Positions 1 to 39,630 of a stretch of DNA of 39,630 bases are shown here, one piece after another. Source of the stretch: Actinomycetes bacterium (lineage in GTDB: Bacteria; Actinomycetota; Thermoleophilia; BMS3ABIN01); the NCBI GenBank assembly GCA_021803005.1, contig JAJZQT010000010.1, forward strand, positions 1 through 39,630, written 5' to 3'. Position 1 is the first letter of the stretch. Each line of letters begins with the position of its first letter. The notes under the pieces were generated by a model that had not been told where the DNA came from, ran no database searches, and worked only from the letters and a program-made list of their open reading frames with translations. The translations under genes were made by a program, and so were the position numbers.

Positions 1-111
1 GCCAGAAAAGAGCCACAGGAAGACAGAAACAAGCGTATGTTGATAGATCAACGCCGATTATTCATGAAAATGTATCTCGTTAACCGCAGCCCGTTTGTTT
101 TGGTCGGTTGT

Positions 112-354
112 TCAGAGGTTCCTTAGTTCAGAATATTCATCGATGGTCAATTGGAACATGAAGTCTTCGGGGAACCTTTCGCTATTGCGTCGGACTTGTT
201 CGTTTAAGCGCTTTGTTGTTGTTCCATAAAGATTGGCGAGGTCAACATCAAGAATTACTTTCATACCCCGTACTAATAAAATTGATTGTCCTGCTCTCTC
301 GACAGGTACCAACGACTTATTTTCAGCCGTGTCTCCTCCTCCATTCGTTTCCAA
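112..354 (-). CDS. ORF6N-domain (KilA-N-like DNA-binding) protein, C-terminally truncated fragment
   Basis: 80-aa ORF with TTG start. 'VILDVDLANLYGTTTKRLNEQVRRNSERFPEDFMFQLT' fits the ORF6N N-terminal domain pattern. It stops at '...ELRNL' (TGA 112-114), where family members normally continue with LRSQ(I/F)xTS. Confidence 0.6.
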   Translation of the reverse strand: METNGGGDTAENKSLVPVERAGQSILLVRGMKVILDVDLANLYGTTTKRLNEQVRRNSERFPEDFMFQLTIDEYSELRNL

Positions 355-548
355 TTTTCATGTCTTTGAGGTCGCAATTTGCGACCTCAAAAATAAAAAA
401 GCCTGCTAATCTTCATGTCTTTGTGGTCGCAAATTGCGACCTCAAGATTAAACCGTGTGAAAAACACTCCATCGAAAAGATAATAGCAGGCGCTCCGGAC
501 GGAAGTTGCCAGTATTGGCGACAGGTGAAGCGGTCGCAATTTGCGACC
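355..548. repeat. Palindrome cluster: perfect 25-nt palindrome 366-390 (ttgaggtcgcaa-t-ttgcgacctcaa), near-perfect copy 421-445, 17-nt core copy 532-548 (ggtcgcaa-t-ttgcgacc); units 355-390 and 410-445 are ~36-nt direct repeats
   Basis: Read directly from the sequence. Both ~36-nt units share 'ttcatgtctttg' followed by the palindrome, with a period of 55 nt. Confidence 0.9.
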
Positions 549-623
549 ACCTCAATCATCAACTTTTTGTCAAAAATGAGAATGATGGAGGGGATTTTTC
601 CCGCACAGCGCTTCGACCAACAG

Positions 624-1340
624 CTAAACCGCGGCGATCAGGTATCCCGAGTAGTAAACGATGAGGATGGCCGCGACGGCTACCGCGGCGAAGATGCCGA
701 CGATCTTGGCGCCAAGATACCTGTGTGTTTCCCTGTTCTTTTTGTAGTAGCGGTAGAGGAACCAGGCGGCGATGACGGCCAGCACCCCCAGCGCGATCCA
801 GCGGTAGACACGGAAGAACCTCAGAGCGGCGTCGACGTTGCTGCCAAAGGAGTAGGTTATTCCCGCCACCAGGGTCACGAAGGTCGCGGCCGCGGCCGCG
901 TTGAAGACGAGGAACCGGGGGTAGCGCATGTGCGAGACGCCGGCGATGAGGGCCGCGGTTATGCGCGTCGAGGCTAGGAAGTGGGCAAAGTAGACGGTGC
1001 GGCCACCCTTTTCCCTGAAAAGTTTTTCCATGTCGTCGAGCTTCTGCTGGTCGAGCCGGATGTACCTGCCGTAGCGGTCGACCAGCGGCCTGCCTCCGAA
1101 GCGGCCGATGGCGTAACCGATATTGTCGCCGGCGGTGTCACCGAGGATGGCGATGGGGATGATCAGCCAGATCTTCAGCACGCCCTGGCTGGCAAAGAAC
1201 GAGAGCGTTATCAAGGCGGTTTCGGCCGGCACGGGGATGCCGGCGTTTTCGACCATCATGCCGAAAAAGGCCACCCAGTAGCCGTAGGAATCGACGTATG
1301 GGGCCAGCAGGTTGATGAAGTGCTGGGCTTCAGAGCTCAT
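624..1340 (-). CDS. dedA: DedA/VTT-domain family inner membrane protein
   Basis: 238 aa. 'FFGMMVENAGIPVPAETALI...GDTAGDNIGYAIGRFGGRPLVDRYGRY' is the typical DedA (SNARE-associated/VTT) core, with several hydrophobic helices. Confidence 0.8.
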   Translation of the reverse strand: MSSEAQHFINLLAPYVDSYGYWVAFFGMMVENAGIPVPAETALITLSFFASQGVLKIWLIIPIAILGDTAGDNIGYAIGRFGGRPLVDRYGRYIRLDQQKLDDMEKLFREKGGRTVYFAHFLASTRITAALIAGVSHMRYPRFLVFNAAAAATFVTLVAGITYSFGSNVDAALRFFRVYRWIALGVLAVIAAWFLYRYYKKNRETHRYLGAKIVGIFAAVAVAAILIVYYSGYLIAAV

Positions 1341-1418
1341 GCTATGGAATACCCTCTGACCGTGGGAACTGAACTTGCCGCCATGGTGGCTTTTGAACTA
1401 GCCGCTGCTTGTGGAAAT

Positions 1419-2063
1419 CTAACCGGCCGCAATCCGCAGGAACAGTTCGTGCAGCCTGAGGTCGCCCGTGAGCTCGGGATGGAAGGCGGTGACGAGCAGG
1501 TTGTTCTGGAGAGCGGCGACGGCGTGGCCCTCGAGCTCGGCCAGTATATCAACGCCCGGCCCGGCGGACTCGATCCAGGGGGCGCGGATGAAGATGCCGG
1601 GAAAGGGAGCGGCGGCGGGAAAGGGAGCGGCGCCCGAATTTACACCGGCGGCTGCCATGGAAGCCAGCGCCGGGATTTCCAGCGGCGCCTCGAAACTTTT
1701 CACCTGCCGCCCGAAGGCGTTGCGGCGCACGGTGATATCCATGAGGTTCAGGAGCGGCTGGTCGCCATCGGCTACCTGGCGGGCGAGCATCACCAGGCCA
1801 GCGCAGGTGCCGAACATCGGAAGTCCCGCGGCGCCCAGGCTTTTGATTTCGTCGAGCATGTGGTAGCTGACCATCAGCTTGCCGATGGTGGTGCTCTCAC
1901 CGCCGGGGATGATCAGGGCGTCGAGGCCGGCCAGCTCTCGGCGGCGGCGGACCTGGCGGGCGGCGGCGCCGCATTTTTCCAGCGCCGTGGCGTGCTCGCG
2001 GAAGGCTCCCTGGAGAGCGAGGACGCCGATGATGAGATGCCCGGTTTTCGGGCTCCTTGCCAT
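1419..2063 (-). CDS. pdxT: Pyridoxal 5'-phosphate synthase glutaminase subunit PdxT
   Basis: 'IGVLALQGAFREH', 'IIPGGESTT', 'MFGTCAGLVMLA', 'RNAFGRQVKSFE', 'AFHPELT' match PdxT/SNO triad glutaminase motifs. Start taken as ATG 2063; an alternative GTG at 2084 overlaps the upstream stop as GTGA. Confidence 0.9.
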   Translation of the reverse strand: MARSPKTGHLIIGVLALQGAFREHATALEKCGAAARQVRRRRELAGLDALIIPGGESTTIGKLMVSYHMLDEIKSLGAAGLPMFGTCAGLVMLARQVADGDQPLLNLMDITVRRNAFGRQVKSFEAPLEIPALASMAAAGVNSGAAPFPAAAPFPGIFIRAPWIESAGPGVDILAELEGHAVAALQNNLLVTAFHPELTGDLRLHELFLRIAAG

Positions 2064-2080
2064 AGGCCTTATCCGAAGAG

Positions 2081-2347
2081 TCACGAGTGTTTTTCCCTGG
2101 CGAAGAACTCAACCGAGCCACAGGATTCAAACCGCCAGGTTTCCAGGTCGAATGATCCGAAGCCGGGCCCGCCGAGGTCTCCCTGCTTCATCATGCTCTT
2201 CAGGTCTCTTTTTGAGAGCTGTTTGAGTTCTTCCCGCTTGCTTTCGTCCCGGTCCGGCCGCCAGATAATCGCCCCCGGGTGTTTACAGGACGATATGTTC
2301 CCCCTCACCATGGTTGCATTGCAGCGTGCGCATTCAGGTCCGTTCAA
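2081..2347 (-). CDS. Small Cys-containing (zinc-ribbon-like) hypothetical protein between pdxS and pdxT
   Basis: 88 aa with TTG start, preceded by a strong SD (gagaggtga, 3-4 nt spacer). N-terminal 'CARC' pair and C-terminal 'ESCGSVEFFA'. Its stop overlaps or abuts the pdxT start region. Confidence 0.55.
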   Translation of the reverse strand: MNGPECARCNATMVRGNISSCKHPGAIIWRPDRDESKREELKQLSKRDLKSMMKQGDLGGPGFGSFDLETWRFESCGSVEFFAREKHS

Positions 2348-2380
2348 GATTCACCTCTCGAGGGGGGATGGTTCGAAAAA

Positions 2381-2419
2381 GTAATGTGTCCAAAAACTAC
2401 GAATTAAGTAATGTGTCCC
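2381..2419 (-). repeat. Two direct copies of the GGACACATTACTT motif (minus-strand sense) in the pdxS-orf spacer; 2402-2419 is an exact copy of the 18-mer found at 4718-4735 and 4739-4756
   Basis: Plus strand has 'gtaatgtgtcc' at 2381-2391 and 'aattaagtaatgtgtccc' at 2402-2419, spaced 27 nt apart. Confidence 0.85.
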
Positions 2420-2441
2420 TCTGGTTTCTCTGGTTTTGGGG

Positions 2442-3332
2442 TTACCAGCCGCGGTGCTGGAGGAGGTTTTCCTCGCCGATTTCCTTGATCTCCAGACCGG
2501 CCATGGCCGACTTGAGCCCGGTCGATACCCGCGCCAGCACTTCGGGATCGTTGTAGTGCGTGGTCGCCTCGACGATGGCCTTGCCGCGCGCGGCCGGGTC
2601 CTCGCTCTTGAAGATTCCCGAGCCCACGAAGACGCCTTCGGCGCCCAGCTGCATCATCATCGCCGCGTCGGCGGGAGTCGCCAGCCCGCCGGCGGAGAAG
2701 TTGACCACCGGCAGCTTGCCGTTCTTTGCCACCCACTGCACCAGCTCGATCGGCGCCCTCAGCTCCTTGGCAGCCCTGAAGAGCTCGTCCTCATCCATGC
2801 TGGAAAGCTGCTTCATCTCGCCGTTGATGGTGCGCATGTGGCGCACGGCCTCGACGACGTTGCCGGTGCCGGCCTCGCCCTTGGTGCGGATCATGGCCGC
2901 GCCCTCGGAGATGCGCCTGAGCGCCTCGCCCAGGTTGACGGCGCCGCAGACAAACGGCACCGTGAACTTCCACTTGTTGATGTGGTTGGCCTCGTCGGCA
3001 GGCGTGAGCACCTCGCTCTCGTCGATATAATCGACCTCAAGCGACTGCAGTATCTGCGCCTCGACGAAATGGCCGATGCGCGCCTTGGCCATGACTGGGA
3101 TGGTCACCGCCTTCTGGATTTCCGTGATTTTTTCCGGATCCGACATGCGGGCAACGCCGCCGTCGGCGCGGATGTCTGAAGGAACGCGCTCCAGCGCCAT
3201 GACGGCGCAGGCTCCGGCCTCCTCGGCGATCTTCGCCTGCTCGGCGTCGGTGACGTCCATGATGACGCCGCCCTTGAGCATCTCGGCCAGCCCCGCCTTG
3301 ACGGTCATAGTGCCAATCTTGATCTCGCTCAT
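2442..3332 (-). CDS. pdxS: Pyridoxal 5'-phosphate synthase lyase subunit PdxS
   Basis: '[53 protein letters not shown]' and the remainder are collinear with PdxS/SNZ. Start chosen at ATG 3332 (MSEIKIG) with GGAGG 10 nt upstream; the longer ORF to 3431 is probably non-coding. Confidence 0.95.
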
Positions 3333-3364
3333 CCTGTTAGAACCTCCGTAATTTGCGTATAAAC

Positions 3365-3393
3365 ATCTTATCTGACCGCCCGGGGGCTTACAA
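3365..3393 (-). promoter_or_regulatory. Candidate sigma-70-type promoter for pdxS (TTGTAA-17 nt-TAAGAT on minus strand)
   Basis: Hexamers read by eye, ~32 nt upstream of the pdxS ATG. No experimental support. Confidence 0.3.
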
Positions 3394-3402
3394 ATTCGCG
3401 GG

Positions 3403-3431
3403 TTGAAATGTGCAATTACAAGGTATAGCAT
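3403..3431 (+). promoter_or_regulatory. Candidate sigma-70-type promoter for guaB3-like gene (TTGAAA-17 nt-TAGCAT)
   Basis: Hexamers read by eye. The leader of ~70 nt contains an imperfect hairpin (cctgaagc...gctttcagg). Confidence 0.3.
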
Positions 3432-3505
3432 CCCTCTAACCTGAAGCTCCCGAAAGTGCTTTCAGGAGGAAGTTTCCCAGGCAAATTCTTCTCCCCGGAG
3501 GGTTC

Positions 3506-4669
3506 ATGGAAGTCGAGATCGGACGAGGTAAAAAAGGCAGAAGGGCTTATGGGCTGGACGATATCGCCATCGTTCCCAGCCGCCGCACGCGTGACGTCGA
3601 GGACGTCGACATCACCTGGACGATCGGCGACCATAAACTTGAGCTGCCCTGCCTCGCCTCGGCCATGGACGGCGTTGTCGACCCGAAATTCGCCGGCGCC
3701 ATGGGCAAGATCGGCGGCATGGCCGTGCTCAACCTCGAGGGAATCCAGACCCGCTTCGAGAACGCCGGCGAGCAGCTGGAGAAGATCGCGGCGCTGCCGG
3801 CGGCGCAGGCCACAGCCGGCCTCCAGGAGATATACAAGGCGGAGGTCAAACCGGAGCTGATCGCCCAGCGCATCCGCGAGATCAAGGAACAGGGCGTAAT
3901 CGCCGCCGCCTCGCTGACGCCGCAGAAGGTAACCGAATATTACGAGATCGCGCTCAACGCCGGCCTCGATGTACTGATTGTCCAGGGAACGGTCGTTAGC
4001 GCCGAGCACGTCAGCTCCGTGGTCGAGCCGCTCAACCTCAAGAAATTCATCGCCGAGGTGCCGGTGCCCGTCATCGTCGGCGGCTGCGCCTCTTACACCA
4101 CCGCCCTGCACCTCATGCGCACCGGCGCGGTTGCCGTGCTCGTGGGCGTCGGCCCCGGGGCCGCCTGCACCACCCGCGGCGTGCTGGGAATCGGCGTGCC
4201 GCAGGCCACCGCCATCGCCGACGCCGGCGCGGCGCGGATCCAGCATCTGCTGGAAACCGGCCAGATGGTCAACGTCATCGCAGACGGCGGCATGCGCACC
4301 GGCGGCGACATCGCCAAGGCCGTCGCCTGCGGCGCCGACGCGGTCATGATCGGCTCGCCGCTGTCGCGCGCCACCGAAGCGCCGGGCCGGGGCTACCACT
4401 GGGGCATGGCCACCTTCCACCCGCAGCTGCCGCGGGGAACCCGCGTCAAGACCAACCAGGTCGCTTCCCTGAAGGAAATCCTGGTCGGGCCCGCGCGTGA
4501 GAACGACGGCACGCTCAATCTCTTCGGCGCCCTCAAGACCTCGATGGCCACCTGCGGCTACGAGAACATCCAGGCCTTCCAGAAGGCGGAGGTCATGGTC
4601 GCTCCCTCGCTGCAGACCGAGGGCAAGAAGCTGCAGCAGGAGCAGGACGTCGGCATGGGCAGCTGCTAG
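3506..4669 (+). CDS. guaB3: GuaB3-type IMP dehydrogenase-related protein (IMPDH/GMPR TIM barrel without CBS pair)
   Basis: 387 aa. 'GRRAYGLDDIAIVPSRRTRD...', 'VIVGGCASYTTALHLMRTGA', 'VIADGGMRTGGDIAKAVACGADAVMIGS' are typical of the GuaB3 subgroup. GGAGGG lies 3 nt upstream of the ATG. Confidence 0.85.
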   Translation: MEVEIGRGKKGRRAYGLDDIAIVPSRRTRDVEDVDITWTIGDHKLELPCLASAMDGVVDPKFAGAMGKIGGMAVLNLEGIQTRFENAGEQLEKIAALPAAQATAGLQEIYKAEVKPELIAQRIREIKEQGVIAAASLTPQKVTEYYEIALNAGLDVLIVQGTVVSAEHVSSVVEPLNLKKFIAEVPVPVIVGGCASYTTALHLMRTGAVAVLVGVGPGAACTTRGVLGIGVPQATAIADAGAARIQHLLETGQMVNVIADGGMRTGGDIAKAVACGADAVMIGSPLSRATEAPGRGYHWGMATFHPQLPRGTRVKTNQVASLKEILVGPARENDGTLNLFGALKTSMATCGYENIQAFQKAEVMVAPSLQTEGKKLQQEQDVGMGSC

Positions 4670-4672
4670 GGG

Positions 4673-4799
4673 TTGCATTCCCCGCCAATTGCAACTTTAG
4701 TAATTATGGTAATTATGGGGACACATTACTTAATTACCAATTAAGTAATGTGTCCCTTTTTGCATGTCCCTTTTTGCATTCCCCGCCAATTGCAACTTT
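4673..4799. repeat. Composite repeat-built intergenic region: 26-nt perfect direct repeat (4673-4698 and 4774-4799), 9-nt tandem gtaattatg x2 (about 4700-4717), 18-bp inverted repeat (4718-4735/4739-4756), 14-nt tandem tttttgcat(g/t)(t/c)ccc x2
   Basis: All repeats read directly. The region is AT-rich relative to its flanks. Confidence 0.9.
4718..4761 (+). terminator. Intrinsic terminator candidate after guaB3: 18-bp perfect stem, 3-nt loop, then TTTTT
   Basis: gggacacattacttaatt-acc-aattaagtaatgtgtccc followed by ttttt (4757-4761). Confidence 0.65.
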
Positions 4800-4827
4800 T
4801 TTCCCCCTGTTGTAACCTTGCCTCACC

Positions 4828-5703
4828 ATGGCGGCGCGCCGGAAAAAACCTGCGACCAATGGCAGTCTGCTGCGCGCGCTTCAGGATGACTTCGAAAACT
4901 TCTCCAAGGCCCGCCAGGCCATTGCCCGCTACCTGATCGACCACCTCGCCGAGGCGCCGGTGCTCACGACGCAGGGCCTCGCCCGCCATACCGGCACAAC
5001 CAGCTCTACCGTCGTCCGCTTTGCCCAGCACCTGGGCTTCACCGGATTCCCCCAGATGATGAATGCCGCCTGGGAGGAAAGCCGCCTGACCGCGGGCGGC
5101 CCCGGAGGCGGCATCGAGGGCCAGCTGGTCTTCCCCGTCGATGATGATTTCTCGGGACGCGCGGTCCGCATCGACGTCAAGATCCTCGAGGAGACCATGA
5201 AGCGGAACCGCGCCAATGAGTTCCTGGAGACCGTGGAGCTGCTGGAGTCGGCGGAGACGATCTTCGTGGCCGGCTTGTTCGAGGCGGCCATGGTCGCCAC
5301 CTATCTCAGTTACTACTTCACGATCATGGGGCTGCCGGTGGTGACGGTGACGGGCAATTCCGAGGAGCAGGTCGCCAGGCTGGCGGGGCTGGGGGAAAAA
5401 TCGGTGCTGATCGCCATCGGCTTCAAGACGGCGCACCAGTTTCTGCTGCGGTTGATAAAGACGGCGAAGGAACGCGGCGCCTTATCGGTGGGCATCAGCG
5501 AGAACACGGTCTCGGAGGTCTCGAAGCTGGCCGAACGGAACCTCTACTGCTACCTCGATTCATCCTCGTTCGCGCCGTCACTGGTGGGCGCATTCGGCAT
5601 CGCCGACGCCCTGGTCTCGGCGCTGTACGTCCGCGAGAAGCGGACCTACGATGCCCACATTTCCCGCCTCCACAGCCTGCCGCTCAGCTCGGACTGGCTC
5701 TAG
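4828..5703 (+). CDS. MurR/RpiR-family transcriptional regulator (HTH_6 + SIS domain)
   Basis: 'FSKARQAIARYLIDHLAEAPVLTTQGLARHTGTTSSTVVRFAQHLGFTGFPQM' is the RpiR HTH. The C-terminal half has SIS-like 'IFVAGLFEAAMVA...VLIAIGF'. Confidence 0.85.
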   Translation: MAARRKKPATNGSLLRALQDDFENFSKARQAIARYLIDHLAEAPVLTTQGLARHTGTTSSTVVRFAQHLGFTGFPQMMNAAWEESRLTAGGPGGGIEGQLVFPVDDDFSGRAVRIDVKILEETMKRNRANEFLETVELLESAETIFVAGLFEAAMVATYLSYYFTIMGLPVVTVTGNSEEQVARLAGLGEKSVLIAIGFKTAHQFLLRLIKTAKERGALSVGISENTVSEVSKLAERNLYCYLDSSSFAPSLVGAFGIADALVSALYVREKRTYDAHISRLHSLPLSSDWL

Positions 5704-5748
5704 GTACATCCCATGCTGTGCGGCTGAAGCGCGAGCGGATTCGCGGGA

Positions 5749-6666
5749 CTATTCCCCGGCCAGCGCCCTCAGGTCTTCCATGCGCTTCTGGTCGCTCGGC
5801 GCTGACTTCCCCGGAGTCTCCAGGATCATCGCCACTTCCCGCAGCCCGGGATGGCGCACGATCGCCCCGAGGCCCTTCACGGAGATAAGCCCCTGGCCGA
5901 TATGCTCGTGCTTGTCGCGGCAGGAGCCGCGCTCCACCGGCGAATCGTTGAGGTGGATAAGGTGCAGGCGGTCGATGCCGACCACCCGGTCGAACTCGTC
6001 CACCACCCGGCGCGCGGCGGCGCCGGAGCCGAGGTCGTAGCCGTCGCCCCACATATGGGCCGTGTCCAGGCAGATGCCCAGTGGCAGCTTCACCCCGCTG
6101 ACGGCCGCGGCGGACAGCACCTCGGCGAGCTCCTCGAAAGTGGAGCCGACGGTGTCGCCGGCGCCGGCGCCGTTCTCCAGAAGCAGCGCCGGGGGCCTGC
6201 TTCCCGCGGCGCCGGCCCGCCGCTCCGTTTCCTGACCGGAACCCGGGCAACCGGCCTCGTCCAGGCGGCAGATTCCATCCACCAAAGACTCGAGCGCCTG
6301 CCCGCGTCCGGTGCCGCGGCGGCTTCCCATGTGGACGACCACGTACTCGCAGGAGAGCGCCGCCGCCCGCTCGACGGTCGCCTGCAGCAGGCGAAGGGAT
6401 TTGGCGTAAAGCGGTGCGTTGCGGCCGGTGCGGCAGGAGAGATTGATCAGGTAGCCGGCGTGCAGGAAGACCGGGCGGAGATCGTGCTCGTCGAGGAAAG
6501 AGCGGAACAGCTCCGCCTGGCGCCGGTCGAGCTCACCCGGATTCCAGGCCGAAGGGTTGCCTGACATGATCTGGAAGGTGGTGCAGCCGATCTCGAGCGC
6601 GTGCCGCGCTGCGGCTGCCAGGCCCCCGGCGGTGCGGATGTGGATGCCCAGGCGGCGGAGGGTCAG
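5749..6666 (-). CDS. nfo: Endonuclease IV (deoxyribonuclease IV, AP endonuclease family 2)
   Basis: 'HAGYLINL', 'VVHMGS', 'LLENGAG', 'CLDTAHMW', 'IHLNDS', 'DKHEHIGQG' are metal-site motifs. The conserved N-terminus 'LGIHIRTAGGLAAAARHALEIGCTTFQI' is encoded in frame upstream of the first ATG (6567). The only in-frame candidate starts are near-cognate, e.g. CTG 6666-6664. Confidence 0.8.
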   Translation of the reverse strand: MTLRRLGIHIRTAGGLAAAARHALEIGCTTFQIMSGNPSAWNPGELDRRQAELFRSFLDEHDLRPVFLHAGYLINLSCRTGRNAPLYAKSLRLLQATVERAAALSCEYVVVHMGSRRGTGRGQALESLVDGICRLDEAGCPGSGQETERRAGAAGSRPPALLLENGAGAGDTVGSTFEELAEVLSAAAVSGVKLPLGICLDTAHMWGDGYDLGSGAAARRVVDEFDRVVGIDRLHLIHLNDSPVERGSCRDKHEHIGQGLISVKGLGAIVRHPGLREVAMILETPGKSAPSDQKRMEDLRALAGE

Positions 6667-7469
6667 TTTCCCAGCAGGTGGAAATCATGCGGCGGCCAGT
6701 AGATGACGTCGGCGCGGCCGATGATGTTGTCCTCGGGCACATAGCCCCAGATGTGGCTGTCGGAACTCTCGTTGCGGTTGTCGCCGAGCACGAACATCAT
6801 GCCGTCGGGAACGACATGCGGCTCCCGCGTATAGGTAGGCGTCGTCGCCTCCGGCACGGGGAAGTCCAGGCCGTTGACATAGGTATGGCCGCCACGGACC
6901 TCGACGGTGTCGCCCGGCAGGCCGATCACGCGCTTGACGTAGGGGATGTCCTGCTCCAGCCCCGCAGGCGGCGTGAACACGACCACGTCTCCACGTTCAA
7001 CCTGATGGAAACGGTAGATCACGCGGTTGGCAAGGATGCGGTCCTGCAGCTGGATCGTCGGCAGCATCGAGCCGGAAGGAATCTGATACGGTTTGGCAAC
7101 GGTGGCCTGGGCGAACATGGCCACGCCGAAAGCTATCGCCAGAGGAATGATCACGTCGCGGAAAGCCCTGCGGGTGATGTACACCGGCGTGGACGGCGTC
7201 TTCGTGGCCGGCTTGACGCGGCGACTGTCTTCCGGCTCGGCCGGCGCGATGGCGGCCGGCGGTTCGTCGGACCAGTACCGGGCGGGCTCGGTTGCGGGAG
7301 CGGCTCCCGAATCCGCTTCCCCAGGGGCCGCTGGACCGATGCCGGCACCCCAGCCTTCGGGAGGCATCGTCACCCAGCGGTCATGTTTCAGTCGTGGGGA
7401 AAGGGGATCGTCGCGGGGGGATTCTCCGGAGCCCTTGGGGGCTCCGCTGCCGGATTCGGTTTCAGCCAC
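6663..7469 (-). CDS. lepB: Signal peptidase I
   Basis: 'PSGSMLPTI' (Ser box), 'RGDVVVF', 'YVKRVIGLPGD' (Lys box), 'FVLGDNRNESSDSH'. It has a long Pro/Ala/Glu-rich N-terminal extension before the TM helix. Confidence 0.9.
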   Translation of the reverse strand: MAETESGSGAPKGSGESPRDDPLSPRLKHDRWVTMPPEGWGAGIGPAAPGEADSGAAPATEPARYWSDEPPAAIAPAEPEDSRRVKPATKTPSTPVYITRRAFRDVIIPLAIAFGVAMFAQATVAKPYQIPSGSMLPTIQLQDRILANRVIYRFHQVERGDVVVFTPPAGLEQDIPYVKRVIGLPGDTVEVRGGHTYVNGLDFPVPEATTPTYTREPHVVPDGMMFVLGDNRNESSDSHIWGYVPEDNIIGRADVIYWPPHDFHLLGN

Positions 7470-7662
7470 TGGTTATCCAATTCTTCAAGCGGCTTTGGAC
7501 AGCCGCGAATTGATACATGTTCATATACACAGCATTCCCATATTAGCGGTTTTTGGTACATCCAGCCAACCCGTGAGCGCCAGAGACACCGGCAGCAGAC
7601 CGGGGATTCTATACGGCTCGCCGGGAGGGCGATGATGCGGCCGCGGCCGCCTGGCCCGGGGC

Positions 7663-8883
7663 CTAGATGGCCATCAGGCGGATGAACTCGTCCTGGAATT
7701 TTTTATTCAGCGGCAGGGCGACATGGCGGATGCGACCGCGAATCTCCTCCAGCGCGCCCCTGCCATCGCCGCCCAGCATCAGCACGGCTCCCTGGCAGGC
7801 GGCGTCGGCGACCACCTCGATGCGGTCGTTGGGAAGATCGGGGAACATCTTCAGCAGGCGGGCGTTGTCGAGGTTGATATAACTCCCGAAGGTGCCGGTG
7901 ATCAACATGCGGCCCAGATCTTCGCTGCCGAGCTTCATCCTCAGCACCGATATGGCCGCATGCACCGAAGCCTTGACCAGCTGGAAGGAACGTATGTCAT
8001 GCTGGCTGACGGTGATCGCCTCTTCGCCCCCGGCGACGACCACGGGGCCCTCACGCAGCAGCCGGCCGCTTTCGTCCACCCAGCCGTTCCTCCTCATCCC
8101 GGCGATGATGTCAATAAGGCCCGAGCCGCAGATGCCGCGGGGCTCTCCGTCTCCGACCACTGAGTATTCAAAGCCGCCGTGCCGAAGCTCGGCCTTGTAG
8201 ATGGCGCCTTCTGTCGCCGAAAGGCCGAAGGACATATGCGTGTCCTCATAGGCCGGACCGGCGGGGCTCGATGCCACCAGGATCTTCTCACGGTTGCCGA
8301 GCGCCATCTCGCAATTGGTGCCGACGTCGACGATGAGCTCGGTCTCGCCGCTCTCGGTCATGCCCACCAGCACGATGTCGGCCAGGGCGTCCGCGCCAAC
8401 GAAACCAAAGATCGGACGGGGAATAAACAGGTTGGCCGCGGGCAGGTTGAGGCCGAGCGAGGCGGCCGGCCCCTGGAAGTCTGCCGCGCCCTTGAGATTG
8501 TAGGGGGTGCCGCAAAGCGGACCCGGATCGGCATCGAGCATGAAGGCATACATGGCGGAGTTGCCGACGGCCGCCACCTCGCTGATCTCTCCCGGGCCGA
8601 TGCCGGCATTGGCGCACAGGCGCGAGATCGAGTCATCGATTGCGCCTATCACCTCGGCATGCAGCTCCGCCCGGGCGGAGGAGTCCCCGTCGGCCAGGCC
8701 CAGGCGGCTGGCGATATCGGCGCCGTGGCGCTGCTGGGGGTTGGGGATCACCAGCGTATCGAGCACGCCAGCGCCGCCCAGGTCCACCAGCCGGGACCAG
8801 ATGCTCGAGGTGCCAACGTCGATGGCGACGCCGTATCCCTTTTTTGAGGCATCGCCCTGATCGATCTCTGAGGTATTCATCAA
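7663..8883 (-). CDS. RACo/DUF4445-like ASKHA ATPase (corrinoid reductive-activase C-terminal domain only)
   Basis: 406 aa. 'YGVAIDVGTSSI', 'LIVDVGTNCEMALG', 'SSPAGPAYE', 'GICGSGLIDIIAGM', 'ITVSQHDIRSFQLVKASVHA', 'ITGTFGSYINLDNA' resemble the ASKHA domain of corrinoid activation proteins. No ferredoxin-type Cys cluster is visible. Confidence 0.65.
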   Translation of the reverse strand: MMNTSEIDQGDASKKGYGVAIDVGTSSIWSRLVDLGGAGVLDTLVIPNPQQRHGADIASRLGLADGDSSARAELHAEVIGAIDDSISRLCANAGIGPGEISEVAAVGNSAMYAFMLDADPGPLCGTPYNLKGAADFQGPAASLGLNLPAANLFIPRPIFGFVGADALADIVLVGMTESGETELIVDVGTNCEMALGNREKILVASSPAGPAYEDTHMSFGLSATEGAIYKAELRHGGFEYSVVGDGEPRGICGSGLIDIIAGMRRNGWVDESGRLLREGPVVVAGGEEAITVSQHDIRSFQLVKASVHAAISVLRMKLGSEDLGRMLITGTFGSYINLDNARLLKMFPDLPNDRIEVVADAACQGAVLMLGGDGRGALEEIRGRIRHVALPLNKKFQDEFIRLMAI

Positions 8884-9052
8884 AGTGATAGCGTGTCCAG
8901 GGTATTCAAAGTAACTTGGAATGTGGCGCCTCCCGGGCGGAAACTTCCCGCAACGGCAGGCAAAAACAAAAATCAGCGTAGCAGAAAAGGCGGGGGCTCA
9001 CAAACGCGCCGCGCCGCCGTCTCCCGGCCGGCAATCTCGCTTGCGACCCGCT

Positions 9053-9068
9053 CTTTATCACGATAAAG
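9053..9068. promoter_or_regulatory. 16-bp palindrome CTTTATC-AC-GATAAAG in the divergent control region
   Basis: A perfect 7+7 inverted repeat in the 370-bp AT-richer spacer between the RACo-like gene and the plus-strand radical SAM operon. Operator function is inferred. Confidence 0.35.
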
Positions 9069-9253
9069 CTCGTGGTAATAGGCGTATTTGTCTGATAAAC
9101 TTATTGCAGGTAAAGGGTGAGGGAAAGCTCGGGGTTAAGCTTCGTTAGACCATGTCTTCAAAGGTTTTTTCGCTCTTCTCTCAAAGTCTCGTTCAAGTAT
9201 TATTGTTGCAGGACGTGCACATCGCTGCGCCGATTCGACCGGGGAGCGGTTAA

Positions 9254-10705
9254 TTGAAGTCAATGGTCATACTGCCATCCTGGAAGCCGGATGACATCTA
9301 TCCGTCCAAGCTGGCAAAGTCCGCTATCAGCTACCAGCACCCGCTGGGGCTACTTTATATAGCCACCTGCATCCAGGAGGCCGGCCACGAAGTTCAACTC
9401 GTCGACGGCGCTTTCTGGACTCACAGCGAGGTCATCGACAAGGTCCGTGATTTTCAGCCCGGCTTTGTCGGCATCTCGGCCAATGCTTCCCTGTGGACCA
9501 AGGCGATGAAGACGGCGGCCGGCATCAAGGCCCTCGATCCCTCCATCCACGTGACCGTGGCCGGGCCCTATCCCTCGGCGGTGGAAGAAAAGTGCCTGGA
9601 GCAGTGCGGCGACCTGGATTCCATCGTCGTCGGCGAAGGCGAGGAGACCGTCCCCGAACTGATCGCCCGGCTGGAACAGGGCGAGAGCCTGGCCGGCGTC
9701 GCCGGCGTGGCCTTCCGCGCCGATGACGGCGCCATCGTCAAGAACGAGCCGCGGCCGCTCATCGAGGACCTCGACAGCATCCCCATCCCCCGGCGCGAGC
9801 TTCTGGGAGACTTTAACAAGTATGAGTCGCCGCCCGGCAGCTACAAGGAAAAGCCCATCGCCATCGTCATGAGCTCGCGCGGCTGCAAAGCGCACTGCAT
9901 CTACTGTTTCCAGATGAAGGGCGAGCGGCGCATCCGTTTCCGCAGCGTCGGGAACGTGGTCAGGGAGATTGAGGAGCTGGTGAACCGGTACGGCTTCCGC
10001 GAGATCCGCTTCCTGGACGAGACCTTCACCGCCGACCGCGACCGCGCCTTCGAGATCCTCCGCCGGCTCAAGTCAAAGCGGCTCAACTTCAGCTTCTATG
10101 TCTCCTCACGGGTCAACACCGTGGATTACGAGCTGCTCCGCGAGATGAAGAAGACCGGCTGCTGGGCCATCCTCTTCGGCGCCGAGAGCGGGGTGCAGAA
10201 GAACCTCAACACCATGAAGAAGGGCATCAACCTCGACCAGACCCGCGCCGCGGTGAAGGCGGCCAAGAAGGCCGGGCTCAAGGTGTACACGCCTTTCATC
10301 ATCGGCATCCCCGGCGAGACCTACGAAGAGGCGCTTGAGACCATCGATTTCGCCATCGAGCTCGACCCCCATTACGCCAACTTTCACTCGATGACCCCTT
10401 TCCCCGGGACCGAGCTTTATGAAAATATAGAGAATTACGGCACCATGTCCGCCGACACCGACGACTACACTTTCGAGGGAGGGGCTTTCGTGCCCTATAC
10501 GATGACCCGGGAGCAGATCGACGAGCTGCGCACGCTGGCTTTCCGGAAGTTTTACTCCAGGCCCAAATTCATCGCCCGGCGGCTGCTGGAGGTCCGCAGC
10601 TGGTACGATTTCCGCACGGTGATGAAGGGCGCTTCCAGCTTCTTCTGGCTGTGGGCAAAACGCGATTCGCTCGTGGTCAGGAAGGAAAGGGCGGCAGCCA
10701 AATGA
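9254..10705 (+). CDS. B12-binding-domain radical SAM protein (class B / COG1032-type)
   Basis: The N-terminal Rossmann-like segment 'LGLLYIATCIQEAGHEVQLVDG...VVGEGEETVPEL' is B12-binding-domain-like. 'SSRGCKAHCIYC' is a CxxxCxxC motif. TTG start with GGGGAG 7 nt upstream. Confidence 0.85.
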   Translation: MKSMVILPSWKPDDIYPSKLAKSAISYQHPLGLLYIATCIQEAGHEVQLVDGAFWTHSEVIDKVRDFQPGFVGISANASLWTKAMKTAAGIKALDPSIHVTVAGPYPSAVEEKCLEQCGDLDSIVVGEGEETVPELIARLEQGESLAGVAGVAFRADDGAIVKNEPRPLIEDLDSIPIPRRELLGDFNKYESPPGSYKEKPIAIVMSSRGCKAHCIYCFQMKGERRIRFRSVGNVVREIEELVNRYGFREIRFLDETFTADRDRAFEILRRLKSKRLNFSFYVSSRVNTVDYELLREMKKTGCWAILFGAESGVQKNLNTMKKGINLDQTRAAVKAAKKAGLKVYTPFIIGIPGETYEEALETIDFAIELDPHYANFHSMTPFPGTELYENIENYGTMSADTDDYTFEGGAFVPYTMTREQIDELRTLAFRKFYSRPKFIARRLLEVRSWYDFRTVMKGASSFFWLWAKRDSLVVRKERAAAK

Positions 10706-11802
10706 GCCGTCCCGTCAGCGAGATCCCGCCGGAAGCGCGCCCCGTGTCTGCGGCGAAGGTAAAGCCGCTGAGCGCTACCGCGCAGCCCAAGGTCTCGGTC
10801 GTCATCCCCATCTACAACGGCGCCGGCTCGATCACGCCGGTCATGGAGGCGCTCTTCAAGTCGACCTACGGGAATTTCGAGGCGGTCGTCATCCACGACT
10901 GCTCCACGGACAACAGCGGCGAGGTGCTGGACCGGCTGGCCGGGCAATACGATTTCCGCCTTTTCGAGTTCCCGGAAAACCGCGGCGTCTCCAAGGCGCG
11001 CAACGAGGGCGCCCGGCGGGCCAAGGGCGAGGTCATCCTCTTCATCGACGCCGACTGCATCATCAGGTCCGATACGATCGAGCGTTGCGTCAGGGCGCTG
11101 CAGAAGGGGGAAAGCATCTGCGTCGGCGGCGCCTACACCTGCGATGCCTGGGACCAGGATTTCTTCAGCAACTTCCAGTCGCTCTACATCCATCATGTCG
11201 AGACCAAGGTGGAGCATCCGGACTACATCGCCACCCACTGCATGGCTATCTGGAAGAAGGCTTACGACGAGTTCGGCGGCTTCAAGGAAGACTATTTCAT
11301 CGGCCACGCCGCCAGCGTCGAGGACGTCGAGCTCTCACACCGGCTGATCAGGGCCGGGCATCAGCTGTCGCGGCCGGCGGACATCCAGGTGCAGCACATT
11401 TTCGGCTTCAGCTTCAGCAAGTCGATCCGCAACGCCGTCAAGAAGAGCAAGTACTGGACCATGTATTCACTTCACAGGCGCGACGTCATGAAGGATTCCG
11501 GCGCCGCCTCCCACGAGCTCAAGGTCAACGTGGGCACGCAGACGATCAACGTCTGCCTGGTGGCGGCCGCGGCGGTAACGCGCAGCTGGTGGCCGCTGAT
11601 GGGAGTCATGTTCCTCTACGGCGTCAACACCGCCGTCAGCTACAACCTGCTGCGGCTGATAAAGCAGGAAAGAGACTGGTGGTTCCTGATCCGGGCCATG
11701 GGTTACTACCAGTTCGTCTATCCCTTCGCCGTCGCCTACGGCGCCTTCATGGGAATCCTCAAATATATCTGGGAAGTGAAGCTTACCCGGCGCTACTCCT
11801 AG
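10702..11802 (+). CDS. Family 2 glycosyltransferase with C-terminal transmembrane helices
   Basis: 'VSVVIPIYNGAGS', 'DCSTDNSGEVL', 'NRGVSKARNEG', DXD-like 'FIDADC', and C-terminal hydrophobic helices. ATG 10702 overlaps the upstream TGA (ATGA). Confidence 0.85.
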   Translation: MSRPVSEIPPEARPVSAAKVKPLSATAQPKVSVVIPIYNGAGSITPVMEALFKSTYGNFEAVVIHDCSTDNSGEVLDRLAGQYDFRLFEFPENRGVSKARNEGARRAKGEVILFIDADCIIRSDTIERCVRALQKGESICVGGAYTCDAWDQDFFSNFQSLYIHHVETKVEHPDYIATHCMAIWKKAYDEFGGFKEDYFIGHAASVEDVELSHRLIRAGHQLSRPADIQVQHIFGFSFSKSIRNAVKKSKYWTMYSLHRRDVMKDSGAASHELKVNVGTQTINVCLVAAAAVTRSWWPLMGVMFLYGVNTAVSYNLLRLIKQERDWWFLIRAMGYYQFVYPFAVAYGAFMGILKYIWEVKLTRRYS

Positions 11803-11821
11803 ATGTTAGGCTATAGTAAGG

Positions 11822-11845
11822 CCCGGCGGCGTTCGCCGGCTTTTT
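11822..11845 (+). terminator. Weak intra-operon terminator/attenuator-like hairpin (6-bp GC stem ccggcg/cgccgg, 5-nt loop, TTTTT)
   Basis: Read directly. The T-tract ends 4 nt before the ATG of the next gene (11850). Confidence 0.35.
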
Positions 11846-11849
11846 CCCG

Positions 11850-12938
11850 ATGCCCATGAACTCGTCGCTCAAGTACATCCCTTCGATCTTCTACAAGCGC
11901 CAGCCGCTGCAGTTCACCTTTTTCGTGACCTCGCGCTGCAACGCCCGCTGCCCCTTCTGCTTCTACTGGCAGGACCGGCACGCCGGGCAGGACGAACTGA
12001 CGGTGGACGAGGTCGAGAAGGTCGCCTCTTCCATGGGAAACCTGCTGTGGCTGCTTTTTTCCGGCGGCGAGATCTTCCTGCGCAAGGATCTTCCCGACCT
12101 GGTGGACGCTTTCTACCGCCACAACCATCCCGTGATCATAACCCTGCCGACCAACGGCCTGGCGCCGGACCTGATCCTGCCGCGGACCGAGGAGATCCTC
12201 TCGCGCAGCCCGGAGAGCGCGGTTGTCTGCAAGATTTCCCTCGACGGCGTCGGCGAGGACCACGACCGCATCCGCAATACCCCGGGCAGCTTCGACAAGG
12301 CCATGGAGACCTACGAGGGGCTGCGGCGGCTGGGAGAGCGCCACAAGAACCTGCAACTGGGCATAAACACGGTTTTTTGCCGTGAGAACCAGGACGACAT
12401 GGACCGTATCATCGATTACGTCAACGGCATCCAGGGATGCGAGACCCACACCATTTCCATGATCCGCGGCAATCCGGCGGACGGTTCCTTTAAGGAAATC
12501 GACCTGGAGAAATACCGCCGGGCCGTGGAGCGCCTCGAAGACGACTTGAAAGGCGGCAACGCAAAGATGTACCATTTTACCCTGGCCCGGTTAAAGACGG
12601 CCCAGGACCTGGTGCAGCGGCGCCTGATCTACGAGACCATACGGCAGGGAAGGCGGCTGCTGCCCTGTTATGCCGGCCGCATCGGGGCCGTCATGAGCGA
12701 AACGGGGGACATCTTCCCTTGCGAGATCCTTGACGACAGGATGGGCAACGTCAGGGAGTCGGGCTATGACTTTCCCAAGGTTTTTTTCTCGGAACAGGCT
12801 GATGCTGTCCGGGCCAAGATCAACAGTACCCGATGCTACTGTTCACACGAGTGTTATTTCGTCACAAACATTTTATTCAATCCGCTAAAGTACGGACGGG
12901 TGCTCGGTCAGTACCTGGCCTTGACGGGGAAGAGCTAA
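11850..12938 (+). CDS. Radical SAM protein with C-terminal SPASM/twitch-like Cys cluster
   Basis: 'FFVTSRCNARCPFCFY' (CxxxCxxC), 'FSGGEIFL', and C-terminal 'LPCYAG...IFPCEIL...TRCYCSHECYF'. Confidence 0.85.
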   Translation: MPMNSSLKYIPSIFYKRQPLQFTFFVTSRCNARCPFCFYWQDRHAGQDELTVDEVEKVASSMGNLLWLLFSGGEIFLRKDLPDLVDAFYRHNHPVIITLPTNGLAPDLILPRTEEILSRSPESAVVCKISLDGVGEDHDRIRNTPGSFDKAMETYEGLRRLGERHKNLQLGINTVFCRENQDDMDRIIDYVNGIQGCETHTISMIRGNPADGSFKEIDLEKYRRAVERLEDDLKGGNAKMYHFTLARLKTAQDLVQRRLIYETIRQGRRLLPCYAGRIGAVMSETGDIFPCEILDDRMGNVRESGYDFPKVFFSEQADAVRAKINSTRCYCSHECYFVTNILFNPLKYGRVLGQYLALTGKS

Positions 12939-12994
12939 CCATCAAGCGCTGCGCCGCGTACGAATCGGCTGCCACCATCGAGCCGGCCGCGCCG

Positions 12995-14662
12995 TTGCCG
13001 CTCGCGGAGCGCGTCCGCGAGAGGGCGCCGCGGCTGGCGCTGGTCCTGAGCCTCGGCGCCATCCTGCTGTTCGTGCTGCTTATCACCCTTCCATTTATCA
13101 ATCAGCCGTTCCACATGGATGACGGCACCTTCCTTGATTTCGCCAAGGTCAACCTGGTCCATCCTTTCCAGCAGCACATCCCCGACTATCATCTCATGGG
13201 GGTTGACATAACTGCTTTCCGTGATACCCATCCGGCGCTGGACTGGCTCTATATCACGGCCCTGATGAAGCTGACCGGCAGTGATTCCGAGCGGGTGCTG
13301 CACCTGGGCTACATTATCTTCCCGCTGACGGCCGCGGTCTCCATGTTCTTCCTCTCGCGGCGGTTTATCAGCAACGCCCTGCTGGCGACGCTGCTGCTCC
13401 TGGCGACGCCGGCGCTGATGACAGCCTCGCACACGCTGATGGGAGACATGCCGCTGCTGGCGCTCTGGCTGGCGGCCACCGCCATCTACATCTACGGGGT
13501 CGACCGGGACGACATGCGGCTGCTGCCGCTAGCGGGCGTGGCCACGACCCTCGCCATCTTTGCCGGATACCAGGGCCTGGCGCTGCTGGCGCTGCTGCCG
13601 GCGTATGCCTGGCTCAACCACAGGCTATCCTGGAGGACGGCGCTGCCGCTGCTGCTGCCGGCTGCCACTTTCAGCCTCTACACCATCTACAACTACATCG
13701 ATTACGGCGGGCCCCCGCGCTTCACCCACGCCGGGGGGCTCAGCCTGCAGGAAGGAGACCTGTTCGGCAGGTTCCAGGGCGCGCTGCTGCAGGTGGGCGG
13801 CGCTTCGGTCTTCCCGCTGGCGCTGGCGGGCATTTTCTGTCTGCGCCGCCGGCGTTATTTCCTGCTCGTGGCGGTGGGGGCTACCGTGTCGGCCTGGGGA
13901 GCCTACCATTACCGCTATGACGCCTACACCGCGGCGGCGGCGGTGCTGTTTGTGATATTCATGACCGCGGTTGTGATGGCGCTGCTGTCGATCGCAACCG
14001 ATGGCATCGGGCAGCTGCGCCGTATCGTCAAGCGGCTCGATTTCGACGCCGACTTTGTCTTCCTGGCGCTGTGGCTGATATCGATGCTGGCGGCCGTGAT
14101 CGTGCTGCTGCCGCACTCCACCGCCAAGTACAGCCTTCCCTTCCTGGCGCCGCTGATTCTGCTGATCTTCCGCGAGGCGGAGGCAAGGATCGCGTCGCGG
14201 ACCCCGCTGATGCTGATCATGTCCCTGGCCGTACTCTTCACCCTGGCCTCCGGGGTGGTTGTTTCCGCGGCCGATTACCAGCTGGCTGAGACCTACAGGG
14301 ATTACGCCCTGAGCTTCAACCGCAGCTATCAGACCGGGGGCACCGTCTGGTTCGTGGGGGAATGGGGATTCCGCCATTACATGGAATCCCAGGGATACCG
14401 GTACCTGACAACCGACAGCACGGCGCCGTCTCCCGGAGACCTGATCGTCAAACCGAGGCTGAGCGAATGGCCGCTGGCCGGCCAGGTTACCAGCCGCATG
14501 AAATTGATCGGCACTACCGCCGTGGAGGGAACGCTGCCGGTGAGGGTGATGAGCTTCGAGGCTGGAGCCGGCCTCTACGGAAACTTCTGGGGGCCCCTGC
14601 CCTATTCGATCTTGGACGCGCCGATCGAACGGTTCGACGTCTACCAGGTATCTGATTCCTAG
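12995..14662 (+). CDS. Polytopic membrane protein, candidate GT-C-fold (ArnT/PMT-like) glycosyltransferase
   Basis: About 12 hydrophobic helices, an acidic first-loop motif 'FHMDDGTFLDF' after TM1, and a ~130-aa soluble C-terminal domain. The start is uncertain: TTG 12995 chosen; ATG 12833 would overlap the upstream gene by 106 nt. Confidence 0.6.
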   Translation: MPLAERVRERAPRLALVLSLGAILLFVLLITLPFINQPFHMDDGTFLDFAKVNLVHPFQQHIPDYHLMGVDITAFRDTHPALDWLYITALMKLTGSDSERVLHLGYIIFPLTAAVSMFFLSRRFISNALLATLLLLATPALMTASHTLMGDMPLLALWLAATAIYIYGVDRDDMRLLPLAGVATTLAIFAGYQGLALLALLPAYAWLNHRLSWRTALPLLLPAATFSLYTIYNYIDYGGPPRFTHAGGLSLQEGDLFGRFQGALLQVGGASVFPLALAGIFCLRRRRYFLLVAVGATVSAWGAYHYRYDAYTAAAAVLFVIFMTAVVMALLSIATDGIGQLRRIVKRLDFDADFVFLALWLISMLAAVIVLLPHSTAKYSLPFLAPLILLIFREAEARIASRTPLMLIMSLAVLFTLASGVVVSAADYQLAETYRDYALSFNRSYQTGGTVWFVGEWGFRHYMESQGYRYLTTDSTAPSPGDLIVKPRLSEWPLAGQVTSRMKLIGTTAVEGTLPVRVMSFEAGAGLYGNFWGPLPYSILDAPIERFDVYQVSDS

Positions 14663-16095
14663 TCAAACATCAAGCGTATGCTTTTCAGGTAATTCCTCAT
14701 CACGCGGACGGATGTCATTTTCCGCAGGTGCCTGAGCATGATGTTTGGCCGCAGGTAAAATCGGCGGTAGGCCCGCCTGGGAGCGTTGGCAAGCTGCTCC
14801 CGCGTCACGTGTTTGTGGCGATAGACCGGCTTGCCCATCACGTCGTAATCGTACCAATTTTCAGTGAGCAGCAAGCCTTCTGCCCGGTATCTCTCAAATT
14901 CCTGCGTGCCCGGGAACGGCACCATGACGCCAAACCCGGCGCTGTCGAGTCCGATCTCGCGGGAAAAATCAATCGTCTCCTGCATCGTTTCGGGAGTCTC
15001 GTCAACGAACCCAAAAAGGAAGTACCCATGTGCGGAAATGCCGGCCTGCCGGGTGGCCTGCACGGCCGTAGCCACCTTTTCCCTGGTGATGTTCTTGATC
15101 TCCTCGAGCATGGCGGCATTGCCCACCTCGATGCCATACTGAATGAGCCGGCAACCGGCCTTTTTCATCGCTGACAGCATTTCTGCATCGACCTCGTTGG
15201 CACGGGCGCTGCAGGTCCAGGCGATATCAAGGTTGCGCTCGTTTATCAGGCGGCAAATCTCCAGCAGGCGCTTTCGATTGCAGATCATCGACGGATCGCG
15301 GAAGGAAAATGTGGTCACGGCGTAATCTCGGTACAGCCAGGTCATCTCATCGACGATATTCCCGGCGCCGCGAAGCCGGTACCTCTTTCCCTGTTGAGCG
15401 GTTACGTCACAAAAACAGCAATTATAAGGGCAGCCGCGGCCGCTGATGATACAGGAGAAATTCCCACTTTTGCCCCACGCGGGAAACGGGTTGTAAAATG
15501 CCGGCTCGGGCAGCAGGTCGTGCGCGGGAAAGGGCAGCCCGTCGAGATCCATGTTTCTGTTCCTGGTTGCGGTCGTAACCGTCCCGGACTCGCCGGGAAT
15601 TACCAGCCCGGGCACCGTTTCCAGGTCAACGCCGGCGGCGACAGCATTGCAGATGTCGCGCATGGTCTCCTCGCCCTCACCAATTACCGCGACATCGACG
15701 TCAGGTCCGCTCACGGCGTCCGCGGGCAGGGCGGTCACGTGCGGCCCTCCCACCACGGTCAGGACTTTCGAAGCTCCTTGCTTGACGATTCCGGCCAGCT
15801 TCCGGGCGTCGGGCCATTGGGGCGTCAGGGACGAGATACCGACCACATGCGGCTGAAAAGATTTGATCGTGTTGCGGATATCACTTGTGGTGGTTCCCAT
15901 CGAGTAGGCATCGATGATGCGGACCTCGTGGCCTGCCTGGCGGGCCGTCGCAGCCACATAAGCCAGACCCAGGGGCTGCGTTGAGATCCAGGGACGCTCG
16001 ATCTCGTCCTTCCAGAGGCCGCGAGGAGGCGTCATCAGAAGAACCCTGCATCCCGAATTTGTTTCCTTCATCCTGTTCCCGTCATCTGCCCGCAC
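14659..16095 (-). CDS. B12-binding-domain radical SAM protein (tandem paralog 2)
   Basis: 'LGLAYVAATARQAGHEVRIIDA', 'VIGEGEETMRDI', 'SGRGCPYNCCFCDV'. Collinear with the 16414-17838 product. Start is GTG 16095 or ATG 16071. Confidence 0.85.
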   Translation of the reverse strand: MRADDGNRMKETNSGCRVLLMTPPRGLWKDEIERPWISTQPLGLAYVAATARQAGHEVRIIDAYSMGTTTSDIRNTIKSFQPHVVGISSLTPQWPDARKLAGIVKQGASKVLTVVGGPHVTALPADAVSGPDVDVAVIGEGEETMRDICNAVAAGVDLETVPGLVIPGESGTVTTATRNRNMDLDGLPFPAHDLLPEPAFYNPFPAWGKSGNFSCIISGRGCPYNCCFCDVTAQQGKRYRLRGAGNIVDEMTWLYRDYAVTTFSFRDPSMICNRKRLLEICRLINERNLDIAWTCSARANEVDAEMLSAMKKAGCRLIQYGIEVGNAAMLEEIKNITREKVATAVQATRQAGISAHGYFLFGFVDETPETMQETIDFSREIGLDSAGFGVMVPFPGTQEFERYRAEGLLLTENWYDYDVMGKPVYRHKHVTREQLANAPRRAYRRFYLRPNIMLRHLRKMTSVRVMRNYLKSIRLMFD

Positions 16096-16326
16096 CGTCC
16101 GGCTGCGGGTGAATTACCGTTTTCCCCACGTATCCTGCTGCCGCGGAACAACTACATGTTCCGTGTCTCTCGAAAGGAAGATTGCTCGAACCCGCAGAGC
16201 TCTAGAAAGTCCAGAAAACCGTTGACTTAAAGAGGAAATCCTACCCACCCAAGCGCCCGAACTTAATAATCTGCACGCAAGGCCGCCGTTTCACTAGTGG
16301 CGTCTGCCCCATTATTCAATGTTACA

Positions 16327-16335
16327 ATTATAACA
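16327..16335 (-). promoter_or_regulatory. Extended -10 promoter candidate (TGTTATAAT on minus strand) for the downstream radical SAM paralog
   Basis: A perfect TGnTATAAT element. It lies after a GC hairpin (agccgg...ccggct, about 16352-16378) that could terminate the upstream gene. It would give a ~230-nt leader. Confidence 0.4.
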
Positions 16336-16413
16336 ATAACCGCGTCAAATGAGCCGGGAACCCGCTGGCGGCCGGCTTGCTCTTGATATAAATGTCCGTC
16401 TTGATCGGGCAAC

Positions 16414-17838
16414 TCATCTGAACACCTGCCTCGCCGCTTGCAGGTAATTGAAGAAAATTTGCGGCGAAGCCATTTTCCTCAGATGCAGGGCCAGAATCCT
16501 CGGCCTCAGGTAAAATCGGCGGTAGGCGCGGCGATGCGCTCTCATGATCTGGTCACTGGTGACGTTCGCGTTCCGGTAAACCGGCTTGTTCATGTAGTCA
16601 TATTCGCGCCACTCTTTCGTCAGCAACCGGCCTTCAGACTGGTAGCGCTCGAACTCGCGAGTGCCCGGGAAGGGAACCAGGATCATGAAGCCGGCGCTGT
16701 CGAGGTCCAGTTTTCTGGCGAAGACCGCTGTTTCTTCCATGGTCGCCTCGGTCTCGTCGGAAAAGCCGAACATGAAGTAACCGTGGGGAGAGATGCCCGC
16801 CCGGCGCGTGTCGCTGACCGCCTGCTCCACCTGTGTTTTTTCCATGCGTTTGATTGATTTGATCATTTCGGCATTGCCGACCTCGATGCCATACTTGATC
16901 AGATAGCAACCAGCCTGCTTCATGGCGACGAGCATCTCCAGGTCAACTTCATCGGCGCGGCTGTTGCAGTTCCAGACGATATCCAGCCCCCGCTCCCGGA
17001 TCAACCGGCAGATCTCCAAGAGCCGCTTGCGGTGGCAAACCACAGAGGGGTCCCGGAACGAAAACATGGAAATGCCATAATCCTTGTTGAGCCACTCCAT
17101 TTCGTCGACTATGTTTCCCGCGCTCCGCAGCCTGTACTGCTTGCCCTGCTGGGCGGTGACGTCACAGAAACTGCAGTAATAGGGGCATCCTCTGCCGCTG
17201 AGGATGCTGGAGAAGTGGCCCCGTCTGCCCCAGGTGGGCAGGGGATTGTAGGTGGCCGGATCCGGCAGCAGGTCGTGGGCAGGGAAGGAAAGGCTGTCCA
17301 GATCGGTGATTTTCGGCCGGGGGCCGGTTCGGACCACATTGCCGCCGATCTCCAGGGCTATGCCTTTGACTGAACTCAGATCGCCTCCGGCCGCCACGGT
17401 GTTGCAGATGTCCTGGATCGTTTCCTCACCCTCTCCGATCACAGCGATGTCGACACTCGGATCGGCGGCCGTTTCTTCCGGCAATGCGGTGACATGCGGC
17501 CCACCCACCACGGTGACAATTTTCTCATCCACGGTCTTGGCGATGCGGGCTGCGGCCTGTACATCGGACCACTGCGGGGTCAGACAGGAAATACCCACCA
17601 CTTTTGGACGCATCGATTCGATCTTCTCGCGGATGGACTCACCGGAGAGTCCCAAAGCGTGAGCTTCAAGGATCTCGGCGGGATGGCCGCCCTGGCGAAC
17701 CGCAGCCGCAATATAGGCGATTCCGAGAGGTTGTGTCGATTCACGCGGTTTCTCGACCGCGTCTTTCCAGAGACCCTTTGGCGGGGTCACGAGCAGCAGG
17801 CCGTTGCCGGATTTATCGCTCATGGTTAAAGCAGTCAC
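16414..17838 (-). CDS. B12-binding-domain radical SAM protein (tandem paralog 1)
   Basis: 'LGIAYIAAAVRQGGH', 'VIGEGEETIQDI', 'SGRGCPYYCSFCDV'. GTG 17838 overlaps the upstream TGA (GTGA); the alternative start is ATG 17823. Confidence 0.85.
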   Translation of the reverse strand: MTALTMSDKSGNGLLLVTPPKGLWKDAVEKPRESTQPLGIAYIAAAVRQGGHPAEILEAHALGLSGESIREKIESMRPKVVGISCLTPQWSDVQAAARIAKTVDEKIVTVVGGPHVTALPEETAADPSVDIAVIGEGEETIQDICNTVAAGGDLSSVKGIALEIGGNVVRTGPRPKITDLDSLSFPAHDLLPDPATYNPLPTWGRRGHFSSILSGRGCPYYCSFCDVTAQQGKQYRLRSAGNIVDEMEWLNKDYGISMFSFRDPSVVCHRKRLLEICRLIRERGLDIVWNCNSRADEVDLEMLVAMKQAGCYLIKYGIEVGNAEMIKSIKRMEKTQVEQAVSDTRRAGISPHGYFMFGFSDETEATMEETAVFARKLDLDSAGFMILVPFPGTREFERYQSEGRLLTKEWREYDYMNKPVYRNANVTSDQIMRAHRRAYRRFYLRPRILALHLRKMASPQIFFNYLQAARQVFR

Positions 17839-19247
17839 GCCTTGGCGCGGACGACTTTGAAGAAACTCCTGACCAGCCGGTAATACCTTCTGATATCCTC
17901 CGGCCCCCTGATTGCCGACGCCAGCCGCATAAACTGCCGCGGCCTCACGAAAAAGTCGACGATGGCCTTGCGGTGCATCTCCTGGATATACTCCGCGGTC
18001 AACCCCCTGGGCACGAAACCCAGATTGCCCCGCTGGTAACTGGAGCCGATGTCGAGACTCATGTTGGTGGAGCCGTATTCGTGGGCGATCTCGCGCGCCT
18101 TCGAGCCGGGAGCCAGGTACATGACACTGATGTTCATGGAATAAAGCGGCAGCGACCTGGCGAAATCGATGGTCTCCTGGATGGTCTCCCTGGTCTCGAT
18201 CAGGTGCCCGATCATGAAGTAACCGCGGATCCTGATGCCCTCGTCGCTAAGCCAGCCGAGCACCCGCCGCACCGTCTCCTTGTCAACCGGCTTGTGGATG
18301 AATCTCAGCACTTCATCGCTGCCGCTCTCGATGCCGCACGACACCAGCCAGCAGCCGGCGTCCTTCATCGCCTTGATGACTTCACGGTCGAGAGTTGTCA
18401 GATTGACCGTCGCCGTCCAGGGAATCCTGATGCCGCGCTCCTTCATCAGGCGGCAGATCTCCAGCACCCGGCGCCTGTTGAGGGCGAAAGTGTCTTCATG
18501 GAAGCTGACCTCGCGGGCGCCGAACTCTTCAATGACGTGCTCGACCAGGCCCACGACGTACGCGGCCGAGTTTCCCCGCCAGCGATGGGTCCAGACGGAG
18601 TTGCAGAAGATACACTGGAAGGGACAGCCGCGGCTGGTGATGAGCGTGACGACAGGCTTGCGCCGGTAGACCATCTGATGGGGGGCATAGGTCTCGATGC
18701 CCTTGATCAGGTGGAAAGCCGGATATGGCAGATCGTCCAGATTGTCAAGGAGCGGGCGCGGCTCGTTCTTTACGACTTCGCCGTCCCGGTGGAAATAGAT
18801 TCCCTGCACCCGCTCCAGGTCGCCGCCGGATTCGATGGTTTCCACCAGCTCCAGCAGCGAATACTCACCCTCGCCGGTCACCAGGTAGTCGAAAGCGTCG
18901 CACTGGGCCAGGTCCTCGGGGAACACCATCACGTGAGGACCGCCGGCGACGATGGGGATGCCGAACTCGCTCTTGATCGCCGTGGCGGTCTCGATCGCCT
19001 GGTTGGCGCCGATCGAGTAAACCGAGAGGCCGATGAGTTCCGGCTGGAACTGCTTCACTTTTTCGGCGAGGGCCAGCAGGCTGAGCGGATGCCTCACCGA
19101 ATCGATGATCATCACTTCATGCCCGGCCTTCTCCAGGACCGCGCCGAGGCAGCAGAGGCCGTAAGGAGGAAGATAGGAACCGATATCTTCCAGGTTGCCG
19201 TAACGTTTTACGCCGCTGACCGCGCCGCTTATCAGCAGTAACTTCAT
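17835..19247 (-). CDS. B12-binding-domain radical SAM protein
   Basis: 'YGLCCLGAVLEKAGHEVMIID', 'VTGEGEYSLLEL', 'TSRGCPFQCIFCNS'. ATG 19247 overlaps the stop of the corrinoid-protein gene (ATGA). Confidence 0.85.
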   Translation of the reverse strand: MKLLLISGAVSGVKRYGNLEDIGSYLPPYGLCCLGAVLEKAGHEVMIIDSVRHPLSLLALAEKVKQFQPELIGLSVYSIGANQAIETATAIKSEFGIPIVAGGPHVMVFPEDLAQCDAFDYLVTGEGEYSLLELVETIESGGDLERVQGIYFHRDGEVVKNEPRPLLDNLDDLPYPAFHLIKGIETYAPHQMVYRRKPVVTLITSRGCPFQCIFCNSVWTHRWRGNSAAYVVGLVEHVIEEFGAREVSFHEDTFALNRRRVLEICRLMKERGIRIPWTATVNLTTLDREVIKAMKDAGCWLVSCGIESGSDEVLRFIHKPVDKETVRRVLGWLSDEGIRIRGYFMIGHLIETRETIQETIDFARSLPLYSMNISVMYLAPGSKAREIAHEYGSTNMSLDIGSSYQRGNLGFVPRGLTAEYIQEMHRKAIVDFFVRPRQFMRLASAIRGPEDIRRYYRLVRSFFKVVRAKA

Positions 19248-19897
19248 CGCCTGTCGCCATCGCGGCCGGTAAGCCTGCGGCAGACCGCCAGCGTGCTCTT
19301 GACGTCGGTGGCAAAACCGTCGACGCCGACCTCGCGCGCGAATTTCTCGGAGTGTGAAGCCCCTCCGGAGACGACCTTGACGCTGCCGCGCAGCCCTTCG
19401 GCTTCCAGCGCCGCCATGACGTCGAGCAGGGCCGGCTTGGTCGAGGTGGTAAAGGCCGACAGCAGCAGCAGGCCGGCCCCGGTTTCCCTGACCTTGTTTA
19501 CAAATTTTTCCGTCGAGACGTTCACGCCCAGATCGTGGACCTCGTATCCGGCCGCCCTCAGGGCCGAGACGATGATGTTCTTGCCGATGTTGTGGATGTC
19601 TCCCCTGACCGTGCCCATGACCACCACGCCCGCCTGCTCGTGGCGGCTCTCGAAAAGATAGGGCTCGAGCACGGCCATGGCCTTCTCCACCGCTTCGGCC
19701 GAGCGCAGCATCTCGGGGATGAAATACTCGCCGGTCTGATAACGGCTGCCAACTTCCTCCATGGCATTGGAGAGGTGGGCGAAGATCTCGTCGGCGGTTG
19801 CCTGTCCCGCCGCCACAATGGCGTCGGCCAGGTCGGCGCTGGCGTCGGCGTTACCGGCGATGAGAGCCGTCTCGAATTTTTCCAGGATCTCTTCCAT
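19244..19897 (-). CDS. Corrinoid (cobalamin)-binding protein, MtaC/MtbC/MetH-cap type
   Basis: 217 aa. N-terminal helical cap 'YQTGEYFIPEMLRSAEAV', then 'GTVRGDIHNIGKNIV' (DxHxxG), 'LLLLSAF' and 'VVSGGA' of the B12-binding Rossmann domain. Confidence 0.85.
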   Translation of the reverse strand: MEEILEKFETALIAGNADASADLADAIVAAGQATADEIFAHLSNAMEEVGSRYQTGEYFIPEMLRSAEAVEKAMAVLEPYLFESRHEQAGVVVMGTVRGDIHNIGKNIIVSALRAAGYEVHDLGVNVSTEKFVNKVRETGAGLLLLSAFTTSTKPALLDVMAALEAEGLRGSVKVVSGGASHSEKFAREVGVDGFATDVKSTLAVCRRLTGRDGDRR

Positions 19898-19928
19898 GTA
19901 TTGCCGGGGTTCCTCCCGATGCGTTCTC

Positions 19929-20939
19929 TTAGTAGCTGCCGTACTTCCGGCCGTACTCCACCAGCGCGGCGATATTTTCCTCCGGGGCTGAAAGCGGGAT
20001 CGAGTCGCCGCTGCTCAGGATGAAGCCGCCGCCCTTGCCGGCAGCCCCGATGGCCGCCTTCACGGCCGCCTCGACAGCGGCGATGCCGCCTTTCTCGATT
20101 ACCGAGACGGCGTCGATGTTGCCCTTGAGGGCCACCTTGCCGCCGACCGCGGACTTGGCCGCCGCCAGGTCGACGGGCGAGTCGATCTCGAGCGCCGCGG
20201 CGCCGGTTCTGGCCATGTCTTTCAGGATCGGCATGCTGTTTCGGCAGATGTGCAGGATAACTGGAATCTCCTCCGCCAGCTCCGCGATGGCCTCGCGCCC
20301 GGATGGAAAAGCGAATTCACGGTAATGCTCGGGGGAGATCATGCTCGAGGAGGCAAAGGAATCCTTGACCACCAGCGCGTCGACTCCCGCCTTGATAAAT
20401 GCCCTGCCGACCGCCATGGTCGCCGGCCTGACCGCCTCGATCAGGTCGCGCACCAGCCCGGGGTCACGATAGAAATCGGTCATAAATTCGATCAGCCCCC
20501 GGACGGTGGCCGCGTATTCGAATGGCGAGCGGACGCTGCCGAGGACGGCATAGCCGCCCGCGGCGGCCTCTACCAGCCGCTGGACCGGCTCCATCTTGCC
20601 GCCGGCCCAGGGATCGGGCATGGCCAGTTTCTCGAGGTCCTCGCGCCCGCCGACGATCGTCTCAACCACCAGCGGCACGTCGTTGCCCTCGATCTCGACC
20701 GGGCAGCCCAGCACGTTGGGGTCCGGACCCAGCCCCATCTCGGCCACGGCGCCGTCGTAGGCGAACTTCAGCTGAGCCGCCGTCAGGGCCTCGGCCAGGC
20801 AGGCGCCGTCCGCGAAACAATCATCGTTGGCGCGCCCGATGACCTTGGGCGCAAAGAAGCCGTCCACAACCGGCACAATCGGGACCCGGTCCGGCATCTC
20901 GCCGGCCAGGACCGCCAGGAACCTCTCACGGGAATTCAC
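19929..20939 (-). CDS. URO-D-family protein, MtaA/CmuA-like (MT2-type methylcobamide methyltransferase-like)
   Basis: 336 aa. 'MNSRERFLAVLAGEMPDRVPIVP', 'ILHICRNS' (HxC), 'GFILSSGDSIP'. GTG start with a GGGGTGGG SD. Confidence 0.7.
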   Translation of the reverse strand: MNSRERFLAVLAGEMPDRVPIVPVVDGFFAPKVIGRANDDCFADGACLAEALTAAQLKFAYDGAVAEMGLGPDPNVLGCPVEIEGNDVPLVVETIVGGREDLEKLAMPDPWAGGKMEPVQRLVEAAAGGYAVLGSVRSPFEYAATVRGLIEFMTDFYRDPGLVRDLIEAVRPATMAVGRAFIKAGVDALVVKDSFASSSMISPEHYREFAFPSGREAIAELAEEIPVILHICRNSMPILKDMARTGAAALEIDSPVDLAAAKSAVGGKVALKGNIDAVSVIEKGGIAAVEAAVKAAIGAAGKGGGFILSSGDSIPLSAPEENIAALVEYGRKYGSY

Positions 20940-20972
20940 GAACCCACCCCTGCCGCCTTCATTCCATCGCCC

Positions 20973-21305
20973 TTAAGTAACCCCGGCCTCGACGCGCGGC
21001 GCTTCCTTCCAGAGGACCTCGAGACGGTAGAAATCGCGCGATTCGGGGGTAAAAATGTGCACGACGACGCTCAGGTAATCCAGAAGAACCCAGTCGCCGC
21101 GGGCTTCTCCCTCGATCCTCAAGGCGGGAATGCCCTGTTCCTTGAGCTTGCTGCGGATCCCGTCGGCTATCGCCCTGGTCTGACGCTCGGACCGGCCGGA
21201 ACAGATAAGAAAGTAGTCGGTGTAGCTGACCACGTCCTTCATGTTGAGAATGACGATCCCGGCCGCTTTCTTGTCAGCGGCCGCCTCGGCAATCGCCCCG
21301 ACCAA
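20973..21305 (-). CDS. rsfS: Ribosome silencing factor RsfS
   Basis: 'AAADKKAAGIVILNMKDVVSYTDYFLICSGRSERQTRAIAD...GDWVLLDYLSVVVHIF' is a canonical RsfS/iojap sequence. TTG start. Confidence 0.9.
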   Translation of the reverse strand: MVGAIAEAAADKKAAGIVILNMKDVVSYTDYFLICSGRSERQTRAIADGIRSKLKEQGIPALRIEGEARGDWVLLDYLSVVVHIFTPESRDFYRLEVLWKEAPRVEAGVT

Positions 21306-21399
21306 CCTGTCGCTGCTAATACTCTTAGTGATCTAGTACCTCTCGGTGTAAGTGGCGGCGGTTATCATATTGGCGCGTCCGGCCGGCCAGGGCCCGGCG

Positions 21400-22647
21400 C
21401 TACCTTTTCTGCAGTTCCGCCAAAGTAATGTCTCTTCCCATGATAACAATGATCTGGCGTTTTTCCATGTAATCGTCCTTGATTATCGTTCCCACGCCCA
21501 GCGCGTCGCGCACGCGGTTGCCCGCGGCCAGCACGTCGCTGCCCACCCGGATCTGGGTGCTGTCGAAATTCACGCCGGACGGATCCGGCTGCTGGGTCAT
21601 GGTGTAGCGCAGCGGCGCCAGCCTGTCGGCCGCGGCCTCGACCAGGCCGGGGGTCTCGGTGCCGTTGCGGACTTCCAGGGCGATGGAGGCGTCGCGCGAA
21701 TTGCCGGTCATCAGTGTCTCGATCTCGGCGGGCACCGGCTCCAGGTACCAGTCCCTGCCGGTGACGGCGATCTTGACCGGCAGCGGCCAGGTGCCAAAGG
21801 GACGGCCCGGCGCGGTTATGCTGAGGATCAGGTCGGTGAACTCGCCCTCATCCATGTCGGTCTGCACCCGCTGGAAGACCAGCGCCGCCAGGCCCCGGCG
21901 CTCGACTTCGGTCTTTAGCGCCAGGGAATCCCTGAGCCCCTGATAGAAGAGCGACTGCACCCTGGGGCCGTCAAGCCCGTCGGCCGCGGAGGCCTTGAGA
22001 TAGGTCATGGCGTTCTGGGCGCTGGTGGGATTGTCCCCGGCGGTCAGATGTACCGGCGGCGCCGCCGCGCTTAAGTCCTGGGCGCGGTCGGTCCTGAAGT
22101 TGATGGTGCCGGCCTGCGCCAGCGCCAGGTCCAGGACGCCATAGTCGAGGTTAATGTGGTACTGGATCGGCACCTGCAGGAGGTTGGCCACGGTCTGGTC
22201 CAGCAGTTCCTGGCCGCCCAGCGCCGTGATATGGTCGAGCTCCTGAAAGCCGTGGCCGGGTGTGTCGGAGACTGTCCGGGCCGGGATGGTGAAGAGGCCG
22301 AAGCCGCCGTCGCTTTCCGGGACCAGCACGGCCAGCTGGCTCAGCCTGCCCTCATCGTCGTTGCCGGTGATGATGACCGTGCCCGAGCCCGGGGAGACGG
22401 GCCCGGCGTCCGCCGTGGCCGCCGACGACCCACGGTTGCGCACGGTCATGAAGACAGTCACGAACATCAACAGCGATATCACCACGCCGGATATCAGAAT
22501 GTAGCGGGTGGTGCGCCGCCGCCGGAGGCGGTGCTGCGCGGTCAGCCTGGCCTTGCGGAATCCCGACTCGCTGGGAAGAGAATAACCGCGGCGGCGGCGA
22601 TCGCTACGCTTGAGGCTGTTCTTGAAGGTATAGTCGTTCTTTTTCAA
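21400..22647 (-). CDS. LCP-like membrane protein with C-terminal LytR_C domain
   Basis: Basic N-terminus, one TM helix, a central LCP-like region ('LFTIPARTV...LGGQELLDQTVANLLQVPIQYHINLDY'), and a C-terminal 'IALEVRNGTETPGLVEAAADRL...IRVG' LytR_C-type domain. It overlaps the nadD 3' end by 44 nt. Confidence 0.6.
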   Translation of the reverse strand: MKKNDYTFKNSLKRSDRRRRGYSLPSESGFRKARLTAQHRLRRRRTTRYILISGVVISLLMFVTVFMTVRNRGSSAATADAGPVSPGSGTVIITGNDDEGRLSQLAVLVPESDGGFGLFTIPARTVSDTPGHGFQELDHITALGGQELLDQTVANLLQVPIQYHINLDYGVLDLALAQAGTINFRTDRAQDLSAAAPPVHLTAGDNPTSAQNAMTYLKASAADGLDGPRVQSLFYQGLRDSLALKTEVERRGLAALVFQRVQTDMDEGEFTDLILSITAPGRPFGTWPLPVKIAVTGRDWYLEPVPAEIETLMTGNSRDASIALEVRNGTETPGLVEAAADRLAPLRYTMTQQPDPSGVNFDSTQIRVGSDVLAAGNRVRDALGVGTIIKDDYMEKRQIIVIMGRDITLAELQKR

Positions 22648-23221
22648 TGAATTTCTCGACGCCTTCGGGCACCAGGTATCTGATGGACTTTCCTTGGGAC
22701 ACCCTTTTCCTGATCAGGCTGGAAGACACATCGATGCAGGGAATCTCCATGATCCGCACCCGTTCCTGCTGAAGGAAGCGGCGCGTCTCCGCAGGCATCT
22801 GCTCCAGCGAGTAACCGGGGCGGCGGGCGGCGATCAGGGTCGCCAGCCGCAGGATCTCATCCGGTTCCTTCCATTGCAGGATCTCGGCAACGGCATCGGT
22901 GCCGGTGATGAAGAACAGCTCTGCCGAGGGTTTTTCCGCACGGAAATGCCGCAGCGTGTCCACCGTGTAGCATACCCGATTCTGGTCGATCTCGTAGCGG
23001 GAAACCTCGAAGCGCGGGTTGGAGGCGGTGGCGATGACGGCCATCTCGTAACGTTCCTCGGAGCAGCCGGAGCCGGTCTGCTTGTGCGGGGCCAGGCCGG
23101 TCGGCATGAAGATCACTTCGTCAAGGCCGAAATGGGAGACGGCCTCTTCGGCACAGGCAAGATGCCCGATGTGTATCGGGTTGAAGGCGCCGCCCATTAT
23201 TGCCAGTTTCACGAGAGCCAT
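22604..23221 (-). CDS. nadD: Nicotinate-nucleotide adenylyltransferase
   Basis: 'IMGGAFNPIHIGHL' (HxGH), 'VIFMPTGLAPHK', 'SSSLIRKRV'. Confidence 0.9.
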   Translation of the reverse strand: MALVKLAIMGGAFNPIHIGHLACAEEAVSHFGLDEVIFMPTGLAPHKQTGSGCSEERYEMAVIATASNPRFEVSRYEIDQNRVCYTVDTLRHFRAEKPSAELFFITGTDAVAEILQWKEPDEILRLATLIAARRPGYSLEQMPAETRRFLQQERVRIMEIPCIDVSSSLIRKRVSQGKSIRYLVPEGVEKFIEKERLYLQEQPQA

Positions 23222-23266
23222 GACCTTATGTCATTCAATGGCGGGGCCGCCGAATCCTGCGAATTC

Positions 23267-24523
23267 TCAGCCGCGCACCTGACCGTCACCAGTGATGACG
23301 TACTTGGTGGAGGTCATTTCCCGTAAGCCCAGGGGACCGCGGGCATGCAGCTTCTGGGTGCTGATGCCGATCTCGGCTCCCATGCCGAACTGGCCGCCGT
23401 CGGTGAAGCGGGTCGAGGCGTTGACGTAGACGCAGGCGGCGTCCACCCGCGCCGTGAACCGGCGCGAGTTCTCGAGGTCATCGGTGATGATGGCCTCGGA
23501 ATGGCCGGTGCCATAGCGGGTGATATGTTCTATCGCCTCATCGACGCCGCCGACGATCCTGACGGCCAGTTCCAGGTCCAGGAACTCGGTGGCGTAATGC
23601 TCCTCGGTGGCGTCGGCAACGCCTTCGTTCTTGCCCTTGATCAGCGCGCGGCTTCCGGCGTCGGCATAAAGTTTTACCTTGCGTTCGAGCAGCTCCCTGG
23701 CGACCAGCGGCACGAACTGCCCGGCGACATCCTCGTGGACCAGCAGCGTCTCCACCGAATTGCAGACGCCCGGGCGCTGCACCTTGGCGTTGACGACGAT
23801 CCTGACCGCCTTTTCGACGTCGGCGCTGGCGTCGACGAAGATGTGGCAGTTGCCGCCGGCGGCATAAATAACAGGGATCTTCGAGTTCTTGACCAGATAC
23901 TCCTTGAGCGCTTGGCCGCCCCGGGGGATTACCAGGTCGATATAGTCGCTCATCTGCAAGAGCTGTTTGAGGTGGCCGCGGTCGCGCGACTCCACCAGGG
24001 ACACCGCGTGCGCGGGCAGCCCGGCGTCGATGAGGGCGCCGTTGATTACTTCCGTGAGCATGCGGATGGAATGCAGCGAGGCGCTGCCGCCACGCAGGAT
24101 GACGGCGTTGCCGGTCTTGAGGCAGAGGCCCGCGGCGTCGGCGGTCACGTTCGGACGCGCCTCGTATATGACCGCGACCACGCCGAAGGGGACCCTCACC
24201 TTTTTGACTTCCATGCCGTTGTCCAGCCGCCAGCCGTCGACTATCTCGCCGACGGGATCGGGCAGGGAAGCGATACTCCTGAGGCTCCAGGCCATCTCAC
24301 GGATGCGGTCCTCGTCGAGCATCAGGCGGTCCATGAACGCCCCCGAGAGCCGCGCCGCCTTGCCTTCCTTGACGTCGTCGCGGTTCTCCCGCAGGATCTC
24401 GGCGGTGCGCCGCTCGAGCGCCACGGCGATCTCGTTGAGGGCGCGGTTCTTGGCCGCCGGCGTCAGCGCCGCCAGCTCCCTGGAGGCCGTTTTGGCGTTT
24501 ATGCAAAGATCCTTGATCTTCAT
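23267..24523 (-). CDS. proA: Gamma-glutamyl phosphate reductase
   Basis: 418 aa, collinear with ProA. 'VIYEARPNVT', 'LRGG', 'GNCHIFVD', 'VCNSVETLLVH', 'HSEAIIT', 'VNASTRFTDG'. Confidence 0.95.
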   Translation of the reverse strand: MKIKDLCINAKTASRELAALTPAAKNRALNEIAVALERRTAEILRENRDDVKEGKAARLSGAFMDRLMLDEDRIREMAWSLRSIASLPDPVGEIVDGWRLDNGMEVKKVRVPFGVVAVIYEARPNVTADAAGLCLKTGNAVILRGGSASLHSIRMLTEVINGALIDAGLPAHAVSLVESRDRGHLKQLLQMSDYIDLVIPRGGQALKEYLVKNSKIPVIYAAGGNCHIFVDASADVEKAVRIVVNAKVQRPGVCNSVETLLVHEDVAGQFVPLVARELLERKVKLYADAGSRALIKGKNEGVADATEEHYATEFLDLELAVRIVGGVDEAIEHITRYGTGHSEAIITDDLENSRRFTARVDAACVYVNASTRFTDGGQFGMGAEIGISTQKLHARGPLGLREMTSTKYVITGDGQVRG

Positions 24524-24538
24524 TTCCTCACCTGTCAG

Positions 24539-25666
24539 TTAATCCGCGAGCACAAAATAATCGCGGTGGATGACTTCTTCTTCCCCGTGCGGCAGCAGCT
24601 TGATCACCTGGCGGCTCTGCATCCCCTTGATGCGCCGCAGCTCATCGCTGGAGTAATTGCTGACGCCCTTGCCGACGCGGTGGCGCCCATCCTTCCGGAA
24701 GAAGACATCGACGGCCTCGCCGGCGGCAAAGTTACCCTCGACGCGCACGATTCCGGCCGGCAGCAGGCTCTTGCCGCGGCGGCGCAGGGCCGTGGCCGCG
24801 CCTTCGTCAATGACGATGGCGCCGCTGGAAGGACGCCCGTATTTCAGCCAGAGCTTGAAACTGCTCATGGAAGACTTGAGGGGACGGAACCAGGTTCCTA
24901 CCTTCTCTCCAGCGGCAATGGCGCTGATCACACCCGGCCGGGAACCGTTGGCGATGACCACGCCGATATTGGCCGCCGTCGCCATTTCCGCGGCTACGAT
25001 CTTGCTTTTCATGCCGCCGGAACCGATGGCGCTGCCGGCGCCTCCGGCTTCGATCTCGTCCAGCAGGGATCGATCGACAACCTCTTCGACCAGCCTGGCG
25101 TTGCCATCCACGGAAGGGTCACTAGTATATAACCCCTCCGTATCGGTGAGCAACATCAGCTCGTCGGCCTTCACCAGGATCGCGACCTGGGCCGCCAGGA
25201 AGTCGTTGTCGCCGTAACGGATCTCGTCGGCGGAGGTGGTGTCGTTCTCGTTGACGATGGGGACGATTCCCCATTCCAGAAGTCTAAGCAGCGTGTTGCG
25301 CGCGTTCAGGTACTGGCTGCGCGCCTCGATGTCGTAGGAAGTGAGAAGCACCTGGGCGGCGGTGACGCCCGCGTCGGCAAAAAGCCTGTAGTAGCGGTGG
25401 AAGAGGCGGCCCTGGCCGACGGCCGAAGCCGCCTGCAGGTCAACCGTGTCGGAGGGACTGCCCCCGATGGGAATAAGCCCGAGCCCGCAGGAGATGGCAC
25501 CCGAGGAGACGACCACGACCCTGTTGCCGGCTCTGGCAAGCCCGGCGATCTGTGACACCAGGCCGGCCAGCACGCCGTCGCGCAGGCGGCCGCTCGTGTC
25601 GGTCAGGGTGTTGCTGCCGATTTTTACCGCGTAAGTCTTGGCTCTTTTGGGGACGTTCGTTTCCAA
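24539..25666 (-). CDS. proB: Glutamate 5-kinase with PUA domain
   Basis: 'YAVKIGSNTLT', 'VVVVSSGAI', 'IVNENDT', 'GDNDFLAAQVA', 'GGMKSKI', and C-terminal PUA 'LLPAGIVRVEGNFAAGEAV'. The predicted TTG start lies inside the 29-nt repeat. Confidence 0.9.
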   Translation of the reverse strand: METNVPKRAKTYAVKIGSNTLTDTSGRLRDGVLAGLVSQIAGLARAGNRVVVVSSGAISCGLGLIPIGGSPSDTVDLQAASAVGQGRLFHRYYRLFADAGVTAAQVLLTSYDIEARSQYLNARNTLLRLLEWGIVPIVNENDTTSADEIRYGDNDFLAAQVAILVKADELMLLTDTEGLYTSDPSVDGNARLVEEVVDRSLLDEIEAGGAGSAIGSGGMKSKIVAAEMATAANIGVVIANGSRPGVISAIAAGEKVGTWFRPLKSSMSSFKLWLKYGRPSSGAIVIDEGAATALRRRGKSLLPAGIVRVEGNFAAGEAVDVFFRKDGRHRVGKGVSNYSSDELRRIKGMQSRQVIKLLPHGEEEVIHRDYFVLAD

Positions 25667-25744
25667 TGTTTCCTAACTATTGAATGGCAGCCGCAACGGC
25701 ACGAAATTGTCGTGAGTTAGGAAACATTGGAAACGAACGTCCCC
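25649..25744. repeat. 96-bp element: perfect 29-bp inverted repeat (25649-25677 ggggacgttcgtttccaatgtttcctaac; 25716-25744 reverse complement) with 38-nt spacer
   Basis: Read directly. It occupies the entire functional murA-proB spacer and covers the proB start codon. Confidence 0.95.
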
Positions 25745-25754
25745 GGTCAACTGA

Positions 25755-27047
25755 CTAGTTGAAGGGCACGACGGAGTGGGAGCGGTCGCTGGTCTCGACC
25801 CGCTGGATGTCAGCGCCCAGCCCCTGCAGCTTCTGCTCGAATTCCTCGTAACCGCGATCGATGTGGCCGATGCGGCCGACCTCGGTGGTTCCGGAGGCCG
25901 CCAGGCCGGCCAGCACCAGGGCGGCGCCGGCGCGCAGGTCGGGCGCCTCGACGATGGTGCCCTCCAGCCGGCTGTCTCCATGCACTACCGCATGATGGCC
26001 GCTGACACGCACGCTGGCGCCAAGGCGGTTGAGCTCGTCCACGAAACCAAAGCGGTTCTCGAAAACATTCTCGGTGACGATGCTGTGCCCGTGCGCCAGC
26101 GACAGCAGGACGATCATCGGCGCCTGCAGATCGGTCGGGAAGCCCGGGTGCGGCAGGGTGGCGATGTCGGTGCTGCCGTACTCGCCGTCACCCTGGCAGC
26201 GGACGCGATGGTCGAACTCCTTGATGCTGACGCCGATGGCGCGCAGCTTGCTGATGAAAATTTCCAGGTAGAGGGGGTTGATGCCTTCGATCTCGATGTC
26301 CCCCTCGGTGACCGCGGCGGCGACCATGAAGGTGCCGGCCTCGACCCGGTCGGGAATCACGGTGTGGGCGGTTCCGCCTAGCTCCTCGACGCCCTCGATG
26401 ACGATGGTGTCCGAGCCGGCGCCGCTGATATTGGCGCCCATCGAGGTCAGAAACTTGGCCAGGTCGATGATCTCGGGTTCACGGGCGGCGCTCTCGATCA
26501 CGGTGCGGCCCCGCGCCATGCACGCGGCCATCATCACGTTCTCAGTAGCGCCGACGCTGGGATAGTCGAGGCTGATAACGTCGCCGGTAAGCCCGCTGGT
26601 GGCCACGTTGATGAAACCGTGGTCGGCATTGATGCGGGCGCCGAGTTTCTCCAGACCGCTCAGATGGAAGTTGATCTGCCGCGGACCGATGTTGCAGCCG
26701 CCGGGCATTGCCACCCGGGCGCGGCGCAGCCGCGCCAGCAGGGGGCCCATGACCACGATCGAGGCGCGCATCTTGCGCACCAGCTCGTAGGGCGTGGTGT
26801 GGGAAAGCTCTCCGGAGGCGTCGATCTCGATGGCGTCGGCGCCGATGTGCACCTCGGCGCCGATCTCCCTGAGCACATCCGCCATGGTGAAGACGTCCTT
26901 GATCAGGGGAACATTGTGGAGGGTGACCTTGCCGGAGGTCAGCAAGGAAGCCGCCATCAGCTTCAGGGCCGAGTTCTTGGCCCCGGACACCCTCACCGAG
27001 CCCACGAGGGGAAAACCACCGTTGATTACGTATTTGGCCATACTCAC
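25755..27047 (-). CDS. murA: UDP-N-acetylglucosamine 1-carboxyvinyltransferase
   Basis: Collinear with MurA. The active-site loop 'MPGGCNIGPRQINFH' retains the Cys. 'HIDRGYE' is near the C-terminus. Start is 27047 or 27041. Confidence 0.95.
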   Translation of the reverse strand: MSMAKYVINGGFPLVGSVRVSGAKNSALKLMAASLLTSGKVTLHNVPLIKDVFTMADVLREIGAEVHIGADAIEIDASGELSHTTPYELVRKMRASIVVMGPLLARLRRARVAMPGGCNIGPRQINFHLSGLEKLGARINADHGFINVATSGLTGDVISLDYPSVGATENVMMAACMARGRTVIESAAREPEIIDLAKFLTSMGANISGAGSDTIVIEGVEELGGTAHTVIPDRVEAGTFMVAAAVTEGDIEIEGINPLYLEIFISKLRAIGVSIKEFDHRVRCQGDGEYGSTDIATLPHPGFPTDLQAPMIVLLSLAHGHSIVTENVFENRFGFVDELNRLGASVRVSGHHAVVHGDSRLEGTIVEAPDLRAGAALVLAGLAASGTTEVGRIGHIDRGYEEFEQKLQGLGADIQRVETSDRSHSVVPFN

Positions 27048-27109
27048 AGAAGGTTAAAGGTTTTGGGAGGCAATTTCCAGCGCCTGCCCTAACCTTCTAC
27101 CACGCGGCC

Positions 27110-27538
27110 CTAGACTTTTCCTGCAACCTTGAGCCTGTTGGCGGCCCGGCGGCGGGACTGCTCGGCCCGGTGAATGTCGACTCCCGCTTCGCCGGCTCGG
27201 GCAAGGAACTTCTCGGCCCGCTCCAGTGCCGCCTTGGACCGCTCGACATCGATGTCGACGGCGTTCTCGGCAGTGTTCACCAGCAGCAGCAGCCGGTCGA
27301 ACTGCATCTTGACGTAACCATTACCTACGGCCATGAATTTCCAGCTGTTGCCGCTCTCCTTGACCCTGACCTCACCGACGACCGTGCGCGAGACCAGCGG
27401 GGCGTGCCGCGGCAGGATGCCGAGCTCGCCCATTTCGCCGGGCACGACGACGACGTCGGCGCGCCCGTCATAGACCAGCCCTTCCGGGGTGACTATCTCG
27501 CATTTTAGGCCTGTGACTGTTTTTTCTTCTACTGCCAT
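27110..27538 (-). CDS. atpC: F1 ATP synthase epsilon subunit
   Basis: 142 aa. 'LKCEIVTPEGLVYDG...VVVPGEMGELGILPRHAPL' plus a C-terminal helical hairpin. Confidence 0.9.
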   Translation of the reverse strand: MAVEEKTVTGLKCEIVTPEGLVYDGRADVVVVPGEMGELGILPRHAPLVSRTVVGEVRVKESGNSWKFMAVGNGYVKMQFDRLLLLVNTAENAVDIDVERSKAALERAEKFLARAGEAGVDIHRAEQSRRRAANRLKVAGKV

Positions 27539-27541
27539 ATG

Positions 27542-29930
<2,389 letters not shown>

Positions 29931-29951
29931 GATCTATCGCGGCTGGGGCTG

Positions 29952-31493
29952 CTAGGAAGCAGCCGGGACCGCCAACTCCTCCTGGTCGGGGGTGAAGTCC
30001 TTGAGGAAGGCCTCGAGAGCCGCGCGCAGCTTGGCCTCGGTGTCGTCGCTCAGGTCTTTCTCTTCCTTGATCGTCGAGAGAATGTCGGCATGCTCGGCCT
30101 TCAGATGGTCGACAAGCCCCTTGTTGAACTCGGGCACGCGGCCGACATCGAGGCCGTCGAGATAGCCCTGGGTGGCGGCGAACAGCACCGCGACCTGCTC
30201 CTCGACCGGCATGGGCATGAACTGGCCCTGGTTAAGGGAAACAACCACGCGCTCGCCTCGGGCCAGCTGGGCCTGGGTGGCGGCGTCGAGCTCGGAGCCG
30301 AACTGGGCGAAGGCCTTGAGAGCGTTGTACTGGGCCATGTCCAGGCGCAGCTTGCCGGCGACCTTCTTCATCGCCTTGAGCTGGGCGTTGCCGCCGACGC
30401 GGCTGACCGAGATACCTACGTTGATGGCCGGCCTGACACCCGAGTAAAAGAGGTCGGGCTCCAGGAAGATCTGGCCGTCGGTGATGGAAATGATGTTCGT
30501 CGGGATGTAGGCCGAGACGTCGCCGGCCTGTGTCTCCACGATCGGCAGGGCGGTAAGCGAGCCGCCGCCCAGGCTGTCGTGCAGCTTGACCGAGCGCTCC
30601 AGCAGACGGGAGTGCAGGTAGAAGACGTCGCCGGGATAAGCTTCACGCCCTGGCGGCCGCCTCAGCAGCAGCGACATCTGGCGGTAAGCATCGGCGTGCT
30701 TGGTCAGATCGTCGTAGATGCAGAGTGCGTCCTTGCCGTTGTAACAAAAATATTCGCCCATGGCGGTGCCGACGTAGGGCGCCAGGTATTTGAGCGGCGC
30801 CGTCTCGGAAGCGGAGGCCATGACCACGATCGTGTAGTCCATGGCGCCTTCGGCTTCCAGCTTGGCGACGACGCTGGCCACGTTGGAGGCCTTCTGGCCG
30901 ATGGCCACGTAGATGCAGATGATGTCCTGACCCTTCTGATTGATGATCGTATCCACGGCGATGGCGGTCTTGCCGGTCCGGCGGTCGCCGATGATGAGCT
31001 CGCGCTGGCCGCGGCCGATGGGAATCATTGAGTCGATCGATTTCAGACCGGTCTGCAGCGGCACGCGCACCGGCTGGCGCTGCAGCACGCCCGGGGCCTT
31101 GAACTCGACCGGACGGTATTCACTGGTCTCGATGGGACCCCTGTCGTCGATGGGACGGCCGAGAGCGTTGACCACGCGGCCGACGAGGGCTTCGCCCACC
31201 GGCACGCTCATGACTCTGCCGGTCCTCTTTACCAGGTCGCCTTCGGCGATGAGGGTGTCTTCACCCATGAGCACCACACCGACGTTGTCTTCCTCCAGGT
31301 TGAGGGCCAGACCGACAACATCGTGGGGAAACTCGAGCATCTCGGAGGCCATGGCGCGCTCCAAGCCGTGGACACGGGCGATGCCGTCCCCCACCTCCAG
31401 GACCCGGCCCACCTCCTCGACTTCGACTTCGGCCTCGTAGTTCTCAATCTGGCTCTTGAGAACCGCGGTAATTTCTTCAGGACGCAGTTTCAA
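29952..31493 (-). CDS. atpA: F1 ATP synthase alpha subunit
   Basis: Walker A 'GDRRTGKT', '[20 protein letters not shown]'; 513 aa. Confidence 0.95.
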
Positions 31494-31495
31494 AA

Positions 31496-32047
31496 CTATT
31501 CACTCCCTATGTTGGCTTGGGCAAGCCTGACGCGCAGCTGTTCGAGCTTCGCCTGCAGGCTGCTGTCCACGATTACATCTCCGAACCTAAGAACGAGTCC
31601 GCCGAGGATGTCAGCGCGGACGGTCTCCTTGATATCGACCTTCTTGCCGATCGCATCCTCGATCCGCTTCCGAATTCCAGCCCTCGTCTCTTCCGGCAGC
31701 TCAACCGCCGACGTGATCTCGACCTCCACGATCTTGTTCTCTTTCTGCAGGAGCTTCTGAAAACGCTCGTTCAGATCGAAGAGCAGGTCCGTGTGGCGCT
31801 TGTCGATGATCAGGTTGACGCCGTTGACGAAAATACGGTCACCGCCCCCGGTCAGCTCCGCCACCACTTTTTTCTTGGTCGCGGAATCGATGCGGGGGTT
31901 GAACATGACCGCGGTCAGCTCACGGGAACCTGCCATGGCCTCGCTAAAGGCCGACAGATCGGCAGCTGTGGCTTCCAGCGTGCCGGCGTCCCGCGCCGCC
32001 TCAAAGAGCGCCTGGGCGTAGACATTCGTTATATTGGACTCGCCCAA
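31496..32047 (-). CDS. atpH: F1 ATP synthase delta (OSCP) subunit
   Basis: 183 aa. 'YAQALFEAA' N-terminus, '[16 protein letters not shown]' C-terminal motif, and position between atpF and atpA. Confidence 0.85.
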
Positions 32048-32050
32048 GCC

Positions 32051-32557
32051 TTACTGCCCTCCGGCGCCGAGCTGATCGAAATCGACTTCTGACAGGGCTT
32101 CGTTCACCAGGCGCAGATGATCCTCACGGTTCATGGTCTTGCCTGTGACCTTGCCGGCAGCCAGGATGGTCAGGTCGGCGACCTGGTCCTTGATCTCCTG
32201 GATGGCCTTGCGGGTCTCGCGCTGGATCTGGTCGCGGGCGCCTTCTACTTCCTTCTGCGCCTGCTCCCTTGCCTGGCCGACGATTTCGGATTTGGTGCTT
32301 TCCCCCACCTTGTGGGCGCGATCGATGATCTCCTCAGCCTCGTGCTTGGCCGCGGCCATGCTCTCACGGTACTCGGCCAGCATGCGCTCGGCCTCGAGGC
32401 GCGAATGCTCCGCCGCCTTGATGCTCTCCTCGATGGAGTCGCGGCGCTTGTCAATCATGTTTTGTATGGGACCAAAAGCGAACTTCTTCAGAAAGAAGAA
32501 CAGAATCAGGAACGTGATAATGGTCCATATGGCTAATCCGGGTTCAGGATTTATCAT
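32051..32557 (-). CDS. atpF: Fo ATP synthase b subunit
   Basis: A single N-terminal TM helix, then a long charged coiled-coil, in the operon position for atpF. Confidence 0.85.
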   Translation of the reverse strand: MINPEPGLAIWTIITFLILFFFLKKFAFGPIQNMIDKRRDSIEESIKAAEHSRLEAERMLAEYRESMAAAKHEAEEIIDRAHKVGESTKSEIVGQAREQAQKEVEGARDQIQRETRKAIQEIKDQVADLTILAAGKVTGKTMNREDHLRLVNEALSEVDFDQLGAGGQ

Positions 32558-32663
32558 CTTGTTCTGGTAAGCACCTCCCGAAGCGGCCTTGCTGACACGG
32601 GGCGGCGGCGCTGATTGGCGCCGCGGCCCGCATCGGCTGGCATAATGCCTGGCCGCTTATGAA

Positions 32664-32912
<249 letters not shown>

Positions 32913-32986
32913 TTAATCAAGATGACAGATGCAAACTCAGGTTCGGCGGGTCAAGCGTCCCGCGTGTCCTCACCGATTCCTCGGGC

Positions 32987-33862
32987 CTAATGCTCCTGCT
33001 TGATCGCCCCGCCGATGTAAACCGCCGTGAGGATGGCGAAGATATAAGCCTGGATCGCCGCCACGAAGATCTCGAAGGCGCTGATGGCGAACACGCCGGC
33101 CTCGATCACCGGCGCCAGGATGACGATCATCGCCACCGACGACAGCATGAAGATCAGATCGTAGAACACCAGGATCATGATGTGCCCGGCCAGCAGATTG
33201 GCGAAAAGCCTGACGCCCAGCGAAACCAGGCGGAAGATCTCGCTGACCACGTGAATCAGGAACAGCACCGGTTTCAGCACCGCCGGGGCGGTGCCCGGCA
33301 CCCAGCCCTTGAAATAGCCTATGGGCCCATTGGCGCGAATCCCGGAAACATGTGTCAGGACAAAGGTCATCGCCGCCAGGGCGACCGTGACGTTGATGTT
33401 GGATGTCGCCGCATAAGTGGCGATGGTGGGAATGCCGCGATGATCGAGGCCCAGGAAGAACGGCACCAGGCCGATGAGGTTGCTGATCAGGATAAACAGG
33501 AAGAGCGAGATGATATAAGGAAACCAGGCGGCCGCGGTCTGGCCGTGCATAACGGCGCCGACAAGGTTGTCGCGGACATATTCGTAGAGGGCTTCGAAGG
33601 CCATCTGCTTGCGATCGGGCAGGACACGGGCGCCACGAGACACCAGATAGCAGAAGATCCCGACGATCAGCGCCGCGATCCAGAGGTAGACGACGGCCTT
33701 GCTGATGGAGAGATCGATCGGGCCAAGCTTGAAAGCCAGCTCGTGGCCGCCGAAAACCAGCGGCTTGACGGCTTCTTCGAACTCCGCCGTCGGCGAAAAC
33801 TTCTCAGGGGCTTCAGCGACTGCCTGGCCCGCCTCGGCCGCCTGCGCGATCAATCCGATCAC
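32987..33862 (-). CDS. atpB: Fo ATP synthase a subunit
   Basis: 'LGVRLFANLLAGH' contains the essential Arg, and 'AIQAYIFAILTAVY' is present; 291 aa. Confidence 0.9.
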   Translation of the reverse strand: MIGLIAQAAEAGQAVAEAPEKFSPTAEFEEAVKPLVFGGHELAFKLGPIDLSISKAVVYLWIAALIVGIFCYLVSRGARVLPDRKQMAFEALYEYVRDNLVGAVMHGQTAAAWFPYIISLFLFILISNLIGLVPFFLGLDHRGIPTIATYAATSNINVTVALAAMTFVLTHVSGIRANGPIGYFKGWVPGTAPAVLKPVLFLIHVVSEIFRLVSLGVRLFANLLAGHIMILVFYDLIFMLSSVAMIVILAPVIEAGVFAISAFEIFVAAIQAYIFAILTAVYIGGAIKQEH

Positions 33863-34218
33863 ATCTCACCGCCCGTGGCCGTGGAGTTCGAAACCGGGCG
33901 GCTCTTGAGGCCGACGGCAATCTCCAGTCCGAGGAACAGGGTATATACCAGCAGGAAACAGATGGCGGTGGTCAGGAAGTATTCCCTTAGTCCCAGCGCC
34001 ACGCCGATGAGCCCGATGGCCATCAGGCCAAAGCGCAGGAAGAAGCTGACGAGGGCGACGCCGGTGGCGGCGGCCGTGGAGAGCCGCGGAATGGCCCTCA
34101 TGAAGAAAATCGAGATCGCGTAGTTAAGGATGAAGAGGCAGGAAGCCAGGAGCCAGGGAACCAGGAGCGGCCGGATAACAACACCGGCCGCCAGGCCGGC
34201 GGCGAGAAAGACCATCAT
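33859..34218 (-). CDS. atpI: ATP synthase subunit I-like small membrane protein
   Basis: 119 aa, about 4 TM helices, ATGA overlap with the atpB start, in the canonical position upstream of atpB. Confidence 0.55.
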   Translation of the reverse strand: MMVFLAAGLAAGVVIRPLLVPWLLASCLFILNYAISIFFMRAIPRLSTAAATGVALVSFFLRFGLMAIGLIGVALGLREYFLTTAICFLLVYTLFLGLEIAVGLKSRPVSNSTATGGEM

Positions 34219-34278
34219 CAGGGTTGTAAGCTTCCTTACGATCGGTACCCCTCTTTTTTGCTAAAAAATTCGTTGCGG

Positions 34279-34503
34279 TCACAGGCTCTTGTAGATGCCG
34301 TAAAGGCTGGCAGCAAAGCCCGCGAACACTCCTACGATGAGGAAGAGCGGTGTGGTGTGGAGAAGGTAGTCCAGACCCAGCCCGCTGATGGTGCCGAGTG
34401 CTACCCCTCCGACCAGGTATGAAGCGATCCATTCCCAGCCCAGGGGGTTCCCCCCTCGACCACCATTCGGTTTTGCCTTCTTCTTCTTCTGATTGTCAGG
34501 CAA
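34279..34503 (-). CDS. AtpZ/AtpI-family small membrane protein
   Basis: 74 aa. Lys-rich N-terminus plus two TM helices ('LVGGVALGTISGLGLDYLL...LFLIVGVFAGFAASLYGIY'). TTG start. Confidence 0.55.
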   Translation of the reverse strand: MPDNQKKKKAKPNGGRGGNPLGWEWIASYLVGGVALGTISGLGLDYLLHTTPLFLIVGVFAGFAASLYGIYKSL

Positions 34504-34605
34504 ATTAAAAACCGCGTTAGCATATCGCGGCGTCAGAAATTAGTCAAGAGCCCCCGGGGGTATTATTTGCGGCAGGTGGGAGCAGGTTTTCTTATGGAAT
34601 AACTG

Positions 34606-35676
34606 CTAACGGGTGTCGATGCCCCGGCGGCTGCGAACCTGCAGGATATCCAGCAGATACACCAGGTAGAGGCTGACGCCGACGACCACGCCGGCGAGGA
34701 TGACGGTGACGAAACCGGGCGCGAATCTCATGGAAAGCGCCAGCGAGCTCATGAGCGTGCACCAGGCGTAGAGCACCAGCACCGCCTTCCTTTGCGAGAA
34801 GCCGATGTTGAACAGCCGGTGATGCAGGTGGCCGCGGTCCGGGCGGAAGATGTTCTGGCGGTTCTTCATGCGCCGCAGGATGGTCAGCGAGAGATCGAAC
34901 ATGGGCACACCCATGATCAGCAGCGGGATCACCAGGGTGACGGCGGCGACGCTCTTGAGGACGCCGTGCACGGTGACCGCGGCGAGGATGAACCCCAGCA
35001 GCATCGAGCCCGAGTCCCCCATGAAGATCGAGGCGGGGAAGAAATTGTGCCGCAGGAATCCCAGGGTGGTGCCGGCAAGGATGGCCGCGAGGATGCCGGC
35101 GCCGGGCCTCCCCAGCGAGATGGCGATGACCGCGAAGGTGCCGGCGGCGATGGTGCAGACGCCCGCGGCCAGGCCGTCCATGCCGTCGATGAAGTTGACG
35201 ATGTTGATAAGAGCGACGACCCATATCAGTGTCAGGGGGATGGCGAGAGCCGGCGCCAGGTTGACCGTTCCCACGTAGGGCAGGGTGAAATAGTCGATGT
35301 GCAGGCCATACCAGACCAGGCAGCCGGCGGCGATAAACTGGCCGGCGAACTTGACCAGGGGTGAGGTATCGTGGAAGTCGTCAACCGCCCCGAAGAGCGT
35401 GATGATGGAAGCTCCCACCAGCACACCTTTCATCTGGTCGGTCAGCTCGAGGAACAGCAGCGCCGGGATGATGAAGCCGAAGTAGATCGCCAGGCCGCCC
35501 AGCCGCGGCGTCGGGTCCTCGTGGATCTTGCGGGCGTTGGGCTCGTCCATGGCGCCCACGAAACGGGCGATCGATCCCACGGTCGGCGTCACTATGAAAA
35601 CAATGGCCGCCGCTACCACGAACGCGATCAGGGCAACCTTGGTGCCGACTATGGGATTTTCGACGAAGTCGTCCAA
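34606..35676 (-). CDS. wecA: GT4-family polyprenyl-phosphate N-acetylhexosamine-1-phosphate transferase (WecA/TagO/MraY-like)
   Basis: 'NIVNFIDGMDGLAAG', 'IFMGDSGSMLLGF', and about 10-11 TM helices. The TTG start directly abuts the upstream stop. Confidence 0.85.
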   Translation of the reverse strand: MDDFVENPIVGTKVALIAFVVAAAIVFIVTPTVGSIARFVGAMDEPNARKIHEDPTPRLGGLAIYFGFIIPALLFLELTDQMKGVLVGASIITLFGAVDDFHDTSPLVKFAGQFIAAGCLVWYGLHIDYFTLPYVGTVNLAPALAIPLTLIWVVALINIVNFIDGMDGLAAGVCTIAAGTFAVIAISLGRPGAGILAAILAGTTLGFLRHNFFPASIFMGDSGSMLLGFILAAVTVHGVLKSVAAVTLVIPLLIMGVPMFDLSLTILRRMKNRQNIFRPDRGHLHHRLFNIGFSQRKAVLVLYAWCTLMSSLALSMRFAPGFVTVILAGVVVGVSLYLVYLLDILQVRSRRGIDTR

Positions 35677-36195
35677 CTAACCGCCAATCCGGTGGATCTT
35701 GATGCCGGCTTCGGCAAAGAATGCCGTGGCCAGCTCGTCCGGGTAGCCCTCATTGAAGTAGACTTCCACAATTCCGGCGTTAATAATCATCTTGGCGCAG
35801 AGTACGCAGGGCTGGTGCGTGCAGTAGAGGGTCGAGCCCTCGATCTTGACCCCGTGCAGCGCCGCCTGGGCGATGGCGTTCTGCTCGGCGTGCAGCGCCC
35901 GGCAAAGCTCATGCCGCTCGCCCGATGGCACGCCCAGCTCCTCGCGCAGGCAGCCGACCTCGATGCAGTGGCTGATGCCGCGCGGCGCGCCGTTGTAGCC
36001 CGTCGAGAGGATCCGCTTGTCCTTGACCAGCACCGCGCCCACGCGCCGCCTCATGCAGGTCGAGCGCGTGGCTACAGTCTCGGCGATCTGGAAAAAGTAT
36101 TCCTCCCAGGAAGGCCGGCTGATTTTTTCGGGAAGCGGAACCGCGGCGAGAATATCTTTCTTTTCTTTCTTGTTTTCCATGATCGCAGGTCCCAT
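35677..36195 (-). CDS. dCMP deaminase (ComEB/CDA family)
   Basis: 'HAEQNA' and 'PCVLCAKMI' zinc motifs, plus 'GYNGAPRG'. Start is 36195 or ATG 36180. Confidence 0.85.
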
Positions 36196-36256
36196 GTGGT
36201 TGGAAAAAAACCTTTAACAGCCTATCCGCCTATGCCGTTTTTTGCAAACGCCAAAC

Positions 36257-36285
36257 GGGGACGTTGGTTGCCATTGTTTCCTAAC
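36257..36285. repeat. Solo, diverged copy (26/29) of the 29-nt repeat seen at 25649-25677
   Basis: ggggacgttggttgccattgtttcctaac versus ggggacgttcgtttccaatgtttcctaac. Same orientation as copy A, 62 nt upstream of the dCMP deaminase ORF. Confidence 0.85.
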
Positions 36286-36439
36286 GGCTAGTAAAAATGG
36301 CCACTAATTGCTGTTTCTGGCTTTGCAGACGGTTTCCTGCATGGCCTGGAGATGACCGCCGTCCCATGCCGGTCCCGCAGACCCTTTCCTACAGGCCGCA
36401 AATTGTATATTATGATTTTTATGTACGTAGTGTACGTTT

Positions 36440-36757
36440 ATGGTGCCATTGGAAGGAGGGGCTTTGAAGGAAATCGGGATAGCTGAGGCCAGACGGCGGT
36501 TGCCGGAGTTGGTTGAGGAAGCGTTTTTCCGCGGAGAGCTGTGGGCGCTCACCAAGTCCGGCCGGCCGCGGGCGGTTCTCATCGGTTTTGACGAGTACGA
36601 GGAACTTGCGGCCAAAGCCGCCATGTATGAGGAGACCAGCGACCCTGTGGCTGCCAAAATGGACATGCTGGCGGATGCTGACGTCGAGGCGGGCAAGGTA
36701 TACGAGCACGACGTGGTCATGGCAAAGCTGCGCGAATCGCGACGCAAGCGCGCCTGA
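36440..36757 (+). CDS. Phd/YefM-type antitoxin
   Basis: 'IGIAEARRRLPELVEEA...RPRAVLIGFDEYEEL' is a typical Phd/YefM N-terminal fold. The alternative TTG start at 36464 has AGGAGG upstream. Confidence 0.7.
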   Translation: MVPLEGGALKEIGIAEARRRLPELVEEAFFRGELWALTKSGRPRAVLIGFDEYEELAAKAAMYEETSDPVAAKMDMLADADVEAGKVYEHDVVMAKLRESRRKRA

Positions 36758-37062
36758 TGGCTGAAGCCGGGCGGTTGTACTGGAGCGCTTTCGCCACCAG
36801 CCAGCTCCTCGAGATGAAAACGGGGGAGCAGGACCGCGTCAGCGACTGCGTGGAAATGATCAGACAGTTCCCCCTTATCGGCGTGCGGCTCATTGCTCCC
36901 GGCGACGAGCATCGTCGCCGGTTTGTCTGCGGCGGTTTCCGGATTGTCTACAGCCTTGCGGAACATGGCGATGATGTCATGATTCGGCAATCGGTAAATA
37001 CCAGAGCCGAAGAATCCGGGCAGATCGTTGAGATTACCATCCGGCGATTCGCGCCCGCCTGA
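36757..37062 (+). CDS. RelE/ParE-family toxin candidate
   Basis: 101 aa. The ATG overlaps the antitoxin TGA by 1 nt. '...RRRFVCGGFRIVYSLAEHGDDVMI' resembles the RelE/ParE beta-sheet core. Confidence 0.5.
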   Translation: MAEAGRLYWSAFATSQLLEMKTGEQDRVSDCVEMIRQFPLIGVRLIAPGDEHRRRFVCGGFRIVYSLAEHGDDVMIRQSVNTRAEESGQIVEITIRRFAPA

Positions 37063-37143
37063 ACCAGGGATTATAAATGCGGAAGATCCGCTGTTGATCT
37101 TACGACCTGACTGATTCTTGTCTGGCAAGTCTGGCTAATCAAA

Positions 37144-37175
37144 GAGGGGCGGGCCGCTTTCGCGGCCCGCCCCTC
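37144..37175. terminator. GC-rich hairpin between convergent genes (14-bp perfect stem gaggggcgggccgc, loop tttc)
   Basis: Read directly. On the minus strand it is followed by tttgatt. It lies between the toxin gene end and the large minus-strand gene end. Confidence 0.7.
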
Positions 37176-37240
37176 GCCTCTATTATGATCACCCGGTGAC
37201 GTACCAGACGGCAACGTTCTATCACGCGGTGATGTTCTTC

Positions 37241-39630
37241 CTAGCTTAGATCCATCCCCAGGGTCTCGTTGAAGAAGCCGTTCCAGAGCACCCGCTGGGA
37301 GGCCATGACCTGGGCCGGGGAACTGCAGCTGCCGTCGCCGCCAAAGGCTGCCGAGCAGCCGTCGACTTCCACCGGTCCGCCGATGAGGCCGTTAAACATG
37401 GGTGTCACCTGCTGCCCGGCGTTCAGGGTTCCCTGGGCCCGGACCGCGCCGGCTACCTTGATCTGGTAGTAGATCGTCGAGCTGGTGGGATTGCCCACGA
37501 GCACCCAGTTGCGAACCCCCGGCCCCTCGGCCTGGTCATACCAGGTCCAGTGATGGCTGGTGGGCAGGGTGGAGGCCGGCGAGCCGGGGACTTCTTCGAA
37601 GGAGGGGCCCCAGATGACGCGCTGGGAGGCGATGGCGCGCTGGGGCACGGTGCGGGCCGCATCGGAGTAGGTCTTTACCTCCACCGGTCCGCCGACCCGG
37701 CCGCTGTAGATGGGCGTTACCTTCTGTCCCGGGGCGATGGGGCCCCCGGCGTCCACCGGGGCGCCGGCGATGGTGACCGTGTAGTAGAGATTGTCCGTGT
37801 TCTGGGAGCCGTCGGCATTGGTGGCGGGGTTGGCGATCAGCACCCAGTTACGGCCGCCGACGTTGTCGTACCAGGTCCAGAGGTAGTCGCTTGAGAGGTC
37901 GCTGTCGGCGATGCCGGGCACCTCGTTAAAGGCAGAGCCGCCGTTAGAGAGCACCCGCTGGGAGGCCATGACGTTGCGGGCGTCGGCCGGATTTGTCTCC
38001 GAGCCGCCGTTGACCCAGGCCTGGACCTCCACCGGACCGCCGATGACGCCGCCGAACACCGGCGTCACCTTCTGGCCCGGGGCAAGGAGGTTCTGGTCGT
38101 AGGTGGTCCCGCCTATCTTGATCCTGTAGACCACGGTGTCAGTCGTGCTGGGGTTGGCCACCAGGACCCAGTCCTTGTAGCCGGCGCTGGCAGAGTCATA
38201 CCAGGTCCACCAGAAGTGGCTTGAGAGCTTGCCGGAGTCGGTGCCGGGCACTTCCTCCAGGGAGTTGCCCGCCCAGAGGATGCGCTGGCTGGCGATGCCC
38301 TTGGCACCTGTAAGCGAAGTGGCGTCGACCGGGCCGCCGATGACGCCGCCATAGCGCGGGGTGATCGTCTGGCCCGGCCCGACGTTGCCGCCGTTGGGCA
38401 GGCCGAAGGGCGTGCCGCCGATAGCCAGCTGCCAGCTCTGCGTCACTCCCGAGCCGAAAGGATTGGCCATCAGTATCCAGTTGGCCCCGTTGATGTTGTC
38501 ATACCAGGTCCAGAGGTAATCCCTGGGCAGGCCGAAGGTCCATGAGTAAGCCTGCACCAGATGGTTGCCCGCGGAATCCGTCACCGCGGTGCTGATGGCG
38601 GCGGTATAGGTCGTGCCTTGCACCAGCGGCGATGCCGGGGTGAAAGTGGCCCTCCTGTTCGGCCCATCGTAGGCAACCGTGCCGCCGATCGGGCTTCCGC
38701 CCTGCGGCGTGATCGTAAAACTGGTCGCCGGGGAACTGATGGTCCCGGAGCTCAGATCCTTGCTGAAGGTCGCGGAAATGGCATCCCCGGGATTGACCCG
38801 GACCCCCGCCGTGCTCACGGAAGTGACTTCCGGCGGTTGCGGCGAGCGCAGAATTGCGGCGCTGTCGCCGGCCGCGAAGGCGGCATAACCCGAAGCCGGC
38901 CAGGCCGCGGGCACCACCGAGAGGGTGTACAGGCGCACGCCCGTGCCGGTGCTTTCCAGGGTCCAGGTGGTGCCGCCGTCAGTGGTCTTGAAGAGGCGCC
39001 CCTCACCACCGGCGGCATAGCCGGTGTTGGCGTCGACGAACGACACGGCCGACATGACGTGCGTGGTCGAAAGCGAAGTATTGTTCCAGGTGACGCCGCC
39101 GTCGGTGGTCTTGTAGACCTTGCCGTCGCCGTAATTCGACCCGGATGGCGGTCCGTAGCCGGCGGCATATCCATTCGAGGCGCTCACCATGTCAATCGAC
39201 TGCAGACCGTTTAGTTCTGCTTTTTCGGTTACAGTCCAGGTGCCGCCGCTGAAACTGGCGAGCACGCCTTTTCCGGTGAGTGTATTTTGTCCGACAAGCC
39301 AGCCGTCGGCCGGGGTGGTTGCGTCAACAGCGTAAAGCTGATATTTGTCAGTTATGCCGCCGGCGTTGCGGGTCCAGGTCGTGCCGTCGGTAGTCTGGAG
39401 CACCGCTCCTAGACCCGAACCGGTATTAGTGGTGGCGAATCCGACCGCCCAGCCATGGGTCGAGTCGACCATGTGGATGCCCCACAGCTGGGATATCCCC
39501 GTTCCCGTGATGCCCGACAGGTCCGCCGCCGTCCAGGTACCGCTGGAATACTTGTAGATCACGGCGTTACTGCCGGAATATCCCACCACGAAGCCTGTCG
39601 TGGCGTCAAGGAATTGAACCGATTGCAGAA
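37241..39630 (-). CDS. Large secreted/surface-type protein, 5'-partial: BNR/Ycf48-like beta-propeller + Ig-like (SbsA/Big_5-like) domain + four uncharacterised ~100-aa repeats
   Basis: The reading frame is open to the window edge: 'LQSVQFLDATTGF' precedes the first in-window start. Repeated 'TTDGG.TW' blades are present. 'TFTPASPLVQGTTYTAAISTAVTDSAGN' is Ig-like. Four WTWYD...ASQRV...EVPG modules follow. Confidence 0.75.
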   Translation of the reverse strand, partial: LQSVQFLDATTGFVVGYSGSNAVIYKYSSGTWTAADLSGITGTGISQLWGIHMVDSTHGWAVGFATTNTGSGLGAVLQTTDGTTWTRNAGGITDKYQLYAVDATTPADGWLVGQNTLTGKGVLASFSGGTWTVTEKAELNGLQSIDMVSASNGYAAGYGPPSGSNYGDGKVYKTTDGGVTWNNTSLSTTHVMSAVSFVDANTGYAAGGEGRLFKTTDGGTTWTLESTGTGVRLYTLSVVPAAWPASGYAAFAAGDSAAILRSPQPPEVTSVSTAGVRVNPGDAISATFSKDLSSGTISSPATSFTITPQGGSPIGGTVAYDGPNRRATFTPASPLVQGTTYTAAISTAVTDSAGNHLVQAYSWTFGLPRDYLWTWYDNINGANWILMANPFGSGVTQSWQLAIGGTPFGLPNGGNVGPGQTITPRYGGVIGGPVDATSLTGAKGIASQRILWAGNSLEEVPGTDSGKLSSHFWWTWYDSASAGYKDWVLVANPSTTDTVVYRIKIGGTTYDQNLLAPGQKVTPVFGGVIGGPVEVQAWVNGGSETNPADARNVMASQRVLSNGGSAFNEVPGIADSDLSSDYLWTWYDNVGGRNWVLIANPATNADGSQNTDNLYYTVTIAGAPVDAGGPIAPGQKVTPIYSGRVGGPVEVKTYSDAARTVPQRAIASQRVIWGPSFEEVPGSPASTLPTSHHWTWYDQAEGPGVRNWVLVGNPTSSTIYYQIKVAGAVRAQGTLNAGQQVTPMFNGLIGGPVEVDGCSAAFGGDGSCSSPAQVMASQRVLWNGFFNETLGMDLS

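Follow-up and report, generated by a model that had tools for sequence, protein, structure and literature searches.

A conserved gene block of radical SAM enzymes, membrane glycosyltransferases and corrinoid-related proteins in the Thermoleophilia order BMS3ABIN01

Gene content, coupling and noncoding elements

The window, i.e., the whole stretch of 39,630 nucleotides of contig JAJZQT010000010.1 that was analyzed here, carries between positions 7663 and 20939 ten genes assigned by Pfam. These encode a truncated RACo, the four B12-domain radical SAM enzymes (B12-rSAMs) rSAM_A, rSAM_B, rSAM_C and rSAM_D, the radical SAM enzyme rSAM_S, a GT2 glycosyltransferase, a GT-C glycosyltransferase (GT39), a corrinoid protein (CoP) and a URO-D-fold protein (UROD). 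An earlier note, made from the sequence alone, had described eleven contiguous genes; the gene block stands but the count is ten, and the gaps 8884-9253 and 16096-16413 are without a conserved ORF. Its coordinates and domains for all listed genes were borne out by Pfam. The flanking genes, lepB/nfo at one end and rsfS at the other, were confirmed as well, and so was the absence of an MT1, a precursor peptide and a nucleotide-sugar gene from the cluster; a flippase is likewise not encoded within it. The three start/stop overlaps were confirmed on the sequence, i.e., ATGA at 10702-10705 (rSAM_A/GT2), ATGA at 19244-19247, where the start of rSAM_D overlaps the stop codon of CoP, and GTGA at 17835-17838 (rSAM_D/rSAM_C). 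Next to these, GT39 and rSAM_B share a convergent stop-codon overlap at 14659-14662. RACo and UROD-CoP are located at opposite ends of the block and bracket the rSAM and GT genes. None of the cluster enzymes reaches the threshold of a curated family, and all chemistries discussed below are therefore guesses.

RACo and rSAM_A are separated by a divergent control region (8884-9253). Four conserved elements emerged from the alignment of 15 orthologous intergenic regions: the box AGCGTAGCAGAAAAG at 8975-8989, the promoter-like motif TGGTAA-N17-TAAACT at 9073-9101, the spacer of which is conserved too, a purine box at 9115-9127 (GGGTGAGGGAAAG) and a pyrimidine box at 9171-9182 (CGCTCTTCTCTC); no Rfam family matched and no convincing consensus RNA structure was found in this region. 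In the gap between GT2 and rSAM_S, a GC-rich hairpin followed by a T-run (11823-11839, plus strand) is a possible attenuator or partial terminator; overall, terminator-like sites are no more numerous in this region than expected from shuffling.

The encoded enzymes

GT2 (10702-11802, plus strand, 366 aa; Pfam Glycos_transf_2, 7.4e-31) is a candidate polyprenyl-phosphate sugar synthase. Judging from sequence and hydropathy, a GT-A domain makes up its N-terminal part and two to three hydrophobic helices follow at the C-terminus; the membrane anchor claimed earlier is present, at the C-terminus and not at the N-terminus. Its PDB sequence matches include DPMS (5MLZ, 1.2e-11) and ArnC (3e-05), the likeness to both being about the same as to many other GT-A enzymes.

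rSAM_S (11850-12938, plus strand, 362 aa; Pfam Radical_SAM, 7.2e-16) had been described as a SPASM/twitch enzyme. Pfam does not call a SPASM domain in the protein of the window; the assignment has indirect support from five conserved cysteines in the C-terminal part, from SPASM domains found by Pfam in relatives and from the AF2 model. Among 38 family members, C30/C34/C37 and C273/C291/C329/C331 are invariant and C335 is conserved in at least 90%. At 50% identity the family comprises 1171 clusters (E≤1e-30), among them fusions to GT2, which exist in both domain orders with two TM helices in between; both domains therefore should face the cytoplasm. Natural GT2-2TM-rSAM_S fusion proteins align to the GT2 of the window over its full length, and rSAM_S is an obligate partner of GT2. 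The AF2 model (pLDDT 93) has its best Foldseek matches in CteB, SkfB, SuiB, BlsE, anSME and DesII. The first three are peptide maturases and, together with weak matches of the B12-rSAMs to the ApyD and rSAM_ocin models, they would suit a RiPP cluster, in which the rSAMs of the SPASM and B12 types would process a ribosomal peptide before its glycosylation. This is highly improbable: no conserved small ORF that might encode a precursor peptide was found in any intergenic gap in more than 20 loci, a protease and an exporter are absent, rSAM_S lacks the N-terminal peptide-recognition (RRE) domain, its alignment to CteB beginning only at CteB residue 86, and in relatives it is fused to a membrane GT2.

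GT39 (12995-14662, plus strand, 555 aa; Pfam PMT_2, 3e-08), described earlier as a protein of about 12 TM helices with an acidic first loop, indeed has about 11-12 TM helices; its first loop contains the invariant pair D42-D43, and a beta-rich extracytoplasmic domain forms its C-terminal part. The AF2 model (pLDDT 91) has a predicted GT-C fold nearest to ArnT (5EZM, 2.9e-06 in Foldseek), followed by AglB, AftD, ALG12 and STT3. To our knowledge, all characterized GT-C enzymes use polyprenyl-phosphate-linked donors. The likeness of the model to ArnT, AglB and AftD and the C-terminal TM helices of GT2 support the polyprenyl-phosphate-sugar logic that had been proposed for the GT2/GT-C pair.

In all four B12-rSAMs Pfam finds a B12-binding and a Radical_SAM domain. 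rSAM_A (9254-10705, plus strand, 483 aa; 4.7e-21 and 2.1e-27, respectively), which is coupled to GT2, carries its CxxxCxxC motif at C211/C215/C218 and, among curated models, scores best against HpnJ (235 bits; cut-off 577.6). The accessory enzymes are rSAM_B (14659-16095, minus strand, 478 aa), which reaches no curated equivalog threshold, its paralogue rSAM_C (16414-17838, minus strand, 474 aa; 61% identity to rSAM_B) and, as a third type, rSAM_D (17835-19247, minus strand, 470 aa). The pairwise identity between A, B/C and D is about 31-33%. The best PDB match of the cluster B12-rSAMs is the non-methylating dehydratase AprD4 (3.9e-27 for rSAM_A); the second-best relative of A and B is QCMT/MgmA (9CCB, 4e-19 for rSAM_A), a bona fide B12-rSAM C-methylase.

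The remaining three genes form a corrinoid trio. RACo (7663-8883, minus strand, 406 aa) had been called a RACo-like ASKHA ATPase. The middle and C-terminal ATPase domains are present (Pfam Raco_middle, 8.6e-34; RACo_C_ter, 1.4e-56) and in the alignment to the RACo of C. hydrogenoformans (3ZYY), which covers residues 197-615 of the latter, the DxGT(S/T), DxGTN and GSG motifs are kept, but the protein is truncated, without the [2Fe-2S] and linker domains. Such short forms (at least 67% identity) are confined to this lineage; the matches that follow (at most 38%) are nearly all full-length RACo proteins of 600-650 aa, and the score against NCBIfam AcsV is 203.8 bits (cut-off 800). CoP (19244-19897, minus strand, 217 aa) consists of a Pfam B12-binding_2 cap and a Rossmann B12-binding domain with the sequence GDIHNIG for the DxHxxG motif (NCBIfam pyl_corrinoid, 152 bits; cut-off 215). 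UROD (19929-20939, minus strand, 336 aa; Pfam URO-D, 3.4e-56) is an MtaA-like URO-D-fold methyltransferase (NCBIfam mtaA_cmuA, 144.5 bits; cut-off 235.4). H230, C232, E251 and D312 occupy invariant columns. According to the alignment to MtaA (4AY7), the H-x-C metal motif is kept, whereas the aspartate D312 replaces the third zinc-ligand cysteine of MtaA.

Conservation in the lineage and relatives elsewhere

Within its lineage the block is one conserved unit, as had been claimed. It is held at the same site in about 21 species-level MAGs of BMS3ABIN01, an uncultured order of Thermoleophilia, and gene order and the lepB…rsfS site are identical in all sufficiently long loci, except for one locus (L016) without a match to GT39. 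Invariant across the lineage loci are RACo, rSAM_A, GT2, rSAM_S, CoP and UROD, rSAM_A being the only invariant B12-rSAM. The accessory set varies and consists of none, B, D, B+D or B+C+D: rSAM_B is present in most but not all loci, rSAM_C was found among the loci examined in this window only, and orthologues of rSAM_D (66-69% identity) replace or join B in six loci (L016, L019, L022, L026, L027 and L032). With identities of 79-89% for rSAM_A, 68-84% for rSAM_S, 66-85% for CoP and 68-78% for UROD, the cluster enzymes are conserved at least as well as the housekeeping flanks (lepB 52-77%, rsfS 62-81%). GT39 is the least conserved cluster protein (43-57%); the variable accessory rSAMs and this fast-evolving GT-C fit a diversification of surface glycans.

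Outside the lineage the parts separate. Some 35 metagenomic loci carry orthologues of rSAM_S (43-54% identity) but, within 10 kb, neither UROD nor CoP nor RACo. GT2 adjoins rSAM_S in nearly all of them, about 12 also contain rSAM_A, and a PMT_2 GT-C is the commonest extra neighbor (9 loci); the rSAM_A orthologues that adjoin GT2-S in about 12 other loci share 51-59% identity. GT2 and rSAM_S, often with a PMT_2 GT-C and rSAM_A, thus are a large uncharacterized module of many lineages. Distant homologues of GT39 adjoin GT2 and ordinary SAM methyltransferases, and the neighbors of GT2-S in other lineages include secreted rhodaneses, a YeeE-type transporter and a DsrE-like protein. UROD-CoP, in turn, stands alone in five archaeal loci and thus can work in the absence of neighboring rSAMs. 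In part, the corrinoid trio and the rSAM/GT genes therefore segregate independently, and since GT2-S lacks corrinoid genes in these loci and UROD-CoP stands alone, the cluster is not the single indivisible system that had been proposed, although it is a unit in the lineage. Rather, a widespread GT2/rSAM/GT-C module carries a corrinoid add-on that is specific to this lineage.

Apart from this actinobacterial lineage, both parts occur together in just two archaeal contigs, which bring UROD-CoP and rSAM genes together independently. In L037, UROD-CoP adjoins orthologues of S, GT2 and A (about 50% identity); L007 contains a RACo-rSAM overlap of 4 nt, UROD-CoP, five or six rSAMs and a PMT_2 protein. 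Because the actinobacterial loci all lie at one and the same chromosomal site, the joint occurrence in them amounts to just one evolutionary event and, as both parts occur separately elsewhere, they might be functionally unrelated neighbors held by frozen synteny. This appears quite unlikely considering that RACo and UROD-CoP bracket the rSAM/GT genes from opposite ends, that CoP overlaps the start codon of the next rSAM and that the combination was assembled independently in the two archaeal contigs. Moreover, the sole lineage member in which one part is missing is L036, in which UROD is frameshifted and followed by an IS element, the remaining cluster being gone.

The genomic contexts of the relatives point to glycans. 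LPS heptosyltransferases are located near the module in L041, and L044 likewise has a homologous ORF; L037 encodes a Wzx-type flippase along with a polysaccharide deacetylase, L011 and L016 encode a secreted LamG/GH-like protein, and L077 carries nonulosonic-acid genes, i.e., a NeuC-NeuB fusion, a DegT aminotransferase, a dehydratase, a cytidylyltransferase and an AsnB-like enzyme. Of the envelope lipid or glycan proposed as target, these contexts favor the sugar over lipid-tail chemistry. Alternatively, the rSAMs might modify membrane lipid tails or backbones by methylation, cross-linking or cyclization, comparable to Tes, Grs, Gms, Mss and the hopanoid methylases, with GT2/GT-C only adding a head-group sugar. 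The weak best matches of the B12-rSAMs to HpnJ, HpnR and the lipid-associated TIGR04072, the presence of GDGT-MAS among distant rSAM_S matches, a weak match of GT2 to Glyco_transf_21 (ceramide-glucosyltransferase-like) and the anaerobic, subsurface host lineage are in line with this. We consider it unlikely, as the scores are far under the family cut-offs, lipid-synthesis genes are absent from the cluster and from all relatives examined, the contexts are those of glycans and the GT2-rSAM_S fusions bind the radical enzyme to the glycosyltransferase itself.

A possible pathway and the role of the corrinoid trio

We tentatively favor a pathway in which a polyprenyl-phosphate-linked sugar would be tailored by radical chemistry, probably C-methylation, and delivered to the envelope by the GT-C enzyme, with the corrinoid trio serving the B12-rSAMs. 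The membrane GT2 would build the polyprenyl-phosphate sugar at the cytoplasmic face, and rSAM_S and rSAM_A would remodel it, most likely by oxidation or epimerization (S) and by C-methylation (A). The zero to three accessory enzymes B, C and D might add further species-specific decorations and, after flipping, the ArnT-like GT-C would transfer the finished sugar onto an extracytoplasmic acceptor, which might be a glycan, a lipid or a protein. In this actinobacterial lineage the MtaA-like enzyme, CoP and the truncated RACo would have been recruited to the same operons, keeping the B12-rSAMs in the methyl-cob(III)alamin state either through methyl groups taken from a donor other than SAM or through reductive reactivation at the expense of ATP. 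Such a shuttle or repair role is our inference; we know of no precedent for a protein-to-protein transfer in which a corrinoid protein hands a methyl group to a B12-rSAM. In agreement with the earlier note, a literature search found no link of corrinoid proteins, RACo or MtaA to B12-rSAMs, nor a description of the cluster or of a glycosylation module paired with a corrinoid helper. Against this pathway count about 11 loci with rSAM_A orthologues but without corrinoid genes within reach of the locus, the RACo without its electron-input domain, the missing flippase and nucleotide-sugar genes and AprD4 as the best PDB match of the B12-rSAMs.

Since rSAM_A lacks corrinoid neighbors in these loci and UROD-CoP stands alone in five archaeal loci, rSAM_A does not require the trio, nor is the trio dedicated to rSAMs. 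It is possible, albeit rather unlikely, that within the same glycosylation pathway UROD-CoP (with RACo) acts as a self-sufficient two-component methyltransferase that does not service the rSAM cobalamin. Similar to MtsA/MtsB, one URO-D-fold enzyme would then perform both half-reactions, (de)methylating a heteroatom (S, O or N) of the pathway sugar or of a small molecule. Next to the isolated archaeal pairs and the rSAM_A orthologues that need no adjacent trio, the retained MtaA-type H-x-C motif and E251 are in favor of this, and the rhodanese, YeeE and DsrE-like neighbors are a hint of sulfur chemistry, which a thiol methylase of the MtaA type could complete. The aspartate as third zinc ligand and the absence of a methyl-donor-specific MT1 argue against it, and the coupling of CoP to a B12-rSAM, together with that of RACo to a B12-rSAM in L007, points beyond shared pathway membership. 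For the favored role in servicing the B12-rSAMs, the tie of the corrinoid pair to these enzymes held up: both are co-operonic and translationally coupled through the CoP/rSAM_D overlap, with RACo at the opposite end. In another locus of the lineage (L001), the stop codon of CoP abuts the start of rSAM_B.

Layout and conservation of the gene block

The cluster at 7663-20939 comprises ten genes, with nfo and lepB as neighbors at one end and rsfS, lytR and nadD at the other. Every gene named in the earlier note was recovered at its position by ORF listing and Pfam searches; the gene count given there, eleven, has to be corrected to ten, and two larger gaps contain no conserved ORF. The block starts on the minus strand with the RACo-type ATPase (7663-8883, 406 aa; Raco_middle and RACo_C_ter), followed on the plus strand by the B12-domain radical SAM enzyme rSAM_A (9254-10705, 483 aa; B12-binding and Radical_SAM), the membrane glycosyltransferase GT2 (10702-11802, 366 aa; Glycos_transf_2, 7.4e-31), the SPASM-type radical SAM enzyme rSAM_S (11850-12938, 362 aa; Radical_SAM) and the ArnT-like GT-C enzyme GT39 (12995-14662, 555 aa; PMT_2). 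The remaining genes are again on the minus strand and encode three further B12-domain radical SAM enzymes with the same two Pfam domains as rSAM_A, namely rSAM_B (14659-16095, 478 aa), rSAM_C (16414-17838, 474 aa) and rSAM_D (17835-19247, 470 aa), the corrinoid protein CoP (19244-19897, 217 aa; B12-binding_2 and B12-binding, motif GDIHNIG) and the MtaA-like protein UROD (19929-20939, 336 aa; URO-D). The start/stop overlaps described before are present (ATGA for rSAM_A/GT2 and for CoP/rSAM_D, GTGA for rSAM_D/rSAM_C), and the convergent genes GT39 and rSAM_B overlap in their stop codons. None of the ten proteins reached a curated NCBIfam cut-off and no equivalog was assigned to any of them.

The closest proteins derive from metagenome-assembled genomes (MAGs) named Thermoleophilia, Gaiellales or Actinobacteria and from 'bacterium BMS3Abin01', and all hosts of the cluster are uncultured. 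BMS3ABIN01 is an uncultured Thermoleophilia order of the anoxic subsurface with predicted sulfate reduction (PMC13503563). A scan with the UROD alignment using one genome per GTDB species resulted in 22 loci from about 21 such MAGs, and a tblastn map of these loci revealed an identical gene order throughout, i.e., UROD-CoP-(accessory rSAM)-GT39-rSAM_S-GT2-rSAM_A-RACo, always located between rsfS and lepB. RACo, rSAM_A, GT2, rSAM_S, CoP and UROD are invariant, and GT39 was found in all sufficiently long loci except L016. Conservation of the cluster enzymes equals or exceeds that of the housekeeping flanks (79-89% identity for rSAM_A, 68-84% for rSAM_S), the most divergent protein being GT39 with 43-57% identity. 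The set of accessory B12-domain enzymes is variable: rSAM_B is present in most loci, rSAM_D in L016, L019, L026, L027 and L032, both in L022 and none in L009 and L010, while L025 shows none before the contig ends within GT39. The combination of rSAM_B, rSAM_C and rSAM_D occurs in the window only. The interval 16001-17000, which overlaps rSAM_C and the 318-nt gap before rSAM_B, has the lowest G+C content of the window if the first kilobase is disregarded (0.55 vs. about 0.62), and its coincidence with a gene restricted to the window would fit a recent duplication or insertion.

Two deviations from the common arrangement were observed. At the same chromosomal site on the rsfS side, L036 (10001-12702) contains a frameshifted UROD followed by a Transposase_mut gene, and no other cluster gene was found within 10 kb; the cluster appears to have decayed here, in a contig that is rich in frameshifts and may be error-prone. 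Moreover, L011 (5572-7458, plus strand) and L016 (13556-15433, plus strand) carry within the cluster an inserted gene for a secreted protein of 625 aa, which combines a LamG/concanavalin-like domain with GH-A-like NE.../...TET motifs in its C-terminal region; in L016 it occupies the position of GT39, for which the locus has no match.

The intergenic region between RACo and rSAM_A (8975-9182) carries four boxes that are conserved across about 15 orthologous loci and may act as an operator or leader element. These are the box AGCGTAGCAGAAAAG, a promoter-like TGGTAA-N17-TAAACT with the conserved spacer ATATTTnTCTG, a purine box GGGGTGAGGGGAA about 15 nt downstream of it and a pyrimidine box CGCTCTTCTCTC within the leader of roughly 150 nt before rSAM_A. 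A riboswitch or other known RNA in this long leader was considered and is unsupported: Rfam gave no match for the whole window at gathering thresholds or for 8700-9400 at E-value thresholds, and RNAalifold on eight orthologous leaders resulted in a consensus of -4.5 kcal/mol with covariation absent. A scan for promoters and terminators yielded no more sites than expected from shuffled sequence. The 47 nt separating GT2 from rSAM_S contain a GC-rich hairpin (11823-11839) with a T-run behind it, a possible internal attenuator splitting the plus-strand operon.

The glycosyltransferases and the radical SAM enzymes

GT2 has C-terminal hydrophobic helices at about 283-357 and scores below all curated ArnC, AglJ, GtrB and DPMS-type NCBIfam cut-offs. 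Its neighbor rSAM_S belongs to a family of 1171 clusters (50% identity) at E ≤ 1e-30, which appears to be uncharacterised. Natural GT2/rSAM_S fusions of about 620-740 aa exist in this family, mostly arranged as GT2, two transmembrane helices and rSAM_S, and in one case in the reverse order (P0335, P0356, P0376, P0384, P0386, P0391, P0400, P0410, P0425, P0431 and P0326). Since the GT2 parts of these fusions align to the window GT2 over the full length including the transmembrane region, GT2 and rSAM_S are direct partners, located at the cytoplasmic side of the membrane.

In rSAM_S a radical SAM core is combined with a C-terminal Cys-rich domain, as expected for an enzyme with auxiliary clusters; C273, C291, C329 and C331 are invariant and C335 is conserved to at least 90%. 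Pfam calls SPASM in seven of ten relatives scanned and not in the window protein. The AlphaFold2 (AF2) model (pLDDT 93) resembles SPASM/twitch enzymes in general, with Foldseek matches to CteB, SkfB, SuiB, the dehydrogenase anSME and the sugar-acting BlsE and DesII. This leads to the question whether the cluster encodes a RiPP pathway, which is ranked among the lower alternatives. The protein begins directly with the radical SAM core and lacks a domain for peptide recognition, the alignment to CteB beginning at CteB residue 86; a conserved small ORF is absent from the RACo/rSAM_A region and from the gaps between CoP and the radical SAM genes in more than 20 loci, and neither a precursor nor an RRE-type recognition domain was found.

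For GT39, the AF2 model (pLDDT 91) has a GT-C fold, and the best Foldseek match is ArnT (5EZM, E 2.9e-06), followed by AglB, AftD and STT3. The first-loop residues D42 and D43 are invariant in 27 homologues. The distant homologues L005 (39% identity) and P0049 (30%) are located outside radical SAM clusters and were set aside; one distant homologue is found together with a GT2 and ordinary SAM methyltransferases.

The four B12-domain enzymes have an N-terminal B12-binding domain and a CxxxCxxC core in about 470-480 aa, with 68-92 bits to PF02310 (cut-off 32.1) and 62-97 bits to PF04055. rSAM_B and rSAM_C are paralogues with 61% identity, and rSAM_A, rSAM_B/C and rSAM_D are mutually about 31-33% identical. 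Domain order is shared with class B enzymes, both methylases (TokK, QCMT/MgmA, CysS and TsrM) and relatives that do not methylate (AprD4, HpnJ, BchE and OxsB), and size with QCMT, although identity to any characterised member is at most about 30%. In a comparison with NCBIfam models of characterised members, scores were well below the cut-offs for HpnJ, HpnR, BchE, PhpK, QCMT, BzaD, AprD4, KedN5, TsrM and others, so that orthology to these families is not indicated; the best curated match is HpnJ with 235 bits (cut-off 577.6). The best PDB relative is the non-methylating AprD4. Because the second is the compact methylase QCMT/MgmA, C-methylation is favoured as the probable chemistry. As a separate observation, an FAD amine-oxidase-type oxidoreductase is encoded directly beside rSAM_A orthologues in two unrelated loci (L053, 12585-14060, minus strand; L072, 1-936, plus strand), a possible additional tailoring enzyme.

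A glycosyltransferase together with a B12-domain radical SAM enzyme that remodels the attached sugar is known from HpnI/HpnJ, which form the hopanoid cyclitol ether, and from the archaeal calditol synthase. The cluster resembles HpnI/HpnJ in that a membrane GT2 is translationally coupled to a B12-domain enzyme with HpnJ as best match, and radical remodelling of a lipid-bound sugar would be common to both precedents. It differs in its HpnJ score and in its score for HpnI (21.6 bits vs. 310), and the window has no hpn or shc genes. Chemistry of the radical SAM enzymes on the lipid tail instead of the sugar is one of the lower-ranked alternatives. Similarly, mycofactocin clusters combine the radical SAM/SPASM enzyme MftC with the membrane GT2 MftF, to which the cluster GT2 scores 84.8 bits over nearly the full length (cut-off 280); however, rSAM_S gives 53.9 bits to MftC (cut-off 265), and MftA, MftB, MftD and MftE are lacking.

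The corrinoid trio and its union with the core

CoP, UROD and RACo resemble the components of MtaABC with RamA, of the bacterial O-demethylases (MT1/CP/MT2/activating enzyme) and of MtsA/MtsB by the DxHxxG motif, the URO-D H-x-C motif and the RACo-family ASKHA ATPase, respectively, yet each comparison also uncovers a deviation. UROD aligns best to MtaA (4AY7) and keeps the zinc motif H-I-C (H230, C232); at the position of the third ligand, a Cys in MtaA, it has D312, an Asp invariant in 16 homologues, and thus lacks the His-x-Cys...Cys signature of the MtaA/CmuA family, in line with 144.5 bits to TIGR01463 mtaA_cmuA (cut-off 235.4). CoP has the B12-binding_2 cap and the Rossmann domain, both above the Pfam cut-offs, with DxHxxG present as GDIHNIG, and reaches 152 bits to pyl_corrinoid (cut-off 215). 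RACo is truncated: it aligns to residues 197-615 of the 631-aa RACo from C. hydrogenoformans (3ZYY), the ATPase and middle domains are present and the ASKHA phosphate and adenosine motifs intact, and the [2Fe-2S] and linker domains are missing from a maximal ORF of 406 aa that is not extendable. It therefore departs from a reductive activase with an Fe-S electron-input domain and an ASKHA ATPase, and scores 203.8 bits to AcsV (cut-off 800). The short form is limited to this lineage at identities of at least 67%, and the next matches (at most 38%) are almost all full-length with 600-650 aa. No domain of a substrate-specific MT1 (MtaB, MttB, MtvB or OdmB type) was found in the cluster or its flanks and, unlike in methylotrophy operons, the corrinoid genes are embedded in radical SAM/glycosyltransferase operons.

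Outside the lineage both halves occur apart. A metagenome scan with the rSAM_S alignment identified about 35 loci with orthologues of 43-54% identity on contigs with a GC content of 0.42-0.71. GT2 is located directly upstream in nearly all of them, rSAM_A orthologues (52-59%) are adjacent in about 12 and a PMT_2 GT-C is the commonest further neighbor (9 loci); UROD, CoP and RACo were found in none within 10 kb. Conversely, the closest non-actinobacterial UROD-CoP pairs are archaeal (47-56% identity), and five archaeal loci have the pair with no radical SAM gene nearby (L006, L008, L119, L120/L121 and L029). More distant UROD homologues (L038, L034 and L035, at most 36% identity) belong to ordinary MT/CoP/MT systems or unrelated contexts. 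L120/L121, in which UROD-CoP is accompanied by a second URO-D protein and an STT3-like GT-C, was rejected as a link to glycosylation because the additional URO-D protein, encoded beside sucD, proved to be a genuine HemE (418 bits) and the context is housekeeping.

The halves are joined in the actinobacterial lineage and in two further loci. In the probably archaeal L037, UROD (54%) and CoP (51%) adjoin rSAM_S (53%), GT2 (47%) and rSAM_A (51%), together with a Wzx-type flippase, a polysaccharide deacetylase and a CWB2 protein. In L007, from a Woesearchaeota MAG, a short RACo of 372 aa overlaps the start of a B12-domain radical SAM gene, with UROD-CoP, four or five more radical SAM genes and a PMT_2 protein within 16 kb. 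The genomic association is solid, and chance adjacency of the trio and the radical SAM/glycosyltransferase genes ranks low among the alternatives. The earlier note had proposed one system and had named independent segregation of its halves as the observation that would speak against it. As both halves are found apart elsewhere, this objection partly holds: the core and the corrinoid pair are separable modules, and their union is a specific, recurrent variant and not an indivisible system.

Contexts of the relatives are consistently those of surface glycans. L041 has an LPS heptosyltransferase fusion near the module, with a homologous ORF in L044, and the flippase of L037 and the LamG/GH-like protein of L011 and L016 belong to the same picture. 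In L077 (1295-16687), rSAM_S has a homologue with 32% identity, which overlaps the GT2 gene downstream of it and faces a B12-domain radical SAM gene within a nonulosonic-acid/O-antigen-like locus containing a NeuC-NeuB fusion, a DegT aminotransferase, a 4,6-dehydratase, a cytidylyltransferase, a NusG paralogue and an AsnB-like amidotransferase; it is a second flavour of the same theme.

A candidate pathway and its alternatives

To our knowledge, all characterised GT-C enzymes use polyprenyl-phosphate-linked donors. In three-component systems these donors are made by a membrane synthase and may be diversified by auxiliary enzymes (e.g., PMC11127046), as in the polyprenyl-phosphoribose synthase, MATE flippase and GT136 with auxiliary epimerases (Kelly et al., 2024; PMC11127046). 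Compared to GtrA/GtrB/GtrC, ArnC/ArnE-F/ArnT, Ppm1/Pmt and the latter system (PMC11127046), the cluster has the same pairing of a membrane GT2, with cytoplasmic GT-A domain and C-terminal transmembrane helices, and an ArnT-like GT-C enzyme with the GT-C fold and acidic first-loop motif. As with ArnD and the epimerases (PMC11127046), auxiliary enzymes are encoded between synthase and transferase, and relatives are located in LPS or O-antigen-like loci. In contrast to these systems, the auxiliaries are radical SAM enzymes, a single SPASM-type protein plus between one and four B12-domain proteins, and no flippase gene (GtrA, ArnE/F, MATE or Wzx-like) is present among the ten genes and immediate flanks, a Wzx-like gene being found only in the archaeal relative L037. 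A description of radical SAM auxiliaries for lipid-linked sugars was not found in the literature searched.

The donor rule and this precedent lead us to propose a sequence of lipid-linked-sugar steps. GT2 would form a polyprenyl-phosphate sugar, rSAM_S and rSAM_A would tailor it by radical chemistry, rSAM_B, rSAM_C and rSAM_D would add lineage-variable decorations, and the GT-C enzyme would transfer the finished product outside the membrane. The trio may have a service role, either supplying methyl groups from a non-SAM donor or reactivating cob(II)alamin in an ATP-driven manner; this role is ranked first because the trio is co-operonic with the accessory radical SAM genes and brackets the cluster. 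The scheme as a whole, pathway and service role together, is a tentative reading with somewhat less than an even chance, in which the mechanistic link between trio and radical SAM enzymes is read purely from gene context. The main rival, which we regard as unlikely, takes UROD-CoP as an MtsA/B-like methyltransferase that works by itself, with a heteroatom of the product or a small molecule as its target, and fits the frequent stand-alone occurrence of UROD-CoP.

Known class B radical SAM enzymes reload their cobalamin from a second SAM molecule without partner proteins and are notoriously hard to keep active in vitro. A 2026 review on B12-radical SAM enzymes mentions no corrinoid-protein or activase partner (PMC12931638), and in the literature searched neither CoP/MtaA/RACo partners of these enzymes nor a GT2/SPASM-radical SAM/GT-C module was found described. 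The most specific version of the service role appears rather improbable: methylated CoP, loaded by the MtaA-like protein from a non-SAM donor and maintained by a ferredoxin-less RACo, would be the physiological source of methyl groups or methylcobalamin for class B methylases, whose products, sugars C-methylated or alkylated while bound to polyprenyl phosphate, would serve the envelope of anaerobes. If true, it would give class B radical SAM enzymes their first system of dedicated partner proteins. A conserved operon joining class B enzymes with a corrinoid protein, an MtaA-like protein and RACo is a concrete candidate, open to experiment, for a system that supplies methyl groups or repairs these enzymes in nature, with relevance for enzymology, biocatalysis and C-methylation where SAM is costly, and the association, surprising to a radical SAM specialist, can be tested directly. 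Moreover, a SPASM family tied to GT2 and often accompanied by an ArnT-like GT-C enzyme points to oxygen-independent radical tailoring of lipid-linked sugars, and suggests that anaerobic bacteria and archaea commonly diversify their surface glycans in this way.

Taken by their parts, the proteins belong to known superfamilies but fall outside the specific families by the criteria applied. We rate the cluster as a three-component-type glycosylation system with radical SAM tailoring and a recruited, remodelled corrinoid methyl-transfer module.

Further observations concern neighboring genes. Genes for sulfur handling recur beside the GT2-rSAM_S-GT-C module of other lineages, namely those for three types of secreted rhodanese-domain proteins, a YeeE/Sulf_transp membrane protein and a small DsrE-like protein (groups c4 in L043, L046, L051, L053 and L071; c9 and c15 in L052, L055, L057 and L058; c25 in L043 and L053; c8 in L041, L043, L044 and L053), and a sulfur-related step or acceptor is possible for this module. 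Genes for PdxS (2442-3431), a member of the IMPDH family (3506-4669) and an RpiR/SIS regulator (4828-5703) are located at the left end of the window. Downstream of the ATP-synthase operon there are two envelope genes on the minus strand, one for a WecA/MraY-type polyprenyl-phosphate sugar-1-phosphate transferase (34606-35676; Glycos_transf_4) and one for a 782-aa protein with Big_5 and BNR-like repeats (37241-39589).

Follow-up and report, generated by a model that had tools for sequence, protein, structure and literature searches.

Introduction

Among the enzymes of the URO-D fold that serve corrinoid-dependent methyl transfer, the methylcobamide:coenzyme M methyltransferases MtaA and MtbA (PDB 4AY7/4AY8) are the closest characterised relatives, both in sequence and in fold, of the protein described here. 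Kountz and Balskus describe a His-Cys-Cys site for the S-methyltransferases of the UroD superfamily, whereas the O-methyltransferases carry Asp or Glu, or non-ligands, in place of one Cys or of both (PMC10418091). The mlp clusters of type 1 (Kountz & Balskus 2023), found mostly in Firmicutes, encode two or three Mlps with the His-Cys-Cys site together with sulfur or selenium genes, and the MT-I enzymes of the O-demethylase systems (Odm, Vdm, Mtv, and Mto) share about 17% identity with enzymes of the MtaA type (PMC10418091).

In several systems a single methyltransferase is sufficient. Both half-reactions can be carried out by one URO-D-type methyltransferase and one corrinoid protein in MtsA/MtsB (methylthiol:CoM methyltransferase; MtsA reference cited in PMC10418091) and in the methyl shuttle of O-demethylase MT-I and its corrinoid protein (MT-I/CP). 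The estrogen methyltransferase EmtAB, which methylates a specific metabolite, likewise consists of a methyltransferase and its corrinoid protein; it has a RACE-like activase and does without a separate second methyltransferase (PMC7448270). A class-B radical SAM (rSAM) pathway combined with a separate corrinoid protein, a URO-D methyltransferase, and RACo was not found in the literature searched.

Organization of the Gene Cluster

The window (the whole stretch of 39,630 nucleotides analysed) comes from a Thermoleophilia bacterium of mine drainage origin and carries a 13-kb cluster (7663-20939) common to about 20 Thermoleophilia genomes. On the minus strand the last housekeeping gene, rsfS (ribosome silencing factor; 20973..21305; Pfam RsfS 117 bits, TIGR00090 above cut-off), is followed by genes of a 336 aa URO-D-fold, MtaA-like corrinoid methyltransferase (19929..20939; Pfam URO-D 191 bits) and a 217 aa corrinoid (cobalamin-carrier) protein with cap and Rossmann domains (19244..19897; Pfam B12-binding_2 and B12-binding), whose DxHxxG motif matches as DIHNIG (aa 100-105; 19583-19600). 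Then come, on the same strand, the accessory class-B enzyme B12-rSAM-1 of “type 1” (17835..19247; Pfam B12-binding and Radical_SAM, CPFQCIFC at 18603-18626), B12-rSAM-2 (16414..17838), which belongs to “type 3” and shares 61% identity with its paralogue B12-rSAM-3, and the accessory “type 3” B12-rSAM-3 itself (14659..16095). The original prediction gave this order correctly and listed two B12-rSAMs of the three.

The rest of the cluster includes, on the plus strand, a PMT_2-family GT-C membrane glycosyltransferase (ArnT/Pmt-like; 12833..14662; Pfam PMT_2) convergent with B12-rSAM-3, a radical SAM enzyme with a Cys-rich, SPASM/twitch-like C-terminal region (11850..12938; Pfam Radical_SAM, weak NCBIfam SPASM-family matches, CNARCPFC at 11937-11960), a family-2 glycosyltransferase (GT2; 10651..11802; Pfam Glycos_transf_2 108 bits), and the core class-B enzyme B12-rSAM-4 (9254..10705; top NCBIfam match HpnJ, 235 bits, below the 577.6 cut-off). 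At the far end the minus strand encodes a RACo/AcsV-type ATP-dependent corrinoid reductive activase without the N-terminal [2Fe-2S] domain (7663..8883; Pfam Raco_middle and RACo_C_ter). Two contigs of an independent assembly (run X3) span 12596-19592 and 19571-23500, so that an assembly artefact does not account for the gene order.

The predicted junctions are all present: an ATGA overlap (19244-19247) joins the stop of the corrinoid gene to B12-rSAM-1, a GTGA overlap (17835-17838) joins B12-rSAM-1 and B12-rSAM-2, and 33 nt separate rsfS (ends 20973) from the URO-D gene (starts 20939). The GTGA overlap assumes a GTG start, with an alternative ATG 15 nt downstream, and the genes abut under both. 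The proposed translational coupling of corrinoid protein and rSAM holds for the window; however, only two of 22 Thermoleophilia loci share it (L001 and L021, each with a -1 nt overlap) and 20 lack it, the gap being 99-362 nt in 12 of the 22, while in three no rSAM follows. This tight join is a local quirk and not a conserved design. The conserved couplings are those of rsfS to URO-D, where 11 of 19 relatives show a 4-nt overlap between the rsfS stop and the URO-D start, and of URO-D to the corrinoid gene, which in every lineage stands directly after it, at a distance of -10 to +63 nt. The former supports the suggested read-through from rsfS, which is probably cotranscribed with the unit.

In the relatives the B12-rSAM-3 type is the commonest kind after the corrinoid gene. 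The 318-nt gap upstream of B12-rSAM-3 in the window contains a promoter-like motif, TTGACG-N18-TAACAT (16319..16348, minus strand), which is the one match to TTGA-N19-21-GTAAYAT in the whole window versus 0.01 expected. Motifs of this type also precede accessory rSAMs in L013, L016, L019, L023, and L024, and most accessory rSAMs have a promoter-like motif of their own. Transcript evidence was sought and none was found.

The His-Cys-Asp Methyltransferase and Its Corrinoid Partner

The AF2 model of the URO-D-like protein (pLDDT 96.8) has MtaA (4AY8) as its top PDB match with TM 0.89, while its score against the MtaA/CmuA model TIGR01463 was 144.5 bits, below the 235.4 cut-off, and all the NCBIfam MtaA/MtbA models (TIGR01463, NF040654, and NF041608) remained far under cut-off. 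In a phmmer comparison with 4AY7 “lhicrns” pairs with MtaA “lhicgnv” and “ssGDsip” with “apGCgia.” Thus the proximal zinc-ligand pair HxC is kept as H230-I-C232 within LHICRNS (20244..20252, minus strand), and Asp312 of FILSSGDSIP (codon 20004..20006, minus strand) occupies the position of the distal Cys ligand of MtaA. MAFFT alignment gave the same placement, with neither Cys nor His at the canonical position, as was originally read from the sequence.

All of H230, C232, and D312 are invariant in 31 of 31 clade members at identities down to 47%, while 27 of 39 remoter homologues keep Cys in the D312 column, and because of this the replacement is more than chance. Asp26 and Cys41 are likewise invariant in the 31 members, the latter aligning with a non-ligand Cys which is conserved in true HemE too. 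The H-C-C combination is present in 117, and H-C-D in 12, of the 150 nearest 50%-identity representatives. Judged by these residues, the protein is an MtaA-like methyltransferase of a distinct “His-Cys-Asp” clade. Under the UroD-family rule, in which His-Cys-Cys sites serve S-substrates and carboxylate-substituted sites O-substrates (PMC10418091), a CoM-like thiol is unlikely to be its acceptor, in agreement with the original prediction.

The top solved relatives of the corrinoid protein are the O-demethylase corrinoid protein of D. hafniense (4JGI; 1e-34) and Moorella 1Y80, the match to MtaC being merely 6e-15. The truncated RACo corresponds to positions 198-618 of 632 in AcsV and to residues 197-615 of 631 in PDB 3ZYY; it is found with the pair in Thermoleophilia and L005, and rSAM-4 loci without the pair do not have it. 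Neither in the window nor in any of about 30 related loci is the pair adjoined by an MT1 gene of the MtaB or MttB type or by a pterin-type MT2 gene, and the cluster genes do not reveal a methyl donor. Because URO-D and corrinoid genes are adjacent in every lineage and stand alone in L003, L049, and L053, the pair looks self-sufficient.

The Radical SAM and Glycosyltransferase Context

All four B12-rSAMs combine an N-terminal B12-binding domain with a CX3CX2C radical SAM core. B12-rSAM-4 is the most conserved cluster gene (76-92% identical among Thermoleophilia, and 55-58% for other phyla), and HpnJ, its top, below-cut-off match, modifies a sugar. The PMT_2 gene is also conserved in the Thermoleophilia cluster, and rSAM-4, an rSAM, GT2, and PMT_2 recur together in other phyla. 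The nearest B12-rSAM-1 outgroup (54% identity) sits in an Arn-like sugar cluster beside DegT, GT2, polysaccharide deacetylase, SAM-MT, EamA, and two PMT_2 genes, and a natural GT2::B12-rSAM fusion is known (P0330).

The Thermoleophilia loci are counted as one lineage because they are all 68-88% identical. B12-rSAM and glycosyltransferase genes adjoin the pair in three of seven independent lineages (Thermoleophilia, L050, and L005), versus none of 19 loci of remoter Cys-type homologues (rough hypergeometric p ~0.013); in the other four lineages no rSAM or GT2 lies near the pair. Within Thermoleophilia, inheritance and not selection could be the reason for the synteny.

Proposed Function and Alternative Explanations

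According to these data it is tentatively proposed, at somewhat less than an even chance, that the corrinoid methyltransferase is self-contained, acts on an oxygen nucleophile, and was recruited to an envelope-glycan tailoring cluster. The URO-D-like enzyme, the corrinoid protein, and the truncated RACo would together make up a polar methyltransferase system that depends on cobalamin and is reactivated with ATP, and whose zinc site is predicted to be His230/Cys232/Asp312 (probably with Asp253) and not His/Cys/Cys. From this site the substrate class is predicted to be an oxygen nucleophile (hydroxyl/alkoxide or methoxy group) and not a thiol, although His/Cys/Asp zinc sites can activate thiols too, as in protein farnesyltransferase. 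The single methyltransferase probably performs both half-reactions, for which MtsA/MtsB, the MT-I/CP shuttle, and EmtAB are precedents, or takes methyl from a simple donor. In Thermoleophilia the pair would be expressed from the rsfS operon, beside an Arn-like pathway in which GT2, B12-rSAM-4, the SPASM-type rSAM, and 0-3 accessory B12-rSAMs may build and tailor a lipid-linked sugar, which the PMT_2 GT-C enzyme would then move to an envelope acceptor. The two modules may be linked through the corrinoid system, whose most likely role is O-methylation or O-demethylation of that glycoconjugate or its precursor; the B12-rSAMs would rely on cobalamin and SAM of their own.

Less probable, and rather unlikely, is that the neighbours are unrelated and the pair acts alone on methyl groups as part of the nadD-LCP-rsfS housekeeping operon, for example by scavenging them from small molecules that are methoxylated or methylated, with rSAM/GT adjacency as inherited synteny. 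The frequent rsfS-to-URO-D overlap, the solitary pairs, pairs adjoining hemE in L051 and L058, the autonomy of the rSAM modules elsewhere, and the single Thermoleophilia lineage are consistent with this. However, the rSAM/GT association recurs in the two distant lineages L050 and L005, every Thermoleophilia locus has RACo beyond the rSAM/GT genes, and a stand-alone catabolic system should include a methyl acceptor enzyme, of which there is none nearby. An S- or Se-methyltransferase that shuttles methyl between two thiols via the corrinoid protein as MtsA/MtsB do, and in which either Asp312 or the clade-specific Cys41 would supply the last zinc ligand, is improbable. The kinship with MtaA and MtbA, the kept HxC, and the invariance of Cys41 point to it, as does the link of the rSAM-4 family to sulfur-relay genes (Sulf_transp, TusA, and DsrE) in other phyla. 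Against it stand the assignment of carboxylate-substituted sites to O-substrates, the HemE-like, non-ligand alignment of Cys41, the low NCBIfam MtaA/MtbA scores, and the lack of sulfur-metabolism genes in the Thermoleophilia cluster.

The methyl relay contained in the original prediction is less likely than the self-contained O-directed system and, taken by itself, very unlikely. Here the URO-D-like enzyme would load the corrinoid protein from a non-SAM donor, and the methyl-corrinoid protein and/or RACo would re-methylate or re-reduce the class-B rSAM cobalamin, so that, if true, one SAM would be saved per rSAM turnover. The ATGA coupling and its two counterparts, the 4-nt overlap of RACo with a B12-rSAM start near the pair in L005, the rSAM/GT genes sandwiched between pair and RACo in Thermoleophilia, and the absence of a conventional second methyltransferase from the cluster argue for such a relay. 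Yet the coupling is missing from most relatives, the accessory rSAMs have their own promoter-like motif, and in Arn-like lipid-linked sugar clusters elsewhere the families of rSAM-1 and rSAM-4 function with no corrinoid protein. Conversely, several archaeal lineages have the pair but no rSAM with it, a separate B12-binding domain is present in each rSAM, and a protein-to-protein corrinoid methyl hand-off was not found in the literature searched.

Comparison with Known Systems

The locus shares with MtaA/MtbA the URO-D TIM-barrel fold, the HxC motif, a carboxylate where MtaA has Glu after strand 7, and a gene adjoining that of a corrinoid protein; it differs by the invariant Asp312 in place of the distal Cys, by an identity of just 22-25%, and by a bacterial host without methanogenesis context. 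The one-methyltransferase scheme of MtsA/MtsB and of the MT-I/CP shuttle, the latter reportedly shown with phenolic substrates, matches the pair standing alone, although MtsA is a His-Cys-Cys thiol enzyme. With the bacterial and archaeal O-demethylase systems the locus has in common the nearest corrinoid proteins, a carboxylate-substituted metal site, and a RACo-family activase in the cluster, but its methyltransferase is MtaA-like, a pterin-type MT-II is absent, RACo lacks the Fe-S domain, and no aromatic-compound genes are nearby. EmtAB resembles it as a pair without a separate second methyltransferase, while EmtA is MtmB-like and not URO-D-like, with SAM as donor and a carbon of phenolate as acceptor.

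With the class-B rSAM and Arn/HpnIJ-type sugar tailoring systems the locus is connected by its B12-rSAM architecture, its HpnJ match, GT2 and GT-C neighbours as in ArnC/ArnT, and an rSAM-1 outgroup in an Arn-like cluster, although no NCBIfam model reaches its cut-off for the rSAMs here. The type 1 mlp clusters similarly combine an MtaA-like UroD-family methyltransferase, a corrinoid protein, and an activase of the Ram/RACE type in a non-methanogen host without a folate methyltransferase, while the present cluster is distinguished by one His-Cys-Asp methyltransferase placed beside rSAM and glycosyltransferase genes in Thermoleophilia.

Gene organization and assembly

Minus-strand genes of the window include proB, proA, nadD, an LCP-family gene, and rsfS (20973-21305); next come those for a URO-D-fold protein (19929-20939; 336 aa) and a corrinoid protein (Corr, 19244-19897; 217 aa), and then three B12-binding radical SAM enzymes, rSAM-1 (17835-19247), rSAM-2 (16414-17838), and rSAM-3 (14659-16095), the last preceded by a 318-nt gap. 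The original prediction gave the order of URO-D-like, corrinoid, and B12-rSAM genes correctly but counted two radical SAM genes where the minus strand has three; both overlaps it described, ATGA at 19244-19247 and GTGA at 17835-17838, were found, as was the 33-nt spacing between rsfS and URO-D. The GTGA overlap rests on a GTG start, with an alternative ATG 15 nt downstream.

A convergent plus-strand group comprises a fourth B12-rSAM, rSAM-4 (9254-10705), a GT2 glycosyltransferase (10651-11802), a SPASM-like radical SAM enzyme (11850-12938), and a PMT_2 GT-C membrane glycosyltransferase (12833-14662); the gene of a RACo/AcsV-type corrinoid activase (7663-8883) is oriented divergently from rSAM-4. 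Since RACo and the radical SAM and glycosyltransferase genes are found beyond the pair, URO-D/Corr forms the edge of a cluster that extends over 13 kb (7663-20939). The PMT_2 reading frame as listed overlaps the upstream radical SAM gene by 106 nt (12833-12938), so that its true start is probably further downstream, and its stop codon overlaps convergently with that of rSAM-3 by 4 nt (14659-14662).

The source organism belongs to a Thermoleophilia MAG lineage detected in mine-drainage metagenomes. In an independent sequencing run one contig covers 12596-19592 and another 19571-23500, and for this reason the gene order is considered real. This run, from another study, represents a second population variant, with 39 substitutions over a 7-kb contig and the cluster present without rearrangement (window 7000-23500).

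The URO-D-like methyltransferase

The URO-D-like protein matches Pfam URO-D over its full length (191 bits), and its AF2 model (pLDDT 96.8) has the MtaA structures 4AY8 and 4AY7 as best Foldseek matches (TM 0.86–0.89). Its scores stay below the cut-offs of TIGR01463 (MtaA/CmuA; 144.5 versus 235.4 bits), NF040654 (MtaA; 106 versus 400), NF041608 (MtbA; 98 versus 600), and TIGR01464 (HemE; 74 versus 303 bits), and the HemE signatures RQAGR and GHG are absent from it. In a phmmer comparison with the PDB, LHICrNs pairs with LHICgNv of MtaA and ssGDsip with apGCgia, and a MAFFT alignment agrees; this placement puts Asp312, 82 residues past His230, where MtaA has its distal Cys ligand. The predicted retention of the HxC pair with Asp in place of the distal Cys was thus confirmed at the canonical position: of the His-Cys-Cys zinc ligands of the MtaA/CmuA family H230 and C232 are kept and the distal residue is Asp312.

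D26, C41, H230, C232, D253, and D312 are present in 31/31 homologues of 47–88% identity (Thermoleophilia/Gaiellales MAGs and a few archaeal MAGs), and in 39 remoter homologues (<38% identity) position 312 is occupied by Cys (27), His (6), or other residues. An exhaustive HMMER search was run over 1.84 billion cluster representatives; among the best 150, which were aligned, 117 have the His-Cys-Cys set and 12 the His-Cys-Asp set, the latter reaching down to about 28–42% identity and sharing an S-T-G-D-S motif. Judged from these alignments, Asp312 is a clade signature and no accident, and the His-Cys-Asp class is a minority, yet a recurrent one. Whether the clade-specific Cys41 serves as a relocated zinc ligand was also considered; genuine HemE conserves a Cys at the aligned position, so Cys41 is probably no displaced ligand.

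In the UroD superfamily the S-methyltransferases carry His-Cys-Cys sites, while in the O-methyltransferases Asp/Glu or non-ligands replace one or both Cys (Kountz & Balskus, PMC10418091), and Asp312 conforms to the rule of that source for O-(de)methylating members, a replaced Cys ligand. In sequence the protein is nearer to MtaA-type models. Together with the O-demethylase kinship of the corrinoid protein, the rule points to an oxygen nucleophile as the substrate.

The corrinoid protein and the RACo-type activase

The corrinoid protein has both the cap and the Rossmann domain (Pfam B12-binding_2 and B12-binding), with DIHNIG (DxHxxG) at residues 100-105. Among solved structures it is closest to the D. 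hafniense O-demethylase corrinoid protein 4JGI (1e-34, aligned across 192 residues) and to Moorella 1Y80, while MtaC reaches just 6e-15; the scores with TIGR02370 (152 versus a cut-off of 215) and with the MtgC models (155 versus 370 and 147 versus 310) fall short.

RACo contains the middle and ASKHA ATPase domains (Raco_middle, 117 bits; RACo_C_ter, 192 bits) and is without the N-terminal [2Fe-2S] domain, the match being limited to residues 198-618 of AcsV and 197-615 of 3ZYY. Roughly residues 1-196 of 3ZYY/AcsV, comprising the [2Fe-2S] ferredoxin domain and the linker, have no counterpart, and because of this loss an external electron donor would be needed. The reading frame starts at 8883, beside a 370-nt intergenic region; orthologues in two related loci, L001 (410 aa) and L005 (372 aa), are truncated likewise.

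A pterin-type MT-II domain, as in three-component O-demethylase operons, was found neither in the window ORFs nor in the related loci examined, and an MtaB/MttB-type MT1 or pterin-type MT2 at none of these loci. Thus the counter-scenario of the original prediction, in which the pair would consistently stand beside an MT1 gene, did not materialize.

Conservation of the gene order in Thermoleophilia

The window proteins were mapped by tblastn to 24 clade loci from species-representative genomes and to others from assemblies. About 20 Thermoleophilia loci have a common order: nadD, LCP, rsfS, URO-D, Corr, zero to three accessory B12-rSAMs, PMT_2(-), SPASM-rSAM(-), GT2(-), rSAM-4(-), and RACo(+). 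The rsfS to URO-D junction is a 4-nt overlap in 11/19 loci and the URO-D to Corr junction is tight in every lineage (-10 to +63 nt), while between Corr and rSAM a -1 nt overlap occurs in two loci only (L001 and L021), the spacing is 19-58 nt in four and 99-362 nt in 12, and no rSAM follows Corr in L006, L007, and L022. The long Corr-rSAM gaps conserve a promoter-like motif, TTGA-N19-21-GTAAYAT, which occurs once in the window (16319-16348, upstream of rSAM-3; 0.01 expected by chance) and precedes accessory rSAMs in five further loci. According to the junctions and this motif, the translational coupling of corrinoid and radical SAM genes put forward originally is genuine in the window but local, with longer gaps or no rSAM elsewhere. 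The comparison indicates that the conserved unit is rsfS-URO-D-Corr and that the accessory rSAMs are a variable set, predicted to be mostly separately transcribed; they fall into type 1 and type 3, rSAM-2 being a paralogue of the latter with 61% identity.

The accessory rSAM leaders, 230-360 nt long, share a G-rich block (TGGGGT/GGGTGGGA) downstream of the promoter-like motif (window 16096-16413 and L013, L016, L019, L023, L024, L028); no Rfam family matched these leaders, and the block is a possible leader element. In a search for cobalamin and SAM riboswitches, the intergenic regions of 318 and 370 nt gave no Rfam match at the gathering score or E ≤ 1. Read-through transcripts were looked for in three metatranscriptome runs of the same study, in which the cluster sequence is absent.

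The pair in distant lineages

The URO-D/Corr pair occurs by itself in L003, L049, and L053. Downstream of it in Hydrothermarchaeota-like archaea come the genes of a CoA-binding protein and a second URO-D, then an STT3-like gene; in L051 (261-5906) and L058 (157-5857) these are a succinyl-CoA-ligase-alpha-like protein, hemE, and an STT3/AglB-like oligosaccharyltransferase. The second URO-D was considered as the missing MT1 and is a true HemE by its RQAGR and GHG signatures. At L050 (54% identity, archaeal-type regulators) the pair adjoins SPASM-rSAM, GT2, and rSAM-4 orthologues; a 403-aa gene at the locus end, considered as RACo, encodes a CWB2 cell-wall-binding protein. At L005 (47% identity, MAG labelled Woesearchaeota) the pair lies among five B12-rSAMs, PMT_2, and RACo; here the stop of the truncated RACo overlaps a B12-rSAM start by 4 nt (6745-9206), ~800 nt from the pair, and the four further B12-rSAMs and PMT_2 are within the same 16-kb stretch.

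Linkage of the pair to B12-rSAM and glycosyltransferase genes was found in 3/7 independent lineages versus 0/19 loci of remoter Cys-type homologues (rough hypergeometric p about 0.013); the link of pair and radical SAM genes is facultative. More divergent clade members were sought by a metagenome scan, which yielded 4 usable loci only, all belonging to types found before.

Radical SAM and glycosyltransferase genes

Each of the four B12-rSAMs has an N-terminal B12-binding domain and a CX3CX2C radical SAM core, as in class B, and the CX3CX2C motif is present in every radical SAM enzyme of the cluster. Their best NCBIfam matches are HpnJ and BchE, and with these and other named class-B families the best scores are 193–235 bits versus cut-offs of 481–578. 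AprD4, an enzyme with a sugar substrate, is the closest match to rSAM-1 among solved structures. The nearest rSAM-1 outgroup (54% identity) is located in an Arn-like cluster of DegT aminotransferases, GT2, polysaccharide deacetylase, B12-rSAM, SAM-dependent methyltransferase, EamA, and two PMT_2 genes. Some rSAM-1 homologues are natural fusions, namely GT2::B12-rSAM (P0330, 816 aa) and B12-rSAM::SPASM (P0341, 798 aa), a hint that the separate cluster genes share one substrate.

The most conserved gene of the cluster is rSAM-4, with 76–92% identity within Thermoleophilia and 55–58% in Nitrospirota, Desulfobulbales, Firmicutes, other Actinomycetota, and archaea. Where it occurs outside Thermoleophilia, an amino-oxidase-type flavoprotein gene precedes it, Sulf_transp/TusA/DsrE genes are close by, and PMT_2, GT2, and rSAM genes often are as well; URO-D, Corr, and RACo were never found beside it in the loci examined there. 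In four loci (L054, L055, L056, L065) the rSAM-4 family gene is translationally coupled to the upstream amino-oxidase/NAD_binding_8 flavoprotein, DsrE/H genes being nearby. This neighbourhood looks like a widespread uncharacterised module, and the data on the radical SAM and glycosyltransferase genes fit the tailoring of a polyprenyl-phosphate-linked sugar followed by GT-C transfer.

Proposed function and alternatives

The explanation that we tentatively favour, at somewhat less than even confidence, is a self-contained O-directed corrinoid methyltransferase recruited beside a lipid-linked sugar pathway for O-methyl addition or removal. The His-Cys-Asp URO-D, Corr, and RACo would form an ATP-reactivated system with an oxygen nucleophile, in which a single methyltransferase may run the cycle by analogy with MtsA/MtsB or the O-demethylase MT-I/CP shuttle, and SAM is a possible methyl donor, as in EmtAB (PMC7448270). 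Recruitment would have occurred in Thermoleophilia and, as independent events, in two further lineages, the O-methyl group would probably be added or removed in the sugar pathway, and the B12-rSAMs would rely on their own cobalamin.

A lack of any functional tie between the pair and its neighbours is somewhat unlikely; the loci with the pair alone agree with such independence, while the recurrent linkage in three lineages speaks for the recruitment just proposed. Protein farnesyltransferase activates a thiol at an Asp/Cys/His zinc site, and by this precedent the URO-D-like enzyme could remain a thiol or selenol methyltransferase, which is distinctly unlikely beside the ligand rule and the O-demethylase relatives of Corr. 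A methyl relay, or an activation service, from the corrinoid module to the rSAM cobalamin, the former suggested in the original prediction, is very unlikely; the overlap in the window is compatible with it, and the long or rSAM-free junctions elsewhere are not what it would lead one to expect. Its specific form, in which the corrinoid protein, the His-Cys-Asp methyltransferase, and the Fe-S-less RACo supply a non-SAM methyl and/or ATP-driven re-reduction to rSAM-bound cobalamin, is likewise very unlikely; if true, radical C-methylation of the lipid-linked sugar would need one SAM per turnover only.

Comparison with known systems

All parts of the cluster belong to known families, and none reaches a curated family cut-off. 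In the literature searched neither the His-Cys-Asp MtaA-like clade, its rsfS-operon placement, and the recurrent class-B rSAM/GT-C neighbourhood nor the combination of corrinoid protein, URO-D, RACo, and radical SAM enzymes was found described. The cluster also points to an uncharacterised module that combines B12-rSAM, GT2, SPASM-type rSAM, and GT-C enzymes, its core enzyme being 55–58% identical across phyla, and if the link to class-B rSAMs were mechanistic, the view of methyl and electron supply in a very large enzyme class would change.

To our knowledge, energy metabolism (methanogenesis, acetogenesis, and dehalogenation) is almost the sole setting in which corrinoid-protein methyltransferase systems are known. 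The His-Cys-Asp clade of subsurface Actinomycetota and some archaea stands in a housekeeping operon beside envelope-glycan and radical SAM genes, which would indicate a biosynthetic, tailoring use. Of the systems described so far the type 1 mlp clusters come nearest, but methyltransferase number, ligand set, and genomic context set them apart from it.
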